Sequence record: LC727698.1
Direction: 5' to 3' (one strand)
Length of the DNA stretch: 64,000 nt
Shown: piece by piece, positions 1 to 64,000 of the stretch
How the letters are laid out: each line of letters begins with the position of its first letter
Numbering within the stretch: the stretch's first letter is position 1
Made by a program: the position numbers and the translations under genes
The notes under the pieces: generated by a model
Told to the model about the DNA's origin: nothing
Databases searched by the model: none
What the model saw: only the letters and a program-made list of their open reading frames with translations

Positions 1-2
1 TT

Positions 3-566
3 GTTCTTAATACAGTTAACGGAGCGTGCTACAATATAAGTATGAAAGGTGTTACGTCACCGTCTATAGCAGGTGGTGGCCTAGCAGGCATAAACGTAAT
101 AGCACCCGGATTTATGAACGAACCGTTGCAATGTGCTATAGAATACTTTAAAAACAAAGGATATAAACAGGGTCACGAATTTTCTAAAAATGACCCAGCG
201 GATGTATTTTATAAAATTCCAGTTTCTGTTGCTACTAAGATAGTAAAAGGTACAAAAGAAATGGGAGGACCCATAGATTATCTATACATAGGTCCCATGG
301 ATGTAAAATATTCTGTTACAGATAATGTAATTACATTTAATGGTAAATTTTTAACTGTTTCTGATTTAATAAATTCGGAAGAATTATATATTAGGATTAG
401 GCGACGGTCAAATGACCAGACACTAACATATATTGATGTAGATACATTTGGATATCCTAGCTTATTTACTAGTCAATCCGAGCCTAACAGACGGATAGAA
501 GTTTATAAGAAATCCCAAATGCCAAGGAACGCAACAATAATTAATAAGGGTTTACAATGCGATTAG
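3..566 (+). CDS. 5'-truncated protein, possibly PD-(D/E)XK nuclease-like
   Basis: Frame of ORF 42..566 is open back to base 3 (VLNTVNGACYNISMKG...), so the gene begins before the window; NISMKG resembles the (D/E)xK/ISxK strand of restriction-endonuclease folds. Confidence 0.35.
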   Translation, partial: VLNTVNGACYNISMKGVTSPSIAGGGLAGINVIAPGFMNEPLQCAIEYFKNKGYKQGHEFSKNDPADVFYKIPVSVATKIVKGTKEMGGPIDYLYIGPMDVKYSVTDNVITFNGKFLTVSDLINSEELYIRIRRRSNDQTLTYIDVDTFGYPSLFTSQSEPNRRIEVYKKSQMPRNATIINKGLQCD

Positions 567-802
567 ATGAAATACAAAGTAAAACTCCTGTATCCGATAT
601 TACTAAGGATATAGCTTTCGATAAGAGTTTATATCAAAAGGTCATTAAAATAATTAATAAGAGAATTAAATTAGGCGACCTCGGCGCAGGCGCAGCGAAG
701 CGATCTGTAATAAAACGTTGGAAAACAGGCGATCGCATTGCGCAAGGTTATAATGCAGATTTGAGCAAAATAAATCTATCAATATCGGACGTATTAAAAT
801 AA
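557..802 (+). CDS. hypothetical protein
   Basis: 81-aa ORF overlapping the upstream stop and coupled to the next ATG (taatg); MRLDEI N-terminus like other late head proteins. Confidence 0.6.
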   Translation: MRLDEIQSKTPVSDITKDIAFDKSLYQKVIKIINKRIKLGDLGAGAAKRSVIKRWKTGDRIAQGYNADLSKINLSISDVLK

Positions 803-1515
803 TGAGCGGAAATGCATTTGGTCAATTAGAACCAGTGAGCTTATCGGTATTACCAGATATAGTGTTGTCGTTAGAAAGTATTCTTAGTTTATCTTTATCG
901 AATAACTATTTAGGATCTACTGGAAAATTTCCAGTAACAGGTGATATAGATTTAGCAATAGATAAAGATTATATAACGTTATCTGATTTTAAATCTTTAT
1001 TATTATCTTCGTTTGGTCAAGAAAATGTAATCCAACATGGCGGACAGCCATCTTTCTCTGTTAAATATCAGCACACCGATACTAAATATTATCAGGTAGA
1101 TTTTATGCACGGGGAAGTTAATTGGCTAAAATTATATTATTTTAGAGATGAAAACTCAGCATACAAAGGATCTCATAGAAATTTAGCAATTTCTGGAATT
1201 TTCCAAACACAATTCTTGGATCCCACTACTGAATATGTTTCTAGATATATATGGTCGCCTGTTAGGGGTATGGTACGAATAAATCGATATTACGATACAT
1301 CTATACCTGACGTTACTATATCGCAAACTACTCATCCTACTTTAATAAAATATGTACTAGGGGCTAATATAAATTCTTTAGAGGATTTATATAATTTTAT
1401 TCCGTATTATGAAGGAGATCCAGAAGCGACGTATTCTGCTATAGCAAATAATTTTAAAAATGCTAATATAGTGGACGGTTTTGTATTTCCTACAGAAATA
1501 CAAAAATATATTTAG
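802..1515 (+). CDS. DNA polymerase beta superfamily nucleotidyltransferase
   Basis: GSTG...GDIDLAID motif (hGS x(7-13) DhD) plus downstream QVDFM third acidic residue. Confidence 0.7.
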   Translation: MSGNAFGQLEPVSLSVLPDIVLSLESILSLSLSNNYLGSTGKFPVTGDIDLAIDKDYITLSDFKSLLLSSFGQENVIQHGGQPSFSVKYQHTDTKYYQVDFMHGEVNWLKLYYFRDENSAYKGSHRNLAISGIFQTQFLDPTTEYVSRYIWSPVRGMVRINRYYDTSIPDVTISQTTHPTLIKYVLGANINSLEDLYNFIPYYEGDPEATYSAIANNFKNANIVDGFVFPTEIQKYI

Positions 1516-1522
1516 GATTTTT

Positions 1523-1954
1523 ATGTCTAGTTATCAATCACGTTTTGACAAAATTATGTCGTCTATAGACAATACAACTAATATAAAAGTAGACTGGGAT
1601 GACATAAAAAACAATGGAACTCAAGCAGAATTTCATAGAAAGCACAAAGGTGAAGTTATATTTGGGTACAACTTTGGCGGAAAATTTTACTATAAACACG
1701 GCAATGTAATTAAGTCACTTCCGTATCCCGGTCTAGAAGAGAGTGTATCTTTGCAAGAAAGTAGACCTACTAGATTAATAGACCTTATTTCTAGTATAGG
1801 AAAGTGTGATTTTATAAAAGATATAGTTTCTATAAAATCTACAGCCAACGGCATAGTTGCGTTAGTTAGTACAACGGATGGAAATGCATATGAAATAACT
1901 CTTATTCCGGCAGAATACTCTACAAAATTTCCGGAAAAAACTAATAAACAATAG
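1523..1954 (+). CDS. hypothetical protein
   Basis: ATG at 1523 preceded by AGGA; the ORF-track start at 1481 overlaps the upstream gene. Confidence 0.6.
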   Translation: MSSYQSRFDKIMSSIDNTTNIKVDWDDIKNNGTQAEFHRKHKGEVIFGYNFGGKFYYKHGNVIKSLPYPGLEESVSLQESRPTRLIDLISSIGKCDFIKDIVSIKSTANGIVALVSTTDGNAYEITLIPAEYSTKFPEKTNKQ

Positions 1955-1959
1955 AAAAA

Positions 1960-1967
1960 GATAAATA
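1960..1967 (+). promoter_or_regulatory. T4-type late promoter (GATAAATA)
   Basis: Intergenic match to the TATAAATA-like late core upstream of 2021. Confidence 0.65.
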
Positions 1968-2020
1968 ACTATAGCTACAAAGGAAACTTTGTATAAATTA
2001 ATTAATGGAGAATATTTAAC

Positions 2021-2323
2021 ATGGTACAAAAAGTACATGGCGGCATCTTAGCAGGTACTAACTTAACTGGTCATCTGCAATATCTAAAAATCGAAGTTGC
2101 TAGCGTTGACGTAAACCCGCAATTACCTAACAGCGTAGCAGAACAAGTATATCGCACTGTTTCTTTAAAATCGACTCTAGTTATTATAGAATTCGATGCC
2201 GGTGTAATGCATGTTGCTGTAGAAAATGCTGGCGACGGCTGGACCAAGGCAGACCTAGAAGCTGCATTAACTGCTGCTGGTTTGACTGGTACTGTTACTG
2301 TAGGTAAGTTTACTGTAGTTTAA
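2021..2323 (+). CDS. putative small virion structural protein
   Basis: Late promoter, GGAG RBS and own terminator; N-terminus MVQKVHG...NLT resembles that of 2442. Confidence 0.55.
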   Translation: MVQKVHGGILAGTNLTGHLQYLKIEVASVDVNPQLPNSVAEQVYRTVSLKSTLVIIEFDAGVMHVAVENAGDGWTKADLEAALTAAGLTGTVTVGKFTVV

Positions 2324-2346
2324 TATAGTTAACTTAAATGAAACTT

Positions 2347-2369
2347 GAAAGGGCTTAATAAGCCCTTTC
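2347..2369 (+). terminator. rho-independent terminator
   Basis: GAAAGGGCTT-aat-AAGCCCTTTC followed by ttgttctt. Confidence 0.75.
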
Positions 2370-2404
2370 TTGTTCTTAGTGTGTAGAAAAAACTTTACAT
2401 ATGC

Positions 2405-2412
2405 GATAAATA
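2405..2412 (+). promoter_or_regulatory. late promoter (GATAAATA)
   Basis: Intergenic, between the terminator and ORF 2442. Confidence 0.65.
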
Positions 2413-2441
2413 CCTATATAATATGTGTATAGGTAATAGCA

Positions 2442-2906
2442 ATGACACAAAAAATTCATGGTACTAGTAGTGCCCAACAAAATCTAACTGCCGATGTACC
2501 CTATTTTATTGTATATGCGCAATCCGATAAGGCATATACTGATCCCGAAAACGCAGAAGGGATAAACATCTTAGTAACAAATAATATACATGATATAAGC
2601 CAAAAGAATTTCGAAATACTTCTTCAAAGTATAGGTCTCAGAGCTATGCCAGTTATAATGAATAATCCTGTTCCTGTTGCTAATTTAGCTGCATATGGTG
2701 CCCCTACATTAATTGGCGAAGGATTTGTATGGAAATTCGCATGTGAAATGCCGGAAGTGTTTACTAATTATAACCCATATGGTACACCCGGAACAACTGG
2801 GTTATTAGTAGACGAACTAGATGGTATTATATTGCCGTCAGGTACCATTATAAGAACATATGGGTCGGGTTTAAACATAGAATTTGTGAGATCTTCATTA
2901 ATATGA
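2442..2906 (+). CDS. putative virion structural protein
   Basis: Late promoter; MTQKIHG...NLT N-terminus shared with 2021. Confidence 0.55.
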   Translation: MTQKIHGTSSAQQNLTADVPYFIVYAQSDKAYTDPENAEGINILVTNNIHDISQKNFEILLQSIGLRAMPVIMNNPVPVANLAAYGAPTLIGEGFVWKFACEMPEVFTNYNPYGTPGTTGLLVDELDGIILPSGTIIRTYGSGLNIEFVRSSLI

Positions 2907-3529
2907 ATAAAATAAAATTAGAACAAATATTAAAAGAACAATTTGGTTTAAACGAACTAGAATTACGTTCATTTATGAAATATATTTCATTTAAGGATTT
3001 TGTGGCATTAACTGAGAGTCAAGACCACATAGATTCTGACATTATAAAACATATAGTAGAATCATTAGATAATAGTTATTCTGCTGTAAGGGATACTTCG
3101 ATTGCACCAAGTCAACAACAAAAAATTACTGCTGCTGATTTAACTAATTTAAAAGATACTCCTAATTTTAAGAAATTAAAAACTGGTGATAAACTTACAA
3201 TTGCCAATCCCGAATCCGGAAATCCTAAAGATGTAACAGTAAAAAATAAAACAATAGCAGGCAATACTATTACTATTAATACTTCTGACGGCGGTTCGAT
3301 TGTTCAATCGGGCGATAGTATAATTCCGGTTACTCCTAACATGTCTGCAGACGATGCAACAAAAGAAATCGATCGTATAAAAAAATTAGCCGGTATATCT
3401 AATGATTCGGCTGTAGATGAATCATCATTTATGTCATCTGCTGCTATAAGTGGTGTAGTAACTCCATTAGGTGAAATAAAACGTAGACATAAGAAACCTA
3501 AAAAGCCCGGTCCCAAACCAAAAAAGTAA
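2903..3529 (+). CDS. hypothetical head-associated protein
   Basis: LTES and IKKLAGI-type motifs, basic C-terminus, coupled to upstream late gene. Confidence 0.5.
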   Translation: MNKIKLEQILKEQFGLNELELRSFMKYISFKDFVALTESQDHIDSDIIKHIVESLDNSYSAVRDTSIAPSQQQKITAADLTNLKDTPNFKKLKTGDKLTIANPESGNPKDVTVKNKTIAGNTITINTSDGGSIVQSGDSIIPVTPNMSADDATKEIDRIKKLAGISNDSAVDESSFMSSAAISGVVTPLGEIKRRHKKPKKPGPKPKK

Positions 3530-3530
3530 T

Positions 3531-3986
3531 ATGCCTAAAAAAATAAACAAAAAGAAAATATTAGAGACATTTGATGAAGTAATATCATCTACTATACTAT
3601 CATTAAATGAAGATGAGTTAGAATTATTAGCAGATAAAAAGAATGAATCTGTATATGGTAGTTATGTAATTAAATATAAAAATGATAAGTGGATAATAGT
3701 TAATTCCGATACAGCAAGAAAAGAAAACATTTCTTTTAACTTATACAGTACGGCATACTGCTATGCTATGTGTATGGAAAAGAATTTAATAAACGGAAAA
3801 AGAAAAGTTCTAAATTGGGAATCTAGTTACACAAAACATTTAAATGATATAGTTCATTATTCGTATTCTAAACGATTTGCTAATTTAGAAGATACTTGTA
3901 TGTATGATGACAGAATTTCTGTTGCTAAACACAACATAGTTAAGCTAAAGCGCGCAATTAGATCCTTTAGGTTATCTAATAAATAA
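3531..3986 (+). CDS. hypothetical protein
   Basis: 151-aa ORF in the late operon. Confidence 0.6.
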   Translation: MPKKINKKKILETFDEVISSTILSLNEDELELLADKKNESVYGSYVIKYKNDKWIIVNSDTARKENISFNLYSTAYCYAMCMEKNLINGKRKVLNWESSYTKHLNDIVHYSYSKRFANLEDTCMYDDRISVAKHNIVKLKRAIRSFRLSNK

Positions 3987-3987
3987 T

Positions 3988-3995
3988 GATAAATA
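3988..3995 (+). promoter_or_regulatory. late promoter (GATAAATA)
   Basis: Intergenic, upstream of 4023. Confidence 0.65.
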
Positions 3996-4022
3996 TATAC
4001 AAAATTATAAGGTAATTTAGCT

Positions 4023-5210
4023 ATGTTTTTGAAAGACGTTAAAATTACAGAATCAAAAAAATTTAAGAAAATAAATTCGATGTTAAAATCGAGTTACGGT
4101 GTATCATTATCTGAGTCGGCGTCTGTCGAAGAACTAGAAAAACTCAAAGAATCTGTTGTAAAATCAATTATTAGTAATAGAATCAATAATATTTCTGCAT
4201 CGTCACCCGAGCATGCTAAATGCATTTTAATGAAAGAAGGCATTGATACTTTGTTAGAAATGCATAGATCAGTAGATGGTAGGGTAGATTCGGCATCATA
4301 TAATAATGTATTATCTACTCTATTTAAAGATGCAGTAAATTTATTAAAACAAGGCGATGACATAGACGATGCTATGAGATCCACATTAAATTCGTATCGT
4401 TCTAGCTCATACAGATTTAAAGACAACGATATAGCATTAGATTTAAGAGCTAGATTAGAACATTATTTAAATTCTAACTCAGATGATACTATGTTAACTG
4501 ATTCGTATGATTGGTCAACTGTATCGCAATCTCAACGAGATGCAGCAAACGAATTATTGAAACAAAAAGGAAGTAAATTGGCTGATTTAGAATTAGAGCC
4601 ATACGGCGACCGAGCAGACTTTGAACGCCATGGTCGTGAAATATACAAACATCCCAGCCTAACTAAAGGTATTTCAGTGAAAGAATCTAGAAAATTAAAT
4701 GAAAACGAAGTAGAACAAGCAGAAGTAGTTATTGCTGCTAAAGGTTTCGGTCAAGAACTGCAAACTATGGTAGAAAAGTTAGGCAGACTTATGAACGAAG
4801 ACTTAGGTGCAGTATCTGATCAAATGCGTCAAACTTACGGCGCCGCTACAGCAAATAGATTCCAGTCAGAATTACTTGCTGATTTCAATAGTATAGTAGA
4901 CACCTTACGCAGTACAAAAGACCGCATCGATAATGCAGTAGATATGCTTTCTACTGGAAGTACATATACCGATATGGATGGAATAGAAACTGCTGGCACT
5001 GATGTCGATATGGATGATCAACTAGAAATAGGCGACGATTTAGGACTGGGAATAGAGGATAATTTCGGTGCAGCCGACACTGAAGAACCGTTAGGTCGTT
5101 CCATGAAAGAATCTAACTCAACAAGAAGTAATAAACTAAAAAAATTATCTGAAAGTTTAGTTTCATTACAGGCATCTATAGATAAATTGAAATCTTCTAG
5201 GAAACAATAA
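4023..5210 (+). CDS. putative prohead core/scaffold-like protein
   Basis: Helical, acidic C-terminal third, repeated (I/L/V/M)xE(S/N) motifs, late promoter. Confidence 0.5.
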   Translation: MFLKDVKITESKKFKKINSMLKSSYGVSLSESASVEELEKLKESVVKSIISNRINNISASSPEHAKCILMKEGIDTLLEMHRSVDGRVDSASYNNVLSTLFKDAVNLLKQGDDIDDAMRSTLNSYRSSSYRFKDNDIALDLRARLEHYLNSNSDDTMLTDSYDWSTVSQSQRDAANELLKQKGSKLADLELEPYGDRADFERHGREIYKHPSLTKGISVKESRKLNENEVEQAEVVIAAKGFGQELQTMVEKLGRLMNEDLGAVSDQMRQTYGAATANRFQSELLADFNSIVDTLRSTKDRIDNAVDMLSTGSTYTDMDGIETAGTDVDMDDQLEIGDDLGLGIEDNFGAADTEEPLGRSMKESNSTRSNKLKKLSESLVSLQASIDKLKSSRKQ

Positions 5211-5525
5211 GTGAAGATTAAAGATATATTAGTCGAATCAGACGAATATGTAGATAGACTAGAAAGTTCTTTGTTTGATATTATAACGGCAGCAAAAGCT
5301 GCCGGTTTGTCCACTATTAGTACAAAAAGGGTAACAGACAAATTAATTTCTATGGGTTATTCTGTTACACCTGATCAAGTTGTTTCTCAATTAGAAAATG
5401 TACCCGGCATTACTAGTGTAAATGAGCAAGTCATAACAATAGGTAACACAACAGATATTACTGACAAAGAAGATGATAAGTTTTCTAAAGAAGTATCTAA
5501 ATTAGCTATGCAGGATCTAAAATAA
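5211..5525 (+). CDS. hypothetical protein
   Basis: GTG start abutting the upstream stop; MKIKDILVES N-terminus. Confidence 0.6.
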   Translation: MKIKDILVESDEYVDRLESSLFDIITAAKAAGLSTISTKRVTDKLISMGYSVTPDQVVSQLENVPGITSVNEQVITIGNTTDITDKEDDKFSKEVSKLAMQDLK

Positions 5526-5860
5526 TGAGTTGTGGATCTGGATTTATACGTGCTGAAGATGCAAGGATAATGAGTAGAGATAATAAAACTATCTTTACAG
5601 AAATATGCGGAATTCAGCAAGCAATACTAACAGCAATAGACATGAAGCAACTAAGCGTCTATGTTAAATCGGGTACACCTATAACTAATGACACACCCGA
5701 TAAAGATTACTATAAAGTATTTATGAAACAAAAAACAGATAGGGCCATCACCGATCAGTTCGAATTCATAACACAATACTTTACTGATTTGGGATATGTA
5801 ATCAAACTTCAGTTAAATCCTAACACTCAATCTAGCCTTCAGTGGTATATTACTTGGTAA
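5525..5860 (+). CDS. hypothetical protein
   Basis: 111-aa ORF, taatg coupling. Confidence 0.6.
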   Translation: MSCGSGFIRAEDARIMSRDNKTIFTEICGIQQAILTAIDMKQLSVYVKSGTPITNDTPDKDYYKVFMKQKTDRAITDQFEFITQYFTDLGYVIKLQLNPNTQSSLQWYITW

Positions 5861-5887
5861 TATACCACTAATTTTCATTGTCTGTTC

Positions 5888-5916
5888 TTGACATATTTAT
5901 AGCCTTATATTATAAT
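5888..5916 (+). promoter_or_regulatory. sigma70 promoter, perfect consensus
   Basis: TTGACA-17 nt-TATAAT; ATG of the exonuclease 7 nt downstream. Confidence 0.85.
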
Positions 5917-5923
5917 ACAGGCT

Positions 5924-6589
5924 ATGTTAATACAAAAATTCAATTATATTTTTTGCGATCGTGTAGATTCTCCGGCAGGTAGAAAATACAAAACACCAGA
6001 CGGAAAATTATTGCCTTCTGTTACTACTATATTAGATTTTGTTACCGATAAGTCATTTTTAACCGATTGGCGTGAAAGGGAAGGTGAAGAAAACGCAGCT
6101 AAAATAACAGAGTCGTCTTCATACACAGGAACGCATTTGCACCAAAACTTAGAAAATTTTCTTAACGGTAGTTCCGAAATTAACGGAAATCCTATGGCTA
6201 AAATGATGTTTGGTTTAATTAAACAGAACGGACTGAAACATCTATCAGAAGCATGGGGTACTGAAGTCCCATTATATTATCCTGAATTATATGCAGGTAC
6301 TACAGACTTAGTTGGTGTATATAAGGATAGAGAATCAATAATAGATTTTAAAAATGCAAGAAATGTTAGGAAAAAAGAATGGATTGAAAATTATTTTAAG
6401 CAATTAGTTGCATATGCAGAAGCTCACAACATCATGTATGGAACTAATATAACTACTGGTGTTATACTTATGGCAACACAAACAGGAATGTTTCAGGAAT
6501 TTATCATAGAAGCAGATGAATATTCTGAATATAAGAATATGTGGTTTGATGATGTTATGAGATATTATACTGAAGTAGTATTGGCATAA
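5924..6589 (+). CDS. PD-(D/E)XK exonuclease (RecB/Cas4/lambda-exonuclease-like)
   Basis: PSVTTIL, GTHLH, E-x-PLY, AGTTDL, IIDFK, QLVAY motifs in order. Confidence 0.85.
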   Translation: MLIQKFNYIFCDRVDSPAGRKYKTPDGKLLPSVTTILDFVTDKSFLTDWREREGEENAAKITESSSYTGTHLHQNLENFLNGSSEINGNPMAKMMFGLIKQNGLKHLSEAWGTEVPLYYPELYAGTTDLVGVYKDRESIIDFKNARNVRKKEWIENYFKQLVAYAEAHNIMYGTNITTGVILMATQTGMFQEFIIEADEYSEYKNMWFDDVMRYYTEVVLA

Positions 6590-6592
6590 ATA
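6585..6592 (+). promoter_or_regulatory. late promoter (CATAAATA)
   Basis: Overlaps the exonuclease stop codon, upstream of 6621. Confidence 0.55.
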
Positions 6593-6620
6593 TAATACAA
6601 AATAAAATGGAATTTTTAGC

Positions 6621-7820
6621 ATGGCCGATCCGTATTTAACACAAGATATAATAGTAGCACGAATAGAAAACAGAAGAGGTCGTCGTGTTAACTTGCCGCA
6701 ACCACTAAGACCGGGAGAACTCGGTTGGTGTATGGATACTAAGCAATTATTTATTGGCGTGTCTGACGAAGATGCAGTAGCAGCCGTTGAATTGTTTAGG
6801 GGAGAACCTCTTGGATCCCAAGATTTAGTTAACCAAACGTTATTACACAATATTTTTACTTTTGTATCGGAGCCAACTACATTAACTGATGCTGAAAAGC
6901 AAAATCTAGCAGAATTGGCTAAATTCCCGCAGCTATATTATGTTTCTGATACTAACAGAGAAAGCATTAATGAATACGAACGAAATATAGAGATTATTCG
7001 TAGTGTTAAGACGTCTGTACTCCAGTCAACAGGTAGCGCCTCTGATATTAGATATACATTGATGTATTCGTGGACTATTGATTCCTCTGATCAGTATACG
7101 TTTAAATTTTTTGCAGGATGCCAACCGCCTGATTCGTTTAATCTGACAACTATAGCTAACAATTCGTATATTATAGATAATACTGTAAACTCTGCATACA
7201 ATAACGGTATAGTAATGGACGCAGGGATATTATTTACTGATACTGTATACGAATCTGCTAGTTTAAGTGTATTAATAAATGAATATATTACTACAGACAG
7301 TGACAAAGCATATGTAACTACAAAACAAAACGTAGAAATACTAACAGAATACTTTAAAACTACTAGTAGTACAGATGTAATAGTAAATAGTCCTATAACA
7401 TACGAATTAGAGCCTTCTAATTCGTTTACTTTAGTAAAAACTATAGATATAATAAACGGCGGTAACTACGAAACTAGTCCAATGACGTTTGATGGTTCGG
7501 TATCTGATACATTTAATATAGATTATTCTATAAGTTTTGATGACATGCAAGGCCCAGTTATGGGCAGCGATGGCAGGTTTGTTCAAACCGGAACATTAAA
7601 TATTATTTTATCTAAAGGATCAGAAACTGTAGTTGTTTCAGACACATCTGTTGAGCATAGATCTTCGGTGGGATACGACGCTGATGTAGATTTTAGTGGA
7701 GAATATGTAGCACCTAACACAGTAAATATAACATACAGGCATAATTTTCCGTCGAGGGTACTTCTTAAATTAACTACAAAGCGTTGGATTTCGTGGGATA
7801 ACGAATCAGTTCAGAATTAA
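6621..7820 (+). CDS. putative baseplate/tail-associated structural protein
   Basis: N-terminal RRG...LP.L.PGELGWC.DT..LFIG module typical of fibre/baseplate attachment domains; beta-rich C-terminus. Confidence 0.55.
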   Translation: MADPYLTQDIIVARIENRRGRRVNLPQPLRPGELGWCMDTKQLFIGVSDEDAVAAVELFRGEPLGSQDLVNQTLLHNIFTFVSEPTTLTDAEKQNLAELAKFPQLYYVSDTNRESINEYERNIEIIRSVKTSVLQSTGSASDIRYTLMYSWTIDSSDQYTFKFFAGCQPPDSFNLTTIANNSYIIDNTVNSAYNNGIVMDAGILFTDTVYESASLSVLINEYITTDSDKAYVTTKQNVEILTEYFKTTSSTDVIVNSPITYELEPSNSFTLVKTIDIINGGNYETSPMTFDGSVSDTFNIDYSISFDDMQGPVMGSDGRFVQTGTLNIILSKGSETVVVSDTSVEHRSSVGYDADVDFSGEYVAPNTVNITYRHNFPSRVLLKLTTKRWISWDNESVQN

Positions 7821-7836
7821 CAAATAGAAATAATAA

Positions 7837-8271
7837 ATGACAGATTGGAATAATCTCCGGGCAGATAAACGGATTGCTGCCTGGAGACAGCATAGACTCT
7901 CCTTAAAAACTCTACCCATTAATCAAGCATTACTAGAAATTGCAAACTTTTTTGCAGATATGCCATTAGGACCTAGAACCATTGATTTTTATAATCCTAA
8001 TACTTGGCCAGATCCGTGGGACATTCTTGCTGATATTAAATTTTGTGAAAATTCTATATCATTAATGATGTACTACACTGTTATTTCTGTATTCCCTGAT
8101 GCAAATATTAAAATGTATGTTATAGATGATACAGAACAAAGATTTATGGTACCTGTTGTAGATGGTATGGTATTAAATTATTATCCGAGAGATGTAATAG
8201 AATTAAATAATCTAACAAATATAACTGTAATAGACATTTACAGTAAAGAACACATAAGAGAACTAAACTAA
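7837..8271 (+). CDS. hypothetical protein
   Basis: 144-aa ORF, WPDPW...FC..SISL motif. Confidence 0.6.
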   Translation: MTDWNNLRADKRIAAWRQHRLSLKTLPINQALLEIANFFADMPLGPRTIDFYNPNTWPDPWDILADIKFCENSISLMMYYTVISVFPDANIKMYVIDDTEQRFMVPVVDGMVLNYYPRDVIELNNLTNITVIDIYSKEHIRELN

Positions 8272-8279
8272 GGAAATAT

Positions 8280-10565
8280 ATGAAAGGGATTTTTGTTATT
8301 AAACGTGACGGTACCAAAGAAGAATTTGATCCAGAAAAAATTCATAAAATTTTATATTGGGCAACCGAGGGTCTAACAGGTGTATCTGTGTCTCATTTAG
8401 AAATGAAGGCACAATTGCAATTATACCCCGGCATCACAACTGATACTATTCATGAAATTTTAATTGCTGCTGCACATGAATTAATTTCTGAAGAAAGTCC
8501 TAATTACCAATGGGTTGCAGCAAGGCTTCGACTGTTTCAAATTAGAAAAGAAGCATTAGGTCAGTATGATACCATTCCTGTTTATGATTTAGTACAAAGA
8601 AATATCAAATTAGGATATTATACAAAAGAGTTGTTAGATTGGTATACAAAGGAAGAATGGGATCATTTCGATAATGTAATAGATCATTCGAGGGATTTTA
8701 ACCATGCCTATGCAGGTATGGAACAATTTCGTGGAAAATATTTAGTTCAAGATAGAGTTACTAAGAAAGTATTTGAAACCCCTCAATACCTAAATCTTTT
8801 AGTTGCAGCAACTATGTTCCATAAGTATACAGGAAAAGAACGAGTTGCTATAGTAAAAGAATGTTATGATTTATTAAGTACTGGTGTAATTTCCTTGCCA
8901 ACACCCATTATGGCAGGTCTTAGAACCTCTGTAAAACAATTTAGTTCATGTGTATTAATCGAAACTGATGATAGCTTAGATTCTATAAATGCTACAACTA
9001 GTTCTATTGTTAAATATATTAGTCAAAAGGCAGGGATAGGCATACACGGCGGTCATATACGTGCATTAGGGGCAAAGATAAGAAATGGTGATACAAAACA
9101 TACTGGCGTAACTCCGTTTTATAGAATGTTCCAGGCTGCTGTTAAATCTTGTTCTCAAGGCGGCGTGCGAGGCGGCGCCGCTACACTTTCTGCTCCCTAT
9201 TGGCATCTAGAAATTGAAACAATTCTTAATCTTAAAAATAATAAAGGAACTGAAGAGAATTCAGTCAGACACATGGATTATTGCATACTGTTTAACAGAT
9301 TTGCATATTCTAGATTGTTAGAAAATGGTAATATAACATTATTCAGTCCGAACGAAGTGCCTGATTTACAAAAAGCGTTTTATGATGATCAAAAAGAATT
9401 TGAACGTCTTTATGTAAAATACGAAAATACTAAGGGAATTATTAAGCATACTATTAGTGCCGAAGAACTGTTTGATAAGTTTATAACAGAACGAAAAGAA
9501 ACTGGCCGTATATATTTAATGAATATTGATCATGCAAATGATCATGGTGCATTTATTCCCGAATTTGCACCGATTAAAATGACAAATTTGTGTACCGAAA
9601 TTACACTTGCAACTAAACCTCTTAAACATGTATATGATGAAGAAGGTGAAATAGCGCTATGTACACTTGCAGCAATTAATTTAGGTTTAGTTAAGAAAAA
9701 AGAAGATTTGCAACGACCTGCCGAAATATTAGTGAGAGGTTTAAACGAGTTACTAGATTATCAAAATTATCCGATTCCTGCCGCAAAAAATTCTACACTT
9801 AAATATCGTCCGTTGGGAATAGGAGTTATTAATCTTGCATATTGGTTGGCTAAAAATAATTTCAAATATACCGATAACAGCGGATTAGAAGCATGGGATG
9901 AGTTAATGGAAGCATTCCAGTATTATTTAATTAAAGCTAGTTCGGACATAGCAAAAGAAAAAAATGCTACAATACCGGGATGGGATAATATAAAATATAG
10001 CAGGAATATTTTCCCTATAGATACTTATAAAACAAGTGTAGACCAATTAGTTAAAAATGTACAAAGAATGCCATGGGATGAACTGAGAGAACAAGTGGCA
10101 CAGTATGGCATGTATAATAGTAATCTATCTAGTTTTATGCCATCAGAGACATCTGCGCAAATAAGTAATGCAACTAATGGTATAGAACCGCCTAGAGCAT
10201 TTATTAGTGTAAAAGGATCGGGCGAAGGTAGACTTAAACAAGTGGTACCTGGATTCCCTAAACTAAAGAATAGATACGAACTTTTATGGGATATGAAGAG
10301 TTGTACTGGTTATTTAAATCTAGTAGCAGTTGCACAGAAATATCTAGATCAGGCAATTTCTACAAATACATTTTATAATCCAGAACACTACGAGAATGAT
10401 GAAATTCCGAAATCAGTAATGATCAAAGATCTGCTATATGCATATAAAATGGGTTTAAAAACACTTTATTACCATAATACATACGATGGTCAAACAGACG
10501 ACGTAGAGGCTGATATTTCATCTGCTATTGCTGACGAAGAAGATTGCGATTCTTGCAAAATATAA
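8280..10565 (+). CDS. nrdA: ribonucleotide reductase class Ia alpha subunit
   Basis: N-terminal ATP cone (VIKRDG), PTP, SSC, GGVRGG, TNLCTE, PSETSAQI, C-terminal CDSCKI. Confidence 0.98.
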   Translation: MKGIFVIKRDGTKEEFDPEKIHKILYWATEGLTGVSVSHLEMKAQLQLYPGITTDTIHEILIAAAHELISEESPNYQWVAARLRLFQIRKEALGQYDTIPVYDLVQRNIKLGYYTKELLDWYTKEEWDHFDNVIDHSRDFNHAYAGMEQFRGKYLVQDRVTKKVFETPQYLNLLVAATMFHKYTGKERVAIVKECYDLLSTGVISLPTPIMAGLRTSVKQFSSCVLIETDDSLDSINATTSSIVKYISQKAGIGIHGGHIRALGAKIRNGDTKHTGVTPFYRMFQAAVKSCSQGGVRGGAATLSAPYWHLEIETILNLKNNKGTEENSVRHMDYCILFNRFAYSRLLENGNITLFSPNEVPDLQKAFYDDQKEFERLYVKYENTKGIIKHTISAEELFDKFITERKETGRIYLMNIDHANDHGAFIPEFAPIKMTNLCTEITLATKPLKHVYDEEGEIALCTLAAINLGLVKKKEDLQRPAEILVRGLNELLDYQNYPIPAAKNSTLKYRPLGIGVINLAYWLAKNNFKYTDNSGLEAWDELMEAFQYYLIKASSDIAKEKNATIPGWDNIKYSRNIFPIDTYKTSVDQLVKNVQRMPWDELREQVAQYGMYNSNLSSFMPSETSAQISNATNGIEPPRAFISVKGSGEGRLKQVVPGFPKLKNRYELLWDMKSCTGYLNLVAVAQKYLDQAISTNTFYNPEHYENDEIPKSVMIKDLLYAYKMGLKTLYYHNTYDGQTDDVEADISSAIADEEDCDSCKI

Positions 10566-10570
10566 TATAA

Positions 10571-10591
10571 AAAGGGAACATTGTTCCCTTT
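10571..10591 (+). terminator. hairpin between nrdA and nrdB (terminator or processing site)
   Basis: AAAGGGAACA-t-TGTTCCCTTT then atta. Confidence 0.55.
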
Positions 10592-10618
10592 ATTACACAC
10601 AATATAAGGATAACATAC

Positions 10619-11758
10619 ATGAAATTTAAAACATTTGAACCAGAACAATTTGATGCTACCAAAGAAGCTATGTTCTTCGGTCGGCCAATAAACGTATCTA
10701 GGTTTGATAGACAAAAATATTCATTTTTCGAAAAACAAACTAGAAAACAGATAGGTTTCTTCTGGGTACCAGAAGAAATAGCAATGGATCAAGATAAAGA
10801 TGATTTTCATCGCAAATTAGACGCAGCCGGCAAACATATTTTTACATCAAATCTCAGTTATCAGATTTTGCTAGATTCTGTTCAGGGTAGAGCACCTAAT
10901 ATTGCACTTACTCCGTTTGTGTCTATTCCGGAATTAGAAGGATTTATTCTTGCATGGACTTTTATGGAAAGTATACATTCGAGAAGTTATTCTCACTTAA
11001 TTAGGAATGTGTATCATGATCCAAAAGATGTGTTAGATAATGTAGTAAAAATAGAACCCATCATCGAACGTGCTAGCGCAGTTACAAAATACTATGACGA
11101 GTTTATAGAATATGGTAATTGGTACAATATGCTAGGATATGGTAATCATATTGTAAACGGTAAAGAAATAGATATAAATCCGAAAAAATTAATGACATTA
11201 TTCTATAAAATGATGGTAGCCATAAACATACTAGAAGGTGTCAGATTTTATGTTTCGTTTGCATGTACTTGGGCATATAGTGAATCGTTAAAATTAATGA
11301 ATAAATCTGCAAAAATAATTAAAATGATTTGCAGAGATGAAAACGTACACTTGGCAGTTACTACTACTATTCTTAAAAAGTTTGCAGATGGCTCAGAAGG
11401 CGAAGAATGGAAACAAATTGCAGAAAATTGCAAAGATGAAGTTTATGCTATGTATGAAGAAGCTGTTCAACAAGAACGCGAATGGGCAGATTATTTGTTT
11501 AAAGATGGTTCTATTGTAGGTTTATCGTCTGCCATACTAAAACAGTATGTTGAGTTTATTGCAGATAGACGTTTGCATGCATTAGGTATGCAAAAAATAT
11601 ACAAACATGCTAGTAATCCACTTCCATGGACAGAGCATTGGATTGGTTCTAAAACAACCCAAGTAGCGCCGCAAGAAGAGGAAATTACTTCGTATACTCA
11701 GGGCGGAGTAAAAAATGATATTTCTGAAATTTATAATACAGGATTTAGTTTAGACTAA
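10619..11758 (+). CDS. nrdB: ribonucleotide reductase class Ia beta subunit
   Basis: FFW.PEE, LLDSVQGR, ESIHSRSY (radical Tyr), LEGVRFYVSF, RDENVH, C-terminal APQE.E...Y. Confidence 0.97.
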   Translation: MKFKTFEPEQFDATKEAMFFGRPINVSRFDRQKYSFFEKQTRKQIGFFWVPEEIAMDQDKDDFHRKLDAAGKHIFTSNLSYQILLDSVQGRAPNIALTPFVSIPELEGFILAWTFMESIHSRSYSHLIRNVYHDPKDVLDNVVKIEPIIERASAVTKYYDEFIEYGNWYNMLGYGNHIVNGKEIDINPKKLMTLFYKMMVAINILEGVRFYVSFACTWAYSESLKLMNKSAKIIKMICRDENVHLAVTTTILKKFADGSEGEEWKQIAENCKDEVYAMYEEAVQQEREWADYLFKDGSIVGLSSAILKQYVEFIADRRLHALGMQKIYKHASNPLPWTEHWIGSKTTQVAPQEEEITSYTQGGVKNDISEIYNTGFSLD

Positions 11759-11782
11759 ATAAATTAAAATACAGGAGTTCAT

Positions 11783-12805
11783 ATGCCAGAAGCAGTAAGA
11801 TTAGGGGATATATGTAGCGGTCATCAAATTGGATATCCACCGCGCCCGAATGTTCAGGGTAGTCCTAACGTATTCGTGAATAATTTGCCAGAACACCGAG
11901 TAACAGATAAGTGGGATGTGCATTGCAGTCCCGCTGGGTCCTGTCACAATAGTACGATGGCAGTAGGATCCCCTAACGTCTGGGTAAATAATCTTCCTGC
12001 TGCTAGGCTAGGCGATTTAGTCGGTTGTACTTCGTTGGCAGCTCAGGGTAGTCCAAACGTTTTTATTAATAACGGCAACACTGATCCTATAATAGTAGAT
12101 GATGTAATATTACCTAAAGACCAGAATGAATATATCAACGCAGTAGGAATTCTTCCTTGCGGTCCTTTAGATTATCAGGAAGGCGATCCTATTGCAGACG
12201 AATATGAAACAAATTCAGGGGGAGGACATTATCCTCCCCTACCCCAAACAACACCACCGCCGCCTATATCTAAACCTCCTGTAGATGAAAATAATAATAT
12301 TCCCCCGGCGCGACCGCCGATACCCACGGAATGTCCGGTCATAACAGGTAGCATAGATTATTCTATTAGATTAAGTCCTAATTTTACAATAGGGGATTTA
12401 TCTATAAAAGCCACATTTCCTCATGCTATAAAAGCACAACGTGGTCTAACTGTAAATGAAATAGTATGTAATCTTAAAAGTTTAGCAGAGCATTGCTTAG
12501 AACCTATTATAGCACAATATCCGGGAGCTAGAATAAATTCCGGTTTCAGGAATGTACAAAACGGTAAGTCTGATCACGAAAAGGGTTTTGCTGCCGATTT
12601 ACAATGGCCAGGAAAGTCGTATGATCAATTATGGCAAATGGTTTTGTGGGTAAAAGATAATGTCCCGTACAAACAACTTATATGGGAGCATGGCAACATG
12701 CCTTGGATACACATTGCATACGCAAGGACCGGCGAAACGTCTGCTACTAGGGTAATGACTATGTATCAGAATCAATATAGTCCCGGATTAAAGAAAATGC
12801 GTTAA
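11783..12805 (+). CDS. PAAR (gp5.4-like) domain fused to peptidase M15
   Basis: AVRLGD/EHRVTD/AARLGD repeats with GSPNVFVN and His/Cys; Pro-rich linker; SGFR, SDHEKGFAAD, WIHIAY M15 zinc motifs. Confidence 0.88.
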   Translation: MPEAVRLGDICSGHQIGYPPRPNVQGSPNVFVNNLPEHRVTDKWDVHCSPAGSCHNSTMAVGSPNVWVNNLPAARLGDLVGCTSLAAQGSPNVFINNGNTDPIIVDDVILPKDQNEYINAVGILPCGPLDYQEGDPIADEYETNSGGGHYPPLPQTTPPPPISKPPVDENNNIPPARPPIPTECPVITGSIDYSIRLSPNFTIGDLSIKATFPHAIKAQRGLTVNEIVCNLKSLAEHCLEPIIAQYPGARINSGFRNVQNGKSDHEKGFAADLQWPGKSYDQLWQMVLWVKDNVPYKQLIWEHGNMPWIHIAYARTGETSATRVMTMYQNQYSPGLKKMR

Positions 12806-12845
12806 CTAAATACATTAACTAGACACAAACACACAAGGAGAAAAA

Positions 12846-13070
12846 ATGTCTGCTAGTAAAACACCGTACGAAATTAGACTTAATATTTTAGAACTTGCTT
12901 ATAAAATCGTAAGAGATAAAAAACAAGCAGATTATATAAGTAAAAGCATACATTCATCTGGAAGTGTTGTCATAACAGAATGTATAGACATTTCGGCAGA
13001 TGAAGTAATAGAAGTAGCAAAAAAGCTTAATTCATTTATTTCTACGTCCGAAAAGAGACTAAATGGTTAA
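12846..13070 (+). CDS. conserved small phage protein
   Basis: SKTPYEIRL..L..A motif; strong AAGGAG RBS after a CA-rich leader. Confidence 0.7.
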   Translation: MSASKTPYEIRLNILELAYKIVRDKKQADYISKSIHSSGSVVITECIDISADEVIEVAKKLNSFISTSEKRLNG

Positions 13071-13278
13071 AATCCAAATACCTATACTAGATGAAAATAA
13101 ACGCGACATGATGTTATGGTGTTCTGAGAACGTTAGTCCTGCAGATTATTATATCATGTCGTCGTATGATAGTGAAAATTACAGAATATGTATTACTTTT
13201 GCGTTCTTTGAAGAAAGTGATGCACTTATGTTTATGTTATACTTTTCTATACCTGACAGTAATATTTATAGACATTGA
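13063..13278 (+). CDS. small protein, WCxEN paralogue family
   Basis: LWCSENV...FAF..ESDALMFML. Confidence 0.6.
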   Translation: MVKIQIPILDENKRDMMLWCSENVSPADYYIMSSYDSENYRICITFAFFEESDALMFMLYFSIPDSNIYRH

Positions 13279-13303
13279 CTTGCTACTACAACAGTTGTAT
13301 AAT
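13275..13303 (+). promoter_or_regulatory. sigma70 promoter
   Basis: TTGACT-17-TATAAT. Confidence 0.8.
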
Positions 13304-13335
13304 GTAACTATATTAGTACAACTGGATGAATAAAC

Positions 13336-14097
13336 ATGAACTTAGCACACTGTACTTCAGGCTATTCGAAAATGCTAGTTATTAGTGATATTCATTCGGC
13401 AGCTGACAAACTAAAACAAGCGTTAGACTATGCAACTAAACATGACATGTTTGTTGTATTTCTCGGCGATTTAGTCGACGGTGTAGTTAATGCAAAACCT
13501 ATGGAAACTCTATTAATGGTAAAATCAGTAATAGAGAGTAACTGCGGTGCATTAATTATAGGAAATCATGATGACAAATTCTATCGCTGGGCGCAAGGTA
13601 ACGAAGTTGTGTTGGGTAACCAACAGCAATCTACATTAGAAAGCATAGGCGATTATTTAATTTCTGAATTTTCCGACTGCATAACAGACATTATAACCAA
13701 TTGCAATGCATATTACTATGCATATTTAAACAATTGGTTATTTGCTCACGGTGCAGTAGCAGAATCCATGTGGGATTATCCTGTAGCAGTATCAAAGTAT
13801 GAGAGGTATATGTTACTGTACGGTCAAACCAATGGTCAACGTGATAATACAGGCTTTCCCGTTAGACTTTATAGTTGGACGGATCATGTCCCTTCGGGCA
13901 AATGGTGTATAGTAGGACACGATAGAGCACCTTTTCACGGAAAGAAAATAACACACCCCGTAATACATGTAAACAATAATAAAGGTAGGACTATCTTTAT
14001 GGACACGTCGTGCGGGAAAATACCGGAAGGTAAGCTTAGTTGTGCAATATTGGATATACAATCTGTTATTAGATTAGAGAAATTTATAGCAATATGA
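13336..14097 (+). CDS. calcineurin-like metallophosphoesterase (bacterial Pnkp-phosphatase/PrpE type)
   Basis: DIH, GDLVD, GNHD, HG, GH, DTSC motifs; LYGQTNG...GFPVR matches the Pnkp phosphatase signature LYGETTG...GLPVR. Confidence 0.85.
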   Translation: MNLAHCTSGYSKMLVISDIHSAADKLKQALDYATKHDMFVVFLGDLVDGVVNAKPMETLLMVKSVIESNCGALIIGNHDDKFYRWAQGNEVVLGNQQQSTLESIGDYLISEFSDCITDIITNCNAYYYAYLNNWLFAHGAVAESMWDYPVAVSKYERYMLLYGQTNGQRDNTGFPVRLYSWTDHVPSGKWCIVGHDRAPFHGKKITHPVIHVNNNKGRTIFMDTSCGKIPEGKLSCAILDIQSVIRLEKFIAI

Positions 14098-14462
14098 AAT
14101 ACTTGGCTGTAGTTGGCAGTAGAGGGTACATAGATTCTGACTTTATATTCTTGGTATTGGATGCACTTTTTACAGAATATATGTACGAAGGTATAGTATC
14201 GGGCGGATGTAAAAATAGTCCCGATGAAATAGCTGCTATATACGCAAACTTAAATAATATACCATTACTAGAAATAAAACCAAACTGGAAACAATACGGT
14301 AAATCTGCAGGTTTCAAAAGAAATGTAGAAATATGGGATAACGCACATTCTGGTGTTGCATTCTGGGATGGAGTCAGTAAAGGAACAAAACACAGCTTCT
14401 ATATAGCTAAAAGTCAAAATAAAGATATAATAATTTTTAAAGGAAAGGAGTTGTATGAATGA
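14094..14462 (+). CDS. SLOG superfamily protein (DUF2493/YspA-like)
   Basis: VVGSR, IVSGG, GKSAG..RN, AFWDG.SKGT. Confidence 0.85.
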   Translation: MKYLAVVGSRGYIDSDFIFLVLDALFTEYMYEGIVSGGCKNSPDEIAAIYANLNNIPLLEIKPNWKQYGKSAGFKRNVEIWDNAHSGVAFWDGVSKGTKHSFYIAKSQNKDIIIFKGKELYE

Positions 14463-14775
14463 TAGTTTTATGTTCTATGGCCAAATAATTAATTTTGTTG
14501 TTTTTGCCATAGTGGTTATTGTATCGTTTATTAAGATGATTTATATTATAGCTGACGATGAAACTGAAGACACTTTATCTGAAAAAATAAACAAACATCT
14601 GTTCGATTGGTTTTGGTTAGCAATAGGACAATTTTTATTCTGTTTTATTCCGTTATTATATACTGCATTCTGGGCAATTATTGTATTACAACACGTATTG
14701 GTTTTTATAACAAAACAAATAATAAATTCGAACTATATTCGAAAATACAGAACATTTAACAAACTTAAAAAATAA
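14455..14775 (+). CDS. putative membrane protein
   Basis: Two to three hydrophobic segments. Confidence 0.55.
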   Translation: MNDSFMFYGQIINFVVFAIVVIVSFIKMIYIIADDETEDTLSEKINKHLFDWFWLAIGQFLFCFIPLLYTAFWAIIVLQHVLVFITKQIINSNYIRKYRTFNKLKK

Positions 14776-15671
14776 TGAATAATTACGATCCGCAATATTT
14801 AAACATAATTAAAACTATTTTAGATACAGGTATAGATAGGGATGATAGGACCGGAATAGGATCCAGGGCCATTTGGGGTGCAAATATGCACATAAACTTA
14901 ACAGAAGGATTTCCTATTCAAACTTCACGACGTGCATCATTAAGAATTGCATTTGAAGAACTTATGTGGATGCTAAGAGGGCAAGTAGATTCTACAATTT
15001 TAAAAAATAAAAACATTAACATCTGGGAAGGAAATACTACTAGAGAATTTTTAGATAGTAGAAAATTAAATTATTTGCCAGTAGGCCATATCGGTAAAGG
15101 ATATGGATTCCAGATGAGAAATTTTGGAGGTCATTATTCTACTGTAAACGGAATCACGGATTACAGTAAACTTGACAATACTGGCATAGATCAGATAAAA
15201 AATTTAATAGAATCTTTAACTAAGGATCCACACTCTAGAAGACATATTGTTTTACACTGGAATCCTACCCAATTAGATGATGCTGCCTTACCTAGTTGTC
15301 ATTTATATCATCAGTATCAAATTCTTGATGGAAAATTAAATAGTAGTTTTGTTGCAAGAAGTCAAGATATATGCTTCGGCACACCCACTAATATAATGTT
15401 TTATTCTCTATTAAATCATTTTATAGCAAATGTACTCGGAATAGAACCGGGAATATTATACTATTCTGGAATGGATGTCCATATTTACAATAACCAAATG
15501 GACATGGCAAAAGAATTAATAACCAGGACCTGGCATGACTTACCTAAACTTATAATTAAAAAGGATTTAAAGACTTTAGATGATATATTGTCACTTGAAT
15601 TCGAAGATATAGAACTAGAAAATTACAAATGTAATCCAGATGTTTCTAATAAACCTAGGATGGCTATATAA
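14775..15671 (+). CDS. thyA: thymidylate synthase
   Basis: DRTGIG, FEELMW, LPSCH, RSQD...P.N, HIY. Confidence 0.95.
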   Translation: MNNYDPQYLNIIKTILDTGIDRDDRTGIGSRAIWGANMHINLTEGFPIQTSRRASLRIAFEELMWMLRGQVDSTILKNKNINIWEGNTTREFLDSRKLNYLPVGHIGKGYGFQMRNFGGHYSTVNGITDYSKLDNTGIDQIKNLIESLTKDPHSRRHIVLHWNPTQLDDAALPSCHLYHQYQILDGKLNSSFVARSQDICFGTPTNIMFYSLLNHFIANVLGIEPGILYYSGMDVHIYNNQMDMAKELITRTWHDLPKLIIKKDLKTLDDILSLEFEDIELENYKCNPDVSNKPRMAI

Positions 15672-15982
15672 TGAAAACTCCGATCAATGTAACATACGAT
15701 ATAGTTGATGTAGTGGAAACTTTAAAAAAAGTAGAGAAATTATTATCTACGCCAGATATTATAGACATTTTAGAAAAAGAAAATATAATGGATAAATTAA
15801 AAGGCGAAGATCATGTATATACATCTGAGTCTTTGCTAAGTATGCTAACTACTATGTGTGCTCGCATAAATGAAATTCAAACAGATGTATCATTGATAAA
15901 AAATACAGTTAATTCTATTAAAGATGCAATTGTATCAATGCCTAAAACAACCCCGTTACCTCATATTCCGCATTTATTTTAA
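15671..15982 (+). CDS. hypothetical protein
   Basis: 103-aa ORF coupled to thyA. Confidence 0.55.
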   Translation: MKTPINVTYDIVDVVETLKKVEKLLSTPDIIDILEKENIMDKLKGEDHVYTSESLLSMLTTMCARINEIQTDVSLIKNTVNSIKDAIVSMPKTTPLPHIPHLF

Positions 15983-16031
15983 CTATGCAGTTAATGTTGT
16001 TAAAACGTATCTAAATATCTTTGTCATTAGG

Positions 16032-16060
16032 TTGACACGGAAGAAAACGTATAGTATACT
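16032..16060 (+). promoter_or_regulatory. sigma70 promoter of the folE operon
   Basis: TTGACA-17-TATACT. Confidence 0.85.
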
Positions 16061-16073
16061 ATACAAATAATTA

Positions 16074-16132
16074 AAGCAAAGTGCAGGCGGCACTTTGCTT
16101 ATCAAACTAAAATGATTTCAGGAGGAAATCGT
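16074..16132 (+). promoter_or_regulatory. structured folE 5' leader
   Basis: 11-bp hairpin AAGCAAAGTGC-aggcg-GCACTTTGCTT, then ATGATTTC-aggag-GAAATCGT enclosing the SD and start of GTG. Confidence 0.55.
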
Positions 16133-16820
16133 GTCGTTAAACAAAACTAAAACTGATGCCGAACTAGGCAAAAAAGTACAGCAATATTTAATCCAACAAG
16201 GAGTAGAAACTCCTATGCAAGAGCAAACTCTAAACGTTAAAGAGCGGATAGATAAAATTGAATCTCATTTTGTCGAAATTATGAATGCACTTGCGTTGGA
16301 TCTTTCCGACGATAGTCTTGCAGAAACGCCTCGCCGAGTAGCAAAAATGTATGTATCTGAGATATTTTATGGATTGGATTATGAGGCATTTCCTAAATGC
16401 ACTACTATTGAAAATAAATTTAATGCAAATGAAATGGTCTTAGTAAAAGATATAGATTTATATTCTCAGTGCGAACATCATATTTTACCAATAATTTCTG
16501 GATCATCTTCTGGTCGAGGTGGAATATCGGTTGCTTATATTCCTAAAAATAAAGTAATAGGTCTCTCTAAATTAAATAGAGTGGCAGAATTTTTCTGCAA
16601 GCGACCTCAAGTTCAAGAACGACTCACATTGCAAATATTTCATGCATTACGGTATATTCTGGAAACAGACGATGTTGCTGTTTTAATTAACGGAAGGCAT
16701 CTGTGTGTGGAATCTAGGGGTGTAGAAGATACAAGTTCGAGTACGATAACTTCTAAATTAAGTGGTGCATTTAGCAACGATCCTGCCACCCGTGCAGAAT
16801 TTATGTCTCTTGTAAAATAA
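16131..16820 (+). CDS. folE: GTP cyclohydrolase I
   Basis: ETPRRVAKM, CEHH.LP, GLSKL.R, RPQVQERLT, HLC...RGV. Confidence 0.96.
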   Translation: MSLNKTKTDAELGKKVQQYLIQQGVETPMQEQTLNVKERIDKIESHFVEIMNALALDLSDDSLAETPRRVAKMYVSEIFYGLDYEAFPKCTTIENKFNANEMVLVKDIDLYSQCEHHILPIISGSSSGRGGISVAYIPKNKVIGLSKLNRVAEFFCKRPQVQERLTLQIFHALRYILETDDVAVLINGRHLCVESRGVEDTSSSTITSKLSGAFSNDPATRAEFMSLVK

Positions 16821-16824
16821 CAAA

Positions 16825-16857
16825 AACTACTATGGATAGGACCTATCCATAGTAGTT
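16825..16857 (+). repeat. 33-bp near-perfect palindrome
   Basis: AACTACTATGGATAGG-a-CCTATCCATAGTAGTT. Confidence 0.85.
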
Positions 16858-16887
16858 ACACATAGCATATTAATAAGGAATATAAAA

Positions 16888-17406
16888 TTGTGGCAGATTA
16901 ATAAAAGTTTCAGTTTTGCATATGCTCACAGAGTCCATAATCAACACTTAGATGCAGATTTAGTTGAAGACACCAAATGCAAATGCAGGCATTTACACGG
17001 ACATACAGGTAAAGTAGTTATTCATTTAACTGGAACTTCTTTAGTAAACGGTATGGTAACTGATTTTAAGCATTTAGGTTTTCTTAAAAAATTTATAGAT
17101 GACGTAATCGACCATAAGTTTATTATAGATGCAAACGATCCTAATTTTAGTAAGATAACCAATGCATCTAAATATTCTACTATAAGTTTTGAGCACTATG
17201 GAATATTCGATACATCCGAAGAGACAGTAGAACACGAAAAGGAACATGCAGATAGTTTTGTAATAGTAGATTTTGTTCCTACTGCAGAAAATTTAGCTAA
17301 ATGGATTTGGGAATATGCTGAAAGCATTTTAGAACAAAAAGGTATAACTGTTTCTAAAGTAGAATGGTGGGAAACTGATAAAGCTTGTGCAACATATATT
17401 GCATAA
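16888..17406 (+). CDS. queD: 6-carboxy-5,6,7,8-tetrahydropterin synthase (QueD/PTPS)
   Basis: F..AHR, C..LHGH, DF..LK, DHKF, PTAENLA; TTG start with AAGGA RBS. Confidence 0.9.
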   Translation: MWQINKSFSFAYAHRVHNQHLDADLVEDTKCKCRHLHGHTGKVVIHLTGTSLVNGMVTDFKHLGFLKKFIDDVIDHKFIIDANDPNFSKITNASKYSTISFEHYGIFDTSEETVEHEKEHADSFVIVDFVPTAENLAKWIWEYAESILEQKGITVSKVEWWETDKACATYIA

Positions 17407-17423
17407 TATAAAGGTAGATATAA

Positions 17424-18650
17424 ATGTCGAAAGAAACATGCTCTTATTGCAATAAAGGCAAAGATGATGTGTCTAAGTTGTTTCGTAGCCCTGCTAAATA
17501 TGGATCAAATGTATATATATGTGACCAGTGTGTAACTCAGTGCAACAATTTTTTAGAAACTGCTGAAACAAATGATCAGGAATCTAATAAATTAGAAATA
17601 AAATACACACCTGAAGAACTAAAGGAATTGCTAGATAAAGACATTGTAGGGCAAGATCACGCAAAAGAATTACTAAGTCTAGCAGTGTATAATCATTATA
17701 AACGGGTAAACTATAACACTACTGAACATGATGTAGAGTTATCTAAATCTAACATAATGCTACTGGGACCTTCAGGCAGCGGTAAGACATTTTTAATATC
17801 TAGTATATCTAAATTGTTAAACATACCTTTTGTTTCTGTAGATTCTACTTCGCTAACAGAGGCAGGATATGTCGGCGATCATGTAGAGACTATATTTACT
17901 AGATTAATCGCAGAAGCAAATGGTGACATAGAACTAGCGCAACGTGGAATCGTATTTATAGATGAAATAGATAAGAAACGTTCTAAAAAAGGAACAAATT
18001 CTGCAGGATCTGATGTTTCCGGCGAAGGTGTCCAACAGTCTTTACTTCGGGTGCTAGAAGGAACAACAATTAAGTTAGAACTAAATTCTAACAGTATGTT
18101 TAGTCCTAGACAGGAAATTATGTTTGACACAACTAACGTTTTGTTTATAGTTGGCGGCGCATTTATAGGATTAGATGCAGTAATAAATAAAAGACTTAGT
18201 TCTACTAAATCTCAAATGGGATTTGGTTCCGAAGCTGGTAAACCCATAGAAGGTAGTTTATTCTATGTAGAACCGGAAGATTTGTATACATACGGTTTTA
18301 TAAGAGAATTTGTAGGGAGATTTCCTGTTCTTATTGCGTTTCATGATGTAACAGAGACTATGCTTCGTCGAATTCTAGTAGAGCCTAAAAGTTCTATACT
18401 TAAACAATATCAAACTATGTTTAAATTAGATAACATTGAATTAGAATTCGATGAAGATTTTATAAAATCTGTTGCTACTACAGCGTTTAATAGGAAAACA
18501 GGCGCACGTGGTTTAAGAACTATTTTAGAAAAAGAACTATCTAGTATAGCATATAGATTGCCTTCTATAAGACGAGAAGGGTTTAGCAAGATTATTATAC
18601 ACGAACTAGGAAAACATAATTTCATAAAAGGGCAAAATGAAGACATTTAA
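17424..18650 (+). CDS. clpX: ATP-dependent Clp protease ATPase ClpX
   Basis: C4 zinc finger, GPSGSGKT, EAGYVG, FIDEIDK, DVSGEGVQQ, GARGLR. Confidence 0.96.
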   Translation: MSKETCSYCNKGKDDVSKLFRSPAKYGSNVYICDQCVTQCNNFLETAETNDQESNKLEIKYTPEELKELLDKDIVGQDHAKELLSLAVYNHYKRVNYNTTEHDVELSKSNIMLLGPSGSGKTFLISSISKLLNIPFVSVDSTSLTEAGYVGDHVETIFTRLIAEANGDIELAQRGIVFIDEIDKKRSKKGTNSAGSDVSGEGVQQSLLRVLEGTTIKLELNSNSMFSPRQEIMFDTTNVLFIVGGAFIGLDAVINKRLSSTKSQMGFGSEAGKPIEGSLFYVEPEDLYTYGFIREFVGRFPVLIAFHDVTETMLRRILVEPKSSILKQYQTMFKLDNIELEFDEDFIKSVATTAFNRKTGARGLRTILEKELSSIAYRLPSIRREGFSKIIIHELGKHNFIKGQNEDI

Positions 18651-18843
18651 TATAATTACTGGTCTTACTGTAGAAGTAAGACACGATAACTTTAACCAAG
18701 CACTTAGAACTTTTACTAAAAAGGTTCAAAATTCAGGAAAATTAAAAGAAGTTCGAGAACGCGAATTCTATGAAAAGCCTTCTGTAAAAAAGACAAAAGC
18801 TAAAAAAGCAGCAATTCAACGCCAGAAAAAGAAAAAAATATAA
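18637..18843 (+). CDS. rpsU: ribosomal protein bS21
   Basis: V.VR...F..ALR.F.KK......L.E.R.REFYEKPS..K...KKAA. Confidence 0.9.
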   Translation: MKTFNIITGLTVEVRHDNFNQALRTFTKKVQNSGKLKEVREREFYEKPSVKKTKAKKAAIQRQKKKKI

Positions 18844-18845
18844 TA

Positions 18846-19181
18846 ATGGATCTTTGCAGGATTTTAAATAATGAACTTATGTTTTGCAGAAATCGTAGGA
18901 ATAAACTCTATTATAGCCTACGGCAATTGGATAAAGTCGAGATCCCTGCAGATCCTGCAGATTCTTTACTTATTTCCAGCATAAAAATGGATATAGAACA
19001 GCTCCAATCGTATAAAGATGCTATATCCGAATGCAGTAGACTCGAACAACGTATAATCTGTATAGATAAAACTATGCAGTATATCCGTCGGTATTGCAAT
19101 CATAAGTTTGTGTATCACAATACTAATTATCATACAAATACAGATGCAGAAAAATGCATTTATTGCGGATTAATAATTTAA
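18846..19181 (+). CDS. hypothetical protein, possible C-terminal metal-binding motif
   Basis: CNH...CIYCG at C-terminus. Confidence 0.55.
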   Translation: MDLCRILNNELMFCRNRRNKLYYSLRQLDKVEIPADPADSLLISSIKMDIEQLQSYKDAISECSRLEQRIICIDKTMQYIRRYCNHKFVYHNTNYHTNTDAEKCIYCGLII

Positions 19182-19182
19182 T

Positions 19183-19653
19183 ATGGCATATTTTTCAACT
19201 AAGAGATTTGGACCTATTTCTACTGGCCATCGTCAATGGAAAGATACGGGTCATTGCAGTAGAATACACGGCTATGGAAGAACAGTGAAGATTGTTTTTT
19301 CTGCTACTACATTAGATGATAAAATGTGGGTAGTAGATTTTGGTGGATTGAAAGATTTTAGGAAATGGTTGGAAGAACAATGGGATCATAATGTTTTAGT
19401 TGCATCCGATGATCCTAAGTTAAATATCCTTAAACAAATGGAACAAGAAGGTCTAGTTAAATTAAATATAATGGATGTTAAAAAAGGTCATGGTCCCGGA
19501 ATAGAAGGTTCATGTAAGCATCTGTTTGACTATTTAAATCCCATCATAGAAAAACATTCTGGCGGAAGATGTTGGGTCCATAGTATAGAAATATGGGAAC
19601 ACGAAAACAATTCCGCTATATATGAAACGTATAAGTCAACATTTAAAAGATAA
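19183..19653 (+). CDS. second QueD/PTPS-like protein
   Basis: GHRQW...HC..IHGY, WVVDFGGLK, WDH, WEHENNSAIY. Confidence 0.8.
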   Translation: MAYFSTKRFGPISTGHRQWKDTGHCSRIHGYGRTVKIVFSATTLDDKMWVVDFGGLKDFRKWLEEQWDHNVLVASDDPKLNILKQMEQEGLVKLNIMDVKKGHGPGIEGSCKHLFDYLNPIIEKHSGGRCWVHSIEIWEHENNSAIYETYKSTFKR

Positions 19654-19656
19654 ATA
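19649..19656 (+). promoter_or_regulatory. late promoter (GATAAATA) for hsp20
   Basis: Overlaps the upstream stop codon. Confidence 0.6.
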
Positions 19657-19660
19657 ACAT

Positions 19661-19731
19661 TAGTATTCCACGAGGAATACTATACAACGAGTGCCATATT
19701 GGGCTCACACTATATCTTGCGTAAAGGAGAT
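19661..19731 (+). promoter_or_regulatory. candidate ROSE-like RNA thermometer
   Basis: Three hairpins; the last pairs AUCUU(G)C with GGAGAU over the SD with a bulged G. Confidence 0.5.
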
Positions 19732-19736
19732 TAAAA

Positions 19737-20168
19737 ATGCAAAAACATGTTATAATGTCATCTAACCTAGCTAATTATAGATATGCACTAGGTGCAACTG
19801 ATTTACTTAATACTATTACTAATGAACTTAGTAGCCAGAAGTTTCCTCCCCATAATTTGATAAAGAATGCAGACGGTAGCTATTGTCTTGAATTAGCTCT
19901 TGCCGGTTATGATAAATCCGAGCTAGATGTTTATGTAGATAGCAGAGAACGACTGTTAGTAATAGAAACAAAACCGGAACGAATTTTTAAAACTGAAGTA
20001 GAATACGAACACAAAGGTATTTCTAGTAAAGATTTTTCTGTCAAATTCAGACTTGTAGACGATCTTATAAATATATCTTCGTGCGGTATGAAAAATGGCA
20101 TTCTAACAATAAAAATTCAACCGCCAAGTCCTGCAGAATCACAACGAAAAGTAATTGATATAGAATAA
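19737..20168 (+). CDS. small heat-shock protein (Hsp20/IbpA family)
   Basis: FPPHNL, ELALAGY, Y.HKGIS...F...F, NGILTI, C-terminal I.I motif. Confidence 0.92.
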   Translation: MQKHVIMSSNLANYRYALGATDLLNTITNELSSQKFPPHNLIKNADGSYCLELALAGYDKSELDVYVDSRERLLVIETKPERIFKTEVEYEHKGISSKDFSVKFRLVDDLINISSCGMKNGILTIKIQPPSPAESQRKVIDIE

Positions 20169-20175
20169 TGTTTAC

Positions 20176-20207
20176 AAATAAAAAGCTGGTATTCCAGCTT
20201 TTTATTT
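20176..20207 (+). terminator. rho-independent terminator
   Basis: AAATAAAAAGCTGG-tatt-CCAGCTTTTTATTT. Confidence 0.85.
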
Positions 20208-20218
20208 TGCTATATAAC

Positions 20219-20247
20219 TTGACGACACTGTTTAAACATATATAATA
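20219..20247 (+). promoter_or_regulatory. sigma70 promoter of clpS
   Basis: TTGACG-17-TATAAT. Confidence 0.8.
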
Positions 20248-20282
20248 ATGTGTATCAATTACGATCAACTTGGGATTTAAAA

Positions 20283-20585
20283 ATGACTGTAAAGGTAGCT
20301 AATAAAGTTGAAACTTCGTCTACTGTATTTCAACCTAAGAAATATAATGTAGTTTTCCACAACGATAACAAAACCACTATGGAATTTGTTATGCAATTGT
20401 TAGTTTATATATATGACTACGATGCATCTAGCGCATACAATACAATGATGGAAGTGCATGAACGCGGTGCAAAGATTGTAGGCAGCTATACAAAAGAAAT
20501 TGCAGAATCGAAACAGTCTAAATCTGTTCAACTTGCTATTAACAACGGTTATCCTGATTTTAAAGTAACTGTAGAAGAATCGTAA
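20283..20585 (+). CDS. clpS: Clp protease adaptor ClpS
   Basis: Y.V.FHND..T.MEFV, M.VH..G, EIAE.K; ATG 20283 preferred because 20250 lies only 2 nt after the -10 box. Confidence 0.92.
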   Translation: MTVKVANKVETSSTVFQPKKYNVVFHNDNKTTMEFVMQLLVYIYDYDASSAYNTMMEVHERGAKIVGSYTKEIAESKQSKSVQLAINNGYPDFKVTVEES

Positions 20586-20597
20586 TACAGCAAAAAC

Positions 20598-20617
20598 GGG
20601 GGTAGACACCTGCCCCC
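20598..20617 (+). terminator. GC-rich hairpin after clpS
   Basis: GGGGGTAG-acac-CTGCCCCC, weak U tract. Confidence 0.5.
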
Positions 20618-20659
20618 TTCCCTATTATAATAAATAAAGCATATAGGGATATAAGAATT

Positions 20660-21208
20660 ATGAATGATTCCATAAAGAAATACATATCTATTGCAGAAGC
20701 TGCATCGTCCGTAAAGAAAATTCCTATCCCGTATTCCGTAAGTAGTCTTAGTCCTACTTTCTCTAAAGATTTAGTAGAACTACATTACGGAACACTCTAT
20801 TCTAATTACATATCTTCAGTAAACAAAGACCCCAGTAATAAATTTTCATTTGCAGGTGCATACTTGCATGGGATTTATTTTAGTCAATTTACTGATTCTC
20901 AAAAAAGATATTCTCCTTCCGGGATATTGTTAAAAGATATAAAATCTAAATTTACTTCATTTTCTAAATTTAAAAATGAGGTTATATCTGCATGTATGGA
21001 TGTTCATGGTTCCGGATGGATTTATGTTTCTAATACCCTTGTAATAAAGGAAATCCCAAATCACGAAGTAAGAGACGATATATTCTTACTTATTGATTGT
21101 TGGGAGCATGCATATATGCTCGATTATAAAGCAGACAAGAAGTCATACTACGAGAATATATGGAATATATTTAATTGGGAATATCTGGAGGGTATGTATT
21201 CTCAATAA
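20660..21208 (+). CDS. Fe/Mn superoxide dismutase family protein
   Basis: LHY, YLH, GSGW, DCWEHAY..DY: all four metal ligands present. Confidence 0.88.
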   Translation: MNDSIKKYISIAEAASSVKKIPIPYSVSSLSPTFSKDLVELHYGTLYSNYISSVNKDPSNKFSFAGAYLHGIYFSQFTDSQKRYSPSGILLKDIKSKFTSFSKFKNEVISACMDVHGSGWIYVSNTLVIKEIPNHEVRDDIFLLIDCWEHAYMLDYKADKKSYYENIWNIFNWEYLEGMYSQ

Positions 21209-21227
21209 ATAACTTCGGTGAATACTT

Positions 21228-21512
21228 ATGAGAACTAAAAAGCATTGGGATGAATGCCTCTTTTCTTTATCTTATGAAACTGCACAACACATGGCATTTG
21301 AATTAAAGGAATTTGCCAAGCAAGCAGGATTTAATCCAAACGGTATTAAAGTATTGTCGAAAAAACAAATTCATAAATATGTAAAAGCTGATGCAGCTAT
21401 TATGTGGGGCGAAGGTCCAGAGTGTTGGGCTAATTCGTTATTGTTTAAAGATTTATTAGGAGTATACGTATCTACCTATAAGGGTAACACAATTCTATTT
21501 CATGACAGGTAA
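21228..21512 (+). CDS. hypothetical protein
   Basis: 94-aa ORF after AATAAATA late-type motif. Confidence 0.6.
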   Translation: MRTKKHWDECLFSLSYETAQHMAFELKEFAKQAGFNPNGIKVLSKKQIHKYVKADAAIMWGEGPECWANSLLFKDLLGVYVSTYKGNTILFHDR

Positions 21513-21521
21513 TGCAAATAA

Positions 21522-21815
21522 ATGATAGATATACACACTATTGGAAAAGATTACACAGTAATCAATAAAAGAAATGGTGTATCTGTAACAGTTAGTGTGG
21601 TATTTTATAAAGATATTTTACGCAATATAAAACCATATTCTATAACTCAACCTATAGACCAATATGTAATTTATGTTTGTGAACAAATTAAACCAACTAA
21701 ACCATATCACTGGCATACTAATTATTCGGAAACTATTAACTTAGAACATTTAATAAAAGAAACATTACAAAATAATAAACAATTATTAATAATACAAGAT
21801 TTATATACAGACTGA
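21522..21815 (+). CDS. hypothetical protein
   Basis: 97-aa ORF. Confidence 0.5.
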   Translation: MIDIHTIGKDYTVINKRNGVSVTVSVVFYKDILRNIKPYSITQPIDQYVIYVCEQIKPTKPYHWHTNYSETINLEHLIKETLQNNKQLLIIQDLYTD

Positions 21816-21882
21816 TATGGATAGCTTTTGCAACAAGAAGCTTGAAGATCGACACAAACGCATGACGTAATAAGGATTATAA

Positions 21883-22110
21883 ATGAAAACATTTGATTTT
21901 ACTTTTGGAGTATATAGAGCTAAACAGTGTGAATGGAAAGGAAATTCTAAAACACAATGCGGAGCAAAACCTATAGAAGGAAAAGCATATTGTTTAGAAC
22001 ACTTTAAAAAGGCATATGTTAATATTTCTGAAGAAATGTTAGATAAACAAACAGAAGCACAGTTAAAGAAATTAGAAAAAGAAATGCCTGTGGTAATCGA
22101 AGAAGAGTAA
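21883..22110 (+). CDS. GcrA C-terminal-domain-like protein
   Basis: C.W.G...CG......YC..H...AY; AAGGA RBS. Confidence 0.55.
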   Translation: MKTFDFTFGVYRAKQCEWKGNSKTQCGAKPIEGKAYCLEHFKKAYVNISEEMLDKQTEAQLKKLEKEMPVVIEEE

Positions 22111-22141
22111 AAACAATCCCCGCAATTGCGGGGATTGTTTT
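22110..22141. terminator. 32-bp perfect palindrome, bidirectional terminator
   Basis: AAAACAATCCCCGCAA|TTGCGGGGATTGTTTT. Confidence 0.85.
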
Positions 22142-22155
22142 ATAAGGAGATAAAA

Positions 22156-22800
22156 TTGGAACTTAAAACAAATGAACAGAAATCTATAATAGGAACATTT
22201 GCAACTTTAATGTTAACTAGAATATTTGCAGCCGCCGGTGCATATTTAGCATTAACTATGCCAATTCTTAATATGAATTTACTTGTGTGTATATTTTCAT
22301 ATTTTGCTATAATGTTTATTATAGATTGTATTAGAACAAATGTGTATGTGTCTATTGTAGGGAGTGTATTTTTATTATTTTGGCAAGGAATAACATTAGG
22401 GAATGGATTAACTGCGTTACTGGGGGAAGTAGCGCCATTATTAGTTTTAGTTATGTTTACTATAAGTTCGTTTTTATATATGTTTCTTTGTGCAAACGCA
22501 ATTATGTCAAAAAACATTTTTAGTTTCGCGTCGTCATTTAATGTTTCTATAGCAATGACTTTGCTTGTGACCATAGTAATGTCTATACTATTAGATCTAT
22601 CAGTCAGTTATTGTATAGGCAGTATGATAATAAACGTGATTAATTGCGTGGTAATACTCAAAACATTAGAAGATTGTATAAACGAAAAATGTGAAAATAT
22701 ATCTATGCAAAAACTATCTACAACTGTAGTATTATTTTGGTACGATACAATAATGGAGTCTATAGAGAAACTTTTAAAACTATTTACATATAAGCGGTAA
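22156..22800 (+). CDS. polytopic membrane protein, BI-1/YccA-like
   Basis: About 6-7 hydrophobic segments; TTG start after AAGGAG; C-terminal LFWYD.I....LL.LF resembles the BI-1 L(Y/F)xD.IN.F..LL motif; next to ftsH. Confidence 0.45.
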   Translation: MELKTNEQKSIIGTFATLMLTRIFAAAGAYLALTMPILNMNLLVCIFSYFAIMFIIDCIRTNVYVSIVGSVFLLFWQGITLGNGLTALLGEVAPLLVLVMFTISSFLYMFLCANAIMSKNIFSFASSFNVSIAMTLLVTIVMSILLDLSVSYCIGSMIINVINCVVILKTLEDCINEKCENISMQKLSTTVVLFWYDTIMESIEKLLKLFTYKR

Positions 22801-22811
22801 ACAGTTATATT
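22783..22811 (+). promoter_or_regulatory. putative sigma70 promoter of ftsH
   Basis: TTTACA-17-TATATT. Confidence 0.55.
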
Positions 22812-22840
22812 ACACACATAACCCCTTATAGGATCAAATA

Positions 22841-24571
22841 ATGCAACATATTGTTAAGTTCATAAAAAATAACAGATTTATTATTTTATTTCTTGTAATA
22901 TGCATAACTGGATTTGCGTTAACGATTAATTACAAGCCAACTAGTGTGTCTATAAACACCTTTTTATCAGACGCATCGAGCGGTAAAATAATTAGTGTTA
23001 AATTAAAAGAAGATGGACAAACACTACAGTATGTTACTAACACATCAGACAGAAGAAAAGTAACATTCCCCGGAGATACTAGTAAATTAATAGAATCATT
23101 TCTTAAAGCAGGTGTTCCTGTAGTAACTGAAGAACCTTCTGCCCCTAGTCCATTCCTTACTAGTTTGGTGTCTGGACTTATAGTAATGTTAGTATTTTTA
23201 ATTTTAATGGTATTCGTTTTGAAGCGAATGGGTCCTGGCTCTTCATTAGATGCAAAAAGTAAATCTAAACTTCGCAAGATAGAACCAAAAGACATTGAAG
23301 TAACGTTTAACGATGTAGCTGGTCATACTCACGAAATAAATGAAGTAAAAGAGTTAGTTGATTTTATTGCTCATCGATCTAAGTATTCTAGCATGGGAAT
23401 AGATGTGCCTCGTGGAATTCTAATGCACGGCAGCCCTGGCGTCGGGAAAACACTTTTAGCAAAGGCAATGGCAAAAGAGGCAAATGTTAATTTTTTCTAT
23501 GTTGCTGGATCTGAGTTTAATGATACATTTGTCGGTGTAGGTGCAAACCGTGTAACGGATATGTTTAAAAAAGCAAAGGAAGCTGCGCCGTGCATTATTT
23601 TCATAGACGAAATTGATGCACTTGCACAACAACGTTCTACTAAAATATCTAATGGGTCAGACCAAACACTCAATCAGTTATTAGTAGAAATGGATGGAAT
23701 GCAAGATAACGATGGTATTACAATTCTTGCAGCTACTAATAGACTAGATATATTAGATCCGGCTGTCATTCGTCCTAAACGATTTGACAGAATTGTTCAA
23801 CTAAGCTTACCTGATGTGGGGATTAGACAGAAGATTTTAGAAATAAATGCAAATGGAAAAACATTTGAAGACAATGTAGATTTTTCAGTAATAGCAAAAG
23901 GAACTCCAGGATTCTCTGGTGCTGAGTTAGCTAAACTAGTCAATGAGGCTGCAATCTATGCAGTAAGGTCTGGACAAACTGTAATTACCCAGGAGCATGT
24001 AGAACGAGCAAAAGATAAGGTGTTAATGGGTGAAAATTCGACAAAGAAATATACCCAGGAAGAATTGCTTCGTACTGCATACCATGAAGCCGGTCATGCA
24101 ATATCAGGTGTAATTTACAAATCTAATGATAACTTGCATAAAGTATCTATCATTCCTCGAGGTCTAGCACTAGGTGTAACTGTATTTCTTCCTAACGAAG
24201 AGCCTTCTGTTAGCAAAGAGCAGCTCATGAATAAATTAGTTACTTTAATGGCAGGCCGTGCAGCAGAAGAACTCATATACGGTGAGTCTGCAATATCCAC
24301 TGGTGCGAGTTCAGATATAAAGAGAGCAACCGAACTTGCAGTATACATGACCACATCGTGTGGTTTCGGTAGTATAGGACCGGTTGCGACATCGACCCTG
24401 GCTAGTTTGCAATCTAGTGCAGAACAAGATGCAGCAATTCTAGTAAAAGATGCGTACAATAAGGCTATAACATTACTTTCGGATAAAAAGGCTGAATTAA
24501 AACTTGTAGCAGACTTGTTAATGGAAAAAGAAACAATAGATTGTGCAGAAGTAGAACAAGTTCTTGCATAA
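22841..24571 (+). CDS. ftsH: ATP-dependent zinc metalloprotease FtsH
   Basis: Two N-terminal TMs, GSPGVGKT, FVGVGA, FIDEID, ATNR.D.LDPA..RP.RFDR, HEAGH, TGASSD. Confidence 0.96.
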   Translation: MQHIVKFIKNNRFIILFLVICITGFALTINYKPTSVSINTFLSDASSGKIISVKLKEDGQTLQYVTNTSDRRKVTFPGDTSKLIESFLKAGVPVVTEEPSAPSPFLTSLVSGLIVMLVFLILMVFVLKRMGPGSSLDAKSKSKLRKIEPKDIEVTFNDVAGHTHEINEVKELVDFIAHRSKYSSMGIDVPRGILMHGSPGVGKTLLAKAMAKEANVNFFYVAGSEFNDTFVGVGANRVTDMFKKAKEAAPCIIFIDEIDALAQQRSTKISNGSDQTLNQLLVEMDGMQDNDGITILAATNRLDILDPAVIRPKRFDRIVQLSLPDVGIRQKILEINANGKTFEDNVDFSVIAKGTPGFSGAELAKLVNEAAIYAVRSGQTVITQEHVERAKDKVLMGENSTKKYTQEELLRTAYHEAGHAISGVIYKSNDNLHKVSIIPRGLALGVTVFLPNEEPSVSKEQLMNKLVTLMAGRAAEELIYGESAISTGASSDIKRATELAVYMTTSCGFGSIGPVATSTLASLQSSAEQDAAILVKDAYNKAITLLSDKKAELKLVADLLMEKETIDCAEVEQVLA

Positions 24572-24598
24572 TATTAAGTAATTAAATAAGGCACTATT

Positions 24599-25969
24599 AT
24601 GATTCGTACAATTTTAGACGAAATCGGAAATACTACTAAACGAACTACTAAATTAGCTATTCTAGAAAGAAACAAGGATAATGACACATTAAAAAAAGTA
24701 ATACATTTGGCATTAAATCCATTTATTAACTTTTATATAAAGAAAATACCAGAATTCACGCGAACAGATACCATTCTTACCTTAGAACAAGCACTAACCG
24801 AATTATCTGTTCTATCTGATAGAATAAAAACAGGTAATGCTGCAATATTGCATCTAACATATATTCTTTCTAGTTTAACAGATGACGATGCAAATGTAAT
24901 TATTCGGATTATTAGAAAGGATTTACGCGCAGGGATACAAGATGCTACAGTTAATAAAATATGGAAGGATCTAGTACCTAAATATCCGTGCTTGCTAGCA
25001 GAACCCGCAACAGAAACTCTTCTTAGTAAATGCAAATTACCATATTATTCTCAGATAAAATCAGACGGAACTAGAATTAATATTCATGTTAGTAAATCCG
25101 GAATTGTTTCATTTTATGGAAGATCGGGTAAATCATACGATTTTAAAGATATTTTAGATGACGCATTTGTTTCGCTAATTAAATATTTCGACGAAGATAT
25201 GGTTTTTGATGGCGAATTAATAGTTGTAGATTCTAATAATAATATACTCCCCAGACGGACAGGAAACGGTATCATAAGTAAAGCACAAAGTGATACCATT
25301 ACAGATAATGAAATAAAGAATGTAAGAGCAATTCTTTGGGATTGTATTCCTCTTAGATGTTTTAATGAACATAAATGCACTACACCCTATTCTAGTAGAT
25401 TCGAAAGTTTATCAAATGCAATACATAAATTGCAAGTAGATGATGATTATATAGAAAGTAAAATATATAATACTATTTTAGGAAATATAGGGCAAATTAG
25501 GTTAGCAGAAACTCGTCTCCTTTATAGCAAAGAGGAAGTAAAAATCTTCTTCGACGAAGCAATATCTAGAAACGAAGAAGGCATAATGGTAAAATGTCCT
25601 GATAGTATATGGGAAAATAAACGAAGTAAGTTAGTATTAAAATATAAATCAGAAAAAGTATGCGAATTAATTGTAACTGGGTTTAATTACGGAACAGTAG
25701 GTACTAAAACAGAACATAAAGTTGGATCATTAATATGTGAAAGCTCAGACGGTAAGGTAATAGTCAACATATCTGGTTTAACTGACAGCGAACGCGATGA
25801 TGCAACAGCAAATTTTGAAAATAAATGGAAACATAGCATAGTGAGTGTTATGTATAATGAAAGAATTAAAAGCGTAGACCGAATAGGTGTTGATTCTCTT
25901 TTTCTTCCTAGATTTTTAGAAATAAGAACAGATAAATTTGAAGCAGATTCTAGCAAAGATATAAAATAA
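24599..25969 (+). CDS. ATP-dependent DNA ligase (T4 gp30-like)
   Basis: K.DG.R (KSDGTR), FDGEL, EEGIMVK, WENKRS, LFLPRF..IR.DK. Confidence 0.93.
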   Translation: MIRTILDEIGNTTKRTTKLAILERNKDNDTLKKVIHLALNPFINFYIKKIPEFTRTDTILTLEQALTELSVLSDRIKTGNAAILHLTYILSSLTDDDANVIIRIIRKDLRAGIQDATVNKIWKDLVPKYPCLLAEPATETLLSKCKLPYYSQIKSDGTRINIHVSKSGIVSFYGRSGKSYDFKDILDDAFVSLIKYFDEDMVFDGELIVVDSNNNILPRRTGNGIISKAQSDTITDNEIKNVRAILWDCIPLRCFNEHKCTTPYSSRFESLSNAIHKLQVDDDYIESKIYNTILGNIGQIRLAETRLLYSKEEVKIFFDEAISRNEEGIMVKCPDSIWENKRSKLVLKYKSEKVCELIVTGFNYGTVGTKTEHKVGSLICESSDGKVIVNISGLTDSERDDATANFENKWKHSIVSVMYNERIKSVDRIGVDSLFLPRFLEIRTDKFEADSSKDIK

Positions 25970-25978
25970 GGATATTTT

Positions 25979-26140
25979 ATGATAAATGTAGGCGACGATG
26001 TTATTATTAAAACCGAATTTGGCGAGACAAGCGGCATTGTTATAAAATTTATATCTAATAAAACTATTGCTATAGTAGAATTAGAAGACGGTAACGAAAT
26101 AGAAATAGGCAAAGGCGACTTAGAGTTGAGTAATAAATAA
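25979..26140 (+). CDS. small KOW/SH3-like protein (53 aa, not in ORF track)
   Basis: MINVGDDVIIKTEFGETSGIVIKFISNKTIAIVELEDGNEIEIGKGDLELSNK; TAAGGA RBS; fills the gap after ligase. Confidence 0.7.
   Translation: MINVGDDVIIKTEFGETSGIVIKFISNKTIAIVELEDGNEIEIGKGDLELSNK
26132..26139 (+). promoter_or_regulatory. late promoter (AATAAATA)
   Basis: Upstream of fibre-like ORF 26160. Confidence 0.5.
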
Positions 26141-26159
26141 TAAAAAAGGATATATTATT

Positions 26160-26669
26160 ATGACATTACCTTCTTCGGGTTCTCTTTCTACACAGCAAAT
26201 TAACGTTGAATTAGGAAATCCACAAGATGCTCGGTTAGATGTAAACGCTGCCGAAATGAGGATATTATGTGGTGCAGCAACTACAGGGCAAGTAAGTATT
26301 GCTGGCGCATATGGTAGAATGCCAACAGGACAATATATATTAACTTCTGCTCAGTTGCAAGCTGCACCGAATGCCCAATATGGATATAGAGTGTTTGCAA
26401 CAGGTTCTAAAATAAACAATATTGTTTTTAAAGGATACAATTTAACTATAGTTGCATGGAATGATTACGATAAAGTGCTAGGAATAGGTGTCGATCAAAC
26501 TAATGCACCAACCAACTTAGTAACTAATTTCTGGAGTTCTGTAACTGGTTATTTAGGTGCACCAACACAATATACTTCAGATTTGGGAGGTAATACAGTA
26601 TACGGATGGACCTGGAATGGTACAAATCCATTCCCTGTATCTTCGGTTCAAATGGTGCAAATTGTGTAA
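26160..26669 (+). CDS. putative small tail-fibre/virion appendage protein
   Basis: M.LPSSG.LS...I..E.G...S...YG N-terminal module seen in phage fibre tip proteins. Confidence 0.55.
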   Translation: MTLPSSGSLSTQQINVELGNPQDARLDVNAAEMRILCGAATTGQVSIAGAYGRMPTGQYILTSAQLQAAPNAQYGYRVFATGSKINNIVFKGYNLTIVAWNDYDKVLGIGVDQTNAPTNLVTNFWSSVTGYLGAPTQYTSDLGGNTVYGWTWNGTNPFPVSSVQMVQIV

Positions 26670-26698
26670 AATAAAAGGGCATTGAGCCCTTTTATTTT
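26668..26698 (+). terminator. rho-independent terminator
   Basis: AAAATAAAAGGGC-attga-GCCCTTTTATTTT. Confidence 0.85.
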
Positions 26699-26730
26699 AT
26701 CATAATTGTGTATATATTTTATATATTTGG

Positions 26731-26739
26731 TGTTATAAT
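26731..26739 (+). promoter_or_regulatory. extended -10 promoter
   Basis: TGtTATAAT upstream of the exonuclease; no clear -35. Confidence 0.5.
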
Positions 26740-26765
26740 GTATACAATAACAAGAGAATATTATA

Positions 26766-27539
26766 ATGACACCACGTTTAAAGGAATTACTAGAATCACT
26801 TATAATTTTAGATACAGAAACTACACATTTAGATACTCGTGTAGCAGAAATAATAGAATTAGGTATAGCGTCTTATACTAACAAATGGACTTATAGTAGT
26901 GAATTATTTAAACCCAGAGTTAATCATGCGCAAATAACTCCTAAAATAAGTTCTATAACTGGCATAACAGATCGTATGGTAGAAGGAAAACCTACTTTTG
27001 CCGATGTAGTCGACCAATACAAATCTATTACAAGCTGCCAACTAATAGTTGCACACAATGCTCCGTATGATAAAAAGGTATTAGAGAGATATAACATAGC
27101 ATCTAGCACTAATTGGTTGTGTACTTTAAAACTTGCACGATATGCATATCAAACCGATCCTACTTTTGAAGAATTTAAATTATCTTATCTAAGATATAAA
27201 TTAATGTTAGATATTCCTGACGATTTCGTAGCGCATAGAGCAGGAGAAGATGCATATATGTGCGGTGTATTATTGGAACGAATAGTAACTGATTTAGAGT
27301 CTAAGAATAAATTAGATAGTGATATACCGTATGCAGATCAACTTATAGAAATATCTAATAAGCCGTTAATGCTTTCGTCTATGCCATTTGGCAAACATAA
27401 AGATAAACCCTTAGATGAAGTTCCAATGGACTATTGGATTTGGGCATTAAATAATTTAGATGCATTAGACGAAACAAAACCCGAATATAATAGAGACTTA
27501 GCGTATACATTAGAACAATATTTGAGCGACAAGATATAA
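26766..27539 (+). CDS. DEDDh 3'-5' exonuclease (ExoX/epsilon-like) with C-terminal MPFGK module
   Basis: DTETT, AHNAPYD, WLCTLKLAR, AHRAGED, MPFGKHK..PL.EVP.DY..W. Confidence 0.9.
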   Translation: MTPRLKELLESLIILDTETTHLDTRVAEIIELGIASYTNKWTYSSELFKPRVNHAQITPKISSITGITDRMVEGKPTFADVVDQYKSITSCQLIVAHNAPYDKKVLERYNIASSTNWLCTLKLARYAYQTDPTFEEFKLSYLRYKLMLDIPDDFVAHRAGEDAYMCGVLLERIVTDLESKNKLDSDIPYADQLIEISNKPLMLSSMPFGKHKDKPLDEVPMDYWIWALNNLDALDETKPEYNRDLAYTLEQYLSDKI

Positions 27540-27565
27540 AAATGCCCCGTACGGGGCATTTTTAT
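27536..27565. terminator. 30-bp perfect palindrome, bidirectional terminator
   Basis: ATAAAAATGCCCCGT|ACGGGGCATTTTTAT between convergent genes. Confidence 0.85.
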
Positions 27566-27933
27566 CTATCCATAATATTTCCGGGACCATATGGAATATC
27601 GTTGTATTGTTTATAACTAGGATCTATTTTTTGGTAAGGCTCAAACGGTAATCCTGCACGTTCTTTTGCCATTTGTAAACCTCTAAAACCAGGAGATTGT
27701 GTATCGTCGTTTTTTGGATGATTATTAAATGGTTTGTTGGCAGGATTTTTCGGAATAGTTTTAAATACAGGAGTCGGTCCGTCACCTGTCATACCCAAAA
27801 CTGCATATCTCTTAATCTGTTTTTGATTATTAGTATATAATTCTGGATTGTAAAATGCATCAATGTCAGTGTTTGCAGCACCGTACAATTCTATATGTGT
27901 TTTATTTTCTAGTATTATTTCTTTTATTTTCAT
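27562..27933 (-). CDS. hypothetical late protein
   Basis: Reverse complement of 27901-27950 reads ATG AAA ATA AAA GAA ATA (MKIKEI), so the gene is on the minus strand; stop TAA at 27564-27562. Confidence 0.7.
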   Translation of the reverse strand: MKIKEIILENKTHIELYGAANTDIDAFYNPELYTNNQKQIKRYAVLGMTGDGPTPVFKTIPKNPANKPFNNHPKNDDTQSPGFRGLQMAKERAGLPFEPYQKIDPSYKQYNDIPYGPGNIMDR

Positions 27934-27938
27934 AACAA

Positions 27939-27946
27939 TATTTATC
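27939..27946 (-). promoter_or_regulatory. late promoter (GATAAATA), minus strand
   Basis: TATTTATC on plus strand, 5 nt upstream of ATG 27933. Confidence 0.6.
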
Positions 27947-27967
27947 ATACTAAACTTTAATTATAAC

Positions 27968-27996
27968 TAGACGATGTATAATAACATTGCTATTAT
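27968..27996 (+). promoter_or_regulatory. sigma70 promoter of clpP
   Basis: TAGACG-17-TATTAT with TGn extension. Confidence 0.7.
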
Positions 27997-28029
27997 ATAC
28001 ACAACGTAAACAAACACAGGACTTATTAT

Positions 28030-28701
28030 ATGAGCTACAATTATACAGCACAAGGACAATATCCTACCGAAGCTGGTTTGATCCCCATGGTTGTCGAAAA
28101 TAACGGCAACGGCGAACGTAGTTGGGATATTTATTCCCGTCTTCTAAAAGAGCGTATTGTTTTTCTTAATGGTCCAGTTCGCGACGAGATGGCATCCGTA
28201 ATTGTTGCCCAGCTTCTTTTCCTCGAATCGGAATCGGCAGAACAGCCCGTTTCGATGTATATTAACTCTCCGGGCGGCAGCGTTACTGCTGGTTTGTCTA
28301 TTTATAACACGATGGAATATATTTCGTGTCCCGTTAATACCATCGTGTTGGGCCAAGCATGCAGTATGGGGTCTTTCCTAGCACAAGCAGGTACTCCGGG
28401 GCATCGTTACGTGTCTAGCGAATCCCGCACTATGATTCATCGAGCCAGCGGCGGCTTCGGGGGATTCGGCGGCACAACTCAACAAGTTGAGTTAGGAATT
28501 GAAGATGCTGTCCGCCATGCGGCAGAACTATCTAAAATTAACAAGCGTCTCACTGAGCTGTATGTTCATCATAACACTGCCGGCAAGACGTTCGACGAAT
28601 TTATCGAAATTATGAAATTCGACACATTCCTCTCTGCTCAAGAAGCAGTTGAGTTCGGGTTGGCAGACAAAGTATTCCGCACTAAAGCTGACCTGAAGTA
28701 A
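28030..28701 (+). CDS. clpP: ATP-dependent Clp protease proteolytic subunit
   Basis: [20 protein letters not shown], Ser (ACSMG), His (MIH), Asp (DTF). Confidence 0.96.
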
Positions 28702-28729
28702 CTATTCACTGTAGCTGGTGATAATTTAA

Positions 28730-28752
28730 GGGGACTTCGGTCCCCTTTTTTT
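28730..28752 (+). terminator. UUCG-loop rho-independent terminator
   Basis: GGGAC-ttcg-GTCCC, c, T8. Confidence 0.9.
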
Positions 28753-28824
28753 GTGTGAGCATTATTTGTTTAAGGTAAATTAAATAACACTATATAAATG
28801 TTGTGTGTAGTGTTTTAAATGCAT

Positions 28825-28853
28825 TAAAAACCCCGCATTATGCGGGGTTTTTA
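28825..28853. terminator. bidirectional terminator
   Basis: TAAAAACCCCGCA-tta-TGCGGGGTTTTTA, downstream of minus-strand ORF 29141. Confidence 0.85.
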
Positions 28854-28910
28854 GTAATTGTGTTACAGCACAAACACATAAACATTATACGCTAAATTGT
28901 GTTAAAAATG

Positions 28911-29141
28911 CTACTCGTCTATGTAATATTTAATGCGTTGAAATACTAATTCATCATATTCTTTAAATCTTACACGGGTTCCTAGCCTAACACATTTGTT
29001 TATCCCGAGCTCTGCTACTACATCTATAGCATCTTTTATATTTTTGAACTGTAATTGGTTGTTTTCCCAAGAATTCCAGTTTGTAATATATGTTTTTGCA
29101 TGCATATAAGATTCGCCGTATGTTTTTTGCTCTTCAGACAT
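28911..29141 (-). CDS. hypothetical protein
   Basis: Reverse complement gives AGGAAAATACA-ATG TCT GAA GAG (MSEE); TAG stop at 28913-28911. Confidence 0.65.
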   Translation of the reverse strand: MSEEQKTYGESYMHAKTYITNWNSWENNQLQFKNIKDAIDVVAELGINKCVRLGTRVRFKEYDELVFQRIKYYIDE

Positions 29142-29172
29142 TGTATTTTCCTATATATTAAACGAAAACAAC

Positions 29173-29200
29173 TTGCTTTTGTATAAAATTATGTTATAAT
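29173..29200 (+). promoter_or_regulatory. sigma70 promoter
   Basis: TTGCTT-16-TATAAT with TGt extension. Confidence 0.6.
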
Positions 29201-29228
29201 TCTAGCATAATAAAAAGGAGTAAGTCAA

Positions 29229-29486
29229 ATGGATTTTAGTAATCTTCCTAAGAAACAATACACCACTACGGGAAACTATGTACAGGCTACTACTATTTTT
29301 AAAAATAAAAATACAGAATGGACTTTTGTAGATCTAGAACTAGATTTATCTGATATTGTAAATAAATCTTTGGTAATTTGGTGTGATGAAAACGTAGAAT
29401 CTAAATGGACCATGCTCGGCGGATCTAAATTTGGGTTCGAAGATGGCTCGGAAGCGCTAATGTTCAAATTACAGTTTGGACTTTAA
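29229..29486 (+). CDS. small protein, WCxEN paralogue family
   Basis: IWCDENV..KW...FGF..GSEALMFKL; AAGGAG RBS. Confidence 0.7.
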   Translation: MDFSNLPKKQYTTTGNYVQATTIFKNKNTEWTFVDLELDLSDIVNKSLVIWCDENVESKWTMLGGSKFGFEDGSEALMFKLQFGL

Positions 29487-29501
29487 TAGGAGCTAATAGC
29501 A

Positions 29502-29702
29502 ATGATGAGCCTAGATGATAAATTGCAAATTATAAATTCTTCTAGTTTAGAAGATTTGTATATTTTCCAAGAAACTTACAGTAAGCTATTAGAAGATAAT
29601 AGGTATTGTTATGATAAAGATGTTGAAATACTTTGTTCAACAACTAATGAGCGTATTAGGCAAATCTCACGAGAATTCATCAACAATACGCATAGATCCT
29701 AA
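29502..29702 (+). CDS. hypothetical protein
   Basis: 66 aa, AGGAG RBS. Confidence 0.6.
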   Translation: MMSLDDKLQIINSSSLEDLYIFQETYSKLLEDNRYCYDKDVEILCSTTNERIRQISREFINNTHRS

Positions 29703-29868
29703 TCCCCACACTGCAGAAACATTACACGAACTTATACTCTGGTGCAATGAAAATTGTAGATACAAATGGGAATTAGATGTAGAACATAATTCAGGTAAAA
29801 TTACTAGATATATATTTACTTTTAGAAATAAAGAAGAAGCAGTAACATTTGGATTAATACATAAATGA
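29647..29868 (+). CDS. small protein, WCxEN paralogue family
   Basis: LWCNENC..KW...FTF..KEEAVTFGL; start uncertain. Confidence 0.6.
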   Translation: MSVLGKSHENSSTIRIDPNPHTAETLHELILWCNENCRYKWELDVEHNSGKITRYIFTFRNKEEAVTFGLIHK

Positions 29869-30899
29869 TTAGAATACCGGAAGAAATTTTTGTAGGAACT
29901 AGAATTCCCAATACATCAGGAACACAAAAAACTAACCAAATTCCTGCCGGCGGAATGTGTCCTTACGAAAAAACAAGACACCAGAAAATGGAGTCTATAA
30001 ATAGATATTATAAAAATAGCACCACTGTATACGCAAACCAGCCCTTGCCGGGATTTACTATAATTAAATCATCGACTTGGCGAGGAAATACTAGTCTGTG
30101 GACTGTATGTGATCCTAGAGGGTTTACAATAGAGATAAGCTCAAACAACATTACTTCTATTCTAAGTTGTGGCAGCATCTCAGAAGGATTAATCCAAGAC
30201 AAATGTGTGTGGGGATATGATTCTGGTGAAAACGTGTTAATACCGGAATCGTCTAGTCTATATAAATCTGCCAGAGAAAATACTAAACTATTAGAGTCGA
30301 AAATTAAATTATCCGAAGTTCCTATAGGATCTTGGGTGAAATTAAAATCTAAAGTAGAGTGCGTATATCTAGGATCATTTAATTTTATAGAACTTTGCGG
30401 ACAATATTATTATCAAACTAAGAGTCATTCATATGAATTACTATCTACTGCAAAGAAAAAATTGCTCTTTGCAAAAATAGATAATATTAGTAATACATTA
30501 ACATATTTTATAGAATCTACAAATAAGATTGCAACTGTAGGTAATGTATTAGACGAGTTTAGTGACAAAGATGTAAATAGGGATAATTTTAATAAAATTG
30601 CATCAGATCAATACACTAAACTAGACAAATACGATTGTATTGTGCCTTTTAATATCTTTGGTGCATTTAACAAAAAAGTAGAAATAGAAAATGTAAATGT
30701 ATCTAGTGATATAGACGAACATGCATATTCTATAAAATTAATGTACCACGTAATGGGACATTTTACACTTGGTAGACGCAATTATAATTATTATATATTT
30801 AAACCGGATGGCACGCATAAATTATCTGTAGAATGGAATTCTAGAAATCCATTGCCAAGTACAACAGAACACGGATATTTGAATATTAAATTTAAATAA
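29865..30899 (+). CDS. hypothetical protein
   Basis: 344 aa; N.PLPGF...W.V.DPRGF.IEI...CVW pattern. Confidence 0.65.
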   Translation: MIRIPEEIFVGTRIPNTSGTQKTNQIPAGGMCPYEKTRHQKMESINRYYKNSTTVYANQPLPGFTIIKSSTWRGNTSLWTVCDPRGFTIEISSNNITSILSCGSISEGLIQDKCVWGYDSGENVLIPESSSLYKSARENTKLLESKIKLSEVPIGSWVKLKSKVECVYLGSFNFIELCGQYYYQTKSHSYELLSTAKKKLLFAKIDNISNTLTYFIESTNKIATVGNVLDEFSDKDVNRDNFNKIASDQYTKLDKYDCIVPFNIFGAFNKKVEIENVNVSSDIDEHAYSIKLMYHVMGHFTLGRRNYNYYIFKPDGTHKLSVEWNSRNPLPSTTEHGYLNIKFK

Positions 30900-31375
30900 T
30901 GAACATATTAGATAAAAAATGGAAAACCAGGTTAATAGAATTAACTAAATTAATAGCGTCTTGGTCTAAAGATCCATCTACTAAAACGGGTGCATTAATT
31001 GTAACTAAAACCGGAGAACCTGTTAGTTTTGGGTTTAATGGGTTTCCGAAGGGAGTAGATGACGACGAATCTCTTTATAATAATAGAGAGTTTAAGTTAT
31101 TAGCGTGCGAGCACGCAGAACGAAATGCAATATATCAAGCTACTGTATCATTAAAAGGATGTGTTTTATATACAACTCATCATCCGTGTGCATCTTGTGC
31201 AAGGGCTATTATTCAGTCCGGAATAACACATGTTATAATAGACGAATCTATATTAATACAAGACACTGGATATAATGACCGATGGACAGAAGAATTAAAA
31301 GTATCTAAATGGCTATTTAATCAAGCAAACGTAACAGTATTAACGTCAGGGGATGACAATGAGCACAAACAATAA
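30899..31375 (+). CDS. dCMP deaminase
   Basis: SKDPST..GA, GFNGFP, HAE.NAI, PC..CA. Confidence 0.93.
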   Translation: MNILDKKWKTRLIELTKLIASWSKDPSTKTGALIVTKTGEPVSFGFNGFPKGVDDDESLYNNREFKLLACEHAERNAIYQATVSLKGCVLYTTHHPCASCARAIIQSGITHVIIDESILIQDTGYNDRWTEELKVSKWLFNQANVTVLTSGDDNEHKQ

Positions 31376-31760
31376 TTATACTAAATTTGTACAGAAACTA
31401 CTTAGTGAACCGAGTTCTAATTTTGATGCATATATCGATGCACTAAAAAAGCTCAAAGCAAATGGCTGTAAGATAGAAACATTAGATACTGCAAGCCAAG
31501 GTATGCTAGCAGAATCGGGTGAATTTGGGGAAATTGTTAAGAAACTTAAATATCAAGGAAAAGAATATACAGATGATGTAGTATATCATCTAAAACGAGA
31601 ATTAGGCGACGTAATGTTCTATGTTGTTTCGGCTTGTATTGCACTCGATATTTCCCTAGATGAAATAATTGGCATGAATGTGGAAAAACTAGAGGCACGG
31701 TATCCGGGAGGAAAATTTAATGTCTATGAATCCGAAGTTCGGAAAGAATCCGATATATAA
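31359..31760 (+). CDS. MazG-like NTP pyrophosphohydrolase
   Basis: G...ESGEF.EIVKK, ELGDV..Y, N..KL..RYP. Confidence 0.9.
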   Translation: MSTNNNYTKFVQKLLSEPSSNFDAYIDALKKLKANGCKIETLDTASQGMLAESGEFGEIVKKLKYQGKEYTDDVVYHLKRELGDVMFYVVSACIALDISLDEIIGMNVEKLEARYPGGKFNVYESEVRKESDI

Positions 31761-32157
31761 CAATATTTATAAAGATATAAGTGGTCAAAGAGACGTATCT
31801 AGTGATCCATTTAAATTATATAATAATCCGTTAATGACTCATTTTGATGTAGCAGAACACATGTGTTTTGTCAAAACAGTATGCGGAAGGATTGTACCGT
31901 TATGCAATATATTAGAACTTTCTGAAAAGGTTACGGTCGATTGCGACGCAGGAATTGTGGATATAATCTCAGATAACCAGGCGCAGCTTTATATAAATTG
32001 CAAAACACAGGGAGGAACTGCATGGTATGGTGTTGATGTGTCACCTGATAATTATAGAGAATGTTTAGGTGAGGAATTCTATTATCAAAATTATGCTATA
32101 GTGAAACATGCAATTATCTTGGCTTGGACAAAATATATGTTGCAACATGCGCAGTAA
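31720..32157 (+). CDS. hypothetical protein
   Basis: 145-aa ORF, start uncertain. Confidence 0.5.
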   Translation: MSMNPKFGKNPIYNNIYKDISGQRDVSSDPFKLYNNPLMTHFDVAEHMCFVKTVCGRIVPLCNILELSEKVTVDCDAGIVDIISDNQAQLYINCKTQGGTAWYGVDVSPDNYRECLGEEFYYQNYAIVKHAIILAWTKYMLQHAQ

Positions 32158-32168
32158 TAATATATTAT
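32140..32168 (+). promoter_or_regulatory. sigma70 promoter
   Basis: TTGCAA-17-TATTAT. Confidence 0.65.
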
Positions 32169-32204
32169 AAGTACAAATCAACATAACTACCGGGTATCAA
32201 CGCA

Positions 32205-32474
32205 ATGTCTACGAACAGCAACGCCAAGGATGTTAAGTTCGAAATCGACTTCGACGACGTTGAGCAGTTTAATAAATTTGTTTCTTTTATGAACAGTCAG
32301 TTTGGTCATGGTAGAAAAAATTGGTCGGCAGGATCGCCGCGGTATTCTATTAAACGGATTCTCTCGCAGCGTTCTGCCCGGTTTGTTAGAACTAAAAAGC
32401 CGTTTCCGGTTCGTGTGTACAATACCGACATGGATGCTGAACATATTCTTGTTCTAATAAAACTTTGTTTATAA
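32205..32474 (+). CDS. hypothetical early protein
   Basis: 89 aa, GC-richer codons, own sigma70 promoter. Confidence 0.65.
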   Translation: MSTNSNAKDVKFEIDFDDVEQFNKFVSFMNSQFGHGRKNWSAGSPRYSIKRILSQRSARFVRTKKPFPVRVYNTDMDAEHILVLIKLCL

Positions 32475-32488
32475 TAAAAGGTAAAGGA

Positions 32489-32749
32489 ATGAAAGTATTA
32501 GTCACGGAAGACTCAACAATAATACCACTAAACACAATTGCCGAAGTTAAGTACCAGAAATCCACGGAAGAGTATGTAGTTTCTTTTATATCTGGAAAAA
32601 TTAGAATAGAAATTCTAACAAAATATGGGCGTACTCATATAGTAAATTTAAGGGATCAATCGAATATAGATGCATCATTTGCTACTGCTAGTGATGAAGT
32701 TATTTATAAAAAATTTCTAGATTCGTGGATTTTGTCGCTGAAACCTTAG
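32489..32749 (+). CDS. hypothetical protein
   Basis: ATG 32489 with AAGGA RBS. Confidence 0.6.
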   Translation: MKVLVTEDSTIIPLNTIAEVKYQKSTEEYVVSFISGKIRIEILTKYGRTHIVNLRDQSNIDASFATASDEVIYKKFLDSWILSLKP

Positions 32750-32769
32750 GCAACTTTTTGAAAAGAAAG

Positions 32770-32982
32770 ATGCTAAAAATTACGATTAAATCTGATTATA
32801 ATAATACAAGAAAAATTAGAAAATGGCTATTTACTGAGTTTAGAAATGATATAGGGTGGCACGACATGTTTAAAGACGGAGAACGATACGAAGTATTTTA
32901 TTTTAATTCACCCGAATCTGAAATAATAGCTAGGATAAAATACCCATATATATTTATTAATGGAATATCAGAAAGAACATGA
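32770..32982 (+). CDS. small hypothetical protein, distant WCxEN-family member
   Basis: KW...F...GW....YEVFYF..PES.I.A.I. Confidence 0.5.
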   Translation: MLKITIKSDYNNTRKIRKWLFTEFRNDIGWHDMFKDGERYEVFYFNSPESEIIARIKYPYIFINGISERT

Positions 32983-33314
32983 AAAAATTATATTCCGATT
33001 ATTTAGTATCTGAAGATAATCCCTTGATGTACATGAGCACTAAACCTGTTTATTATAGTAGATGGTCGCCTGCTTGTAAGGATTACTCTAGTGATGAAAT
33101 AGATTCATATAGAAGAAAAATAGTTAATATAATAAAAGACATGCGCCGGACTTCTGAATTCGTCGGAGTAGCTATAGACGCCAATGACTTCAAATATATT
33201 GCTTTTAAGAATCACGACGATGCTGTGTATTTTACTCTAAGTGTTGGATCTGAATTTACTAGAGTATATGCATGGCGCACTGGTTTACTTTTTCATATAA
33301 CGACAAATGACTAA
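32979..33314 (+). CDS. hypothetical protein
   Basis: YIAFKNHDDAVYFTL resembles the WCxEN-family C-terminal motif. Confidence 0.55.
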   Translation: MKKLYSDYLVSEDNPLMYMSTKPVYYSRWSPACKDYSSDEIDSYRRKIVNIIKDMRRTSEFVGVAIDANDFKYIAFKNHDDAVYFTLSVGSEFTRVYAWRTGLLFHITTND

Positions 33315-33609
33315 ACACTGGGACCTATCAAAGTATTCTGTAGATATAGGCGGCGAAGACGGAAATGTATTTTTCCTTGTGGCAAGAATAAAACGAATAA
33401 TACAAGAATTATATTCTTCAGAAGATTCTATAATATTTGCTAAAATGGCTTGGTTTAAAGATTATGAAGCCATTGGGATCGATGCGAAACCGACATACTC
33501 AGATATACTAAACAGAATTATAGAACTTACAAATATTACCTACATTAGTACATATAAATTGCCACTAGACGACGTACATTATACGCTTTATACTACGCAT
33601 ATACTTTAA
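33307..33609 (+). CDS. hypothetical protein
   Basis: VDI.G.DGNVF.L motif of small phage proteins. Confidence 0.6.
   Translation: MTKHWDLSKYSVDIGGEDGNVFFLVARIKRIIQELYSSEDSIIFAKMAWFKDYEAIGIDAKPTYSDILNRIIELTNITYISTYKLPLDDVHYTLYTTHIL
33566..33594 (+). promoter_or_regulatory. sigma70 promoter
   Basis: TAGACG-17-TATACT. Confidence 0.7.
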
Positions 33610-33631
33610 TAACCGCCGCTGGAGACATGCA

Positions 33632-34132
33632 ATGGCAACTGTGAACCAAAAAAATACTTCTGTAAATGCCCAAGCTACCGATGCAAATGCAGATCCACTA
33701 GCGCACCGCAAGGTAATCGGGGAAAAAGAGAAAAAAGCTATTGCTCGTAAAATGCGAGTATTGCGACTGAAATATTTTTTCGCCGAATTAAAGGAAAAAA
33801 TTTGCAGTATTAGTTTTACTAAACATCATCTAATTCATTGGCGAAATACTATGTGGCTCAACGCTGCATTTTTTCTCCGCGGCTTAGTAGGGATTATGAC
33901 CTTCGGCCTTGTTGAGTTAGAACTAACTGGCAAACCGTCTACTTACCGAGCTGTTTCTGCTGCTGTGCTCCGAGAGAACCTGGAGCGACAGCTAGCAGAA
34001 ACAGAAGCATATAAGTCCGGAGAACAAGTCCTAGTAGGTACTAGTAGTTCGGATTCAAAACGGCAAACAGTTGCCGATGCGAGTGAAGATGAGTTGGACG
34101 ACTGGCTCAAGCACTTTTCCGGACGCAGCTAA
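33632..34132 (+). CDS. hypothetical early protein
   Basis: 166 aa, GGAG RBS, GC-richer codons, one hydrophobic segment. Confidence 0.7.
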   Translation: MATVNQKNTSVNAQATDANADPLAHRKVIGEKEKKAIARKMRVLRLKYFFAELKEKICSISFTKHHLIHWRNTMWLNAAFFLRGLVGIMTFGLVELELTGKPSTYRAVSAAVLRENLERQLAETEAYKSGEQVLVGTSSSDSKRQTVADASEDELDDWLKHFSGRS

Positions 34133-34147
34133 GACCTGCATAGTTGT

Positions 34148-34177
34148 AAAAGGGCACTTGACAAGTGCCCTTTTTTT
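34148..34177 (+). terminator. terminator overlapping a -35 box
   Basis: AAAAGGGCACTTG-a-CAAGTGCCCTTTT plus T tract. Confidence 0.85.
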
Positions 34178-34187
34178 GCCATATAAT
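34158..34187 (+). promoter_or_regulatory. sigma70 promoter within the terminator
   Basis: TTGACA-18-TATAAT. Confidence 0.7.
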
Positions 34188-34207
34188 ATAGGAAAAGGAA
34201 TTTCTAT

Positions 34208-34504
34208 ATGATTAACGGCGATTGGTCTAAATTAACAGATGAAGAATTGCAGTCTAGATTGATGAAAGCAAGGGAATATTTAAATCAAGCACATATGGCT
34301 GGCCATCATACATTAATACACAGTGTAGAAATAACACTGGCACAACTAGAAGAAGAATACGAATACAGGATGACCAAGGCACGTAATGAGCAATTAACAA
34401 AAGAAAATATGGCAAAAGGTATAGATCCCCTTGCTCCTATTAATTTAGGTAAAGTATCGGGTGACCCAACTGCATTAGACCGTATAACAAAAAGGAACAA
34501 ATAA
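34208..34504 (+). CDS. hypothetical protein
   Basis: 98 aa, coiled-coil-like. Confidence 0.65.
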   Translation: MINGDWSKLTDEELQSRLMKAREYLNQAHMAGHHTLIHSVEITLAQLEEEYEYRMTKARNEQLTKENMAKGIDPLAPINLGKVSGDPTALDRITKRNK

Positions 34505-35212
34505 ATGTTTGCTGACGTACAAGGGTTTTATTCTTTTAAAAGAAAATTTAAAACACACGTTCTTACTTCTGTATTAAAAGAAACTGAATGGGAAATTATA
34601 ATTGGATTCGTTCCTGCAAAGGATGCAAGCAACGGAGAAGATTTAATTGATTTTGAAGTTCAAAAAAATATAATAGATTACTGGATTTCTAATTACGTAG
34701 AAGGCAGTATTATCGTTGATATGAGCGATACTAGAATTTCTATGTTGTATGATATAGCAGAAAATAACATAATAGGTGTTCCTAGTTTTCCTAAAGATTT
34801 AAAAACGCTAGCAATGGTTTTTCATTCTAAGATTTCATCTATAACAGATGGTAAGCTATCTATAGGTGACATTATTATATCAGACGATAGTAATTTTAGT
34901 TACACATTTGGAAAACATGTAGATGAAATATACGATCTTCCTACAATAGACGATATGTTTCCTAATGAAGATGAAAAACCTATATGGGACGTGCCGTGGT
35001 GGGATAGGGTTGATGTAGATACATTTGATTATGTTCCTGATTTAGAAAATCGTACATTAGAAGAAGTACAAATGTCTGTTTGTACAAGACATGTGTTAAA
35101 TGATATTAACGATAAGTTCGAAGCTGCAATAAAAGAAGAATTGGGTATAAATGTAGAAGCTGAAGACAATGTTGTAGACATAGTTGATGTTTTAAATGAA
35201 CGACAAATATAA
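34505..35212 (+). CDS. hypothetical acidic protein
   Basis: 235-aa ORF directly upstream of the DnaE fragment. Confidence 0.65.
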   Translation: MFADVQGFYSFKRKFKTHVLTSVLKETEWEIIIGFVPAKDASNGEDLIDFEVQKNIIDYWISNYVEGSIIVDMSDTRISMLYDIAENNIIGVPSFPKDLKTLAMVFHSKISSITDGKLSIGDIIISDDSNFSYTFGKHVDEIYDLPTIDDMFPNEDEKPIWDVPWWDRVDVDTFDYVPDLENRTLEEVQMSVCTRHVLNDINDKFEAAIKEELGINVEAEDNVVDIVDVLNERQI

Positions 35213-35705
35213 TAGAAAAGAAATAACTATATCAACAGGCATAAATATCCTTTTGCAAGGGAACCAGCTGGGAGATCCACTCTTTGTTGACAACGAAGAC
35301 ATAAACAAGTATAATATGCACGTAGAACAAGTGTTAGGGTTGCATAAACTTAATACAACGAAACACTTAACCTGTTCTGTTGATGAATTTCATGAAAAAA
35401 TGTCTTCAGAATGGTTTATGCCACCGGAATTTAAAAATATAGATATAGATTCTTTTATATTAAATTTATGTGACACTAATGCACAAAAAGAAAGAGTATT
35501 AATGGAACTGAAACTCTTTCAAGAACGCGGTTTATACAATATGCTAAGATTTATGATATATTTTGTATCATATATGAGGGAAAATTGCCTTATCTGGGGT
35601 GTGGGTCGCGGGTCTAGTGTTGCATCTTATGTATTATTTTTAATAGGCGTGCATAAAGTAGATTCACTAAAATATAATTTAGATATAAAAGAATTTCTAA
35701 AATAA
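35196..35705 (+). CDS. stand-alone fragment of DNA polymerase III alpha (DnaE, PHP-palm junction)
   Basis: RV..EL...GVGRGSSVAS.V.FLIG...VD.LKY.L....FL aligns with DnaE RL..EL...GPGRGS.AGSLV.Y.LGIT..DPL...L.FERFL. Confidence 0.85.
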   Translation: MNDKYNRKEITISTGINILLQGNQLGDPLFVDNEDINKYNMHVEQVLGLHKLNTTKHLTCSVDEFHEKMSSEWFMPPEFKNIDIDSFILNLCDTNAQKERVLMELKLFQERGLYNMLRFMIYFVSYMRENCLIWGVGRGSSVASYVLFLIGVHKVDSLKYNLDIKEFLK

Positions 35706-35717
35706 AAGGAGTTAATT

Positions 35718-36059
35718 ATGCAAAAAAAATCTAACAATGGCGTATTAGTAGATATGGATTCACTCCGTATTCAAAATGAAAATGTAGTTGCAGTAGGAAA
35801 CATGAATGTTAACGCAAAAGGCGACAAGTTGGGTCCAGGCGGCGAAATTATAGAAACTGCCGCCGAGCGAGTTCACAGATACCATTCTGAACATCAAACA
35901 GAAACTGCAACAGCTTCTATCAAACCCAATCTAGATGAAGAAGATGAGCACGAAGAAGTAGTACAACCTAAAAAAGTTACAAAAGAAAAACGTAAGAAAG
36001 AAATTATAGATGACGAAGGGAACATTACTATAACAGAAGATAGTAATAAAGATATTTAA
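35718..36059 (+). CDS. hypothetical protein
   Basis: AVGNM.VNA.GD.LGPGG.I motif; AAGGAG RBS. Confidence 0.7.
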   Translation: MQKKSNNGVLVDMDSLRIQNENVVAVGNMNVNAKGDKLGPGGEIIETAAERVHRYHSEHQTETATASIKPNLDEEDEHEEVVQPKKVTKEKRKKEIIDDEGNITITEDSNKDI

Positions 36060-36060
36060 A

Positions 36061-36387
36061 ATGAATATAATACCACTTCATAACAATATTATTGTAACTA
36101 ATTTTAAAAAAGGCGAACGCACGGTAGGCGGTATTATTTTTACAGATGATAACGGTAAGTCACACGGCATCCGCGCTCGGTGGGCACAAGTATCCCATAT
36201 AAGAGAAGATCAAAAAGATACATTTGTTGTAGGCCAATGGGTGTTAATTAAGCACGGGCGCTGGTCCCGTCCAGTACACACTACAGATCAAAATGTATAT
36301 TACTGTGCTGAAATAGATTCTATTTTATTGATATCCGATGAAGAGCCAGAAGACAATATAATAGTAGAAACACGAGTTTATAATTAA
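36061..36387 (+). CDS. groS: GroES-like co-chaperonin
   Basis: I.PL...IIV, T.GGII, VG..VL, I......IL. Confidence 0.8.
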   Translation: MNIIPLHNNIIVTNFKKGERTVGGIIFTDDNGKSHGIRARWAQVSHIREDQKDTFVVGQWVLIKHGRWSRPVHTTDQNVYYCAEIDSILLISDEEPEDNIIVETRVYN

Positions 36388-36400
36388 GGCATAATATCTA

Positions 36401-37330
36401 ATGAAAGAATTATGGACAGAAAAATATCGTCCTAAAAAAGTAGAAGATTACGTATTTACTAGTGAACAACAAAAGAAGCAAGTACAAAGTTGGATAGACA
36501 ATAAAAGTATTGGAAATCTTTTGCTTACTGGTACGCCCGGTGTAGGCAAAACTACTTTAGCCAGGTTACTGTTAAATGAATTAGGAGTAATGGATGCCGA
36601 TTGTCTGTTCATTAACGCATCTAGAGATAACGGTGTAGATTTTATTAGGGACACAGTTAGTGGATTTGCTTCTACATTACCGTTCGGCGATTTTAAATAT
36701 ATTATACTAGATGAGTGCGACCATTTAAGTATAAATGCACAAGCAACACTTCGTGGAATATTAGAGCAATATTCAAATTCTTGTAGATTTATTCTTACAG
36801 GTAATTATCAAAATAAAATTATCCCTGCATTACACAGTCGTTGTCAGAGTTTCCACGTAGAAAAAGTAGATGAAGTCGAATTTACTACACGAATGGCGAC
36901 TATACTTTTAAATGAAGGCATTAGTTTTGAATTAGAAGTGTTAGACGATTTCGTAAAATCTACGTATCCTGATCTTAGAAAATGCATTAATGTACTTCAG
37001 CAGAATACAACTAGTGGTGTATTAGAAATACCGCAAGCATCTAGTGTAACAACAGAAGATTATAAGATTAGTGCAATTGCTCTGTTTAAAAATGGAAAAT
37101 ATTCCGAAGCAAGGCAACTTATATGTAAACAAATACGACAAGAAGAGTATGATGATATGTATAGGTTTATGTATGATAATTTAGATCTTTGGGGTGATAC
37201 TGATGATCAAAAAGATAGTGCAATTCTTATTATTAGAAATGGCTTATCTAAACACTCATTAGTTGCTGATCCGGAAATAAACTTATCAGCAACAATTATA
37301 GAACTAGAACGAAACAGACGAGGACTTTAA
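36401..37330 (+). CDS. sliding-clamp loader small subunit (RFC/T4 gp44-like)
   Basis: LWTEKYRP, GTPGVGKTT, INAS...G, LDECD, ALHSRC, PDLR..IN. Confidence 0.93.
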   Translation: MKELWTEKYRPKKVEDYVFTSEQQKKQVQSWIDNKSIGNLLLTGTPGVGKTTLARLLLNELGVMDADCLFINASRDNGVDFIRDTVSGFASTLPFGDFKYIILDECDHLSINAQATLRGILEQYSNSCRFILTGNYQNKIIPALHSRCQSFHVEKVDEVEFTTRMATILLNEGISFELEVLDDFVKSTYPDLRKCINVLQQNTTSGVLEIPQASSVTTEDYKISAIALFKNGKYSEARQLICKQIRQEEYDDMYRFMYDNLDLWGDTDDQKDSAILIIRNGLSKHSLVADPEINLSATIIELERNRRGL

Positions 37331-37331
37331 T

Positions 37332-37694
37332 ATGGTTTCAACTAAACGAGCATACATTGTACTGACTCATCGATATTCACTAAAGAAATACACTAAAGAC
37401 CAATGGGAAGTAACAGAAGAGTGTTCATTTCTTAATAAATTGCCGAATTCTGTGTTGCTTCAATCGTCTGTTATTTTAGATGCAAAGACAGAAACTGTAT
37501 ATAAAAATAGAACAGAAGGCAATGCATCATATAACGAAATTGCAAAATATGTTGCCGAAAAATATCCCATTCAGTTTGGGCAATTTTATAGCCTTTTAGG
37601 TAAAGAGAATCCATTTGCAATAAAAGAATCAAATACTGCCAGCGAAGAAACCACAGAACCCGAAAATAGCGAGACAGAATCTAGTGAGCAATAA
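37332..37694 (+). CDS. hypothetical protein
   Basis: 120-aa ORF. Confidence 0.6.
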   Translation: MVSTKRAYIVLTHRYSLKKYTKDQWEVTEECSFLNKLPNSVLLQSSVILDAKTETVYKNRTEGNASYNEIAKYVAEKYPIQFGQFYSLLGKENPFAIKESNTASEETTEPENSETESSEQ

Positions 37695-38280
37695 TCTTAT
37701 ACTAGTAGATGTTGATGGTGTACTTTTAAAATGGTATCCCGAATTTTTAAATTTTTTGAAATCTAAAAACCTTATACCGCAAGATAGTAATATTGTTGCA
37801 TCTACGTATGATATGGCATCTGACTTAAAATTAGATAAAGATGCCATTAATGAACTTATAACAGAGTTTAATAATTCTAGTGCAATGCGATATCTGTCTC
37901 CCATGGATAACGCAGTAGATGCTATTAATAAATTAAAAGATAAAGGATTTAGTTTTGTTGCTATTAGTAGCTTAAGTGGGAAAGAACATGCACTAGATAA
38001 TAGAAAATACAATATCTCTGAAGTATTCGGCAAAGAAGTGTTTGATGAAGTCCACTGCATAGAGCCTGGACTAAGTAAAGAAGAATTGTTAAAGAAATAT
38101 TCTAAAGATGCAATTCTCTGGATAGAAGACCATCCAGGTAACGCAGAATTAGGTCACAAACTCGGTATAAAAACTGTTCTTGCACTTCATCCTCATAATA
38201 CAAATGTAAAAACTTCTAAAAATATTATAAGGATTGATATAGACAAACTTTGGACCGAAATAGAAAATATTGTAAACTAA
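37684..38280 (+). CDS. HAD-family phosphatase (5'-nucleotidase/T4 30.2-like)
   Basis: DVDGVL, SS, K, WIED. Confidence 0.85.
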   Translation: MSNNLILVDVDGVLLKWYPEFLNFLKSKNLIPQDSNIVASTYDMASDLKLDKDAINELITEFNNSSAMRYLSPMDNAVDAINKLKDKGFSFVAISSLSGKEHALDNRKYNISEVFGKEVFDEVHCIEPGLSKEELLKKYSKDAILWIEDHPGNAELGHKLGIKTVLALHPHNTNVKTSKNIIRIDIDKLWTEIENIVN

Positions 38281-38282
38281 CA

Positions 38283-38316
38283 AAAATAAAACCCTAACTA
38301 GTTAGGGTTTTATTTT
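38283..38316. terminator. 34-bp perfect palindrome
   Basis: AAAATAAAACCCTAACT|AGTTAGGGTTTTATTTT. Confidence 0.85.
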
Positions 38317-38334
38317 GGGTTTAATAATTAGACA

Positions 38335-38364
38335 AAATAAAAGGGGCATATGCCCCTTTTATTT
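38335..38364. terminator. 30-bp perfect palindrome
   Basis: AAATAAAAGGGGCAT|ATGCCCCTTTTATTT at the phoH stop. Confidence 0.85.
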
Positions 38365-39136
38365 AATTAATGTCCTTATACATTTCTAAAATATCTTCAA
38401 TCAGTGGATGACGTTTAATATCCTTTGAAGTAAATTTAATGACACTTATGTGTTTATTGCCGCCTGCTTTATCGAGTCTTTCTAAGAAATCTTTTAGTCC
38501 ATTTATTTCGAAGCCCCGATCGTGTTGCTCTATATCGCCGGTAACAATCATTTTACAATTCTCACCTATTCTTGAAAAAAGCATTTTAGACATGTTAGGC
38601 GTTGTATTCTGTATTTCGTCTGCTAATATAACACAATTTTTAAATGTTCTGCCTCTCATATATGCAAGGGGAGCAATTTCTATAATTTCTTCCATAAGCA
38701 TTTGTTCTATTTCGACAGGGGAATAATATTCTTTAAACACATCCATTATTGGTATTACCCAAGGAGCCATTTTATCTATTAGCGTGCCTGGCAAAAAACC
38801 GTGTTCTTCGTCGACTGATACTGCTGGCCTAGTAATTACAATCTTATCGCATTTACCTTCTTTATATGCTTTAATTGCATACATAGATGCTAGTAATGTT
38901 TTTCCAGATCCCGCCGGACCTGTTGCAAATACAATGTGCTGTGTATCGTCTTCTAATGCGTCTACATATTCTTCTTGTGCTAAGCTTTTCGGTATTAGCT
39001 TAACTTCTTGTTTTCTTTGTATAGATCTTACTTGTTTAGTATTAGTAGACGGCTGAACAACATTGTTAGTTACTAGATGAAAGGTACTGTTAGGACCTTC
39101 GCTTGCTCGAGCTTTGCGCTTATCACGTTGTTTCAA
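38363..39136 (-). CDS. phoH: PhoH-family ATPase
   Basis: GPAGSGKT, ITRPAV, GFLPG..K..PW, YMRGRTF, DE.QN, GD..Q.D; TTG start after AGGAG. Confidence 0.95.
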   Translation of the reverse strand: MKQRDKRKARASEGPNSTFHLVTNNVVQPSTNTKQVRSIQRKQEVKLIPKSLAQEEYVDALEDDTQHIVFATGPAGSGKTLLASMYAIKAYKEGKCDKIVITRPAVSVDEEHGFLPGTLIDKMAPWVIPIMDVFKEYYSPVEIEQMLMEEIIEIAPLAYMRGRTFKNCVILADEIQNTTPNMSKMLFSRIGENCKMIVTGDIEQHDRGFEINGLKDFLERLDKAGGNKHISVIKFTSKDIKRHPLIEDILEMYKDIN

Positions 39137-39206
39137 AAGTATGACTCCTGGTTAAAATCTTATTTTTAGTGTGATAATATGTATAAAGACCTAATCTTTA
39201 CATTGT

Positions 39207-39249
39207 TATTTATGTGTGTTATTATACATTAAGACTTAAGAAAAATCTA
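39207..39249 (-). promoter_or_regulatory. tandem sigma70 and late promoters for phoH
   Basis: Minus strand: TAGATT-17-TATAAT (39249-39221) and CATAAATA (39214-39207). Confidence 0.55.
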
Positions 39250-39281
39250 CATCTAATTTTAAATATTAAGATTAATGTGTA

Positions 39282-39289
39282 GATAAATA
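39282..39289 (+). promoter_or_regulatory. late promoter (GATAAATA)
   Basis: Divergent from phoH, upstream of 39313. Confidence 0.6.
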
Positions 39290-39312
39290 TAATATATTAT
39301 TTGGATAGTAAA

Positions 39313-39834
39313 ATGAACAAACACAATGCAGATACTGCTAGAGAGAATTTAGTTCAAATAGCAGGAAATAATAAAGTATTAGATATGCTCATAGAATTAG
39401 AAAAAACATTAGATAACTGTAATGTTTTTTCTTATGCAAACTGGAATAAAGGAGAATTAGTTGCTGGACCCTTTATTTCTAGATATTGGGTTACTACTAC
39501 TTGGATGTACAATGAAAAAGATATGCCGGATCCCGATGCAGGATTGCGTTTACTAAAATACGGTTGCAAAGTAAAGTATGAAAGGGATGTTTTTTTAGAA
39601 CCAAAAAAAGTAACAGGTAGACCTGACTACGAAAACCCATCCACTAAGCAAGCAAAAATAGAAGAATTGCCTATTTGGTTAGTGACAATAACTATGCCTA
39701 GGAAATTTATAGACGAAGCAATAATAGATGGCATGCAGGATTTCTCTAACGTAGATGATATAGATCCTAGTGCAATAGCTGATGTAGAAGCAGCAGGCGA
39801 AAACGGAATAAACGATGTAGATGGAAATCTATAA
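39313..39834 (+). CDS. hypothetical protein
   Basis: NW..GELV.GP...RYWV...MPDP..G.RL...GC pattern. Confidence 0.7.
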   Translation: MNKHNADTARENLVQIAGNNKVLDMLIELEKTLDNCNVFSYANWNKGELVAGPFISRYWVTTTWMYNEKDMPDPDAGLRLLKYGCKVKYERDVFLEPKKVTGRPDYENPSTKQAKIEELPIWLVTITMPRKFIDEAIIDGMQDFSNVDDIDPSAIADVEAAGENGINDVDGNL

Positions 39835-39863
39835 AATTATTCCATATTATAAAGGGGTATATA

Positions 39864-40565
39864 ATGTTAGCTAGACACTCATTAAAAGGAACCGTATTAC
39901 CTATAATTTCGGTGGATGAGTATATGCCTAAATCTGGAACACAGGAAGAAGTTATAGTCATTGCATTCTATACCATTGACGAAGACCCTGCGTTTGATTT
40001 AGACGATTTTATAGAAAAAAGTTTTATAGAAGTATTAGATGTTGATGTAAGTCCCAATCCCGACGAAAACGGAAATTATTTAGTATTTGTAGAATTAAAA
40101 AGAAAAGCAGGCTTCTTTGAAAAATTTTACAAGATTATAAAAGATGTAGAAAATGTTTCTGGAAAGCAAGACTGGTTAGTGAAGGCATATCTTTGTAACG
40201 AATTACTACCATACAATGACGAAAGACTATTAGATTATATAATATTACTAGGTGACGAAGAAGCATCAATAACAGAAAGTGTAATATCTATGCTTACTGA
40301 TAGCGATATATCTTCTGCTCACATAGATGATTCTAGAATATACATATCTAATTCTCATAGAACAGTAAGTTTTGAGCCATTGTATATAGGCGAAACAGCA
40401 TTTAATAGTTTAAAACTAAATGAATGTGCTATAGAACTATCTAATGTAGATAGTAATGTTGCTTTATTATCGGCATTTTTAGGTAAAAAATGGGAAGTAT
40501 ATAAACTAAACGAATATATAATACTTCAACACCAATCTAAGCAACCTATTATAGCCAAATTATAA
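39864..40565 (+). CDS. hypothetical protein
   Basis: 233 aa, acidic, ITES motif. Confidence 0.7.
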
Positions 40566-40569
40566 TCAA

Positions 40570-40596
40570 AAAGCACTTATTTTCGATAAGTGCTTT
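40570..40596 (+). terminator. hairpin/terminator
   Basis: AAAGCACTTAT-tttcg-ATAAGTGCTTT. Confidence 0.6.
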
Positions 40597-40603
40597 AACT
40601 ATC

Positions 40604-41293
40604 ATGAAGAATTGGCAAACAATCCTTGGCGTATCTGCTAATCCCACAGAAAAACAGATAAAGACTGCATATAGAAAACTTGCATCAAAATATCATCCTG
40701 ACAGAAATAAAGATAAAGATGCAGAAAACATGTTTAAACAAGTAAGGGAAGCATACGAATATGCAATAAAATGGATTTCTATTAAAACAGAACAATACAC
40801 AGATACAGTATATATTCCATTAAAATACCAAAATAAAGGCGGCAAATTCAAGACAGCTAATCATAAATTTATTATAGAAATTCCGCCACATTTCCCTCAT
40901 AATTCACAAAAAATAATAATAGTAAACAATTCTATATTATTAGTTACTGTAATATTCATACATGATACATTTTCTATAGCTCAAAATGGAATAGATGTAT
41001 ATGCAACTATTTCTGTAGAAAGTCTCGACATAATTATGGGTACAGAAATAATAGTTGAGCATCCGTACGGAAATAAGATAAAAGTAGGTATACCTACATC
41101 ATTTGTATCTGGATCTAAAATACTAGTGAAGAATAAAGGTATTAAGAATACATATACAGTAAACAATATTTTAGAAACCATAACAGGTCATTTGTATATA
41201 ACTGTCAACATGTTCACAAAAGTTCGTTTGACTAAAAGTAGCGATACTAGTATACTACTAACGTACAAAGCAAAACCATACACAATCTCGTAA
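40604..41293 (+). CDS. DnaJ/CbpA-type co-chaperone (J domain plus C-terminal domain, no Zn finger)
   Basis: LGV....IK.AYRKLA.KYHPDRN...F..V.EAY; G.L...V in C-domain. Confidence 0.88.
41228..41256 (+). promoter_or_regulatory. sigma70 promoter of clpA (inside the dnaJ-like 3' end)
   Basis: TTGACT-17-TATACT. Confidence 0.75.
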
Positions 41294-41302
41294 GGGGTAC
41301 AC

Positions 41303-43522
41303 ATGGATAGCCAAAAGAAACTGAATACCGTACTTACTGAAGCAAAAAAACTTGCAGTAAGTCACCAACACGAAGCCATTACTTCAGATCATGTATTGTA
41401 TGTTTTATTAGGATACGACGAAGTAAAGGACTGTGTTAAAAACTGCAATGCAGACCCGGATCAATTAACTAAAGCAGTATTTGATTTCCTTGTTACCCAG
41501 TTAGGAAAATCCCGACACATAACTGATATGAATATTGATATCAGTCCCTCTCTTAGTCGCTGGTGCCAGCAATTGGCAACTAAAATTGCATTAGATCCTA
41601 ACAAAGCAATGACGTATGTCGATATGCTCGATGCACTCATCAAAGACACCAGTTGCAATGCAAGCCAGCTTCTCGCGCACTACGGTGTTACTACTGCTGT
41701 AGTAACTGAAGCGAAGAAATCTGCAGAAGCAGAATCCCTTATAAAGTCGTTTACTCGCAATCTTAACGACGAAGTATCTGAGGGCAAAATCGATCCGGTT
41801 ATCGGCCGGGAAACTGAACTAGAAGAAGTTATCGAAGCCCTTGCCCGCCGGCGAAAAAACAATTGCATTCTTACCGGCAAAGAAGGTGTAGGTAAGACGG
41901 CAATTGCCGAAGGGTTGGCGATGAAAATCGTCAATGGTGAGGTCCCCGAAGCAATTGCTGACAAACAAGTTATTTCACTCGATATCGGCGCGATGATGGC
42001 AGGCACTAAATATCGCGGCGAGTTCGAAGAGCGTATGAAAGCGCTGCTAGACGAACTAAAAGCAATGAAAAATGCCATCGTCTTCATTGACGAAATACAT
42101 ATGATCATGGGCGCCGGTGCAAGTAATGGTTCGTCAGTAGACGCTGCTAACCTGCTCAAGCCAGAATTGGCAAAAGGAACACTTCGTTGCATAGGCGCAA
42201 CTACCTACGACGAATATAGTACACACTTCGAAAAAGATCGGGCATTAATGCGTCGGTTCCAAAAAGTGGATGTTCCGCCGCCTAGTGTAGGCGACACTAA
42301 AAAAATAGTTGCCGGACTAAAGCAATATTACGAAGAGTTCCATGGCGTCAAATACGACGTAGGGACTCTAGATCTAGCAGTCGATTTGACTGAACGATAC
42401 ATCAAAACTCGGCACCAGCCCGACAAATCAATCGATGCAATAGACCTTGTCGGCGCCAGAGCTAAATTAGCAGGGATTTCTACCATTACCGAGCGTATGG
42501 TCATAGAAACTGTAGCTAAACTAGCTCATATGCGTCCGGAAATGTTAGATAACACCGAAAACGACACTATTGCTCGTCTAGAAGGTAACCTCAAACACGA
42601 TGTGTTTGGGCAAGACGAAGCCATTAACAAGCTCTGCGAAGCAGTGATGGTACACAAAGCAGGACTTCGAGATGCTAATAAACCCATCGGTAACTTCTTA
42701 TTAGTAGGTCCTACCGGTACTGGCAAAACGTTCTTGGCAAAAAAACTATCCCAACATATGGGTATTCCTTTGGTGCGGTTCGATATGTCTGAATACCAAG
42801 AACAGCATAGCGTCGCCCGGCTGCTCGGCGCGCCGCCCGGATATGTAGGGCACGGCGAAGGTGAAGCGGGCGCGGGGCAGTTAATCTCTGAGATTGAAAA
42901 AAATCCCAACTGCATCTTGTTGCTAGACGAAATCGAAAAAGCACACCCGAAGGTATTTAGTACGTTCCTTCAGGTGATGGATGACGCCCGGCTAACTTCG
43001 TCAACTGGCAAAACTGTATTCTTTGGTAACGTTTTGCTACTAATGACATCTAACTCCGGCGCTGCTCAAGCTGCTAAAGCATCAATTGGATTTGGAAATA
43101 ATTTTAACGACGGTGCAATAGATAGCGCAGTTACAAAAGGATTTGCGCCTGAATTCCGGAACAGGCTCGACGGCATTGTTAAGTTCTCTGCGCTCACTAT
43201 TAACGAAATGTCTAAGATTGTAGACACTGAGTTTGCTAAAGTGCAAGCAAGTGTACTAGAAAAAGGCGTATCGTTGATCCTTACCCAAGAAGCACGTCAA
43301 AAATTAGCAACAGATGGATATGATCCTAAGATGGGAGCCCGGCCGCTCGCGAGGCTGTTCCAAGAGAAAGTCAAGTTGCCGCTGTCAAAGCTGATGCTAC
43401 TTGGCGATCTTAAAAATGGCGGTCACGCAGAAGTCAGGGTAGTAGCAGACGAAGTTGTAGTTATACAAGCAATTGCCCCTGCTACTAAAGCTAAAAAGAA
43501 AATAGACCAAACTGTAGTTTAA
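41303..43522 (+). CDS. clpA: ATP-dependent Clp protease ATPase ClpA
   Basis: Clp N-domain, two AAA+ modules (G.EGVGKT, KYRGEFEER; GPTGTGKT, PGYVG), no ClpB middle domain, IGF ClpP-docking loop. Confidence 0.95.
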   Translation: MDSQKKLNTVLTEAKKLAVSHQHEAITSDHVLYVLLGYDEVKDCVKNCNADPDQLTKAVFDFLVTQLGKSRHITDMNIDISPSLSRWCQQLATKIALDPNKAMTYVDMLDALIKDTSCNASQLLAHYGVTTAVVTEAKKSAEAESLIKSFTRNLNDEVSEGKIDPVIGRETELEEVIEALARRRKNNCILTGKEGVGKTAIAEGLAMKIVNGEVPEAIADKQVISLDIGAMMAGTKYRGEFEERMKALLDELKAMKNAIVFIDEIHMIMGAGASNGSSVDAANLLKPELAKGTLRCIGATTYDEYSTHFEKDRALMRRFQKVDVPPPSVGDTKKIVAGLKQYYEEFHGVKYDVGTLDLAVDLTERYIKTRHQPDKSIDAIDLVGARAKLAGISTITERMVIETVAKLAHMRPEMLDNTENDTIARLEGNLKHDVFGQDEAINKLCEAVMVHKAGLRDANKPIGNFLLVGPTGTGKTFLAKKLSQHMGIPLVRFDMSEYQEQHSVARLLGAPPGYVGHGEGEAGAGQLISEIEKNPNCILLLDEIEKAHPKVFSTFLQVMDDARLTSSTGKTVFFGNVLLLMTSNSGAAQAAKASIGFGNNFNDGAIDSAVTKGFAPEFRNRLDGIVKFSALTINEMSKIVDTEFAKVQASVLEKGVSLILTQEARQKLATDGYDPKMGARPLARLFQEKVKLPLSKLMLLGDLKNGGHAEVRVVADEVVVIQAIAPATKAKKKIDQTVV

Positions 43523-43532
43523 CACTACTCCT

Positions 43533-43562
43533 AAAAATAGCCCCGAACGGGGCTATTTTTTT
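43533..43562 (+). terminator. rho-independent terminator
   Basis: AAAAATAGCCCC-gaac-GGGGCTATTTTTTT. Confidence 0.9.
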
Positions 43563-43609
43563 GACAACAAGTTTCAGTAACGTACTAATTCAATACAATT
43601 ACGTACACT

Positions 43610-43617
43610 GATAAATA
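43610..43617 (+). promoter_or_regulatory. late promoter (GATAAATA)
   Basis: Heads the tail-fibre operon. Confidence 0.65.
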
Positions 43618-43639
43618 CTGCATAATAATAGAGGTCAAA

Positions 43640-44074
43640 ATGAGTATTAGAAAATCTGTATTAATGCTGCAAGGTGCAAGTTTTGACGGAGAAATGAAAA
43701 TAGTAGGTGAAAGAGTTAGGGCTGACAACTTTTTCGGTTTTACTGACGGAATTCATACAGTATCTATGTCTTATTATAATTTTAAAGGATACTTTATGCT
43801 TCAAGGAACTCTATCTATGAATCCAGAAGAGTCGGATTGGTTTAATATAGATGTAACTGAACGAAATAGAAGAACCACTGTTTTACGTTTCCCCGAAGAT
43901 CCGGCGCATCCCACAGGCGAGAAAAATGGCGATACTGGTACAAAGGCATTTACTTTTATAGGTAATTTTACTTATCTAAGAGCAGTTGTATCGTGGGAAG
44001 GATATATACCGCCGCCTGTGCTTGTAACAAACGAAGATATGGGTAGTGTAGATAAAGTGCTGTTAGCAATGTAG
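43640..44074 (+). CDS. putative virion structural protein
   Basis: First gene after a late promoter; G...LQGTL...P...DWF.I, F.GNFTYLRA. Confidence 0.6.
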   Translation: MSIRKSVLMLQGASFDGEMKIVGERVRADNFFGFTDGIHTVSMSYYNFKGYFMLQGTLSMNPEESDWFNIDVTERNRRTTVLRFPEDPAHPTGEKNGDTGTKAFTFIGNFTYLRAVVSWEGYIPPPVLVTNEDMGSVDKVLLAM

Positions 44075-44087
44075 GGTTAAAAAGAAT

Positions 44088-47000
44088 ATGAGTATACAAT
44101 CAGGTCCTTCTGTATTAAATCAATTTGTTCCAGATTTTCTAATAGATAGTACACCAACTAATGGTCAATTTTTAGTTTATGACGATACTGTCCAGGCATT
44201 TGTAAATAGCACAAATCCCAGAATCGTATTAGATTCGTCTAATATATTAGACGGTTCTATAACAATTGATAAACTTGCAATATCTGGTAATAAAGTGCCT
44301 GGATACGTACTAACTATAACTTCCGCGGGCGGAATGGCATTTTTACCAGTACCTGGCAGCGGTGGCCAATTACCTAGTCTAGATGAATTACTAGACACAA
44401 ATATAGTATCTCCTACTATAACCCAATATCTTAAATGGGACGGTTCTGCATGGGTTAATAGTAATATAACGTTAAATGATGTATCAGATGTCTCTGTTAT
44501 CTCCCCTACAGCTGATGATGTATTAGCATGGGAATCAGGTTCTTGGACAAATAAGAAAATAGATTATACATCACTAACAAACAAACCAGATTTGAGTGAT
44601 GTAGTTAGATCTAGCGAATTGTCATCAGTTGCATTCAGTGGTGATTATAATGATTTAGTAAATATTCCCAGTGCAACTTCTAATACTATAGTTGGATTAA
44701 CAGATGTTAACGATACTGCACTACCCAACGGATTCTTGCGCTGGAACGCAAGTGGCGATGAGGTAGAATTTATTACTTCAATTTCTGCTACTGTAATAAC
44801 CGGGTTAGCTCCAGTTGCTACTAGTGGAAATTATAATGACTTATTAGGAAAACCTAATTTGTCAGTGTATCCGCTTAGAACTGAATTTTCCACTGTTGCA
44901 ACCACCGGTAATTATTCTGATTTGAACAATGTGCCTTTGACATTTGCACCAAGTGCGCATACTCACCCGGCTGCACAAATCACAGGATTAGCATCTGTAG
45001 CTACTAGCAACGATTATAACGATTTAGTTAATAAACCGACTGCGATGGCGCCAACAGCACATACGCATGCTATATCTGATATTATAGGATTGCAAAATTC
45101 GCTAGATAGTAAGCTGACTGTTAATTTAACTACTAGACTTCCAAAAGATGTTATTTATTTTAACGGCACTTCGTGGGTAAACAAGCAATTATCTTATACT
45201 GATATTTCCGGTACTCCTAACTTAGATAACTATGTTACTGATTCAGAATTATCTACTGTTGCTACAACTGGCAGATATTCTGATTTAATAAATAAACCCG
45301 AGTTAGTAGAAAATTTAAACGACTTATTAGATGTAGATGTTTCTTCTAAACAAACAGGGAACGTATTAACCTGGAACGGAACAGCATGGGTTGCTAGTGC
45401 AATAACACAAGCAAGCATAGATTGGGCTAATATAAGCAATAAACCAAGCGTTTTTAGCCCCGCTGCGCATACACACGACGTAGTAGACGTACTAGGCCTG
45501 CAAAGTTTACTAGACAGCAAACTTGACGCAAATATTGCATTCGACGGCGATTATAATAGTTTAACAAATAAACCGGGGTTAATAGATCTTCAAGATACAT
45601 TTAGTCCTGCTGTACCTAATGGATTCTTACGGTGGAATAATTTAGGTACCTTAGTTGCATATCAAGATTATATATATCCGCAAGATATTTCAGGATTGTC
45701 GGACGTTGCTATATCAGGTCAGTATTCGGATTTATTGGGTACTCCTTCCTTATCAACTGTTGCTATAACCGGGAGTTATAGCGACTTAATTGATGCGCCG
45801 CCTGCATTTGACGGTGATTATGATAGTTTAACAAATAAACCGTTTATTCCTACTAATTTTGATTTTAAATTTATAGGTTTAAATGATGTAAGTCCTACTG
45901 TTCAGCCTGGCGGCTATTTAAAATGGAACTTAGACGGTTCATTTGTTGTATCGTCAGCAAACATTCCTGCAACAGATGTAGCAGGTTTATCTGTTGTGTC
46001 TACAACCGGACAATATTCGGATTTATTAGGCAAACCGTTATTAGCTACAGTTTCTTCGTCGGGTAGTTATACTGATTTAATAAATATTCCTACTGAATTT
46101 AATCCAGCCGTACATACCCACAATATAGCAGACATATCCGGATTACAGGCAGCCCTGGACAATAAATTAAATACATCTGATGCATTTAGTGGTGATTATA
46201 ATGATCTAACTAATGCACCTACTAATAGTTCATATTCATTAGTGGGTTTATCAGATACTAATTCTGTACCTGTTGCAAACGGATTCTTACGCTGGAATGC
46301 ATCTGGAAGTAGTGTTGAATATATTCAAACAATTCCTGTAAATGCAATAACTGGATTGGCTCCTGTTGCATCATCTGGCCAGTATGCAGATTTGCAAGGA
46401 ACACCGGATTTATCTGACTATGTTTTATCTGTATCATTGGCTGACATAGCTACAACTGGAGAATATTCAGATTTAATAAATGCACCTGATTTAAGTGTGT
46501 ATGCTAATAAAACTGATCTGTCAGATGTAGCTACAACAGGACAATATTCGGATTTATTGGGTATTCCTACACAATTTACACCGACAGTTCATGTCCATAA
46601 CGTTTCTCAAATAAGTGGATTAGCTACTGTTGCTACTAGCGGAAGTTATAATGATTTATCTAATAAACCGTCGTTTGCTAATGTTGCAACTACAGGCAGC
46701 TATGATGATCTAAACAATAAACCATCCATACCTACTAATGGCAGTTTTAGTTTACTTGGGTTAAATGATACAAATAATACGCCAGTTGCAGATGGTATAT
46801 TGCGTTGGAATTCCAGTGCAAATCAGGTAATATATGCAAATACAATCGATGCACAATCTGTTTCTGGATTAGCTACTGTTGCAACTATAGGTAAACTATC
46901 TTCACTAAGTGATGTAGATTTAATAGGTTTGAACCAGAATGAAATATTGCAATGGAACGGTTCTGCATGGGTACCTGTACCTTATAATCCTAATCAAATA

Positions 47001-50000
47001 CAAGCCTACATAGAGAGCGGAAATACAAAAGTTTCTACTAACGATATTTTAGATAGCATTGTTCTAACAGCAGGACCTACTACTGGAAATATAATATTCG
47101 AGTTAGGAAATACAAATAGCTCAATTATTCTAAATCCAGTTGCTAATAACGTAGATGCTCTTATTTCTTCTACTTCTAGAATAAAATTAGATTCATCCAC
47201 TGGCATATCATTAGGTAATATAAGTTATCCAATGACCGACGGTACAGTTGGGCAAGCAGTAGTTACAAATGGAGCTGGCCAACTATCGTTTGAAACAGTA
47301 GTTAAACCCTCTCAATTGGCTACAGTTGCTACTAGTGGAAATTATAATGACTTAACTAATAAACCTACATTAGTAACCGAACTAAACGGACTTGCTGACG
47401 TTCGTATGCGTGATACTAATGGAAATTATTTAGCACAACCAGAGGATGTGTTAACATATTCTAACGGAATATGGCAAGCACGACCGAACACTAGTTCTTC
47501 TTTTATAGGTTTAAGCGATACCCAAAATATAACATTGCCAGAAGATAGGGCTAATGCATACTTACGTTGGGATACTACTGGAAATCTAATTATATACGAA
47601 GATAGTATTTCTGCAAGCGTAATTGCCGGATTAGCAGAAGTAGCAACCACAGGAGATTTGCACGATTTAATAAATGTAAATGTAAATTTACCTGATATGA
47701 ACAATCCAGCTACACAAGCTGTTTGGGGTTTAATATGGGATCGTCAGAATCAACGTTGGATAAATTACAATTTACGTAATATAGCAGGTTCGGGTGGATC
47801 TACAGTAGTAGCATTGAATGACTTAACTGATGTTACTCTTACTTTCCCTGTAGTTGACGGTAATGTTCTTAGAGCAACTGTGCAACCAGACAATAGTATT
47901 GTTTGGCAGAACAAACAACTATCTTATAGTGACTTAACTGGAACTATAAGTATGAGTCTGTTGCAATTAACTGATACTAGTTCATCTGCTGTACCTAATG
48001 GATTCTTACGGTGGGACTCATCGGGTAACACAGTTCAGTATATTACTACAATAAGTACAAATGATATAACCGGGTTAGCTCCGGTTGCTACTAGTGGAAA
48101 TTATAATGACTTATCTAATACACCTGCTATACCGGCATCAATTAATGATTTAGCAGATGTTAATACCGTTAGTCCTGTTCCTACAAACGGATATGTATTA
48201 ACATGGGATAGTAGTTCGAATAATTGGATTGCAAAAGAACCTGCAACTAACCCATCTGGTAGTACAGCCCTAGCTGATCTAACAGATGTATCTCTATCTG
48301 ATCTAGCTGCTAGTGATGTTTTAAAATACAACGGTACTACATGGGTAAACGAACCAGTTACGTATTCTGAATTAACAGATTTACCTACATTTGCGTTAGT
48401 TGCATTCAGTGGTGATTATAATGATTTAACTAATAAGCCATCAGGATCTACTACATCTATACTAGATCTAACTGACACTGCAGATACTGCACTACCCAAC
48501 GGATTCTTGCGCTGGAACGCAAGTGGCGATGAGGTTTTATATCAATCATCTATTGATGTTTCTGATATAATAGGATTATCCGGTGTAGCTATAAGTGGTG
48601 ATTATAACGATTTATCCAACAAACCGGAAAATAATTCGTATTATTTTAGAAAGTTAGCTGATGCAGGAAATCCGCAGCCTAATACATTTATAAAATATCC
48701 TGCGTTTACTATTCCGCCCGGTAGTGATATAGACGATGTTAATCCTATACTCGAATATGTAAGTAGCATAAATGCACTAACTGACATAGATAACCTAGCT
48801 CCGGTTGCTACTAACGGAATACTAGGCAGTTTAGTAGACGTAAATCTAAATTCAGTAGAAGATGGACAAGTTCTTACTTATGATGCTGTAACAAATAGCT
48901 GGATAAACAAAAATAGTTCAGGATCGCCGGTAGTAACTTCGTGGACAAAGATAAGTGGCAACTATACTGTAACTGGCTCAGAATATTTATTGGTAGATAC
49001 GACTTCTGCTAGTGTAACAATTACTCTGCCTGTTGCCCCTACCGAAAATATGGTAATTCGTATTGCTGATTGGAAAGGTACATTTAGAACAAATAGTTGC
49101 GTAGTGAATACCAATGGCATGCCTTTAATGGGTGCTAGCATGGATAACACACTAACTATTCAGAACCAAAATGCAAGTATAGAGTTAACATTTGTAGACA
49201 CAACGTACGGTTGGAAAATAACAGATGGTATAGGTGAGATATCTAAACAAAACATTCCAGTTACGAATTGGCGTACTGTAGATTCATCTAGCACTCCTGC
49301 TATGCTAATAGCTCAACCGGGCGAAGCAATTTATGTTAATACCAACAATGGTGCCGTAACTGTTAAATTACCGACAGGAGCAAGTGTTAACGCTGTTGTT
49401 AGAATAGCTGACTTGTTAGGTACTTACGATAAAGCAAGTTGCTTTGTAGATGGCAACGGCAACCCAATAATGGGTAAAAACGAAATATTAGAAATTGCAA
49501 ACGAAAATGCTTCTATAGAATTTACATACGTCGATTCAGTAGTAGGGTGGAAAGTAACAGACGGCATAGGTGAGTTAGGTAGAAAAACCGATATTGCATC
49601 TGATTCGGATATAATAGTTTATGTAGCTACAGATGGTAACGACACTACAGGAAGTGGAACCGAAGAATCTCCATTTGCTACATTAAATGCTGCTTTCCTT
49701 AGTCTAGATGGCAAATTTGTAAATAGTTCTGCAGAAATTATAGTTCGTGTTGCAGAAGGTGTATACGAACCTACTAATCCTGTTGCGTTTAGTCACATTC
49801 AGGGAATGAATGTAAAACTCATAGGCGAAATGCCCCAAGCAAGTAGTTCATTTACTGTTACTAATATAACCAATAATGCAGGATTAGCAACAGTAACAAT
49901 GCAACTTTCTTCTGTCAGTGACTACGAAGTAGGGGACATTATAAAGATTACGTCGGCAGCAACTATGTTAGAATGTGTTGAAATTATAACAGCAATAAAC

Positions 50001-50798
50001 ACAGGGTCTAATACTTTAGAGATAGTAATTCCTAATAGTGTATTAGCCGATGTATCTGACTATACTGGGTACACTGGAACTATATCTAAATTCACTACAG
50101 TATTTAAAAATACAAACATGTATGTAGCTGGCGGATATTCGTTAGGTTTCATAGATAACATAGCGTTAGTAGACGATACTGGATTAGGAACTGCACTTAC
50201 TGTAGGAAGAACATATACTACAGGTATATATGATGGACCTGCGTATGTTGGTTTAGGTGCAAACTTTGCAGTATATGGATATGAAACTGCAATACAATCT
50301 ATACCGGGTTCCAGTGTAGTATTGGCAGGAAATCTATGCAGGCAAGCAGTCGCTGCAATCCGTGCAGACGGTTCTATATTGTCATTTAATGCCGGACAAT
50401 CTGTTTATATTGCAAACCAAGCACAAGATGGTATTGTGTTAAAACACGGAAGTAAACTAATACACAACGACGATGCTAGTCAATCGTTTGTATTTGTGAT
50501 ATTCAATAATATCAAATCCGGCACAATCATGTCGTTAGATACAAGTATATCTACTGCTAATTTTGAAGTTAAAAACTCAGAAGGCATAATGATAGCTGCA
50601 ACTAGACATAGTACAGTTGATGCTAGATCAGCTATTGTATCTGGAACAATAACAGGCGATTTAGAAGTAAATGCAACAGGCATGTCTGTAATCAACATAA
50701 ACGAACCTGCAGGCAGTACAAATATACCATTAGCAGTTGTTTGTAATCCTGCTCATGGATCTAATACAGAATTACAAAAAGGTTACATAGGATTATAA
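44088..50798 (+). CDS. giant long tail fibre protein (2236 aa)
   Basis: Many L..VA.SG.Y.DL.N.P, L.DL.DV and NG.L.W repeats; two VDT...V...LP...RIAD..G...GW..TDG repeats like T4 gp34; beta-helix-like C-terminus. Confidence 0.85.
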   Translation: MSIQSGPSVLNQFVPDFLIDSTPTNGQFLVYDDTVQAFVNSTNPRIVLDSSNILDGSITIDKLAISGNKVPGYVLTITSAGGMAFLPVPGSGGQLPSLDELLDTNIVSPTITQYLKWDGSAWVNSNITLNDVSDVSVISPTADDVLAWESGSWTNKKIDYTSLTNKPDLSDVVRSSELSSVAFSGDYNDLVNIPSATSNTIVGLTDVNDTALPNGFLRWNASGDEVEFITSISATVITGLAPVATSGNYNDLLGKPNLSVYPLRTEFSTVATTGNYSDLNNVPLTFAPSAHTHPAAQITGLASVATSNDYNDLVNKPTAMAPTAHTHAISDIIGLQNSLDSKLTVNLTTRLPKDVIYFNGTSWVNKQLSYTDISGTPNLDNYVTDSELSTVATTGRYSDLINKPELVENLNDLLDVDVSSKQTGNVLTWNGTAWVASAITQASIDWANISNKPSVFSPAAHTHDVVDVLGLQSLLDSKLDANIAFDGDYNSLTNKPGLIDLQDTFSPAVPNGFLRWNNLGTLVAYQDYIYPQDISGLSDVAISGQYSDLLGTPSLSTVAITGSYSDLIDAPPAFDGDYDSLTNKPFIPTNFDFKFIGLNDVSPTVQPGGYLKWNLDGSFVVSSANIPATDVAGLSVVSTTGQYSDLLGKPLLATVSSSGSYTDLINIPTEFNPAVHTHNIADISGLQAALDNKLNTSDAFSGDYNDLTNAPTNSSYSLVGLSDTNSVPVANGFLRWNASGSSVEYIQTIPVNAITGLAPVASSGQYADLQGTPDLSDYVLSVSLADIATTGEYSDLINAPDLSVYANKTDLSDVATTGQYSDLLGIPTQFTPTVHVHNVSQISGLATVATSGSYNDLSNKPSFANVATTGSYDDLNNKPSIPTNGSFSLLGLNDTNNTPVADGILRWNSSANQVIYANTIDAQSVSGLATVATIGKLSSLSDVDLIGLNQNEILQWNGSAWVPVPYNPNQIQAYIESGNTKVSTNDILDSIVLTAGPTTGNIIFELGNTNSSIILNPVANNVDALISSTSRIKLDSSTGISLGNISYPMTDGTVGQAVVTNGAGQLSFETVVKPSQLATVATSGNYNDLTNKPTLVTELNGLADVRMRDTNGNYLAQPEDVLTYSNGIWQARPNTSSSFIGLSDTQNITLPEDRANAYLRWDTTGNLIIYEDSISASVIAGLAEVATTGDLHDLINVNVNLPDMNNPATQAVWGLIWDRQNQRWINYNLRNIAGSGGSTVVALNDLTDVTLTFPVVDGNVLRATVQPDNSIVWQNKQLSYSDLTGTISMSLLQLTDTSSSAVPNGFLRWDSSGNTVQYITTISTNDITGLAPVATSGNYNDLSNTPAIPASINDLADVNTVSPVPTNGYVLTWDSSSNNWIAKEPATNPSGSTALADLTDVSLSDLAASDVLKYNGTTWVNEPVTYSELTDLPTFALVAFSGDYNDLTNKPSGSTTSILDLTDTADTALPNGFLRWNASGDEVLYQSSIDVSDIIGLSGVAISGDYNDLSNKPENNSYYFRKLADAGNPQPNTFIKYPAFTIPPGSDIDDVNPILEYVSSINALTDIDNLAPVATNGILGSLVDVNLNSVEDGQVLTYDAVTNSWINKNSSGSPVVTSWTKISGNYTVTGSEYLLVDTTSASVTITLPVAPTENMVIRIADWKGTFRTNSCVVNTNGMPLMGASMDNTLTIQNQNASIELTFVDTTYGWKITDGIGEISKQNIPVTNWRTVDSSSTPAMLIAQPGEAIYVNTNNGAVTVKLPTGASVNAVVRIADLLGTYDKASCFVDGNGNPIMGKNEILEIANENASIEFTYVDSVVGWKVTDGIGELGRKTDIASDSDIIVYVATDGNDTTGSGTEESPFATLNAAFLSLDGKFVNSSAEIIVRVAEGVYEPTNPVAFSHIQGMNVKLIGEMPQASSSFTVTNITNNAGLATVTMQLSSVSDYEVGDIIKITSAATMLECVEIITAINTGSNTLEIVIPNSVLADVSDYTGYTGTISKFTTVFKNTNMYVAGGYSLGFIDNIALVDDTGLGTALTVGRTYTTGIYDGPAYVGLGANFAVYGYETAIQSIPGSSVVLAGNLCRQAVAAIRADGSILSFNAGQSVYIANQAQDGIVLKHGSKLIHNDDASQSFVFVIFNNIKSGTIMSLDTSISTANFEVKNSEGIMIAATRHSTVDARSAIVSGTITGDLEVNATGMSVININEPAGSTNIPLAVVCNPAHGSNTELQKGYIGL
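44627..44764 (+). repeat. direct repeat block, copy 1 (copy 2 at 48398-48535)
   Basis: 31 nt (44627-44657) and 53 nt (44712-44764) identical to 48398-48428 and 48483-48535 with the same 54-nt spacing. Confidence 0.9.
44796..44844 (+). repeat. direct repeat (copies at 48066-48114 and partial 47323-47354)
   Basis: 48/49 nt identical to 48066-48114; 32 nt identical to 47323-47354. Confidence 0.9.
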
Positions 50799-50799
50799 T

Positions 50800-51186
50800 A
50801 TGTCTAATTTAAATGATTATTTCGGCGGAACATCTAATAGCACTGGAAGTTATCCCAGTGCTATTCCTGCAAAAAGAATTAATACTTCTGCAACTACTAT
50901 TACATCTGGCGAAACTAGAGACTTTAATTTAGGAGTATCATCGGGTGCTGTGTTATTCCTCGCTGTCTCTACAATAATAGGTAACCAAACAGACACATAC
51001 GAACTTTATATAAAAATAGGATCTAATATAGTAATAGATTTCGAAACAATAACTGGTAATTTTAATACAAATCAACCTGCATTTTTATTAGGTTCAGGTA
51101 CAGCAACCCTTACAGTACATAATACATCTGCAACAGATATGATGTTTAGTTCAAACATATATTTTGCACCAATATCTCTTAGTTAA
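50800..51186 (+). CDS. small tail-fibre-associated protein
   Basis: Follows the giant fibre; MSNLND.FG N-terminus shared with 51302. Confidence 0.6.
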   Translation: MSNLNDYFGGTSNSTGSYPSAIPAKRINTSATTITSGETRDFNLGVSSGAVLFLAVSTIIGNQTDTYELYIKIGSNIVIDFETITGNFNTNQPAFLLGSGTATLTVHNTSATDMMFSSNIYFAPISLS

Positions 51187-51213
51187 TAAAAGGGCTTAAA
51201 AGCCCTTTTATTA
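51184..51213 (+). terminator. rho-independent terminator
   Basis: TAATAAAAGGGCTT-aa-AAGCCCTTTTATTA. Confidence 0.85.
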
Positions 51214-51301
51214 TATTTTACCTATGTTAAAATACTACTAAAATCTGGTAAATATTGTGATAACAATATAATAGATTTTAGCTAAGTGTAAAAGGAAACA
51301 T

Positions 51302-54300
51302 ATGTCTAATTTAAATGATTTTTTTGGATCAAGTGGATCAGAAGGCGGGGGAGCCGAAGTTAAAAGACTAGACGACTTAGTAGACGTTTCTGTAGCTAGT
51401 CCAACTAACGGTCAAACCCTTGTTTTTGACAACACAGGCTGGGTAAACAGAAAACTTAGCTACAATGATTTATCTAATCTTCCGTCTATATCAAACACAT
51501 TAAGTGGATTAGATGATGTAGACACTGCCGGTACTATAGCCGGATATGTATTACAATTTAACGGAATAAAATGGGTAGGTATGCCTGCCAGTAGTTCCAT
51601 TTCGTTAGACGATTTATCTAATGTTGCTATCACAGCACCCTCAATAAACCAAACACTGCTATTTAATGGATCAACCTGGTATAACGGATCTGTAGATTTT
51701 AATAATTTAATAAACACACCCGTTATTCCTACACAGTTAGGCGATTTGTCAGATGTTTCTGTCAGTGCTTCTACTCAAGAAGGAAGTGTACTAGTTTTTA
51801 GAACAGGACAATGGATCGGTTCTGTAATAAATTACAACGATTTGTCAAATACTCCTACTATACCGCAAAACGATTCATTTACATTCTTAGGTTTATCCGA
51901 TACTAACGATATACCGGAAGCAAATGGGTTTTTAAAATGGAATAATTTAAGTACAGAAATAGAATATGTTACTTCAATTCCTTCGTCTGCTATAACAGGA
52001 TTAGCCAATGTTGCAACAACCGGTTTATTGTCCAATTTAGTAGATGTGAATGTCAGTGGTGTATCTAATGGCCAGGTTCTAACATATAATTCCTCTTCTA
52101 GCACATGGGTTCCTACTACGCCATCGACAGGCGGCGGAACAAGTGATCCTACTGCTATTTTTAGTACAGACGGTAATACGTATATTAATACTGAAGAATT
52201 AGTAGACGAGCTAGTTTTAAAAACCGGACCTGGATCCGGAAATGTAAATGTCATTCTCGGTGGCACCGGCAAGATTGTCGTCGAAGGTCAATCTCCGGAA
52301 ATAATATCGGAAACTAGTTTAAAATTAACAGGTAGCAATTTATATTTAAATGAACTATCTTGGCCTACGACCGACGGAACGAGTGGTCAAGTTTTAGCTA
52401 CAGACGGAAATGGAAATCTCTCATTTATAACAGTATCGTCCGGTGGAACTACTATACTCATAAACTGGCGCGGCGAATGGGAAGAAACTAGTTATAATAT
52501 AAACGACGCAGTAAGTTATGCTGGTTCTAGTTATATATGTGTTGCTGAAGTAGCAGGCGGCAATATTTCTATTCCGCCTAGCAATACAAACTTAAATTGG
52601 AATATACTAGCACTAAAAGGTGAAGACGGATCATTCTTTACTTATAAGGGAACTTATGATTCTAATACCGAATATGTAGATAAAGATGTAGTTTATTATA
52701 ACGGTTCATCTTATGTAGTGTTAGACGGGCAAGGACCTATTACAGGAATCACCCCTACTGACCAATCTAAATGGGGTATATTAGCGTTAGCTGGCTCTGG
52801 AGGAACAGGCAGTGGTTTTACTTACAAAAATGAATATAATAATTCGGAAACTTATCAAGACCAAGACGTTGTTAGTTATGGAGGATCTTCATACATTGTT
52901 AGTCCTGGCAACGGTCCTGTTACTGGTATTTTGCCTACCGATTCTTCTATTTGGGGTATTATTGCACTCAAGGGTCAAGACGGGTCTGGAACAGGTAACC
53001 AGTCGCTTGAAGATTTAACTGATGTATCTAGTGCCACTCCTACTTCGGGGAATGTGTTAGTAGCTAACGGGTCATCATGGTCTTCTTCTAAGTTATCATA
53101 TAGTCAACTCCAAGGTCTACCTACTTTATCTGTAGTTGCTACTTCTGGTAGTTATAATGACTTATTAGATAAACCTTCTAATATAGGAACATTTATTGGA
53201 TTATCAGATACTGATACTCCTTCCCTACCAAATGGATTTTTAAAATGGAATGCACAAGGAACATCTATATCTTATGTACAATCAATACCTTCAGAATCTA
53301 TTTCTGGTTTGGCTACTGTTGCTACTACCGGTGATTATAGCGATTTAACTAATACACCTAACATACCAGTTATGTTAGACGACTTAACCGATGTGAATTT
53401 AGTTACACCTCCTGTAACAGGTCAGGCTTTAGTATACAACGGTACGTATTGGTTGGCAGGCAATGCTGGAAGCGGTTCGAGCACACTAGCATCATTAACT
53501 GACGTTAACTTAACTACTCCTACTAACAATCAAGTATTATCGTATGACAATACACAAAATTTGTGGATTAATACACAAATCGATTATGATGATATTTTAA
53601 ATACACCTAGTATACCCGTAAATAATAGCTTTAGCTTGGTTGGGTTGAACGACACGGATAATTCTGCTATTCCGAACGCATTCTTAAAATGGAACTCAAC
53701 CGGGAATTCAGTAGAATATGTTCAGTCTATTTCTGCTAGTAGTATAACAGGATTATCTACTGTTGCTACAACTGGAGACTACAACGACTTAACTAATTTA
53801 CCTTCTATTCCAGAAAATATAAGTGATTTAAATGACGTAGATACATCTACTGCACCTACTGATGGTCAAATACTCATATATAGTGCAGCACTAGGAAAGT
53901 GGATTCCTGGAGATCAAAGCGGTACTAGTCCAGTTCCGGGCGGCTTCCCCGGTGAATGGTTAAAAATCAATTATACCCCTGGCAATTTAATAGGTACAAT
54001 TGAGTGTTCGCCTAACATATCATACACTATAGTAGATAATGTTGCAAATAATAATCTTACTTTAGATTTAGTATTTGCAAATAGACCATACCCGCCTGCT
54101 GGATGGATGTGGTATGGTTACTTAGTAACACAAGGCAGATATGTATTAAAAATGCAAGATACTACTAGTCATCCGCATACGTTAGAGCTTACGACTACTG
54201 AAAATCCGTTTGGAACAGGAACTGGAAAATTATCAGGATTCCAGTGCAGGGTATCAACTACTGGAGCCCAAAGTTATGGTCCTCTTCAGCCTACGCATGC

Positions 54301-54322
54301 ATATGTGATATTTGGGTGGTAA
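51302..54322 (+). CDS. tail fibre protein (1006 aa)
   Basis: Same repeat families as 44088, plus three (W/Y)(R/K)G......Y...D.V.Y.GSSY...W.I.AL.G repeats. Confidence 0.82.
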   Translation: MSNLNDFFGSSGSEGGGAEVKRLDDLVDVSVASPTNGQTLVFDNTGWVNRKLSYNDLSNLPSISNTLSGLDDVDTAGTIAGYVLQFNGIKWVGMPASSSISLDDLSNVAITAPSINQTLLFNGSTWYNGSVDFNNLINTPVIPTQLGDLSDVSVSASTQEGSVLVFRTGQWIGSVINYNDLSNTPTIPQNDSFTFLGLSDTNDIPEANGFLKWNNLSTEIEYVTSIPSSAITGLANVATTGLLSNLVDVNVSGVSNGQVLTYNSSSSTWVPTTPSTGGGTSDPTAIFSTDGNTYINTEELVDELVLKTGPGSGNVNVILGGTGKIVVEGQSPEIISETSLKLTGSNLYLNELSWPTTDGTSGQVLATDGNGNLSFITVSSGGTTILINWRGEWEETSYNINDAVSYAGSSYICVAEVAGGNISIPPSNTNLNWNILALKGEDGSFFTYKGTYDSNTEYVDKDVVYYNGSSYVVLDGQGPITGITPTDQSKWGILALAGSGGTGSGFTYKNEYNNSETYQDQDVVSYGGSSYIVSPGNGPVTGILPTDSSIWGIIALKGQDGSGTGNQSLEDLTDVSSATPTSGNVLVANGSSWSSSKLSYSQLQGLPTLSVVATSGSYNDLLDKPSNIGTFIGLSDTDTPSLPNGFLKWNAQGTSISYVQSIPSESISGLATVATTGDYSDLTNTPNIPVMLDDLTDVNLVTPPVTGQALVYNGTYWLAGNAGSGSSTLASLTDVNLTTPTNNQVLSYDNTQNLWINTQIDYDDILNTPSIPVNNSFSLVGLNDTDNSAIPNAFLKWNSTGNSVEYVQSISASSITGLSTVATTGDYNDLTNLPSIPENISDLNDVDTSTAPTDGQILIYSAALGKWIPGDQSGTSPVPGGFPGEWLKINYTPGNLIGTIECSPNISYTIVDNVANNNLTLDLVFANRPYPPAGWMWYGYLVTQGRYVLKMQDTTSHPHTLELTTTENPFGTGTGKLSGFQCRVSTTGAQSYGPLQPTHAYVIFGW

Positions 54323-54325
54323 TAT

Positions 54326-56299
54326 ATGATTTTATCTATACCTAATAAAGTAATTCAACTGAATATACAATCGGCAGTTGGTAAAGATTATTGGCCGTAC
54401 AATCAAGGCGACGAATTCTGGGAAAACGGAAGTTCTCCCAGATTTTATACATGGATTATATCTGCAACCGTTATTCCGCAGTTTCATAGTTACGAAAATA
54501 CAAGAGAACCATATACATATAACGGTTTAGATTTAAATGTAGGGGATTGGATATCTAACACCGATATACCGCAAGCTTTTGAAATTATTTCTATAACTGA
54601 AAAAACAGAAACGTCATTAGTTGCAGTAATTAGAGATACATTTAGGTATAATACATTTTCTGCAATTTCACAAGATGGATTAATAAGTCCCCAATTAGGT
54701 AATAATATATTATTCACTCTTAGTGTAGATGGAATGCCATTATTAGATCCATTGCCAGCGTCTATAAACAAATATGGTTTTGTTTCATCGTTAGATAGTA
54801 GATTTAGAAAAGAAAAGAAAAATGAAATATTACAATTATACAAAGAAAATAACGGATTTATAAAAGGCGATATATTATCTTTAGATCCCGCTGCGGGATA
54901 CATCTTATCAGACAATAACATTACTCATAAAATTTTAGGGACAGTATACAGTTCGGGTCCGGGACCAAATGATTTCATAGTTTCTCCTGTAAATGTTTTT
55001 AGTAAAAACTATCAAGCATCTGTATTAGGCCAAATCGGTGACACTTTATATATTTCTGATACAGATCCCGGAAGGTTAACTACTGAAAATACAGGTGTTC
55101 CTGCATATGTAAAAATAACAAATGCAATACAAGGAACATCTATTACAACAAAAAGCACAGATAATATGACAATTGTTGTAGGAAACACATTTTCTCTAAA
55201 TAATTCTAACATAGTTATACCTTCTACTAATATTCAAGATCTCGTAAATAGAATTAATACATTTACCATTGATACAGGAATAGAAAGCTCTTTGCAGTTG
55301 GCGCCTACCAGTTGTGTGTCAAATACAGCTGACATGGCATTCGGTGGTATATTTGTTGGTATAACTCCGCCGGGCTCTGCAAAAATAAACAATGTTGAAA
55401 TAATATTCAATAGCGACACTGCTAGCCCAGGTCAATGGGGTGAAGCAAATGATGTTGCTATAGCTATTAATAATGCAAACATACCTGGCATAGTAGCAAT
55501 AGCAGAGAATGGGCAAGTTACATTAACTAATACGTTAGGAACAGAGATAGTTATAGAAAATATAAGTAATGAAAGTTTTGGTTCTCCTATAGCAGGTCCA
55601 AATTCTGCAACCGGCTTGCCGTTATACACACCTGCTGCAACTAACAGTTTTATGAAATTTGTTAGTTTAACGGGCACCGGAATTATATTTAAAAATATAT
55701 TAGGAAATCCAATAGACGAACTCGGTTTACTATCTAACGAAAATGGAATGCCTGCATATGTTATGTCAGTTGCCAACGGCATAAGAACGGCAGACACGTA
55801 TGTAGTAGCAAATATATCTGCAAGAGATGCATTAACTCCGTTAACGGGCGATCAAGCATATGTAATTGACGGAATGTTACCGAACGGATCCAAGGCAGGT
55901 GAATGGGCACTATATTTATGGAACGGAAATAGTTGGATAAAAACAGCCGATGAAGATTCTGCAAAAACAGATGCAAGTTCTATAGAACTAGAAATACAGT
56001 ATAATTCCTCAGAAGCTGTTACTATAGGAAAAATGAGTAATAATTCTAAAGTTACGCAAATATCTATTACTGTAGAAGAAATATTCAGTAACGAAAATGC
56101 AACATTGTCCATAGGAACAGATATTAATAACACAGACATATTAATGAGTTCTGATTTTATAGATTTAACTGTAGAAGACACTTATTTTATAACACCTAAT
56201 GTATATTTCGATTCTGGAACCGATACAGAAATTGTAGCTTATTTGGATAGTAACGGTTCTACTACCGGACGAGTAAAGATAATTGTATCATACACATAA
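54326..56299 (+). CDS. virion structural protein
   Basis: VA.I.ARDAL...YV.D...W..Y.W module; beta-rich C-terminal domain. Confidence 0.65.
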   Translation: MILSIPNKVIQLNIQSAVGKDYWPYNQGDEFWENGSSPRFYTWIISATVIPQFHSYENTREPYTYNGLDLNVGDWISNTDIPQAFEIISITEKTETSLVAVIRDTFRYNTFSAISQDGLISPQLGNNILFTLSVDGMPLLDPLPASINKYGFVSSLDSRFRKEKKNEILQLYKENNGFIKGDILSLDPAAGYILSDNNITHKILGTVYSSGPGPNDFIVSPVNVFSKNYQASVLGQIGDTLYISDTDPGRLTTENTGVPAYVKITNAIQGTSITTKSTDNMTIVVGNTFSLNNSNIVIPSTNIQDLVNRINTFTIDTGIESSLQLAPTSCVSNTADMAFGGIFVGITPPGSAKINNVEIIFNSDTASPGQWGEANDVAIAINNANIPGIVAIAENGQVTLTNTLGTEIVIENISNESFGSPIAGPNSATGLPLYTPAATNSFMKFVSLTGTGIIFKNILGNPIDELGLLSNENGMPAYVMSVANGIRTADTYVVANISARDALTPLTGDQAYVIDGMLPNGSKAGEWALYLWNGNSWIKTADEDSAKTDASSIELEIQYNSSEAVTIGKMSNNSKVTQISITVEEIFSNENATLSIGTDINNTDILMSSDFIDLTVEDTYFITPNVYFDSGTDTEIVAYLDSNGSTTGRVKIIVSYT

Positions 56300-56336
56300 G
56301 ACAGGTAAATATCTTTATTAACACGGATTGTATAAA

Positions 56337-56972
56337 ATGATAAAAAGTTTTCTTCTTAGTGCTGTATCTAATGTTTTACAGTTTGGAAAAAAAGGTGGAA
56401 AAATAACATATACGCCTGAAACATCTAGTTTTAAAGTAGAAACGGATAGCAATGTATTATGTCCGATTGCCGTAGGAACGGCAACTGCATCTACACATGC
56501 CGTTCCTAAAAGTTATGTAGATGGAAGAACTACAAAGTACACAATGCAAGCTGACAAAACAGTTTCTGGTTCTACATTAAGTGCAATAACAGAATTTACT
56601 AGTATATCATTAGAAGCAAATACAACATATTCATACACGTTATTATTGTTATATTCTTCCAATAATACTGCTGCTGGTATAAAATATCAATTAATGACAA
56701 ATGGATCATTGACCAGATCTTTTTCTAGTGTAGAAAATGCAAAAACAGGAACAGCATCAACACTTGTAAACGGTTTTGTTTTAGGAGCAAGTGCAACTAT
56801 TACAGTAACTACGGTTGCTATTGCAAATAACTTGTATAATGTTTGGGTTCAAGGTTTTATAGAAAATTCCGGAGGATCACCAGACACACTAACTATATCT
56901 CTTGCTTCGTCATCGTCCGGCGCGTCGTGTTCTGCATACGCAGGTTCCCAGTTAGTTATGACTAGATTATAA
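56337..56972 (+). CDS. virion structural protein
   Basis: N-terminus KSF.LS.V...LQFGKKGGKI is homologous to that of 57039. Confidence 0.6.
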   Translation: MIKSFLLSAVSNVLQFGKKGGKITYTPETSSFKVETDSNVLCPIAVGTATASTHAVPKSYVDGRTTKYTMQADKTVSGSTLSAITEFTSISLEANTTYSYTLLLLYSSNNTAAGIKYQLMTNGSLTRSFSSVENAKTGTASTLVNGFVLGASATITVTTVAIANNLYNVWVQGFIENSGGSPDTLTISLASSSSGASCSAYAGSQLVMTRL

Positions 56973-56995
56973 TCTTAGCAAGTAAAAATACAAAA

Positions 56996-57015
56996 ATACC
57001 GATAAATATCGGTAT
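56996..57015 (+). promoter_or_regulatory. late promoter (GATAAATA, 57001-57008) inside a palindrome
   Basis: ATACCGATA-aa-TATCGGTAT. Confidence 0.6.
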
Positions 57016-57038
57016 AATATATCGAAGGACTAATAACA

Positions 57039-59723
57039 ATGGCTATTAAAAATTTTAGCATAAGTGGCATCGGACGCGATGTCCAGCTAGGCAAAAAAGG
57101 CGGACGCCTTTCTTTTACAAGCGGTGTATTTGCATTCACTAGTGACCTGGGCGGTACTAACTATGCACCTGTTATAGGCGGAACACCCCTACAACCAGAA
57201 CATTTAGCAACTAAAGCATATGTAGATTCTATAAGCGGCGGAATAAAACCACTCCAAAGTGTTTCGGTTTCTACACAACAGTCATATACTGTAGACGGTA
57301 ATAATACTAATCCAGGAACGGGTGCAACTTGGGCTGCCGGTGTATTTAGTGATTTCCCCAGAACAGTAGACGGACATGTACTGGAAATGGGAAGTCGTGT
57401 TTTAGTTAGACTAGAAGGTATAACTATAACAGGTGACACACCTACTGTCAACGATGCTGGCGCAGCTAGAAACGGTATTTATATTGTTACTAACGTAGAC
57501 ACGGAAAACAATACAGTTACATTAGACAGGGCACCAGATTCGGACGAAGATAATGAGTTTATATTTGGCTCATATGTTCTTGTAGAAAACGGTACTTCTG
57601 CAGGCGACGGTTATACTTTAACTGCACAATACGGTGGTTCAGAAGTTACTCCTCCCAACCAGATGAACGTTGATCCGCAATTCTGGGTAAAATACACTTC
57701 TGCAGGCGCAACATATACTGCAGGCGCTGGCCTAGCGTTGTCGGATAATGAATTTTCGTTAAGTATTCCTACTTTATCGGATTTTACAGGCACTGCTGCT
57801 GATACATTATCTCTAGCAGTATCTAACGGTACAACTAATAATAAATTAACAGTAAATAAATTATTTACTGATTTAGGAGTTGTTACTGCGTTAGGACAAA
57901 CCGATGGTGTTATAGTAAAATCTGGTTCTAGCTATGTAAGCAGAACTATAGTTGCAGATACTACCGGCAATAAACTAGGTATTGCTGTATCTAATACAGA
58001 CGGTTCTGCAGGAAATATAACAGTAGGGTTAGATGTAAATGGATTGACTGCCGTTTCCTCTGCACTAAACGATACTGATGTCCTCCCAATATACGATGGA
58101 ACTAGTAACAAAAAGGTTTCTATAAGCCAATTAGCTGCCGAATTTACATCTGGTTTTTCTTCTAATAGTATTTCTCAATTAGACAGTTCTGTTGTAGTAA
58201 CAGACACAGGATCTAACGGTACAATTACCTTTACTGCTGATAATACTGCTGTTGCTACTATTACTTCTGCAGGTCTTACTTCGTCTAATTTAACTGCAAG
58301 TAACTTAACTAGCGGAAGAATAGTACTGGCAGGAACTTCCGGTCATTTAGAAGATAACTCTGCTCTTACTTTTTCTGCAGGTATACTGAATGTAGGATCA
58401 CTGACTGTAGATAGTGCTACTAGTACAATTTCTACAACAGAAACAAACGGAAACATAATTATTGCGCCAAACGGTACAGGCGAAGTAGTAATACAAGGCA
58501 ATGGTAATGCAGAAATAAGTGCAGAACTAGGTGAACAACTAAGTCTACGCGGTGACGGTGTTATTATAGGAAACACTGCAAACACAGTAGACTATATTAC
58601 TGCAACAGAAACTAATACTATATTCTATTCTACATTAGCAAATAATATAGCTATTGCCGGTGCTGCTGCGAGTTCAAACCCGTCTATTACTGCATTAGGT
58701 TCAGATACAAACTTAGGCCTAAACTTAGGAGTAAAAGGCACAGGAAAAATTGTTGTTACCGGCGTAACTGCATCTGCATATTCTTCTGGTTTAACTGACG
58801 CATCGTTAGTTAACAAACTATATGTAGATACTGCTGTTTCGAGTGCTTCTAGCAACATAACAGCACTACAAACAGAAGTAAATGCCATAGAGACATCTGT
58901 GGGATTAAACACTGACGGAACTCTTTCTGCATATACCGGAACAAACTATTTAGACTCTGCAATTAGTATAAGACAGGCTACTACTTTACTTGACGCACAA
59001 GTAAAAACTAATGCAGACGATATATTAGATAAAGCAGATCAAACCGAAGTAGATGCCATAGAGACTGCTGTTGGCTTAGGAACAGATGGCACACTAGCAC
59101 CTTATACTGGAACAAATTATTTAAATTCTGCAACTAGTATAAAACAAGCAACTATTTTGCTAGATACACAAATAAAGTCCAACGAAGACGATATAGCACT
59201 AAAAGCCAACCAAACAGAAGTAGATGCTATAGAAACAGGCGCTGGGCTCAATACAGACGGTACTTATACTGCCGATGCAACTACTAACTATATAACTACT
59301 GCTACAAGTTTAGCTAATGCAGACAAGTTATTAGATGCACAAATTAAAATTAATACCGATGCTATTGCACAATTGGGTTCTGCTGCAGGTTCGGTTCGTA
59401 CTGTAACATTAGAAAATATTCCATTTGATACTGATAGTTCGACTCCTATAATAGAAGGCACCGATCTACCTGCAAACGGCATTATTATCAATAGTATAAT
59501 ATTTAAAGTAAATACTGCTGCTGATACTGCTGCCTGGGCTACTGTAACTCATAACTCAGTTACACTAGCATCAGACACAACTAATGATCCGGAGGTAGCT
59601 GGATTATATCAAGTGGACGTGTTCTCTAATTCGGTCGCCGGACAAGATATTACTCTAACTATAGCTGCACATGGCGCAAGTACAGGTACTGTTACTGTAT
59701 TACTCCAATATACAATTCTATAA
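57039..59723 (+). CDS. tail/head fibre-like structural protein (894 aa)
   Basis: HLATKAYVD, RVLV...Q/E...NGIY, YTAG.GL motifs typical of fibres. Confidence 0.75.
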   Translation: MAIKNFSISGIGRDVQLGKKGGRLSFTSGVFAFTSDLGGTNYAPVIGGTPLQPEHLATKAYVDSISGGIKPLQSVSVSTQQSYTVDGNNTNPGTGATWAAGVFSDFPRTVDGHVLEMGSRVLVRLEGITITGDTPTVNDAGAARNGIYIVTNVDTENNTVTLDRAPDSDEDNEFIFGSYVLVENGTSAGDGYTLTAQYGGSEVTPPNQMNVDPQFWVKYTSAGATYTAGAGLALSDNEFSLSIPTLSDFTGTAADTLSLAVSNGTTNNKLTVNKLFTDLGVVTALGQTDGVIVKSGSSYVSRTIVADTTGNKLGIAVSNTDGSAGNITVGLDVNGLTAVSSALNDTDVLPIYDGTSNKKVSISQLAAEFTSGFSSNSISQLDSSVVVTDTGSNGTITFTADNTAVATITSAGLTSSNLTASNLTSGRIVLAGTSGHLEDNSALTFSAGILNVGSLTVDSATSTISTTETNGNIIIAPNGTGEVVIQGNGNAEISAELGEQLSLRGDGVIIGNTANTVDYITATETNTIFYSTLANNIAIAGAAASSNPSITALGSDTNLGLNLGVKGTGKIVVTGVTASAYSSGLTDASLVNKLYVDTAVSSASSNITALQTEVNAIETSVGLNTDGTLSAYTGTNYLDSAISIRQATTLLDAQVKTNADDILDKADQTEVDAIETAVGLGTDGTLAPYTGTNYLNSATSIKQATILLDTQIKSNEDDIALKANQTEVDAIETGAGLNTDGTYTADATTNYITTATSLANADKLLDAQIKINTDAIAQLGSAAGSVRTVTLENIPFDTDSSTPIIEGTDLPANGIIINSIIFKVNTAADTAAWATVTHNSVTLASDTTNDPEVAGLYQVDVFSNSVAGQDITLTIAAHGASTGTVTVLLQYTIL
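58869..59381 (+). repeat. three tandem 171-nt (57-aa) repeats
   Basis: QTEV(N/D)AIET..GL.TDGT...NY starting at 58869, 59040 and 59211. Confidence 0.85.
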
Positions 59724-59735
59724 GTTGTTTTAAAT

Positions 59736-59765
59736 TAAATAAAGGGCCCTAGGGCCCTTTATTTA
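59736..59765. terminator. 30-bp perfect palindrome, bidirectional terminator
   Basis: TAAATAAAGGGCCCT|AGGGCCCTTTATTTA. Confidence 0.85.
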
Positions 59766-59801
59766 TGTATAAACAGAGCAGATCACAAAACACAATAAAC
59801 T

Positions 59802-59809
59802 CATAAATA
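59802..59809 (+). promoter_or_regulatory. late promoter (CATAAATA) of the holin-like gene
   Basis: Intergenic, about 75-90 nt upstream of the starts. Confidence 0.6.
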
Positions 59810-59881
59810 CTTTCGTATAGTAAAATACTATGCACAGGAGTTCCTGCTCGGAGTAGAGGCTCCAGAGCATGGGGTTCTTTC

Positions 59882-60223
59882 GTGAGGAAACAAAAAATGT
59901 CAGAGAACACTAAACCCCTAACTTCGGACAAAATGCTTAATTGGAAACCGCTGGCGGCATTAGTCTATTTGTTTATCTGCGTTATGGATTTTGTTGTTAT
60001 GCCGGTCCTAGTCCATCAATACAACAAAGAAATGTTATCTAAAATTTCTAACTTATCTGAGCAAAATCTTGTTTTAGAAAAAACAGAAGTTTTAAAATTA
60101 CAGAAATGGGAACCATTAACATTACAAAACGCAGGGTTGTTTCATATTGCATTTGGCACTATAATAACAGGTGCGGCAGTGTTTGGCGAAATTAGACAAC
60201 GTACCAAATCATCTGGCTCTTAA
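59882..60223 (+). CDS. holin-like membrane protein; alternative starts GTG 59882 and ATG 59897
   Basis: Two hydrophobic helices (WKPLAALVYLFICVMDFVVMP; LFHIAFGTIITGAAVFG), basic C-terminus, own late promoter. Confidence 0.55.
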   Translation: MRKQKMSENTKPLTSDKMLNWKPLAALVYLFICVMDFVVMPVLVHQYNKEMLSKISNLSEQNLVLEKTEVLKLQKWEPLTLQNAGLFHIAFGTIITGAAVFGEIRQRTKSSGS

Positions 60224-60279
60224 AATGAATAATACATACACAGTTTTAACCATTCGGGGTTTTGGTAGAACTTAAATAG

Positions 60280-60334
60280 AATACCCAAGCCCAGACCAGG
60301 CTTAAGTATTTTTAATTAATAGCTGACAGTCACA
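60280..60334 (-). ncRNA. candidate minus-strand small/antisense RNA
   Basis: Downstream of a minus-strand sigma70 promoter; 12-bp hairpin fully paired only on the minus strand (two G-U); no SD-led ORF. Confidence 0.4.
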
Positions 60335-60340
60335 CATAAC

Positions 60341-60369
60341 ATTGTATCACATATAGCTACTTGGTGCAA
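60341..60369 (-). promoter_or_regulatory. sigma70 promoter pointing into the holin-like gene
   Basis: Reverse complement: TTGCAC-17-TACAAT with TGn extension. Confidence 0.65.
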
Positions 60370-60390
60370 GAATACAAGTCGGAATTTGTT

Positions 60391-60418
60391 AGCTGACCCG
60401 TTTGGGTCAGCTCTTTGA
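60391..60418 (+). terminator. hairpin/terminator closing the holin 3' UTR
   Basis: AGCTGACCC-gttt-GGGTCAGCT then ctttga. Confidence 0.6.
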
Positions 60419-60430
60419 TTGGATTAGACA

Positions 60431-61003
60431 ATGAGCATACTTACCTCTATATTAAATAATACTTTAAATTCAGTAGTGTTTGTTTATGGTAGAATGAATC
60501 CCCCTACAATAGGGCACGGAAAAGTTATATCAGAAATGCTAAAGATAGCAAAAGAATATAATGCTGCGCATTGTGTGTTTTTGTCTCACTCTTCTGGAAA
60601 TAAAAAAAATCCATTACTTTGGGAAGAAAAAGTATCATATATGAAAATGTTTTTTCCTGGGGTAAATATTAACGAATCTAAAATAAATAATCCGTTTTCT
60701 GCATTAGATTTACTTTCGAAAAAATATAAACACGTAACCTTTATTGCAGGAAGTGATAGATTAGAAGATTACAAGAGAAATATGCCTGCATATGCAAAAA
60801 GTATAGGCATAGAATTAGATATAATATCGTCTGGTAATAGACTAGAAGAGAGTACTTCTATAGAAGGTGTAAGTGCATCTAAAGCAAGAAAATTAGTCTT
60901 AGAAAACAACTTTGAACTATTTTCTGAATTAATACCATCCAACGATATTGCAGAAAAAAGAAATTTATTTTTGCTGCTTCAAACTAGATTAATGGATAAT
61001 TAA
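60431..61003 (+). CDS. HIGH-superfamily cytidyltransferase-like nucleotidyltransferase
   Basis: GRMNPPTIGH, KNPL....K, AGSDR, SAS..R. Confidence 0.85.
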   Translation: MSILTSILNNTLNSVVFVYGRMNPPTIGHGKVISEMLKIAKEYNAAHCVFLSHSSGNKKNPLLWEEKVSYMKMFFPGVNINESKINNPFSALDLLSKKYKHVTFIAGSDRLEDYKRNMPAYAKSIGIELDIISSGNRLEESTSIEGVSASKARKLVLENNFELFSELIPSNDIAEKRNLFLLLQTRLMDN

Positions 61004-61005
61004 AT

Positions 61006-61953
61006 ATGTTGAAAATAAAAGGAAGTCCATCCGTAGGCAAAATATCAGCAACAATTAATAGACCGTTTTTAACTAAAACCTTAGTTACTACGATGCCACA
61101 AAACATTGCAAATTTTACTGCAGGATATGGTGGCGGAATGTTGCATATATTCGGAGGCGAAGCTGTTCCTAGTGTAGGCCAAATACAAATATATAGACGA
61201 TACAATATAGCAACTAATACTTGGTTAAGTCCTAGCGGAAACATAGGAGCCTGGGCATGGGGAGGAGGCGGATATTACAATGGAAGTTTTTGGGCGCTGT
61301 GCGGTTCTAACAATGGATATAATACTTCGTATTTTCAGATAAACCCTTCCACTGCAACAGGTACACGATATACAGATATGGCCGGCGGTTCTAGAGGACA
61401 AGGAAGAACCGCATCAGTAGATAATCTAAACGTATTTGTTATAGGGGGTATTGGGCAAAATAATATAACAAATGCATTGTGTTATAGATTTAATGCTAGT
61501 ACAAGAGCGTGGACAGTAAGAACAAGTATGCCATCGCCAAGAAATGGTCATACCATAGGATCGTATAACGGGAAAATATATGTACTAGGAGGTTGGAACG
61601 AAACATCAAACAATCTTTCAGACGTTCTAGAATACAACATATCTACTAATACGTGGACAACTTTACCTACTACAATACCGGGAGCACCTTCTAGCTGGTT
61701 CGGCGGGTTTGTATATAAACAATATGCTGTATACGGCGCGTCATCTTCTTCTAATACGCTTTTATTTAAAATATTAGATTTAAATAAAATGACATGGGAA
61801 ATTTTAGATACCGGGTTGCCACGCCGCTGGTCAGCAGAATATGTAGTTACAGAAACCGGTGTATATATGATAGGCGGTAGTAGTTCTTATCCCGGTGCGT
61901 CCAACTATTTTACTGCCCCTAGATATAACGAAATATATTTCTTCAAAGGTTAA
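61006..61953 (+). CDS. Kelch-repeat beta-propeller protein
   Basis: About six blades with hh-GG...Y......W (IFGG, LCGS, VIGG, VLGG, VYGA, MIGG). Confidence 0.85.
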   Translation: MLKIKGSPSVGKISATINRPFLTKTLVTTMPQNIANFTAGYGGGMLHIFGGEAVPSVGQIQIYRRYNIATNTWLSPSGNIGAWAWGGGGYYNGSFWALCGSNNGYNTSYFQINPSTATGTRYTDMAGGSRGQGRTASVDNLNVFVIGGIGQNNITNALCYRFNASTRAWTVRTSMPSPRNGHTIGSYNGKIYVLGGWNETSNNLSDVLEYNISTNTWTTLPTTIPGAPSSWFGGFVYKQYAVYGASSSSNTLLFKILDLNKMTWEILDTGLPRRWSAEYVVTETGVYMIGGSSSYPGASNYFTAPRYNEIYFFKG

Positions 61954-61955
61954 AC

Positions 61956-63866
61956 ATGAAATTAGGAAAATTTAATCATAACGGAAATTTACATATAAAA
62001 TATAGACCGGCGCCGTTAGTCGATGTAGGTCCTGTCCTACAATATAAATTTCTAGCAAATGAACCATTAGACGAAGCAACAGAATCGATGTCAATTTCGT
62101 CTGGCACAGTTTCTATACAAAATAGTTCGATGTATACTTCTGGCAGCACAGTAAACAATTATTTCTATAGAAAATTACCTAGTATACTTAAAAATACCAA
62201 ATTTACAATAGAACTGACAATAAGGTCAGAAGGCGAAATTCCGTCTACTAGTAATATAATAGGTACATGGAATCCATCTAACGAATTTTGGTTGTTATCT
62301 GTAATTAACAACAATTTAGTATTTCAATGGAATAATGGAACTGCTACTGCCGGTACTAGACAAGTATTTACATTCAGTAATGTACAAGTACCTTCAGACC
62401 AAGACGTTCATTTAGCCGTATGTAGAGATGACACTATGTTATATGGATTTGTAAATGGACAACTAGCAGGTTCGTTTGAAGTGTCATTTGCAGGGCATAC
62501 TAATGTTGTATCGGGGTCTATATTCTCTACAAGAAGCATGGCCACCACAAATAACTATTTTAATGGATATAGAAAAAATATTAGAATAGTAAATGACAAG
62601 GCATTGTATGTTGCACCATTCACACTAGCTAGCGTAACTATGGCTGATGTAAAGCCAGACTACTATACCCCGGAAGATGCTAGCTTAGTAGTAGGTCAAA
62701 TAACATGTAAACGAAATTCATTGTTCCAAGAAACTATGAATACTCCTACTTTACTACTTACAGGTTTATCTAATTCTACAACAGGACGATTTGTAACAAC
62801 TACTAATAATACTTCTGGCTTCCAATTTTCTCCTGTAACAAATTGGCAATCTGGCGATTATACAATAGAATTATATATAAACTTATCTACAGTAGGCGCC
62901 GGCGGTGCCATACTAATAGGTCAATGGACATCTTCGGGTGGCACTGACATCGGATGGTCTATCTCTATGCAACAAAATGGAAGCGTCAGACATTTCTATT
63001 CCACAGACGGATTATACGACCAAGCAAACGGTAACTCTGGAGTATTGCAAGCACCTAATGGTACTTTAGTATTAAACAAAGATACCCATGTATGTGCAAT
63101 GCGGAAAAATGGGGTAATAGGATTATTTGTAGATGGTGTTAGACTAGCCCAGGTAAACGAGGCAAGGCCATTATGGAATAGTCAAATACCCATTAGAAAC
63201 ACATGGACTGCGCCAGCAGATGGATATGCGTTAGCAGAACGCTGGAATATAAGATGTATTTCTAAAGCAATGTATGATATAGACGGTTTCGTTCCGCCGG
63301 TTCGTTTACCTACATTTCCTAATTTATTAACAAATACAGGTAGTTATTCGCGCTCTGCATTGTCTGGTACAACTACTACAGCAGATACAATGGGAAATAT
63401 TATACAATTTAATTCCTCCGGACAAACATCCGGCGGCGGCTACCAAAAATATTTTATATATGGTTCTAAAAAAGTAGAAATAATAGGAAATACCATATCT
63501 TCAGATTCAACACAACAAATGAGATATGGTTTAACAAACACAACTCCTACCACATTTGCAGAGTCAGAATCTGATTTTAATTCCGGTACATTCCCATATG
63601 CGTATGCCGATAGAATTAACAGTGTCATTCAAATAGTTAAACAAGGTAGTGTTATAGGTAGTTTGCCTCATTCTACTGCCAACCATACCTTTAAAATAAC
63701 ATATGATTTCGAAAATAATCAGTTTACTTATGAAGTTACTTCTGGCACTGCACAAGGACAATCTGTTACTACAAGTCTAGATTCTACAATAACACAGAAT
63801 ACTAAGTTTGCAGTATGTGGGACCAAATCTAATATACAAATAACTTCTGTAAAAATACAACAATAA
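61956..63866 (+). CDS. LamG/concanavalin A-like lectin domain protein
   Basis: Two (F/Y)TIEL...IG.W...W.....H(L/V)....R.....F(V)(N/D)G modules plus a third beta domain. Confidence 0.8.
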   Translation: MKLGKFNHNGNLHIKYRPAPLVDVGPVLQYKFLANEPLDEATESMSISSGTVSIQNSSMYTSGSTVNNYFYRKLPSILKNTKFTIELTIRSEGEIPSTSNIIGTWNPSNEFWLLSVINNNLVFQWNNGTATAGTRQVFTFSNVQVPSDQDVHLAVCRDDTMLYGFVNGQLAGSFEVSFAGHTNVVSGSIFSTRSMATTNNYFNGYRKNIRIVNDKALYVAPFTLASVTMADVKPDYYTPEDASLVVGQITCKRNSLFQETMNTPTLLLTGLSNSTTGRFVTTTNNTSGFQFSPVTNWQSGDYTIELYINLSTVGAGGAILIGQWTSSGGTDIGWSISMQQNGSVRHFYSTDGLYDQANGNSGVLQAPNGTLVLNKDTHVCAMRKNGVIGLFVDGVRLAQVNEARPLWNSQIPIRNTWTAPADGYALAERWNIRCISKAMYDIDGFVPPVRLPTFPNLLTNTGSYSRSALSGTTTTADTMGNIIQFNSSGQTSGGGYQKYFIYGSKKVEIIGNTISSDSTQQMRYGLTNTTPTTFAESESDFNSGTFPYAYADRINSVIQIVKQGSVIGSLPHSTANHTFKITYDFENNQFTYEVTSGTAQGQSVTTSLDSTITQNTKFAVCGTKSNIQITSVKIQQ

Positions 63867-63891
63867 GTCCTTTAAATTAGGAAAAATTTCA

Positions 63892-63920
63892 TTGACTAAC
63901 TCCGTTTACACTAGTATAAT
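63892..63920 (+). promoter_or_regulatory. sigma70 promoter
   Basis: TTGACT-17-TATAAT. Confidence 0.85.
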
Positions 63921-63946
63921 ATATGCAATGTTTAACGGAGTTAACA

Positions 63947-64000
63947 ATGACTGACATTAATCCAAATTCTCGCCACTACTCTGCTGAAGACGTCCGGCGA
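63947..64000 (+). CDS. 3'-truncated early protein (MTDINPNSRHYSAEDVRR...)
   Basis: GGAG RBS 6 nt upstream, open to the window end. Confidence 0.65.
   Translation, partial: MTDINPNSRHYSAEDVRR

Follow-up and report, generated by a model that had tools for sequence, protein, structure and literature searches.

The DNA analysed here, a window of 64,000 nucleotides from sequence record LC727698.1, raises the question of whether the phage from which it derives carries a protein-turnover and folding system of its own and what such a system would do during infection. Pseudomonas phage 30-3, a jumbo phage of the PA5oct group (Wroclawvirus, Arenbergviridae) that infects P. aeruginosa, matches the window at 100% identity. 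At the DNA level the window is 98.8–100% identical to the Wroclawvirus phages PA5oct, MIJ3, Paride, Callisto, PAC2, 30-2 and 30-3, and no sequence difference sets the genes of these phages apart from those of the window. The eight genes named in a preliminary description of the sequence (clpX, hsp20, clpS, ftsH, clpP, a GroES-like gene, a dnaJ-like gene and clpA) were all found where it had placed them, uninterrupted. They are already known in public records, the GenBank annotation of PA5oct listing ClpX (EST35_0255), a heat shock protein (EST35_0259), ClpS (EST35_0260), FtsH (EST35_0266), ClpP (EST35_0272), a chaperonin (EST35_0290), DnaJ (EST35_0297) and ClpA (EST35_0298), together with an FtsH-interacting membrane protein (EST35_0265). 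The FtsH of the PA5oct group has been discussed in print (Imam 2019; Lood 2020), and publications on the group deal with FtsH (and TilS) alone, leaving aside the Clp genes and the set as such. A literature search for discussion of the Clp genes of PA5oct-like phages found none, in agreement with the earlier statement that an integrated function is not established.

The motifs given below were taken from alignments to solved structures. The clpX gene (17424..18650, + strand) encodes a 408-aa AAA+ unfoldase with an N-terminal C4 zinc finger (Pfam zf-C4_ClpX, AAA_2 and D2-small). Its product clears both NCBIfam ClpX equivalog cut-offs (456 bits against 359 and 416 against 371) and is alone in doing so, ClpA, FtsH, ClpP, ClpS, Hsp20, DnaJ and GroES all scoring under theirs. 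The four zinc-finger Cys residues, Walker A/B, GYVG, GARGLR and an IGF-type loop (MGF) are present. The alignment showed that the RKH substrate loop is not conserved; it is replaced in the phage protein and hypervariable within the phage clade, with the motor and docking parts conserved, suggesting that the substrate range may be unlike that of host ClpX. The clpP gene (28030..28701, +) encodes a 223-aa serine peptidase (CLP_protease, 202 bits) with the catalytic triad Ser112/His137/Asp198, which is kept in 85/85 homologues; its only departure from a canonical ClpP is a clade-specific insertion of 10 residues that follows the catalytic His, in the handle region.

The second unfoldase gene, clpA (41303..43522, +), encodes a 739-aa double-ring AAA+ protein composed of Clp_N, two AAA modules and D2-small, for which the best NCBIfam model is ClpA. 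Both Walker A/B pairs, the KYR and GYVG pore loops and the IGF docking loop are present and there is no middle domain; among 81 sequences the Walker motifs and the IGF-type loop are broadly kept and the GARP motif is invariant. The mechanical open reading frame for clpS begins at GTG 20250, but the clpS promoter overlaps this codon, so ATG 20283 is the likely start, as in the PA5oct annotation. The resulting 100-aa product (20283..20585, +; Pfam ClpS, 76.8 bits), the N-degron adaptor of ClpA, keeps N, D, T, M and H at the positions that align with the E. coli pocket, which are invariant in 17/17 homologues, as well as the ClpA-contacting E/K. All sequence features expected of an N-degron pathway are present in ClpS, ClpA and ClpP taken together, as had been proposed. 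The claim that catalytic and docking motifs are preserved holds for the ATPase, pore-loop, catalytic, ClpP-docking and ClpS-pocket motifs but not for the lost RKH loop of ClpX.

Compared with the ClpXP and ClpAP–ClpS systems of E. coli and P. aeruginosa, the phage set has the same domain architecture, and the triad, pore loops, IGF/IGL docking loops, ClpS pocket and ClpA-contact residues align, although identity is only 33–47%. The phage proteins differ in the missing ClpX loop and the ClpP insertion, and the phage genes are dispersed, whereas bacteria have clpP-clpX and clpS-clpA operons. The set had been described as orthogonal to that of the host. However, ClpX and ClpA both have docking loops of the canonical IGF type and ClpP departs from the norm in the handle insertion alone, so nothing in the sequence speaks against mixed complexes with host partners.

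The ftsH gene (22841..24571, +) encodes a 576-aa membrane AAA+ zinc metalloprotease (FtsH_ext, AAA, lid and Peptidase_M41) with two TM segments, Walker A/B, FVGVGA, SRH and HEAGH. Just upstream, a gene at 22126..22800 (+) encodes a multi-pass membrane protein, with 5–6 TM segments suggested by hydropathy and a BI-1/YccA-like similarity that stays below the Pfam Bax1-I cut-off (21.2 bits against 34.1); searches of NCBIfam, PHROG and PDB returned no match. Small heat-shock protein Hsp20 (19737..20168, +; 143 aa; Pfam HSP20, 40.6 bits; phrog_432, E 3e-25) has the C-terminal I-x-I. A 108-aa protein (36061..36387, +) is a candidate GroES/T4-gp31-like co-chaperonin from profile and fold matches: it scores 21.8 bits against Pfam Cpn10 (cut-off 21.1), matches the PHROG families 'head morphogenesis' (E 4e-7, the best) and 'GroES' (E 5e-6), and its AlphaFold model (pLDDT 77) has Cpn10/GroES structures as all of its top 24 PDB fold matches (TM about 0.5). 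The GroES-like and BI-1-like assignments are both weak. The dnaJ-like gene (40604..41293, +) encodes a short J-protein of 229 aa with a J domain and one DnaJ_C domain; it keeps HPD, as do essentially all homologues, and no zinc-finger domain was detected in it.

The preliminary description had called the network nearly complete, which is an overstatement, as the whole PA5oct genome has no annotated Hsp70, Hsp60, GrpE, ClpB, Lon or HslUV. T4 gp31 works with host GroEL. An RB43 J-domain protein that binds DnaK is cited as a precedent in the moraphage report (2025). As in those two cases, a GroES-fold protein and an HPD J-protein are here encoded by a phage that itself lacks Hsp60 and Hsp70. Unlike the precedents, the GroES-like protein matched a PHROG family only, no named gp31 entry being returned, and the J-protein has one DnaJ C-terminal domain and always adjoins clpA.

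Nor are the genes, which had been described as scattered, placed at random. They lie in two conserved blocks, folE-queD-clpX-S21-hsp20-clpS-sod-ftsH-lig...clpP and, among virion genes, dnaJ-clpA, both of which recur in many IMG/VR contigs of uncultured large phages at 40–67% identity. The bS21 gene (18637..18843, +; NCBIfam S21p, 52.6 bits against a cut-off of 28.95) overlaps the clpX stop and directly follows clpX in 42/75 loci; hsp20 is immediately upstream of clpS in 72/80, and dnaJ precedes clpA in 63/80. An Fe/Mn superoxide dismutase-like gene (20660..21208, +; Pfam Sod_Fe_C) stands between clpS and ftsH here and at loci L336 and L359. Between it and ftsH is a small conserved ORF (21228..21512, +; 94 aa) with homologues at the equivalent position in L073, L336 and L359; its sole Pfam match, to Tox-MPTase3, is weak and under the cut-off. 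Contig 3300034417_000033 repeats the order folE-queD-clpX-S21...clpS-sod-ORF-ftsH-lig...exoX-clpP at 38–61% identity, and contig 3300033066_001786 has clpX, S21, hsp20, clpS, ftsH, dnaJ and clpA.

On the + strand, the density of sigma70-like sites matching at least 10/12 positions was about seven times higher between genes than in coding DNA (3.25/kb against 0.48/kb); total counts were not above those of shuffles. An intergenic site (16032..16060, +; TTGACA-17-TATACT, 11/12) heads the folE-queD-clpX-S21 string, with no terminator-like site on the + strand between it and clpX. A second (20219..20246, +; TTGACG-16-TATAAT, 11/12) precedes clpS and is itself preceded by a hairpin and T-run after hsp20. 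The promoters previously assigned to ftsH (22783-22811, +) and clpA (41228-41256, +) are 10/12 sites, each located in the 3′ end of the preceding gene, dnaJ in the case of clpA, and that of clpP is a weak 9/12. An intrinsic terminator follows clpP (28728-28747), and there is a hairpin with a T-run after clpA (about 43533-43562). Early expression, as had been proposed, would rest on the sigma70-like promoters only. The sole published statement on timing is that ftsH transcription spans the whole infection, and dnaJ-clpA lies within the virion structural block.

Comparison with PA5oct showed 110 synonymous and 4 nonsynonymous codon changes in the eight genes, against 137 and 35 in 26 neighbouring genes (Fisher p = 3e-5); the eight genes are under strong purifying selection. 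The base composition of six of them is phage-like and unlike that of the host, and GC3 is anomalous in clpP and clpA (0.41–0.45 against about 0.2), which hints at a separate history of these two. ESI-MS/MS notes on FtsH and ClpP in the PA5oct record imply that both are translated.

The explanation we favour, with about even confidence, is that the genes are old, have been inherited vertically and serve as a phage-supplied toolkit for protein turnover and folding. It comprises one peptidase (ClpP), two unfoldases with docking loops for it (ClpX and ClpA), the adaptor ClpS, membrane-bound FtsH and three ATP-independent helpers, namely the small Hsp, the J-protein and the GroES/gp31-like lid. ClpXP, ClpAP–ClpS and FtsH would be able to act without host subunits, whereas the J-protein and the lid would have to recruit host DnaK and GroEL, since no phage Hsp70 or Hsp60 is encoded. 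The most likely role would be to keep up degradation, amino-acid recycling and folding capacity while phage transcripts replace those of the host; oligopeptidase A, annotated elsewhere in the PA5oct genome (gp188), would take part in the recycling, an idea drawn from gene content alone. A second role may be to aid folding and assembly of the very large virion. The set is probably not one operon-like system but falls into two or more modules at different places: clpX-S21-hsp20-clpS-sod-ftsH...clpP lies with nucleotide-metabolism genes, and dnaJ-clpA with those of the virion. Its most interesting reading would be a possible tie to the replication of PA5oct-like phages in dormant hosts.

For the second module, its position among structural genes may fit a role in morphogenesis at least as well, and a possible though unlikely account of the whole set is that ClpA, the J-protein and the GroES/gp31-like lid are mainly capsid or tail assembly chaperones or unfoldases, with ClpP perhaps trimming structural proteins. 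On either side of the dnaJ-clpA pair are genes with PA5oct products detected in virions (gp295, gp299 and gp300), this order recurs in 43–63 of 80 IMG/VR loci, and the best PHROG of the GroES-like protein points the same way. ClpA counts as near-core among Rak2-like phages and moraphages (Attai 2018; moraphage report 2025), and assembly roles have been suggested (Iyer et al. 2021). However, PA5oct has a separate T4-type prohead protease/scaffold gene (gp152), ClpP is far closer to housekeeping ClpP than to the ClpP-related head-maturation model (236 bits against 89), clpX, clpS, ftsH and clpP have metabolic rather than structural surroundings, and what assembly would need ClpS for is not apparent.

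It is rather improbable that the phage proteases serve a targeted takeover or counter-defence, the reading of the preliminary description. They would selectively destroy host regulators, defence proteins or antitoxins, with ClpS re-aiming ClpAP at substrates bearing N-degrons and the changed loop of ClpX conferring phage-specific selectivity. The replaced ClpX loop, the invariant ClpS pocket and the sigma70-type promoters ahead of clpS and the clpX operon are consistent with such a role, and host-directed roles have been proposed for the patchily distributed phage ClpP and ClpS (Iyer et al. 2021). Yet no defence-related gene is linked to either module, and the genes are stably syntenic and slow-evolving, whereas counter-defence genes are usually patchy and fast-evolving. 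That the genes are host-derived passengers with no specific infection role is very improbable: jumbo phages do carry many host-like genes, and each of the eight is matched by close cellular counterparts, with 42–47% identity to bacterial proteins for ClpX, ClpP, ClpA and FtsH, but the purifying selection, the gene order and motifs deeply conserved even among distant viral contigs, the clade-specific ClpP insertion and ClpX loop, the mostly phage-like base composition and the detection of FtsH and ClpP as proteins all argue against it.

The idea of such a set has precedents. Sets of this kind, with speculation along the same lines, have been published for jumbo phages in general (Iyer et al. 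2021), and the clearing of aggregates and the survival of the host were proposed as functions for the Clp set of Agrobacterium phage Atu_ph07 (Attai 2018). Large phages encoding bS21 have Hsp20 and Clp neighbours (Chen et al. 2022) and moraphages have ClpA, DnaJ and Hsp20 (2025); 'controlling the proteostasis network' was already suggested in these reports. In many of those genomes S21, Hsp20 and Clp genes are clustered, as here, but the reports give neighbour counts only and no fixed clpX-S21-hsp20-clpS order, and the ftsH link and the sequence peculiarities seen here are absent from them. Atu_ph07, Sinorhizobium phage Phosso and Salicola phage SCTP-2 likewise have ClpX, ClpP, ClpA and ClpS. 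Atu_ph07 also has ClpB, and a search for FtsH there found no match; the insertion of 10 residues is missing from its ClpP, and a loop of the RK type is retained in its ClpX. In the Atu_ph07-type set, too, dnaJ adjoins clpA, whereas clpX is followed by IF-3 in Atu_ph07 and by S21 here.

Profile searches with Pfam, NCBIfam and PHROG showed that the eight genes named in the preliminary description are all present, uninterrupted and members of the families assigned to them, namely clpX (17424-18650), hsp20 (19737-20168), clpS (20283-20585), ftsH (22841-24571), clpP (28030-28701), a candidate GroES-like gene (36061-36387), a dnaJ-like gene (40604-41293) and clpA (41303-43522), all on the plus strand. 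NCBIfam equivalog cut-offs were reached by ClpX and the adjoining bS21 only, the rest of the set being clearly divergent members. The stretch 17424-29000 is 100% identical to Pseudomonas phage 30-3 (LC727698.1) and 98.8-99.3% identical to PA5oct, MIJ3, Paride, Cassandra, Deifobo, Ettore, Callisto, PAC2 and 30-2, a group of non-nucleus-forming jumbo myoviruses (about 287 kb, 33% GC) that infect P. aeruginosa (Wroclawvirus, Arenbergviridae). The PA5oct product gp281, annotated as polyubiquitin-like (window about 32465-32749), was considered as a further member of the set and rejected for want of Pfam or PHROG support.

The genes had been described as scattered over 26 kb; the IMG/VR loci show instead that they form conserved modules with fixed neighbourhoods. 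Scanning of IMG/VR gave 75 loci with the ClpX query and at least 595, 597 and 579 loci with the ClpP, ClpA and ClpS queries, respectively. A single-sequence FtsH scan gave only two loci, and an alignment-based scan was needed, which gave at least 513 loci, including giant-virus bins and probable cellular contamination. The window proteins were then searched against the fetched loci. The results showed that S21 lies directly 3′ of clpX in 42 of the 75 loci, hsp20 directly 5′ of clpS in 72 of 80 fetched loci and dnaJ directly 5′ of clpA in 63/80, and that clpA is followed by a homologue of the virion gene at 43640-44074 in 43/80. Three contigs mirror long runs of the window gene order at a protein identity of 38-61%: 3300034417_000033 (107 kb; folE-queD-clpX-S21...clpS-sod-ORF-ftsH-lig...exoX-ORF-clpP), 3300040801_002714 (queD-clpX-S21-hsp20-clpS-sod-ORF-ORF-ftsH-lig) and 3300033066_001786, which carries clpX, S21, hsp20, clpS, ftsH, dnaJ and clpA. 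Between clpS and ftsH (20660-21512) lie a gene resembling Fe/Mn superoxide dismutase and a 94-aa ORF of unknown function, and both hold the same position in two distant viral contigs (IMG/VR loci L336 and L359).

The bS21 gene (18637-18843) overlaps the clpX stop codon. In Atu_ph07 and Phosso, an IF-3 gene takes the place of S21 downstream of clpX, so that two separate phage lineages have clpX beside a translation factor. Conservation of the order structural-structural-dnaJ-clpA-structural is widespread. In the window, dnaJ-clpA is embedded (39301-44074, 44088-50798) among genes with PA5oct products that have been found in virions, one of the flanking genes encoding a 2236-aa protein with phage-tail-repeat motifs. 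Among cultured phages outside the genus, only Atu_ph07, Phosso and SCTP-2 carry ClpS, ClpA, ClpX and ClpP together, and only Microcystis phage MaAM05 has a credible FtsH; many 'phage' records matching FtsH, ClpX or ClpP are short, unannotated and resemble host DNA, and these were excluded from the counts. Clade membership was judged from identities and shared indels.

Functional residues were assigned from alignments to solved structures. ClpX contains the Pfam domains zf-C4_ClpX, AAA_2 and D2-small, passes the NCBIfam equivalogs and keeps the zinc-finger cysteines, Walker A and B, the GYVG pore loop and the sensor-2 arginine, together with an IGF-type docking loop for ClpP (sequence MGF). The RKH loop is absent from the window ClpX and from the sampled IMG/VR homologues, which have a hypervariable segment in its place, and is seen in ClpX of an E. 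coli-derived record, Atu_ph07 and Phosso; it is a feature of a subgroup and does not define the family. In proteobacterial (E. coli) ClpX, the RKH loop helps to choose ssrA-type substrates. Since this loop has been replaced, it is reasonable to infer that the substrate range of the phage ClpX is altered. The motor, docking loop and zinc finger of this clade are conserved.

ClpP fits a housekeeping peptidase S14 (Pfam, 202 bits), and the N-terminal axial loop is present in the PDB alignment. All 85 sequences compared keep the catalytic triad S112/H137/D198. A 10-residue insertion lies directly past the catalytic histidine, in the handle region (residues about 138-160), and because of it the protein falls under the NCBIfam cut-off (236 versus 249). 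The insertion is common to the window and all 81 sampled IMG/VR homologues (82/82) and is missing in ClpP of the E. coli-derived record, Atu_ph07 and Phosso; it marks a large, apparently phage-borne ClpP subfamily. The nearest relatives (66-69% identity) come from phage-like contigs, the longest of 346 kb, compared to about 46% identity for bacterial ClpP. Assignment of this ClpP as the prohead protease was rejected, since the NCBIfam model Clp_rel_HeadMat scored 88.9 against a cut-off of 120, far under ClpP proper, the neighbours are exoX and small ORFs, and PA5oct has a separate prohead protease gene. In the RefSeq copy of PA5oct (NC_071039.1), ClpP is named 'head maturation protease' and ClpX and ClpA 'porphyrin biosynthesis', which are misleading automated names.

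ClpA consists of Clp_N, to which the Pfam match is weak (28 bits), and two AAA+ modules, each with Walker A and B, and has both pore loops, an IGF sequence in the IGL-type docking loop and no middle coiled-coil domain. Its top NCBIfam model is ClpA (790 bits, cut-off 993), ahead of ClpB (644). In ClpS, the N, D, T, M and H of the E. coli N-degron pocket and the E and K that contact the ClpA N-domain all have aligned counterparts; among these, N27, D28, T31, H59 and K77 do not vary across 17 phage homologues. The whole-protein NCBIfam score of ClpS is far under the cut-off (64 versus 149).

FtsH has two transmembrane segments, a periplasmic domain, an AAA module, the SRH and an M41 domain with HEAGH; it scored 550 against the NCBIfam FtsH_fam cut-off of 600, and its C-terminus is about 70 residues shorter than that of E. 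coli FtsH. Its closest relatives are two metagenomic proteins, P0131 and P0132 (45-52% identity). A few related viral contigs carry FtsH at 40-43% identity, and otherwise the nearest relatives are gammaproteobacterial (42-44%). Directly upstream of ftsH, a multi-pass membrane protein (22126-22800) is annotated in PA5oct as 'FtsH-interacting'. Considered as a candidate BI-1/YccA-like modulator of FtsH, it gave a sub-threshold Pfam Bax1-I/YccA match (21.2 versus 34.1) and has five to six hydrophobic segments by hydropathy, compared to the seven transmembrane segments of the Bax1-I fold; no match was found in NCBIfam, PHROG or the PDB and no homologue in the related contigs.

Hsp20 contains an alpha-crystallin domain and a C-terminal I-x-I motif, its best solved relative being 7ck4, 'Heat shock protein'. 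The dnaJ-like product (229 aa) has a J domain with HPD at residues 6-52 and a single DnaJ_C stretch at 113-202, with no match to a zinc-finger domain; by domain content it is a J-protein and not a full type I DnaJ. The GroES-like protein is the weakest call of the set by sequence, its Pfam Cpn10 score being barely at the cut-off and its NCBIfam score 23 versus 128. The call gains support from its PHROG families ('head morphogenesis' and 'GroES') and from a predicted fold: in an AlphaFold model of moderate confidence, with a low-confidence segment (19-23) at the mobile-loop position, the top 24 PDB matches were all Cpn10/GroES, although E values were about 3e-3 and TM scores about 0.5.

The set had been called a nearly complete network, which is an overstatement: across the PA5oct annotation, read whole except for 150001-152318 (about 2.3 kb), no Hsp70, GrpE, Hsp60, ClpB, Lon or HslUV is annotated. 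With no Hsp70 or Hsp60 annotated, the J-protein and the GroES-like lid must therefore rely on the DnaK and GroEL of the host. The PA5oct annotation also lists, outside the window, oligopeptidase A (gp188; MK797984.1 113008-115029), a thioredoxin-like protein (248735-249889), a DksA/TraR-type zinc-finger protein (275072-275302) and TilS; the first three are consistent with a theme of stress and protein turnover. The PA5oct entries for FtsH and ClpP carry ESI-MS/MS notes, which shows that both are translated; such notes also stand on clearly non-virion enzymes, e.g. ribonucleotide reductase.

Promoters of this phage group have the form TTGAC/TATAATA, and transcription depends on host RNA polymerase. 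Raw totals of sigma70-like sites in the window were no higher than in shuffled sequences; plus-strand sites scoring at least 10/12 were about 7-fold denser in intergenic DNA (5% of the sequence) than in coding DNA. Of the sigma70 promoters proposed earlier, those of the clpX operon (upstream of folE) and of clpS are strong (11/12), those of ftsH and clpA (10/12) overlap the 3′ ends of the preceding genes, and that of clpP is weak (9/12). As the clpS promoter and the GTG at 20250 overlap, the ATG at 20283, used in PA5oct, is the preferred start. Hairpin-plus-T-run terminators lie 3′ of hsp20, clpP and clpA. A strong hairpin (16074-16100) is also present in the folE leader, past the operon promoter and ahead of the folE start; downstream of it are the 7-deazaguanine/queuosine-pathway genes folE and two queD-like genes. 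An RNA element was considered here, but no Rfam family matched anywhere in the window.

Taken together, these features support a reading of ClpXP, ClpAP-ClpS and FtsH as probably functional, long-retained phage machines accompanied by host-dependent co-chaperones. Orthogonality to the host partners, as earlier proposed, is not borne out, the docking elements being canonical, and neither the proposed early action nor any particular set of substrates follows from the sequence. The layout is two-module, which argues for more than one role: module 1 lies among metabolic genes with sigma70-type promoters, and module 2, dnaJ-clpA, within the virion-gene block. A general role in protein turnover and folding supply ranks first. 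A role in virion morphogenesis, for which the position of module 2 and not that of module 1 would speak, is a rival, as is a targeted takeover of the host, in which the proteases would act on particular host proteins; these two rivals partly overlap. Neutral carriage is unlikely, the eight genes differing from PA5oct by 110 synonymous and 4 nonsynonymous codon changes, compared to 137 and 35 in 26 neighbouring genes (odds ratio 7.0, p = 3e-5).

A further reading, which we regard as improbable though worth stating, is that self-sufficient ATP-dependent proteases enable lytic replication of this phage group in deep-dormant, non-growing P. aeruginosa. ClpXP, ClpAP-ClpS and FtsH, plus the oligopeptidase A encoded elsewhere in the genome, would act beside the phage translation-related genes (bS21, tRNAs and TilS), and together they would release amino acids and remove aggregates of host protein once host synthesis has been shut down. 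The only phages with this ability recovered by Maffei et al. (2024) were Paride and close relatives, which are 99% identical to the window. That study suggests 'mobilizing resources' and leaves the protease and chaperone genes unmentioned. More broadly, should the phage proteases and co-chaperones shape the infected-cell proteome, this would clearly exemplify a degradation system supplied by a virus, beyond hijacking that of the host; they might then also help to explain the killing of antibiotic-tolerant dormant cells by this therapy-relevant phage group.

The gene content itself is already known, the genes being named in GenBank. FtsH of PA5oct-like phages has been highlighted (Imam, 2019; Lood, 2020), similar speculation appears for Atu_ph07 under the heading 'Clp-like proteins', ClpP, ClpS, ClpA, ClpX, Hsp10, Hsp20 and DnaJ have been surveyed across jumbo phages (Iyer, 2021), and the Hsp20/Clp neighbourhood of phage bS21 has been described and 'controlling the proteostasis network' suggested (Chen, 2022). 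These genes are mentioned neither in the 2018 preprint nor in the Callisto paper, and our literature search found no paper on the Clp genes of PA5oct-like phages or linking Clp genes to Paride replication on dormant hosts. What is added here is that the genes form conserved, selected modules throughout a large uncultured phage lineage, and that structural changes particular to the lineage are present in the phage ClpP and ClpX.

The third-position GC content (GC3) of clpP (0.45) and clpA (0.41) is an outlier, every other gene in the region lying at 0.18-0.28. A high-expression signature was rejected, as the major head gene has a GC3 of only 0.30 and the terminal repeat is where other high-GC genes are concentrated. 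The anomaly was not found in environmental homologues, and it may reflect a lineage-specific allele replacement or codon adaptation. Several genes of the long terminal repeat of PA5oct (MK797984.1 1-39080) have a GC content of 50-62%, compared to 33% for the genome, as do two genes at 234078-239264, an island-like composition.

Follow-up and report, generated by a model that had tools for sequence, protein, structure and literature searches.

A diverged ROSE-type leader behind a late promoter precedes the hsp20 gene of a Pseudomonas jumbo phage

Does the mRNA leader of a late small heat-shock gene in a Pseudomonas jumbo phage belong with the bacterial ROSE-type RNA thermometers, and could it still respond to temperature? 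The question is raised by a locus of Pseudomonas phage 30-3, a PA5oct-like jumbo phage, of which a 64-kb stretch of DNA (the window) was analysed. A sequence-only reading of the window had proposed a ROSE-like thermometer in this place. We found that the leader, which follows a late promoter, is genuinely of ROSE type though diverged, and that thermosensing by it is plausible. The features discussed below are collected in Table 1.

Table 1. Coordinates in the window of the features at the hsp20 locus.
Feature	Position	Strand	Basis
Late-type promoter word GATAAATA	19649..19656	+	Intergenic- and orientation-specific, precedes virion genes
Lineage-specific hairpin, 9 bp, loop ACGA	19661..19682	+	-10.0 kcal/mol at 37 C
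Family hairpin I	19689..19706	+	R1 alignment; family parse; ROSE_3 consensus architecture
Unpaired A/C-rich spacer between the family hairpins	19707..19713	+	Differs in length and sequence between family members
Family hairpin II (SD hairpin)	19714..19731	+	Same register as that conserved in the family
hsp20, IbpA-like small heat-shock protein, 143 aa	19737..20168	+	Pfam HSP20, E=2.9e-10
Terminator-like hairpin AGCTGG-TATT-CCAGCT, then T-run	20180..20209	+	Read from sequence

The hsp20 gene and its relatives

The Pfam match bore out the identification of the downstream gene as encoding an IbpA-like small heat-shock protein (sHSP), and the element, located between the promoter word and the ATG at 19737, lies in the 5' UTR of this gene. 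The protein was 100% identical across 11 Wroclawvirus records, and the Hsp20 proteins of cyanophages were about 35% identical to it. With the window protein alone as query, no hsp20 relatives were found in IMG/VR, and a word-based protein search with it gave a single relative, at 36% identity; the phage hsp20 relatives used below were retrieved only by an alignment query.

A late-type promoter upstream of hsp20

The promoter word GATAAATA overlaps the stop codon of a QueD-like gene and equals the T4 late word TATAAATA with G as its first base. Seven of its eight copies in the window were on the plus strand, just upstream of plus-strand genes. In the genome of PA5oct, 23 of 32 copies were non-coding, and each of these 23 stood no more than 100 nt ahead of a gene in the same orientation, while the comparison words AATAAATA, CATAAATA and TATAAATA gave 5/50, 2/25 and 2/38, respectively. 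The genes downstream of the PA5oct copies mostly encode virion proteins according to the mass-spectrometry notes in the record. The promoter class is thus that of an orientation-specific word common to hsp20 and virion genes, in agreement with the late promoter that had been proposed.

As in gp55-dependent T4-type late promoters, an 8-nt A/T word upstream of virion genes is usually followed, 6 nt later, by an A, and the record of the related PA5oct (NC_071039.1) annotates gp346 as a late sigma factor; the phage word differs in its first base, G, and its dependence on a late sigma is only presumed. By the T4 rule, the transcript of hsp20 is predicted to start at about 19662. The T4 consensus TATAAATA itself was also tried as the late promoter and rejected, being depleted (9 copies against 19.8 expected) and not intergenic.

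Structure of the leader

Among 28 late leaders, none was as long as that of hsp20, which has 80 nt where the median is 24, and none was as structured (-18.5 kcal/mol, against -6.9 or weaker); its fold z-score was -2.76. Three hairpins were predicted in it, with AGGAG within the last one. Across 10 Wroclawvirus genomes, the 83-nt intergenic region contained four variable sites, all in loops or linkers; the 30 nt at 19707-19736 were invariant, which is weak evidence of constraint (P about 0.24). These genomes are 98-100% identical, and no covariation within Wroclawvirus was obtainable from them.

The first hairpin was present as described in the sequence-only reading, with 9 perfect pairs closing the acga loop, and its sole variable sites among the 10 genomes, 19671 and 19672, are both in that loop. 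No counterpart was found in 79 other hsp20 leaders; this hairpin is lineage-specific and lies outside the ROSE-type module. If transcription starts at about 19662, the hairpin would stand at the extreme 5' end of the transcript. 5'-terminal stem-loops of the ompA type stabilise mRNA, and the phage hairpin, which leaves no more than one base unpaired at the predicted 5' end, may be of this kind, a likeness inferred from position only.

The second, bulged hairpin, likewise noticed from the sequence, folds at -4.2 kcal/mol and corresponds to family hairpin I: an outer stem of four pairs (19689-92/19703-06), a bulged G19693, the CC/GG pairs C19694-G19702 and C19695-G19701, and a loop at 19696-19700.

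A leader family shared with marine phages

We found that a two-hairpin leader is common to about 70 marine phage hsp20 genes. In this family, hairpin I consists of a stem, a bulged G and CC/GG, and hairpin II of CU(C/U)GCU, with a bulged G, paired to AGGAG. The word U(U/C)GCU was located 3-10 nt before GGAG in 66 of 79 phage hsp20 leaders, where 5.5% would be expected to carry it in a 25-nt window. RNAalifold on the raw MAFFT alignment of the leaders gave no structure, the loops being misaligned; this problem was overcome by trimming the seed and training a covariance model, R1, on 26 leaders from marine phages, with the window left out.

Searched against the 64-kb window, R1 gave one match (19689-19732, 21.1 bits, E=6.2e-5), which covered the full length of the model, the next candidate having E=2, and against the 287-kb genome of PA5oct it gave one significant match, at the same place. 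Of 85 other hsp20 loci, R1 matched 69 at E<=0.01; among cellular loci it matched 32 of 42, with E below 1e-4. The window copy of hairpin I (4 bp, G19693, CC/GG, 5-nt loop) has the parse of 58 distinct relatives. These results show that the module is homologous to the family, and we are confident that the window leader is a member of it.

The check for covariation among phage hsp20 leaders, which had been suggested along with the thermometer, turned out in favour of the structure. In hairpin I, 5 of 6 pairs were changed on both sides and 99.5% of cells were paired. In hairpin II, 99.7% of cells were paired, and little covariation is to be expected because one of its strands is the SD itself. 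Its base nevertheless covaries in the UUGCU subfamily, which includes the window: two extra base pairs extend the stem (U-A 25, C-G 4 and A-U 4 of 36), and this extension was present in 17 of 21 UUGCU leaders and in none of 44 UCGCU leaders. The window sequence AUC-UUGCG-UAA-AGGAG-AU fits the rule of C-U-Y-G-C-U, 4-7 nt and AGGAG, with the flanking AUC...GAU, except for the last letter of the word.

The SD hairpin of the phage copy

The complementarity between the word and the SD (AGGAG, 19725-19729) is conserved, and the bulged G and the register that had been read from the single sequence are exactly those conserved in the leader family. In this predicted register, hairpin II consists of the pairs A19714-U19731, U19715-A19730, C19716-G19729, U19717-A19728, U19718-G19727 and C19720-G19726, with bulged G19719 and a loop at 19721-19725. 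The departure of the word from U(U/C)GCU also stands: it is UUGCG at 19717-19721, and its last letter is G where all 65 distinct relatives carrying the word have U, so the top U-A core pair is lost. The lower clamp pair, C19716-G19729, is present and the upper one is absent, the loop beginning directly after C19720-G19726.

The SD hairpin proposed in the sequence-only reading exists as a complementarity with an unpaired G19719, but it is weak and missing from most minimum free energy (MFE) folds. At 37 C its energy was -0.7 kcal/mol with G19719 bulged and -2.0 when a 5-bp stem was assumed (-2.6 and -3.5, respectively, at 25 C). By the same calculation the core of E. coli ibpA reached -4.6 kcal/mol, and the hairpin falls short of the stability range published for Pseudomonas thermosensing hairpins, -4.1 to -7.6 kcal/mol (PMC3669281). 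A rival helix between UUGCGU (19717-22) and AUGCAA (19737-42), which masks the AUG at -3.3 kcal/mol, won most folds, and the partner of the SD shifted with the 3' boundary chosen for folding. The anti-SD duplex energy was no better than that of shuffled flanks, 67% of shuffles doing at least as well. In the family, the SD-pairing probability was 0.92 against 0.71 for shuffled spacers, and the pairing was significant in only 3 of 58 leaders. The significance of the SD pairing in the window comes only from comparison with its relatives.

Relation to ROSE elements and other thermometers

The Rfam models ROSE, ROSE_2 and ROSE_3 gave no match at E<=10 in 19000-20600, and a search of the entire phage genome with RF00435 and RF02523 gave none at E<=10 either; E. 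coli ibpA, scanned in the same mode as a positive control, scored 100.4 bits (ROSE_2). For the relatives, ROSE_3 matched the leader at 14 of 20 phage loci (19.6-33.4 bits) and at four cellular loci (23.2-34.9 bits), all below the threshold of 43, and a Novosphingobium homologue carries a canonical ROSE (56 bits). The ROSE_3 consensus has the same two-hairpin architecture, including the bulged-G hairpin I. The idea of a ROSE-like thermometer was thus upheld in part: the leader is a diverged ROSE-type leader by its R1 match, but it has no Rfam match, a UUGCG word and a weak SD hairpin.

The ibpA genes of Pseudomonas carry short ROSE-like thermometers (Krajewski et al. 2013, PMC3669281), apparently Rfam ROSE_3 (RF02523), that resemble the phage leader in several respects. 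Both kinds of element belong to the 5' UTR of a gene for an IbpA-type sHSP and consist of two hairpins of about 45-60 nt, with a bulged G before CC...GG in hairpin I and C-U-Y-G-C facing AGGAG in hairpin II, including the bulged G, a U-G wobble and a lower C-G pair closing the core; it is the relatives of the window leader that receive ROSE_3 matches. In contrast, the phage promoter is late-type and not sigma32, and the phage word is UUGCG. The phage copy also has no G-C-clamped upper stem, its hairpin is 2-7 kcal/mol weaker, its leader has an extra 5' hairpin, and its function is only putative. The ROSE element of E. coli ibpA (ROSE_2, RF01832) has the same core register, in which CUC-G-CU(G) faces (C)AG-GAG, and also precedes an IbpA gene, but it is longer, with more hairpins and the more stable core given above, and R1 does not match it.

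Among phages, lambda cIII and two fourU elements are the only RNA thermometers counted in PMC11182007. Like the leader described here, those of lambda cIII, SPbeta blyA (fourU) and a gut-phage sigma70 gene (fourU) are phage mRNA leaders proposed for temperature control of translation (PMC11182007). They are alternative-structure switches or fourU elements, however, whose targets are genes for lysogeny, lysis or sigma factors; no ROSE type is among them, and none precedes a chaperone gene. Our literature search found no ROSE-type element before a phage gene and no link between phage hsp20 and an RNA thermometer.

Alternative explanations

A vestigial leader is rather unlikely. It would have inherited its architecture with the gene and lost its switch in this lineage, so that the SD would be open at all host temperatures, Hsp20 would be made constitutively late, and the 5' hairpins would mainly guard against 5'-end-dependent decay. 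The degenerate word and the very weak hairpin would fit such decay, as would an extra hairpin placed exactly at the predicted 5' end. The SD is strong, is followed by an A-rich spacer and was predicted to be 60-75% unpaired at 37 C; its accessibility is average among the 82 genes of the window. The Arg required for IbpA self-repression is Lys here, so that erosion seems to have reached the protein half of the bacterial control as well as the RNA half. Hairpins just as weak (-0.7 to -1.8 kcal/mol) are found, however, elsewhere in the UUGCU subfamily, where the word is strictly conserved, so weakness alone does not mean loss of function; the invariance of 19707-19736 also argues, weakly, against decay. 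Between 25 and 42 C, accessibility is predicted to change more than in all but three of the 82 genes, which points the same way. This in-silico measure gave no response for the positive control, E. coli ibpA, and thermodynamic calculations therefore cannot decide function.

The leader might instead be an operator for protein feedback, which we consider improbable. Phage Hsp20 or host IbpA would bind it and repress translation until aggregating or unassembled proteins titrate the sHSP away, so that protein load and not temperature would be sensed, although the two could coexist. There is precedent in IbpA, which represses its own mRNA via the thermometer-type 5' UTR, an activity conserved in gamma-proteobacteria (PMC10474464). 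In the phage protein, itself IbpA-like, the position of Y34 is still occupied by an aromatic residue, and the strict conservation of hairpin I, bulged G included, would suit a protein-binding site. In an alignment with E. coli IbpA, however, the window protein has Lys at the position of R93 and Val at that of R97, and R93K abolishes repression by IbpA in E. coli (PMC10474464). The essential Arg93 is kept in three aligned cyanophage homologues and in one from a Logan contig (P0002), which speaks for feedback.

Late-only translation of the type known for T4 gene e is very improbable. In read-through transcripts, AUAACAU (19654-19660) would pair with AUGUUAU (19746-19752) and close the initiation region, and late transcripts, which do not contain the upstream arm, would be translated. 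The 7-bp helix was present in the MFE structure of 19654-19760 from 20 to 50 C, and the same logic is seen at PA5oct gp275, where an 8-bp arm upstream of the late promoter pairs with the SD. The helix in the window is AU-rich, however, leaves out both the SD and the AUG and does not survive a shift of the 3' boundary. In AT-rich sequence, chance is likely to supply a 7-mer complement within 100 nt, and the conserved family module would be left unexplained. That all of the hairpins are functionless chance products of an AT-rich intergenic spacer is hardly credible, for although the folds are unstable and the SD pairing alone does not surpass shuffles, the R1 match is the sole significant one in both the window and the 287-kb genome and the leader is an outlier among late leaders and has the z-score given above.

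Proposed mechanism and implications

We favour a late-promoter hsp20 leader with ROSE-type thermal control, and we regard this whole account, function included, as evenly balanced between right and wrong. Positions 19649-19736 would comprise the promoter and a roughly 75-nt 5' leader of late hsp20 mRNA, with GATAAATA starting late transcription at about 19662 and so placing the stable hairpin at the 5' end. Behind it comes the module at 19689-19731, which is homologous to the short ROSE-type leaders found, in marine phages as well as marine proteobacteria, before hsp20 genes of the IbpA-like kind, and which resembles the Pseudomonas ibpA thermometer (ROSE_3). CUUGCG would pair with AGGAG and leave G19719 bulged, and this labile helix would hide the ribosome binding site in the cold and melt on warming, as in ROSE elements. 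The weakened copy may still give a modest, or lower-temperature-shifted, thermal tuning of Hsp20 synthesis late in infection. Hsp20 may serve as a chaperone for virion assembly, as the sequence-only reading had it.

More broadly, it appears that when phages captured the chaperone gene, a likely temperature-sensitive switch came along with it. It is possible, at slightly less than an even chance, that phage IbpA-like hsp20 genes carry a co-transferred ROSE-type switch that sets late chaperone output by temperature or by free-chaperone feedback, a reading that spans hundreds of marine cyanophage records, pelagiphage-like contigs and this Pseudomonas jumbo phage. If true, no thermosensor of the ROSE class would have been known in viruses before, and a host stress-sensing cis-element would be travelling with an auxiliary gene, a regulatory RNA transferred with the gene it serves; the weak hairpins would then be adjusted to the cool temperatures of marine hosts. 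If the family works like its bacterial relatives, temperature- or load-gated chaperone synthesis would be common and conserved in marine cyanophages, and the same trait would be present in a group of Pseudomonas jumbo phages that are candidates for therapy. The family also offers natural variants for relating hairpin strength to response range, namely UCGCU, UUGCU with a compensating stem extension, and UUGCG. For annotation, GATAAATA can serve as a late-promoter word in PA5oct-like phages, and R1 detects the leader where Rfam fails.

The 3' end of the transcription unit

The terminator-like hairpin downstream of hsp20 would end its transcription unit; it was absent from the output of a consensus terminator scan. 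A sigma70-like promoter for clpS was found by promoter scan at 20219-20246. Assembled RNA contigs, one of which covers 19417-20333, reveal no transcript start, either individually or in their summed depth. This depth dropped past about 20170, which, coming from assembled contigs only, lends weak support to the terminator, and it was higher over hsp20 than over the QueD-like gene.

A family of hsp20 leaders

The Hsp20 protein of the window has no close relatives beyond Wroclawvirus and is ~35% identical to Hsp20 of T4-like cyanophages; an Hsp20 homologue was present in 498 phage records. An exact U(U/C)GCU shortly 5' of AGGAG was found in the leaders of S-SM1, P-RSM4, S-CAM3 and an unrelated Logan phage contig, and an alignment-based IMG/VR scan yielded 80 further hsp20 loci. 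The word was located 3-10 nt before GGAG in 66 of the 79 leaders with enough upstream sequence, with a chance expectation of 5.5% in a 25-nt window. These leaders carry, in order, a promoter-like word (TATAAATA, GTTAAATA or TATAAT); hairpin I, composed of an outer stem, a bulged G, CC, a loop (e.g. UUCG or GAAA), GG and the other strand of the outer stem; an A-rich spacer; C-U-Y-G-C-U; a U/A loop of 4-7 nt; AGGAG; and 4-9 nt followed by ATG. By sequence comparison, the second hairpin in the window (GAGU-G-CC-AUAUU-GG-GCUC) is the family hairpin I, bulged G included, and the SD hairpin corresponds to hairpin II of the UUGCU subfamily (AUC-UUGCG-UAA-AGGAGAUUAAAA-AUG, compared with GUC-UUGCU-UAAU-AGGAGAUUAAAAC-AUG at the hsp20 locus L058).

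The window and its close relatives were withheld from covariance model R1, which was trained on 26 marine phage leaders. In the window, R1 gave a single match over the full model length (21.1 bits, E=6.2e-5; next E=2), and in the 287-kb PA5oct genome, a single match at the same leader (E=8.9e-5). It also matched 69 of 85 other hsp20 loci at E<=0.01 and 32 of 42 cellular loci at E below 1e-4; the matched cellular loci come mostly from marine Alphaproteobacteria, Pelagibacteraceae included, and their contigs reach 310 kb.

Pairs were counted in the model-fitted alignment, in which related sequences are not independent events. Hairpin I showed both-side changes at 5/6 pairs with 99.5% of cells paired, which was unmatched by any shuffle or slid register, and an independent regex parse agreed (pair 2, U-A 29 and A-U 27; pair 3, G-C 42 and A-U 14). 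Hairpin II was paired in 99.7% of cells, the sole change being C-G to U-G (45 vs 22); the SD forms its 3' strand, which leaves little covariation. Three observations support this hairpin. First, the six-nt word was invariant, including the G that must bulge, and the spacer and loop varied. In the UUGCU subfamily, two extra, covarying pairs were found at the stem foot (U-A 25, C-G 4 and A-U 4 of 36 at one position, 28/36 canonical at the next), positions that in UCGCU leaders were paired at chance level only (9/46 and 10/46). The weaker wobble accompanied the longer stem in 17/21 UUGCU vs 0/44 UCGCU leaders, an association that may be a single ancestral event. It is highly probable that the window leader belongs to this family.

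A variant group of IMG/VR leaders (L054, L062, L071, L074, L075, L084, L093 and L100) lacked U(U/C)GCU and carried cAGAC-G-CUU-AAG-GAG-GUCU instead, again with a bulged G within the SD-masking stem and with a different upstream hairpin (GCGGAGUC...GGAUCCGU). These sequences may be another way of achieving the same design.

Relationship to ROSE elements

The leader family escapes Rfam at curated thresholds, and a scan of the window's leader region returned no Rfam family at E<=10, in the same mode in which E. coli ibpA reached 100.4 bits with ROSE_2. Below its threshold of 43 bits, ROSE_3 matched 14 of the 20 IMG/VR loci scanned, placing each match precisely on the leader (19.6-33.4 bits), and four cellular members (23.2-34.9 bits); in a Novosphingobium homologue, a canonical ROSE exceeded the threshold (56 bits). 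The printed ROSE_3 consensus shares with the phage family the stem, bulged G and CC...GG of hairpin I, and has ACUcGCuG...aGgAG in hairpin II. These matches, the shared architecture and the Novosphingobium element identify the family as an offshoot, shorter and diverged, of the short ROSE-type leaders known from Pseudomonas ibpA (PMC3669281). The phage Hsp20 proteins are IbpA-like, and the simplest history would be a proteobacterial origin, with gene and leader captured together.

The same leader precedes marine alphaproteobacterial IbpA-like hsp20 genes (L105-L146, Pelagibacteraceae single-cell genomes included) with R1 E of 1e-5 to 1e-10, and it reaches 1e-20 in four loci filed under other taxa. 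For these loci ROSE_3 gives sub-threshold matches only, so a large marine branch seems to go undetected by the Rfam ROSE models. R1 also matched the ibpA-ibpB spacer of E. coli K-12 (GCUC-G-CC-GUCA-GG-GAGC; L019:6946-6972, minus strand; 16.3 bits, E=0.01), a hairpin sharing the stem, bulged G and CC/GG layout of hairpin I, which may be chance or a common motif of ibp leaders.

Our literature search found no paper connecting phage hsp20 genes with an RNA thermometer, and the phage thermometers counted in a 2024 paper were lambda cIII, SPbeta blyA and one sigma70 leader only, with none of ROSE type (PMC11182007).

Folding and departures of the window copy

The sequence-only reading had proposed a ROSE-like RNA thermometer, and the sequence elements it listed were all present. 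The complete leader folded better than shuffles (z = -2.76). At 37 C the SD hairpin alone is predicted to be marginal (-0.7 kcal/mol with the G bulged, -2.0 for a plain stem of 5 bp); a rival pairing with the start codon region was favoured in most folds, and the best partner of the SD shifted with the chosen 3' boundary of the folded segment. Anti-SD complementarity showed no excess over shuffled flanks, ranking 41st among 151 PA5oct genes. Among 82 window genes compared, SD accessibility was average and its predicted change from 25 to 42 C the fourth largest; this measure gave no response with the E. coli control, so thermodynamic calculations cannot settle function. Taken by itself, the window would have led to rejection of the thermometer reading.

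The final letter of the word is G in ten of ten Wroclawvirus genomes, vs U in 65 of 65 distinct relatives; because of this G, the top U-A pair is lost and the word can pair with the start codon instead. The SD hairpin energies are typical for the UUGCU subfamily (median -0.8 kcal/mol; -1.7 for the whole family), but far weaker than those of working Pseudomonas thermometers (-4.1 to -7.6 kcal/mol; PMC3669281) and weaker than the E. coli core, computed at -4.6 kcal/mol. Weak hairpins could fit cool-water hosts; in a P. aeruginosa phage, the calculated stability suggests a mild effect at most, or a shift to lower temperatures. The extra 5' hairpin is confined to the lineage of the window, and all 4 variable sites in the 83-nt intergenic region lie in loops or linkers (about P=0.06). 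R1 places the leader in the ROSE-like family, and the weak SD hairpin, the UUGCG word and the lack of an Rfam match count against thermosensing by the window copy, which is plausible but judged slightly less likely than not.

Alternatively, the leader would be vestigial, with hairpins chiefly stabilising a highly translated late mRNA. The sHSP might also repress translation through the leader, as E. coli IbpA represses its own mRNA via a thermometer-type leader, for which Arg93 is required and Lys is no substitute (PMC10474464). Arg93 and Arg97 of E. coli IbpA are both required to bind the mRNA. The Arg93 equivalent is retained in three cyanophage homologues and the Logan-contig homologue P0002, but the window protein has Lys at this position and Val at that of Arg97, which makes self-repression less likely in this phage; host IbpA could act on the phage leader. 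In this lineage, RNA word and protein residue have both changed. Masking of read-through transcripts, as in T4 gene e, would use a 7-bp helix that was seen in some folds but is fragile. Chance hairpins are ruled out by the R1 match.

Late transcription and gene context of hsp20

The T4 word TATAAATA was depleted in the window (9 observed vs 19.8 expected). Seven of the eight copies of GATAAATA in the window were on the plus strand, just 5' of plus-strand genes. In the complete PA5oct genome, 23 of its 32 copies were non-coding, and all 23 were <=100 nt upstream of a codirectional start; counts with the other three first letters were 5/50, 2/25 and 2/38. The PA5oct genes behind GATAAATA mostly encode virion proteins according to mass-spectrometry notes in the record (baseplate wedge, baseplate hub, tail fibre, tail sheath, tail tube and many 'structural proteins'), and a late sigma factor, gp346, is annotated. 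This placement and this class of genes bear out the proposed late promoter and late sHSP, and GATAAATA acts like a promoter word.

An A is usually found six nt after the late word, and in T4 an A at this distance is the start site; by analogy, the hsp20 transcript would start at the second base of the first hairpin. The hsp20 leader is unusual for its class, being the longest of 28 late-word leaders (80 nt; median 24, next 58) and by far the most structured (-18.5 kcal/mol vs -6.9 or weaker).

The 1.6 kb around the leader were 100% identical to Pseudomonas phage sp. 30-3 (LC727698.1, of which 124001-188000 is the window) and 98-99% identical to ten other Wroclawvirus records, PA5oct among them. 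The hsp20 product is an Hsp20/alpha-crystallin protein (Pfam E=2.9e-10), encoded in a metabolic and proteostasis run of nrdAB, thyA, folE, queD, clpX, ribosomal protein S21, a second QueD-like gene, hsp20, clpS, Fe/Mn superoxide dismutase, ftsH, clpP and clpA. With an FtsH-interacting membrane protein, a small chaperonin and a DnaJ-like protein, the proteostasis set (clpX, S21, hsp20, clpS, superoxide dismutase, ftsH, clpP, clpA) is unusually full for a phage. Sigma70-like promoters front several of its genes; hsp20 has the late word instead.

Positions of features at the hsp20 locus and nearby
Feature	Window position	Remarks
16-bp hairpin	16825-16857	perfect, 1-nt loop, without T-run, between folE and queD; possibly a processing or stability site
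Proteostasis set	17424-43522	
Late-type promoter word	19649-19656	
5' hairpin	19661-19682	nine perfect pairs, -10.0 kcal/mol at 37 C
Predicted transcript start	~19662	
Hairpin I	19689-19706	bulged G19693, -4.2 kcal/mol
R1 match	19689-19732	
Hairpin II (SD hairpin)	19714-19731	bulged G19719
Rival pairing	19717-22 / 19737-42	UUGCGU / AUGCAA, -3.3 kcal/mol
7-bp helix	19654-60 / 19746-52	
A-run between SD and ATG	19732-19736	four A, not five, in RNA-seq contigs of two runs (X1, X2); could be strain difference or slippage
hsp20	19737-20168 (+)	
Hairpin with T-run		3' of hsp20
Sigma70-like promoter	20219-20246	strong; between 3' hairpin of hsp20 and clpS
Sigma70-like promoter	20603-20631	

Outside the window, at PA5oct gp275 (NC_071039.1 134977-135020; L014:34977-35020), a perfect 8-bp helix, GUCUCCGU / ACGGAGAC (duplex -12.5 kcal/mol), flanks the late promoter GATAAATA. 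The predicted late start is downstream of its 5' arm, and its 3' arm is the SD region; by analogy with T4 gene e or I-TevI, late transcripts alone would be translatable.

Follow-up and report, generated by a model that had tools for sequence, protein, structure and literature searches.

The window, by which we mean the whole stretch of 64,000 nucleotides from sequence record LC727698.1, comes from a Wroclawvirus (PA5oct-like) Pseudomonas jumbo phage and contains a gene for a small membrane protein, which we identified as the orthologue of PA5oct gp306 (Table 1). The protein is 99-100% identical across 11 Wroclawvirus records; in PA5oct it is annotated as 'structural protein' and was detected by ESI-MS/MS in purified virions. 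Its neighbours in the window encode a tail fibre and a cytidylyltransferase, and the gene lies outside any lysis cassette. This position directly after tail-fibre-like genes is kept in PA5oct, in Atu_ph07, in Phosso and in L132, the closest diverged relative with 64% identity. An overlapping minus-strand ORF (59749-59931), annotated as a 47-aa protein in PAC2, was considered as a gene and rejected; the 1-nt indel that distinguishes sister phages in hairpin 2 lies inside it.

Table 1. Features in and around the gene of the gp306 orthologue (positions in the window)
Feature	Position	Strand	Basis or remark
Intrinsic-terminator-like palindrome, AAAGGGCCC TA GGGCCCTTT plus T-rich tail	59741..59766	+	Letters; ends the tail-fibre gene 57039-59723
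CATAAATAC, one base off the apparent late-promoter motif GATAAATA	59802..59810	+	Candidate promoter
Hairpin 1, 8 bp, AAA loop	59815..59833	+	-7.1 kcal/mol, z -6.2; in minimum-energy fold
Hairpin 2, GC-rich, 9 bp, one-base bulge, then GGGGTTCTTTC	59845..59869	+	-14.2 kcal/mol, z -2.6
Claimed hairpin 3, GTG in loop, SD in 3' arm	59875..59889	+	Unsupported as a structure
In-frame GTG	59882..59884	+	Most likely a chance codon within the ribosome-binding region, no start
SD GAGGA for the ATG, 8-9 nt spacer	59884..59888	+	Letters; unpaired probability 0.64 in the predicted ensemble
A6 homopolymer, reaching into the ATG with its last A	59892..59897	+	Alignment; behaves as a length-variable non-coding spacer
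CDS, 108 aa	59897..60223	+	PA5oct gp306 (EST35_0306) orthologue; two-TMD inner-membrane protein, holin candidate
TMD1, residues 19-40	59951..60016	+	Kyte-Doolittle peak 2.55; preceded by W-K-P motif; contains invariant Asp31
TMD2, residues 78-96, Gly/Ala/Thr-rich	60128..60184	+	Kyte-Doolittle peak 1.63; near-invariant G-L-F-H-I-A-F-G
Terminator-like hairpin, 9 bp, 6 GC	60391..60412	+	Consensus scan; in the 207-nt spacer 3' of the gene

The gene appears to form a small transcription unit of its own, flanked by two terminator-like hairpins. The palindrome upstream is identical in the window and nine sister phages, and the contigs of three of four RNA-seq runs with PA5oct variants end around it, which is a weak indication; contig breaks near 59687-59841 are suggestive at most. 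In these data, which we used as assembled contigs, the transcription depth of the gene is similar to that of the tail-fibre gene. The leader would start near the late-promoter-like CATAAATAC, extend over about 80-95 nt and carry two stable hairpins. All seven plus-strand copies of GATAAATA in the window sit 19-88 nt 5' of an ORF start, and of the 20 copies on the plus strand of PA5oct, about 17 come directly before an SD and an ATG. At the corresponding relative place, the 64%-identical relative has TATAAATA. Counts of TATAAATA and ATAAATAC within the window showed no excess over chance, and positional bias is the only informative signal for GATAAATA.

The original prediction had described this leader as highly structured, with three hairpins, and the first two of them proved real: none of 200 shuffled sequences folds as well as hairpin 1, and 5 of 200 fold as well as hairpin 2. 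The whole leader (59802-59920) has a folding z of -2.79. That of the 64%-identical relative is still more structured (z -6.7) and includes a 9-bp hairpin after a promoter-like motif, at a place that matches hairpin 1. The transcript probably begins at or close to hairpin 1, which may act as an mRNA-stabilising 5' stem-loop. Among the sister phages hairpin 2 varies in three places only: the loop has G or A, the bulged A may be missing, and the base adjoining the hairpin on its 3' side differs. Hairpin 2 occurs once in the window and is not a repeated element, and an Rfam search of the leader returned sub-threshold noise only and left hairpin 2 unmatched. Stabilisation of the mRNA or dampening of expression would be the most likely role of the two hairpins; that they select the start codon is not likely.

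The encoded protein has general traits of holins, namely its length of 108 residues, two TMDs and a basic C-terminus. Its net charge is +1 in the N-terminal and +2 in the C-terminal part, and both termini are predicted to be cytoplasmic, with a helical periplasmic loop of about 37 residues between the TMDs. The AF2 model (pLDDT 86.8) has helices at residues 12-51, 56-65 and 74-107. Leu, Val, Phe and Ile abound in TMD1, which lacks the weak hydrophobicity of SAR-like segments. Among 73 family members W16 and D31 are invariant, and G80, H83, F86 and G87 are nearly so.

This family, for which neither Pfam nor PHROGs has a dedicated entry, comprises 967 cluster representatives at E<=1e-3 and is almost confined to viral DNA, with at least 574 IMG/VR matches versus three MAG contigs among about 185,000 species genomes. 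The scan of bacterial genomes returned these three contigs only and thus offers no prophage context. Scanned directly, the window protein matched nothing in Pfam, PHROGs or NCBIfam, and for PF11351 there was none at E<=0.01, nor at E<=0.1 in the family scan. Likewise, PF11351 and phrog_3427 had no match in the whole PA5oct record (PF11351 at E<=10).

Across the family, 45 of the 73 members matched PF11351, below or near the cut-off, and 38 of 73 matched phrog_3427 ('holin'), always with the same segment. Some members exceed the Pfam gathering cut-off for PF11351 of 24.8 bits, among them P0033 with 26.3 bits and the L096 gene of the family, which reaches 29.4 bits across positions 49-122 of the 123-position model. 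The profile comparison by hhalign with 25 canonical PF11351 genes yielded a probability of 78% and an E-value of 1.8e-5, with 80 aligned columns over both TMDs. In the Foldseek search against BFVD the first named matches (hits 4-7) were four proteins called 'Holin of 3TMs, for gene-transfer release' (E 2.8e-4 to 6.7e-3). PF11351 was also the sole named neighbour set in the ESM Atlas language-model search, which we take as a lead, and NCBIfam offered no competing family match. Judging from these sequence and structure comparisons, the family probably forms a divergent branch, with two TMDs, of the PF11351 (GTA_holin_3TM)/phrog_3427 holins.

Both groups share a W-R/K-P motif leading into a transmembrane helix that carries a polar residue and a Pro near its end, and a second, Gly-rich helix followed by a basic R-x-x-E-K-like tail; in the family, the segment of TMD1 is the one that matches PF11351 positions ~57-105. 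The matches in the family cover PF11351 positions ~49-123 only, and the N-termini of the family are short and unconserved. The gp306 family lacks both the N-terminal amphipathic and coiled region of about 50-60 residues and the third hydrophobic segment of PF11351, whereas its inter-helix loop is about twice as long. The genomic setting differs as well: 6 of the 25 canonical PF11351 loci have a GH108 endolysin (GH108 plus PG_binding_3) beside the gene, unlike the gp306 family. Many canonical PF11351 members lie among housekeeping genes, however, and only a subgroup is linked to lysis. Pfam named PF11351 for gene-transfer-agent release, and the counterpart of PF11351 and phrog_3427 in TCDB is presumably the GTA-holin family. 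In Rhodobacter capsulatus, the characterised RcGTA holin rcc00556 and the endolysin rcc00555 are needed for lysis and release (PMC5026251).

With moderate confidence, and on the basis of its sequence, we read the 108-residue two-TMD protein as a lysis protein, either a holin or a holin-like one that permeabilises the membrane, made from a single start at ATG 59897. The holin half of the original prediction, which had proposed a holin/antiholin timer, is thus plausible through the remote homology to PF11351 and phrog_3427; the dual-start half is not supported, as set out below. No holin was identified in PA5oct (PMC7318152), the lysis mechanism of Atu_ph07 was stated to be unknown by its authors (PMC6102473), and neither paper names a holin. 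The gene family may supply the holin still missing for jumbo phages of the PA5oct, Atu_ph07 and Phosso types, as a two-helix offshoot of the GTA holins that is not linked to an endolysin. If the protein is a holin, it offers a testable lysis-timing candidate for therapeutically relevant Pseudomonas jumbo phages, and the link to GTA-type holins would allow hundreds of large-phage genomes from metagenomes to be annotated better.

Like T4 t, such a holin would act without being encoded near the endolysin. Within three genes of the family gene, 47 non-redundant IMG/VR loci yielded one ORF with a GH19 domain among about 240, and no linkage to an endolysin; the neighbours in these loci encode RyR-domain proteins, cytidylyltransferases, DNA ligases and tail-fibre-like proteins. 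The candidate endolysin of PA5oct, gp368, has no membrane-protein neighbours, and its weakly hydrophobic N-terminus could be SAR-like. Further holin candidates are to be found in PA5oct, which carries about 50 small ORFs that include hydrophobic segments; ten of its other small membrane ORFs, compared with PHROGs, matched no lysis family. The supplement of the Atu_ph07 report has no entry for the homologue, and we found no experiments on any member of the gp306 subfamily. Against a holin it also counts that the link to PF11351 runs through family members and profiles, with an hhalign probability of just 78%, and that D31 and H83, polar residues within the TMDs, are more strictly conserved than is seen in most holin families.

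The strongest alternative, which we regard as possible and less probable than a lysis function, is that the protein has no part in lysis and is a conserved membrane protein belonging to the tail-fibre module. It could, for example, be carried by virions and insert into the host membrane during infection, help to assemble fibres while bound to the membrane, or serve in superinfection exclusion. In that case its resemblance to PF11351 would stem from common ancestry or from a common helix-hairpin fold, with no function in common, in keeping with the fact that the link to lysis extends to no more than a subgroup of PF11351. The invariance of the polar TMD residues and the missing endolysin linkage in the 47 loci favour this alternative. 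So does the detection of gp306 in PA5oct virion preparations, which is unusual for a holin; but the same mass-spectrometric data set also lists non-structural enzymes, so that the detection could reflect membrane carry-over. The conserved place after tail-fibre-like genes is equally two-sided, since T4 gene t likewise adjoins tail-fibre genes, distant from the endolysin gene. Moreover, the only family signal from four independent methods is a holin family, and no known exclusion or ejection family was matched.

The T4 holin T resembles the candidate in gene position, at the end of a tail-fibre block and unlinked to the endolysin, and T4 shares core genes with the phage group studied here (Atu_ph07), but T differs by its single TMD and large periplasmic domain and shows no sequence or fold relationship to the window protein. 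With the class II pinholin S21 68/71 the window protein shares two TMDs and a predicted N-in, C-in topology; it differs in its strongly hydrophobic TMD1, where S21 has a Gly/Ala-rich, releasable one, in its long periplasmic loop and in the lack of a conserved dual start, and no sequence similarity was detected. The class I holin lambda S105/S107 has a dual-start motif with an sdi stem-loop. Its likeness to the gene studied here consists in a small phage membrane protein, a structured 5' region and, in the window genome, an in-frame upstream start with basic residues. However, lambda S has three TMDs with the N-terminus out and belongs to a cassette with endolysin and spanins, and we found no sequence relationship between the two proteins.

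It was this lambda-like likeness that the original prediction had built on, and the letters are exactly where it had placed them. A GTG at 59882-84 is followed by AGG AAA CAA AAA and the ATG at 59897-99 (M-R-K-Q-K-M); GGGG lies at 59871-74, 7 nt 5' of the GTG, GAGG at 59884-87, 9 nt 5' of the ATG, and TTCCT at 59841-45. Translation most likely starts at the ATG, served by the SD GAGGA. The ATG is the annotated start in all nine annotations inspected (nine of ten sister-phage GenBank genomes), and the predicted ensemble leaves the SD and the ATG open to about 60%. The GTG itself overlaps this SD.

The competing account holds that two products are made, a 113-residue antiholin with three extra basic residues from the GTG and a 108-residue holin from the ATG, in a ratio set by the leader structure as in lambda S107/S105. 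The protein is indeed holin-like, the residues between the two codons are basic, and the GTG is in frame with the ATG in 7 of the 10 near-identical genomes that we aligned, i.e. the window and nine sister phages. In the other three (PAC2, Cassandra and Callisto), however, A7 replaces A6, and the GTG frame reads MRKQKNVREH-stop and ends after 10 codons. A7 occurs on both hairpin-2 haplotypes, and all these phages were isolated as viable. Because its length varies in this way, the homopolymer behaves as a non-coding spacer. Beyond the sister phages, no upstream in-frame start is present in L132 or in the homologues from Atu_ph07, Phosso and L013.

The structural elements on which a set ratio would depend fared no better. 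Hairpin 3, proposed to hold the GTG and to pair the second SD as a counterpart of the lambda sdi stem-loop, is no more stable than expected by chance, with 87 of 200 shuffles doing equally well (-1.8 kcal/mol, z -0.03); it is missing from the minimum-energy fold, and its forced formation costs +2.5 kcal/mol. Pairing of TTCCT as an alternative anti-SD would have to be forced at +7.4 kcal/mol, and the GGGG that was to serve as ribosome-binding site for the GTG is 97% paired in the predicted ensemble (unpaired probability 0.03). Given hairpin 3 at chance level, the frame break by A7, a relative without upstream start and the paired GGGG, we consider a dual-start timer very unlikely. Nor would the additional N-terminal charge have an obvious mechanism of the lambda S107 or S21-71 type, since TMD1 is strongly hydrophobic and not SAR-like.

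The comparison of sister genomes thus decides the dual-start question for this gene. An A/G-rich ribosome-binding region read in frame encodes basic residues anyway, and an in-frame alternative start with such residues is easily over-read. That the A6/A7 run acts as a slippage-prone switch, where A6 permits a minor N-extended isoform with three additional charges and A7 permits none, causing heritable and reversible differences in lysis timing between closely related jumbo phages, seems to us very improbable.

At the level of the family, N-termini that resemble a dual start are mildly enriched: 5 of 47 family members have one, compared with 11 of 515 neighbouring ORFs (p 0.007), although this enrichment is inflated by the positive-inside rule. 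Examples are MRSFKM in L035 and M-K-R-M in the homologue of phage NCTB.

The ORF under study, the orthologue of PA5oct gp306 (EST35_0306), is probably a new and diverged member of a known holin-like kind. The window protein alone matched no model in Pfam, PHROG or NCBIfam, and a word search with it returned six relatives only. A profile built from these six reached 967 cluster representatives at E<=1e-3, 599 of them at E<=1e-10. When 73 members were scanned singly, 45 matched PF11351 (GTA_holin_3TM), whose Pfam name refers to gene-transfer-agent release, and 38 matched phrog_3427 ('holin', category lysis), with no other recurring family. The matches always covered the W-R/K-P helix and often reached the last helix (model positions ~49-123). 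Two members exceeded the Pfam cut-off of 24.8 bits: P0033 (26.3 bits) and the gene on a Haliscomenobacter MAG contig (29.4 bits, positions 49-122). Profile-profile comparison of the family with canonical PF11351, represented by 25 genes of Pseudomonadota genomes, gave a probability of 78% and E 1.8e-5 over 80 columns across both helices. In a Foldseek search of BFVD, the first named matches after direct homologues were four 'Holin of 3TMs, for gene-transfer release' entries, and in the ESM Atlas the PF11351 family was the only named neighbour set. The gp306 family departs from canonical PF11351 proteins in having no N-terminal amphipathic, coiled region of ~50-60 residues and in an inter-helix loop of roughly double length.

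In the 108-aa form, hydropathy places two transmembrane segments at residues 19-40 and 78-96, and because the N-terminus is slightly basic and the C-terminus basic, an N-in, C-in topology is predicted. A confident AlphaFold2 model from the 73-sequence alignment (pLDDT 86.8) has helices at 12-51, 56-65 and 74-107. The family is defined by invariant W16 and D31 and by near-invariant Y24, F32, P36, W71, P73, T75, G80, H83, F86 and G87. It is confined almost wholly to viral DNA: IMG/VR holds at least 574 matches, many on contigs of 200-520 kb, and a bacterial and archaeal collection of ~185,000 species genomes yielded just three, all on MAG contigs.

The original observation is confirmed in part. 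This kinship lends homology support to its holin reading, which stays plausible; a lambda-like dual start with an antiholin and a ratio set by hairpins is not supported. We regard a holin or holin-like lysis role for the gp306 orthologue as about an even call; a function of the tail-fibre module other than lysis is the less probable reading. Against a holin speaks the gene neighbourhood. The gene regularly closes the tail-fibre block and precedes ligase and DNA polymerase, in PA5oct, P0002's locus (L132), Atu_ph07, Phosso and L013. Within three genes of the family member at 47 non-redundant viral loci, endolysins were not enriched (one GH19 in about 240 ORFs); the recurrent neighbours were RyR-domain proteins, cytidylyltransferases, DNA ligases and fibre-like domains. 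PA5oct gp306 is annotated with an ATG start, 108 aa and as 'structural protein, ESI-MS/MS'; its detection by mass spectrometry in virion preparations also speaks against a holin, although seven enzymes that have nothing to do with the virion are on the same list. In favour of a holin, T4 likewise has its holin gene adjoining tail-fibre genes, away from the endolysin, and phages of the PA5oct and Atu_ph07 types share T4 core genes.

A holin is named in neither of the two papers on PA5oct and Atu_ph07, which also favours the holin reading. The gp306 family offers a candidate, open to testing, for the holin that annotations of these jumbo phages lack. On the other side, small ORFs with hydrophobic segments number about 50 in PA5oct; ten of the best rivals among them have no lysis-family match, yet may still be holins. 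The proposed PA5oct endolysin, gp368, has no membrane-protein neighbours (gp364-gp371 are devoid of TMDs), a further point for the holin reading. This SleB-like candidate itself starts with MTTTEATLLSLAIAASCMVADK, a brief hydrophobic run rich in Ala and Ser, perhaps a SAR or signal-like anchor.

The gene-transfer-agent holin rcc00556, which may belong to PF11351, is required together with the endolysin rcc00555 for lysis and release (PMC5026251); an earlier paper noted that a direct lytic activity had at that time yet to be demonstrated (PMC3423380). PF11351 genes occurred in 47 of 301 sampled Pseudomonadota genomes. Of the canonical genes (among loci L101-L130), 25 were inspected; a GH108 plus PG_binding_3 endolysin adjoins only six of them, and others sit among housekeeping genes (dehydroquinase II, RF3), so that many members of the 'GTA holin' family may have no part in lysis.

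A functional dual start is very improbable in the window phage. In a leader alignment of the window with nine sister phages (99% identical), the A-run ending in ATG is A6 in seven of ten genomes and A7 in PAC2, Cassandra and Callisto, where the GTG frame reads MRKQKNVREH and stops, so that no N-extended protein is possible there. A7 is found on both hairpin 2 haplotypes and therefore had multiple origins or recombined; homopolymer sequencing error is a remote possibility that would need to have struck records of three different submissions (Spain, Switzerland, Thailand). In this the run behaves like a length-variable non-coding spacer. In the 64%-identical relative P0002 a stop codon precedes the ATG by 15 nt and no in-frame start exists. 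The Atu_ph07, Phosso and L013 homologues have no in-frame upstream start either, and the annotations inspected, from nine of the ten sister-phage genomes, all begin the gene at the ATG.

Under a longest-ORF rule, an N-terminus of the form M-(basic, no acidic)-M occurs in 5/47 non-redundant family members and 11/515 neighbouring ORFs (Fisher p 0.007). We treat this weak signal in favour of a dual start as a lead, because the N-terminus of an N-in membrane protein is basic in any case and an A/G-rich ribosome-binding region read in frame gives Lys, Arg and Glu. Two distant homologues have lambda-like N-termini: that of phage NCTB (TAA-ATG-AAA-CGA-ATG, M-K-R-M, abutting the stop codon of the upstream gene) and that of a 424-kb IMG/VR contig (MRSFKM).

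The motifs on which the dual start had been built, including the reading M-R-K-Q-K-M, are all exactly present, and two of the three proposed leader hairpins exceed chance: hairpin 1 far (-7.1 kcal/mol, z -6.2) and hairpin 2 moderately (-14.2 kcal/mol, z -2.6; whole leader z -2.79). Hairpin 3, which was to hold the GTG in its loop and pair the second SD, does no better than chance at -1.8 kcal/mol (z -0.03, with an equally good fold in 87 of 200 shuffles), is missing from both minimum-energy and centroid folds, and costs 2.5 kcal/mol to force. Pairing TTCCT as an alternative anti-SD would cost 7.4 kcal/mol. In the predicted ensemble, GGGG, the supposed SD of the GTG, is unpaired just 3% of the time, and the SD GAGGA and the ATG are ~60% open. 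We infer that the leader structures serve to stabilise the mRNA or to hold down the output of a toxic membrane protein, and do not choose between two starts.

The leader may also carry a promoter. GATAAATA is similar to TATAAATA, the late promoter of T4. It has seven plus-strand copies in the window, each of them 19-88 nt ahead of an ORF start, and about 17 of the 20 plus-strand copies in PA5oct precede an SD plus ATG, all 20 within the structural region at 75-232 kb. It may be an unreported late-promoter motif, since the PA5oct paper gives only TATAATA and TTGAC. In the gp306 leader a variant with one base changed, CATAAATAC, lies five bases ahead of hairpin 1. The P0002 leader has TATAAATA, two bases, a 9-bp hairpin and a long GC-rich hairpin, and is exceptionally structured (-48 kcal/mol, z -6.7). 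From this shared order, the layout of promoter-like motif, 5' hairpin, GC-rich hairpin, SD and ATG is conserved in architecture, not in sequence. In P0002, GGGGUUU can pair with upstream AAACCCC or with AACCCC of codons 5-6, which may set up alternative pairings around the start. In the Atu_ph07 homologue an 8-bp hairpin (CCTCGGAA ... TTCCGAGG) stops 8 nt before the ATG, has the SD GAGG in its 3' arm and carries an AATAAATAC motif in its loop.

Coordinates of the features discussed (window positions unless a locus is named)
Feature	Position	Strand	Remark
Tail-fibre gene, 894 aa	57039-59723		upstream of gp306 orthologue
Terminator-like palindrome	59741-59766		after tail-fibre gene
60-aa ORF	59749-59931	-	across leader
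CATAAATAC	59802-59810		leader
Hairpin 1	59815-59833		leader
TTCCT	59841-59845		leader
Hairpin 2	59845-59869		leader
GGGG	59871-59874		leader
GTG	59882		proposed upstream start
GAGG	59884-59887		second SD
gp306 orthologue, 108 aa	59897-60223	+	ATG at 59897
TTGTTT-17-TATAATA	60137-60166		within ORF end
Stretch with the RNA-seq depth rise	60137-60700		rise across gene 3' end, downstream spacer and cytidylyltransferase gene
Hairpin	60287-60303		downstream spacer
Hairpin	60391-60412		downstream spacer
Cytidylyltransferase gene	60431-61003		downstream of gp306 orthologue
GATAAATA copies	1960, 2405, 3988, 19649, 39282, 43610, 57001	+	
P0002 leader	L132:3772-3860		
Atu_ph07 leader hairpin	L010:5905-5952		
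NCTB homologue start	L012:5899-5913		
IMG/VR contig homologue	L035:3950-		
PA5oct gp368	L131:14192-14758		

Over the 731 bases around the gene, identity is 100% with Pseudomonas phage sp. 30-3 and 98-99.7% with ten further records from Wroclawvirus, a genus of jumbo phages (PA5oct, MIJ3, Paride, Cassandra and others). Spacers of 173 nt upstream and 207 nt downstream flank the gene. It seems to form a small unit of its own, with the terminator-like palindrome behind the tail-fibre gene on one side and another hairpin (60391-60412) on the other. The minus-strand ORF across the leader, annotated in phage PAC2 as a 47-aa protein, is probably no gene, because the 1-nt hairpin 2 indel of the sister phages lies inside it. 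Two RNA-seq runs of PA5oct show contig depth going up 20-70 fold, starting at about 60197-60260, and TTGTTT-17-TATAATA is a candidate sigma70-type promoter.
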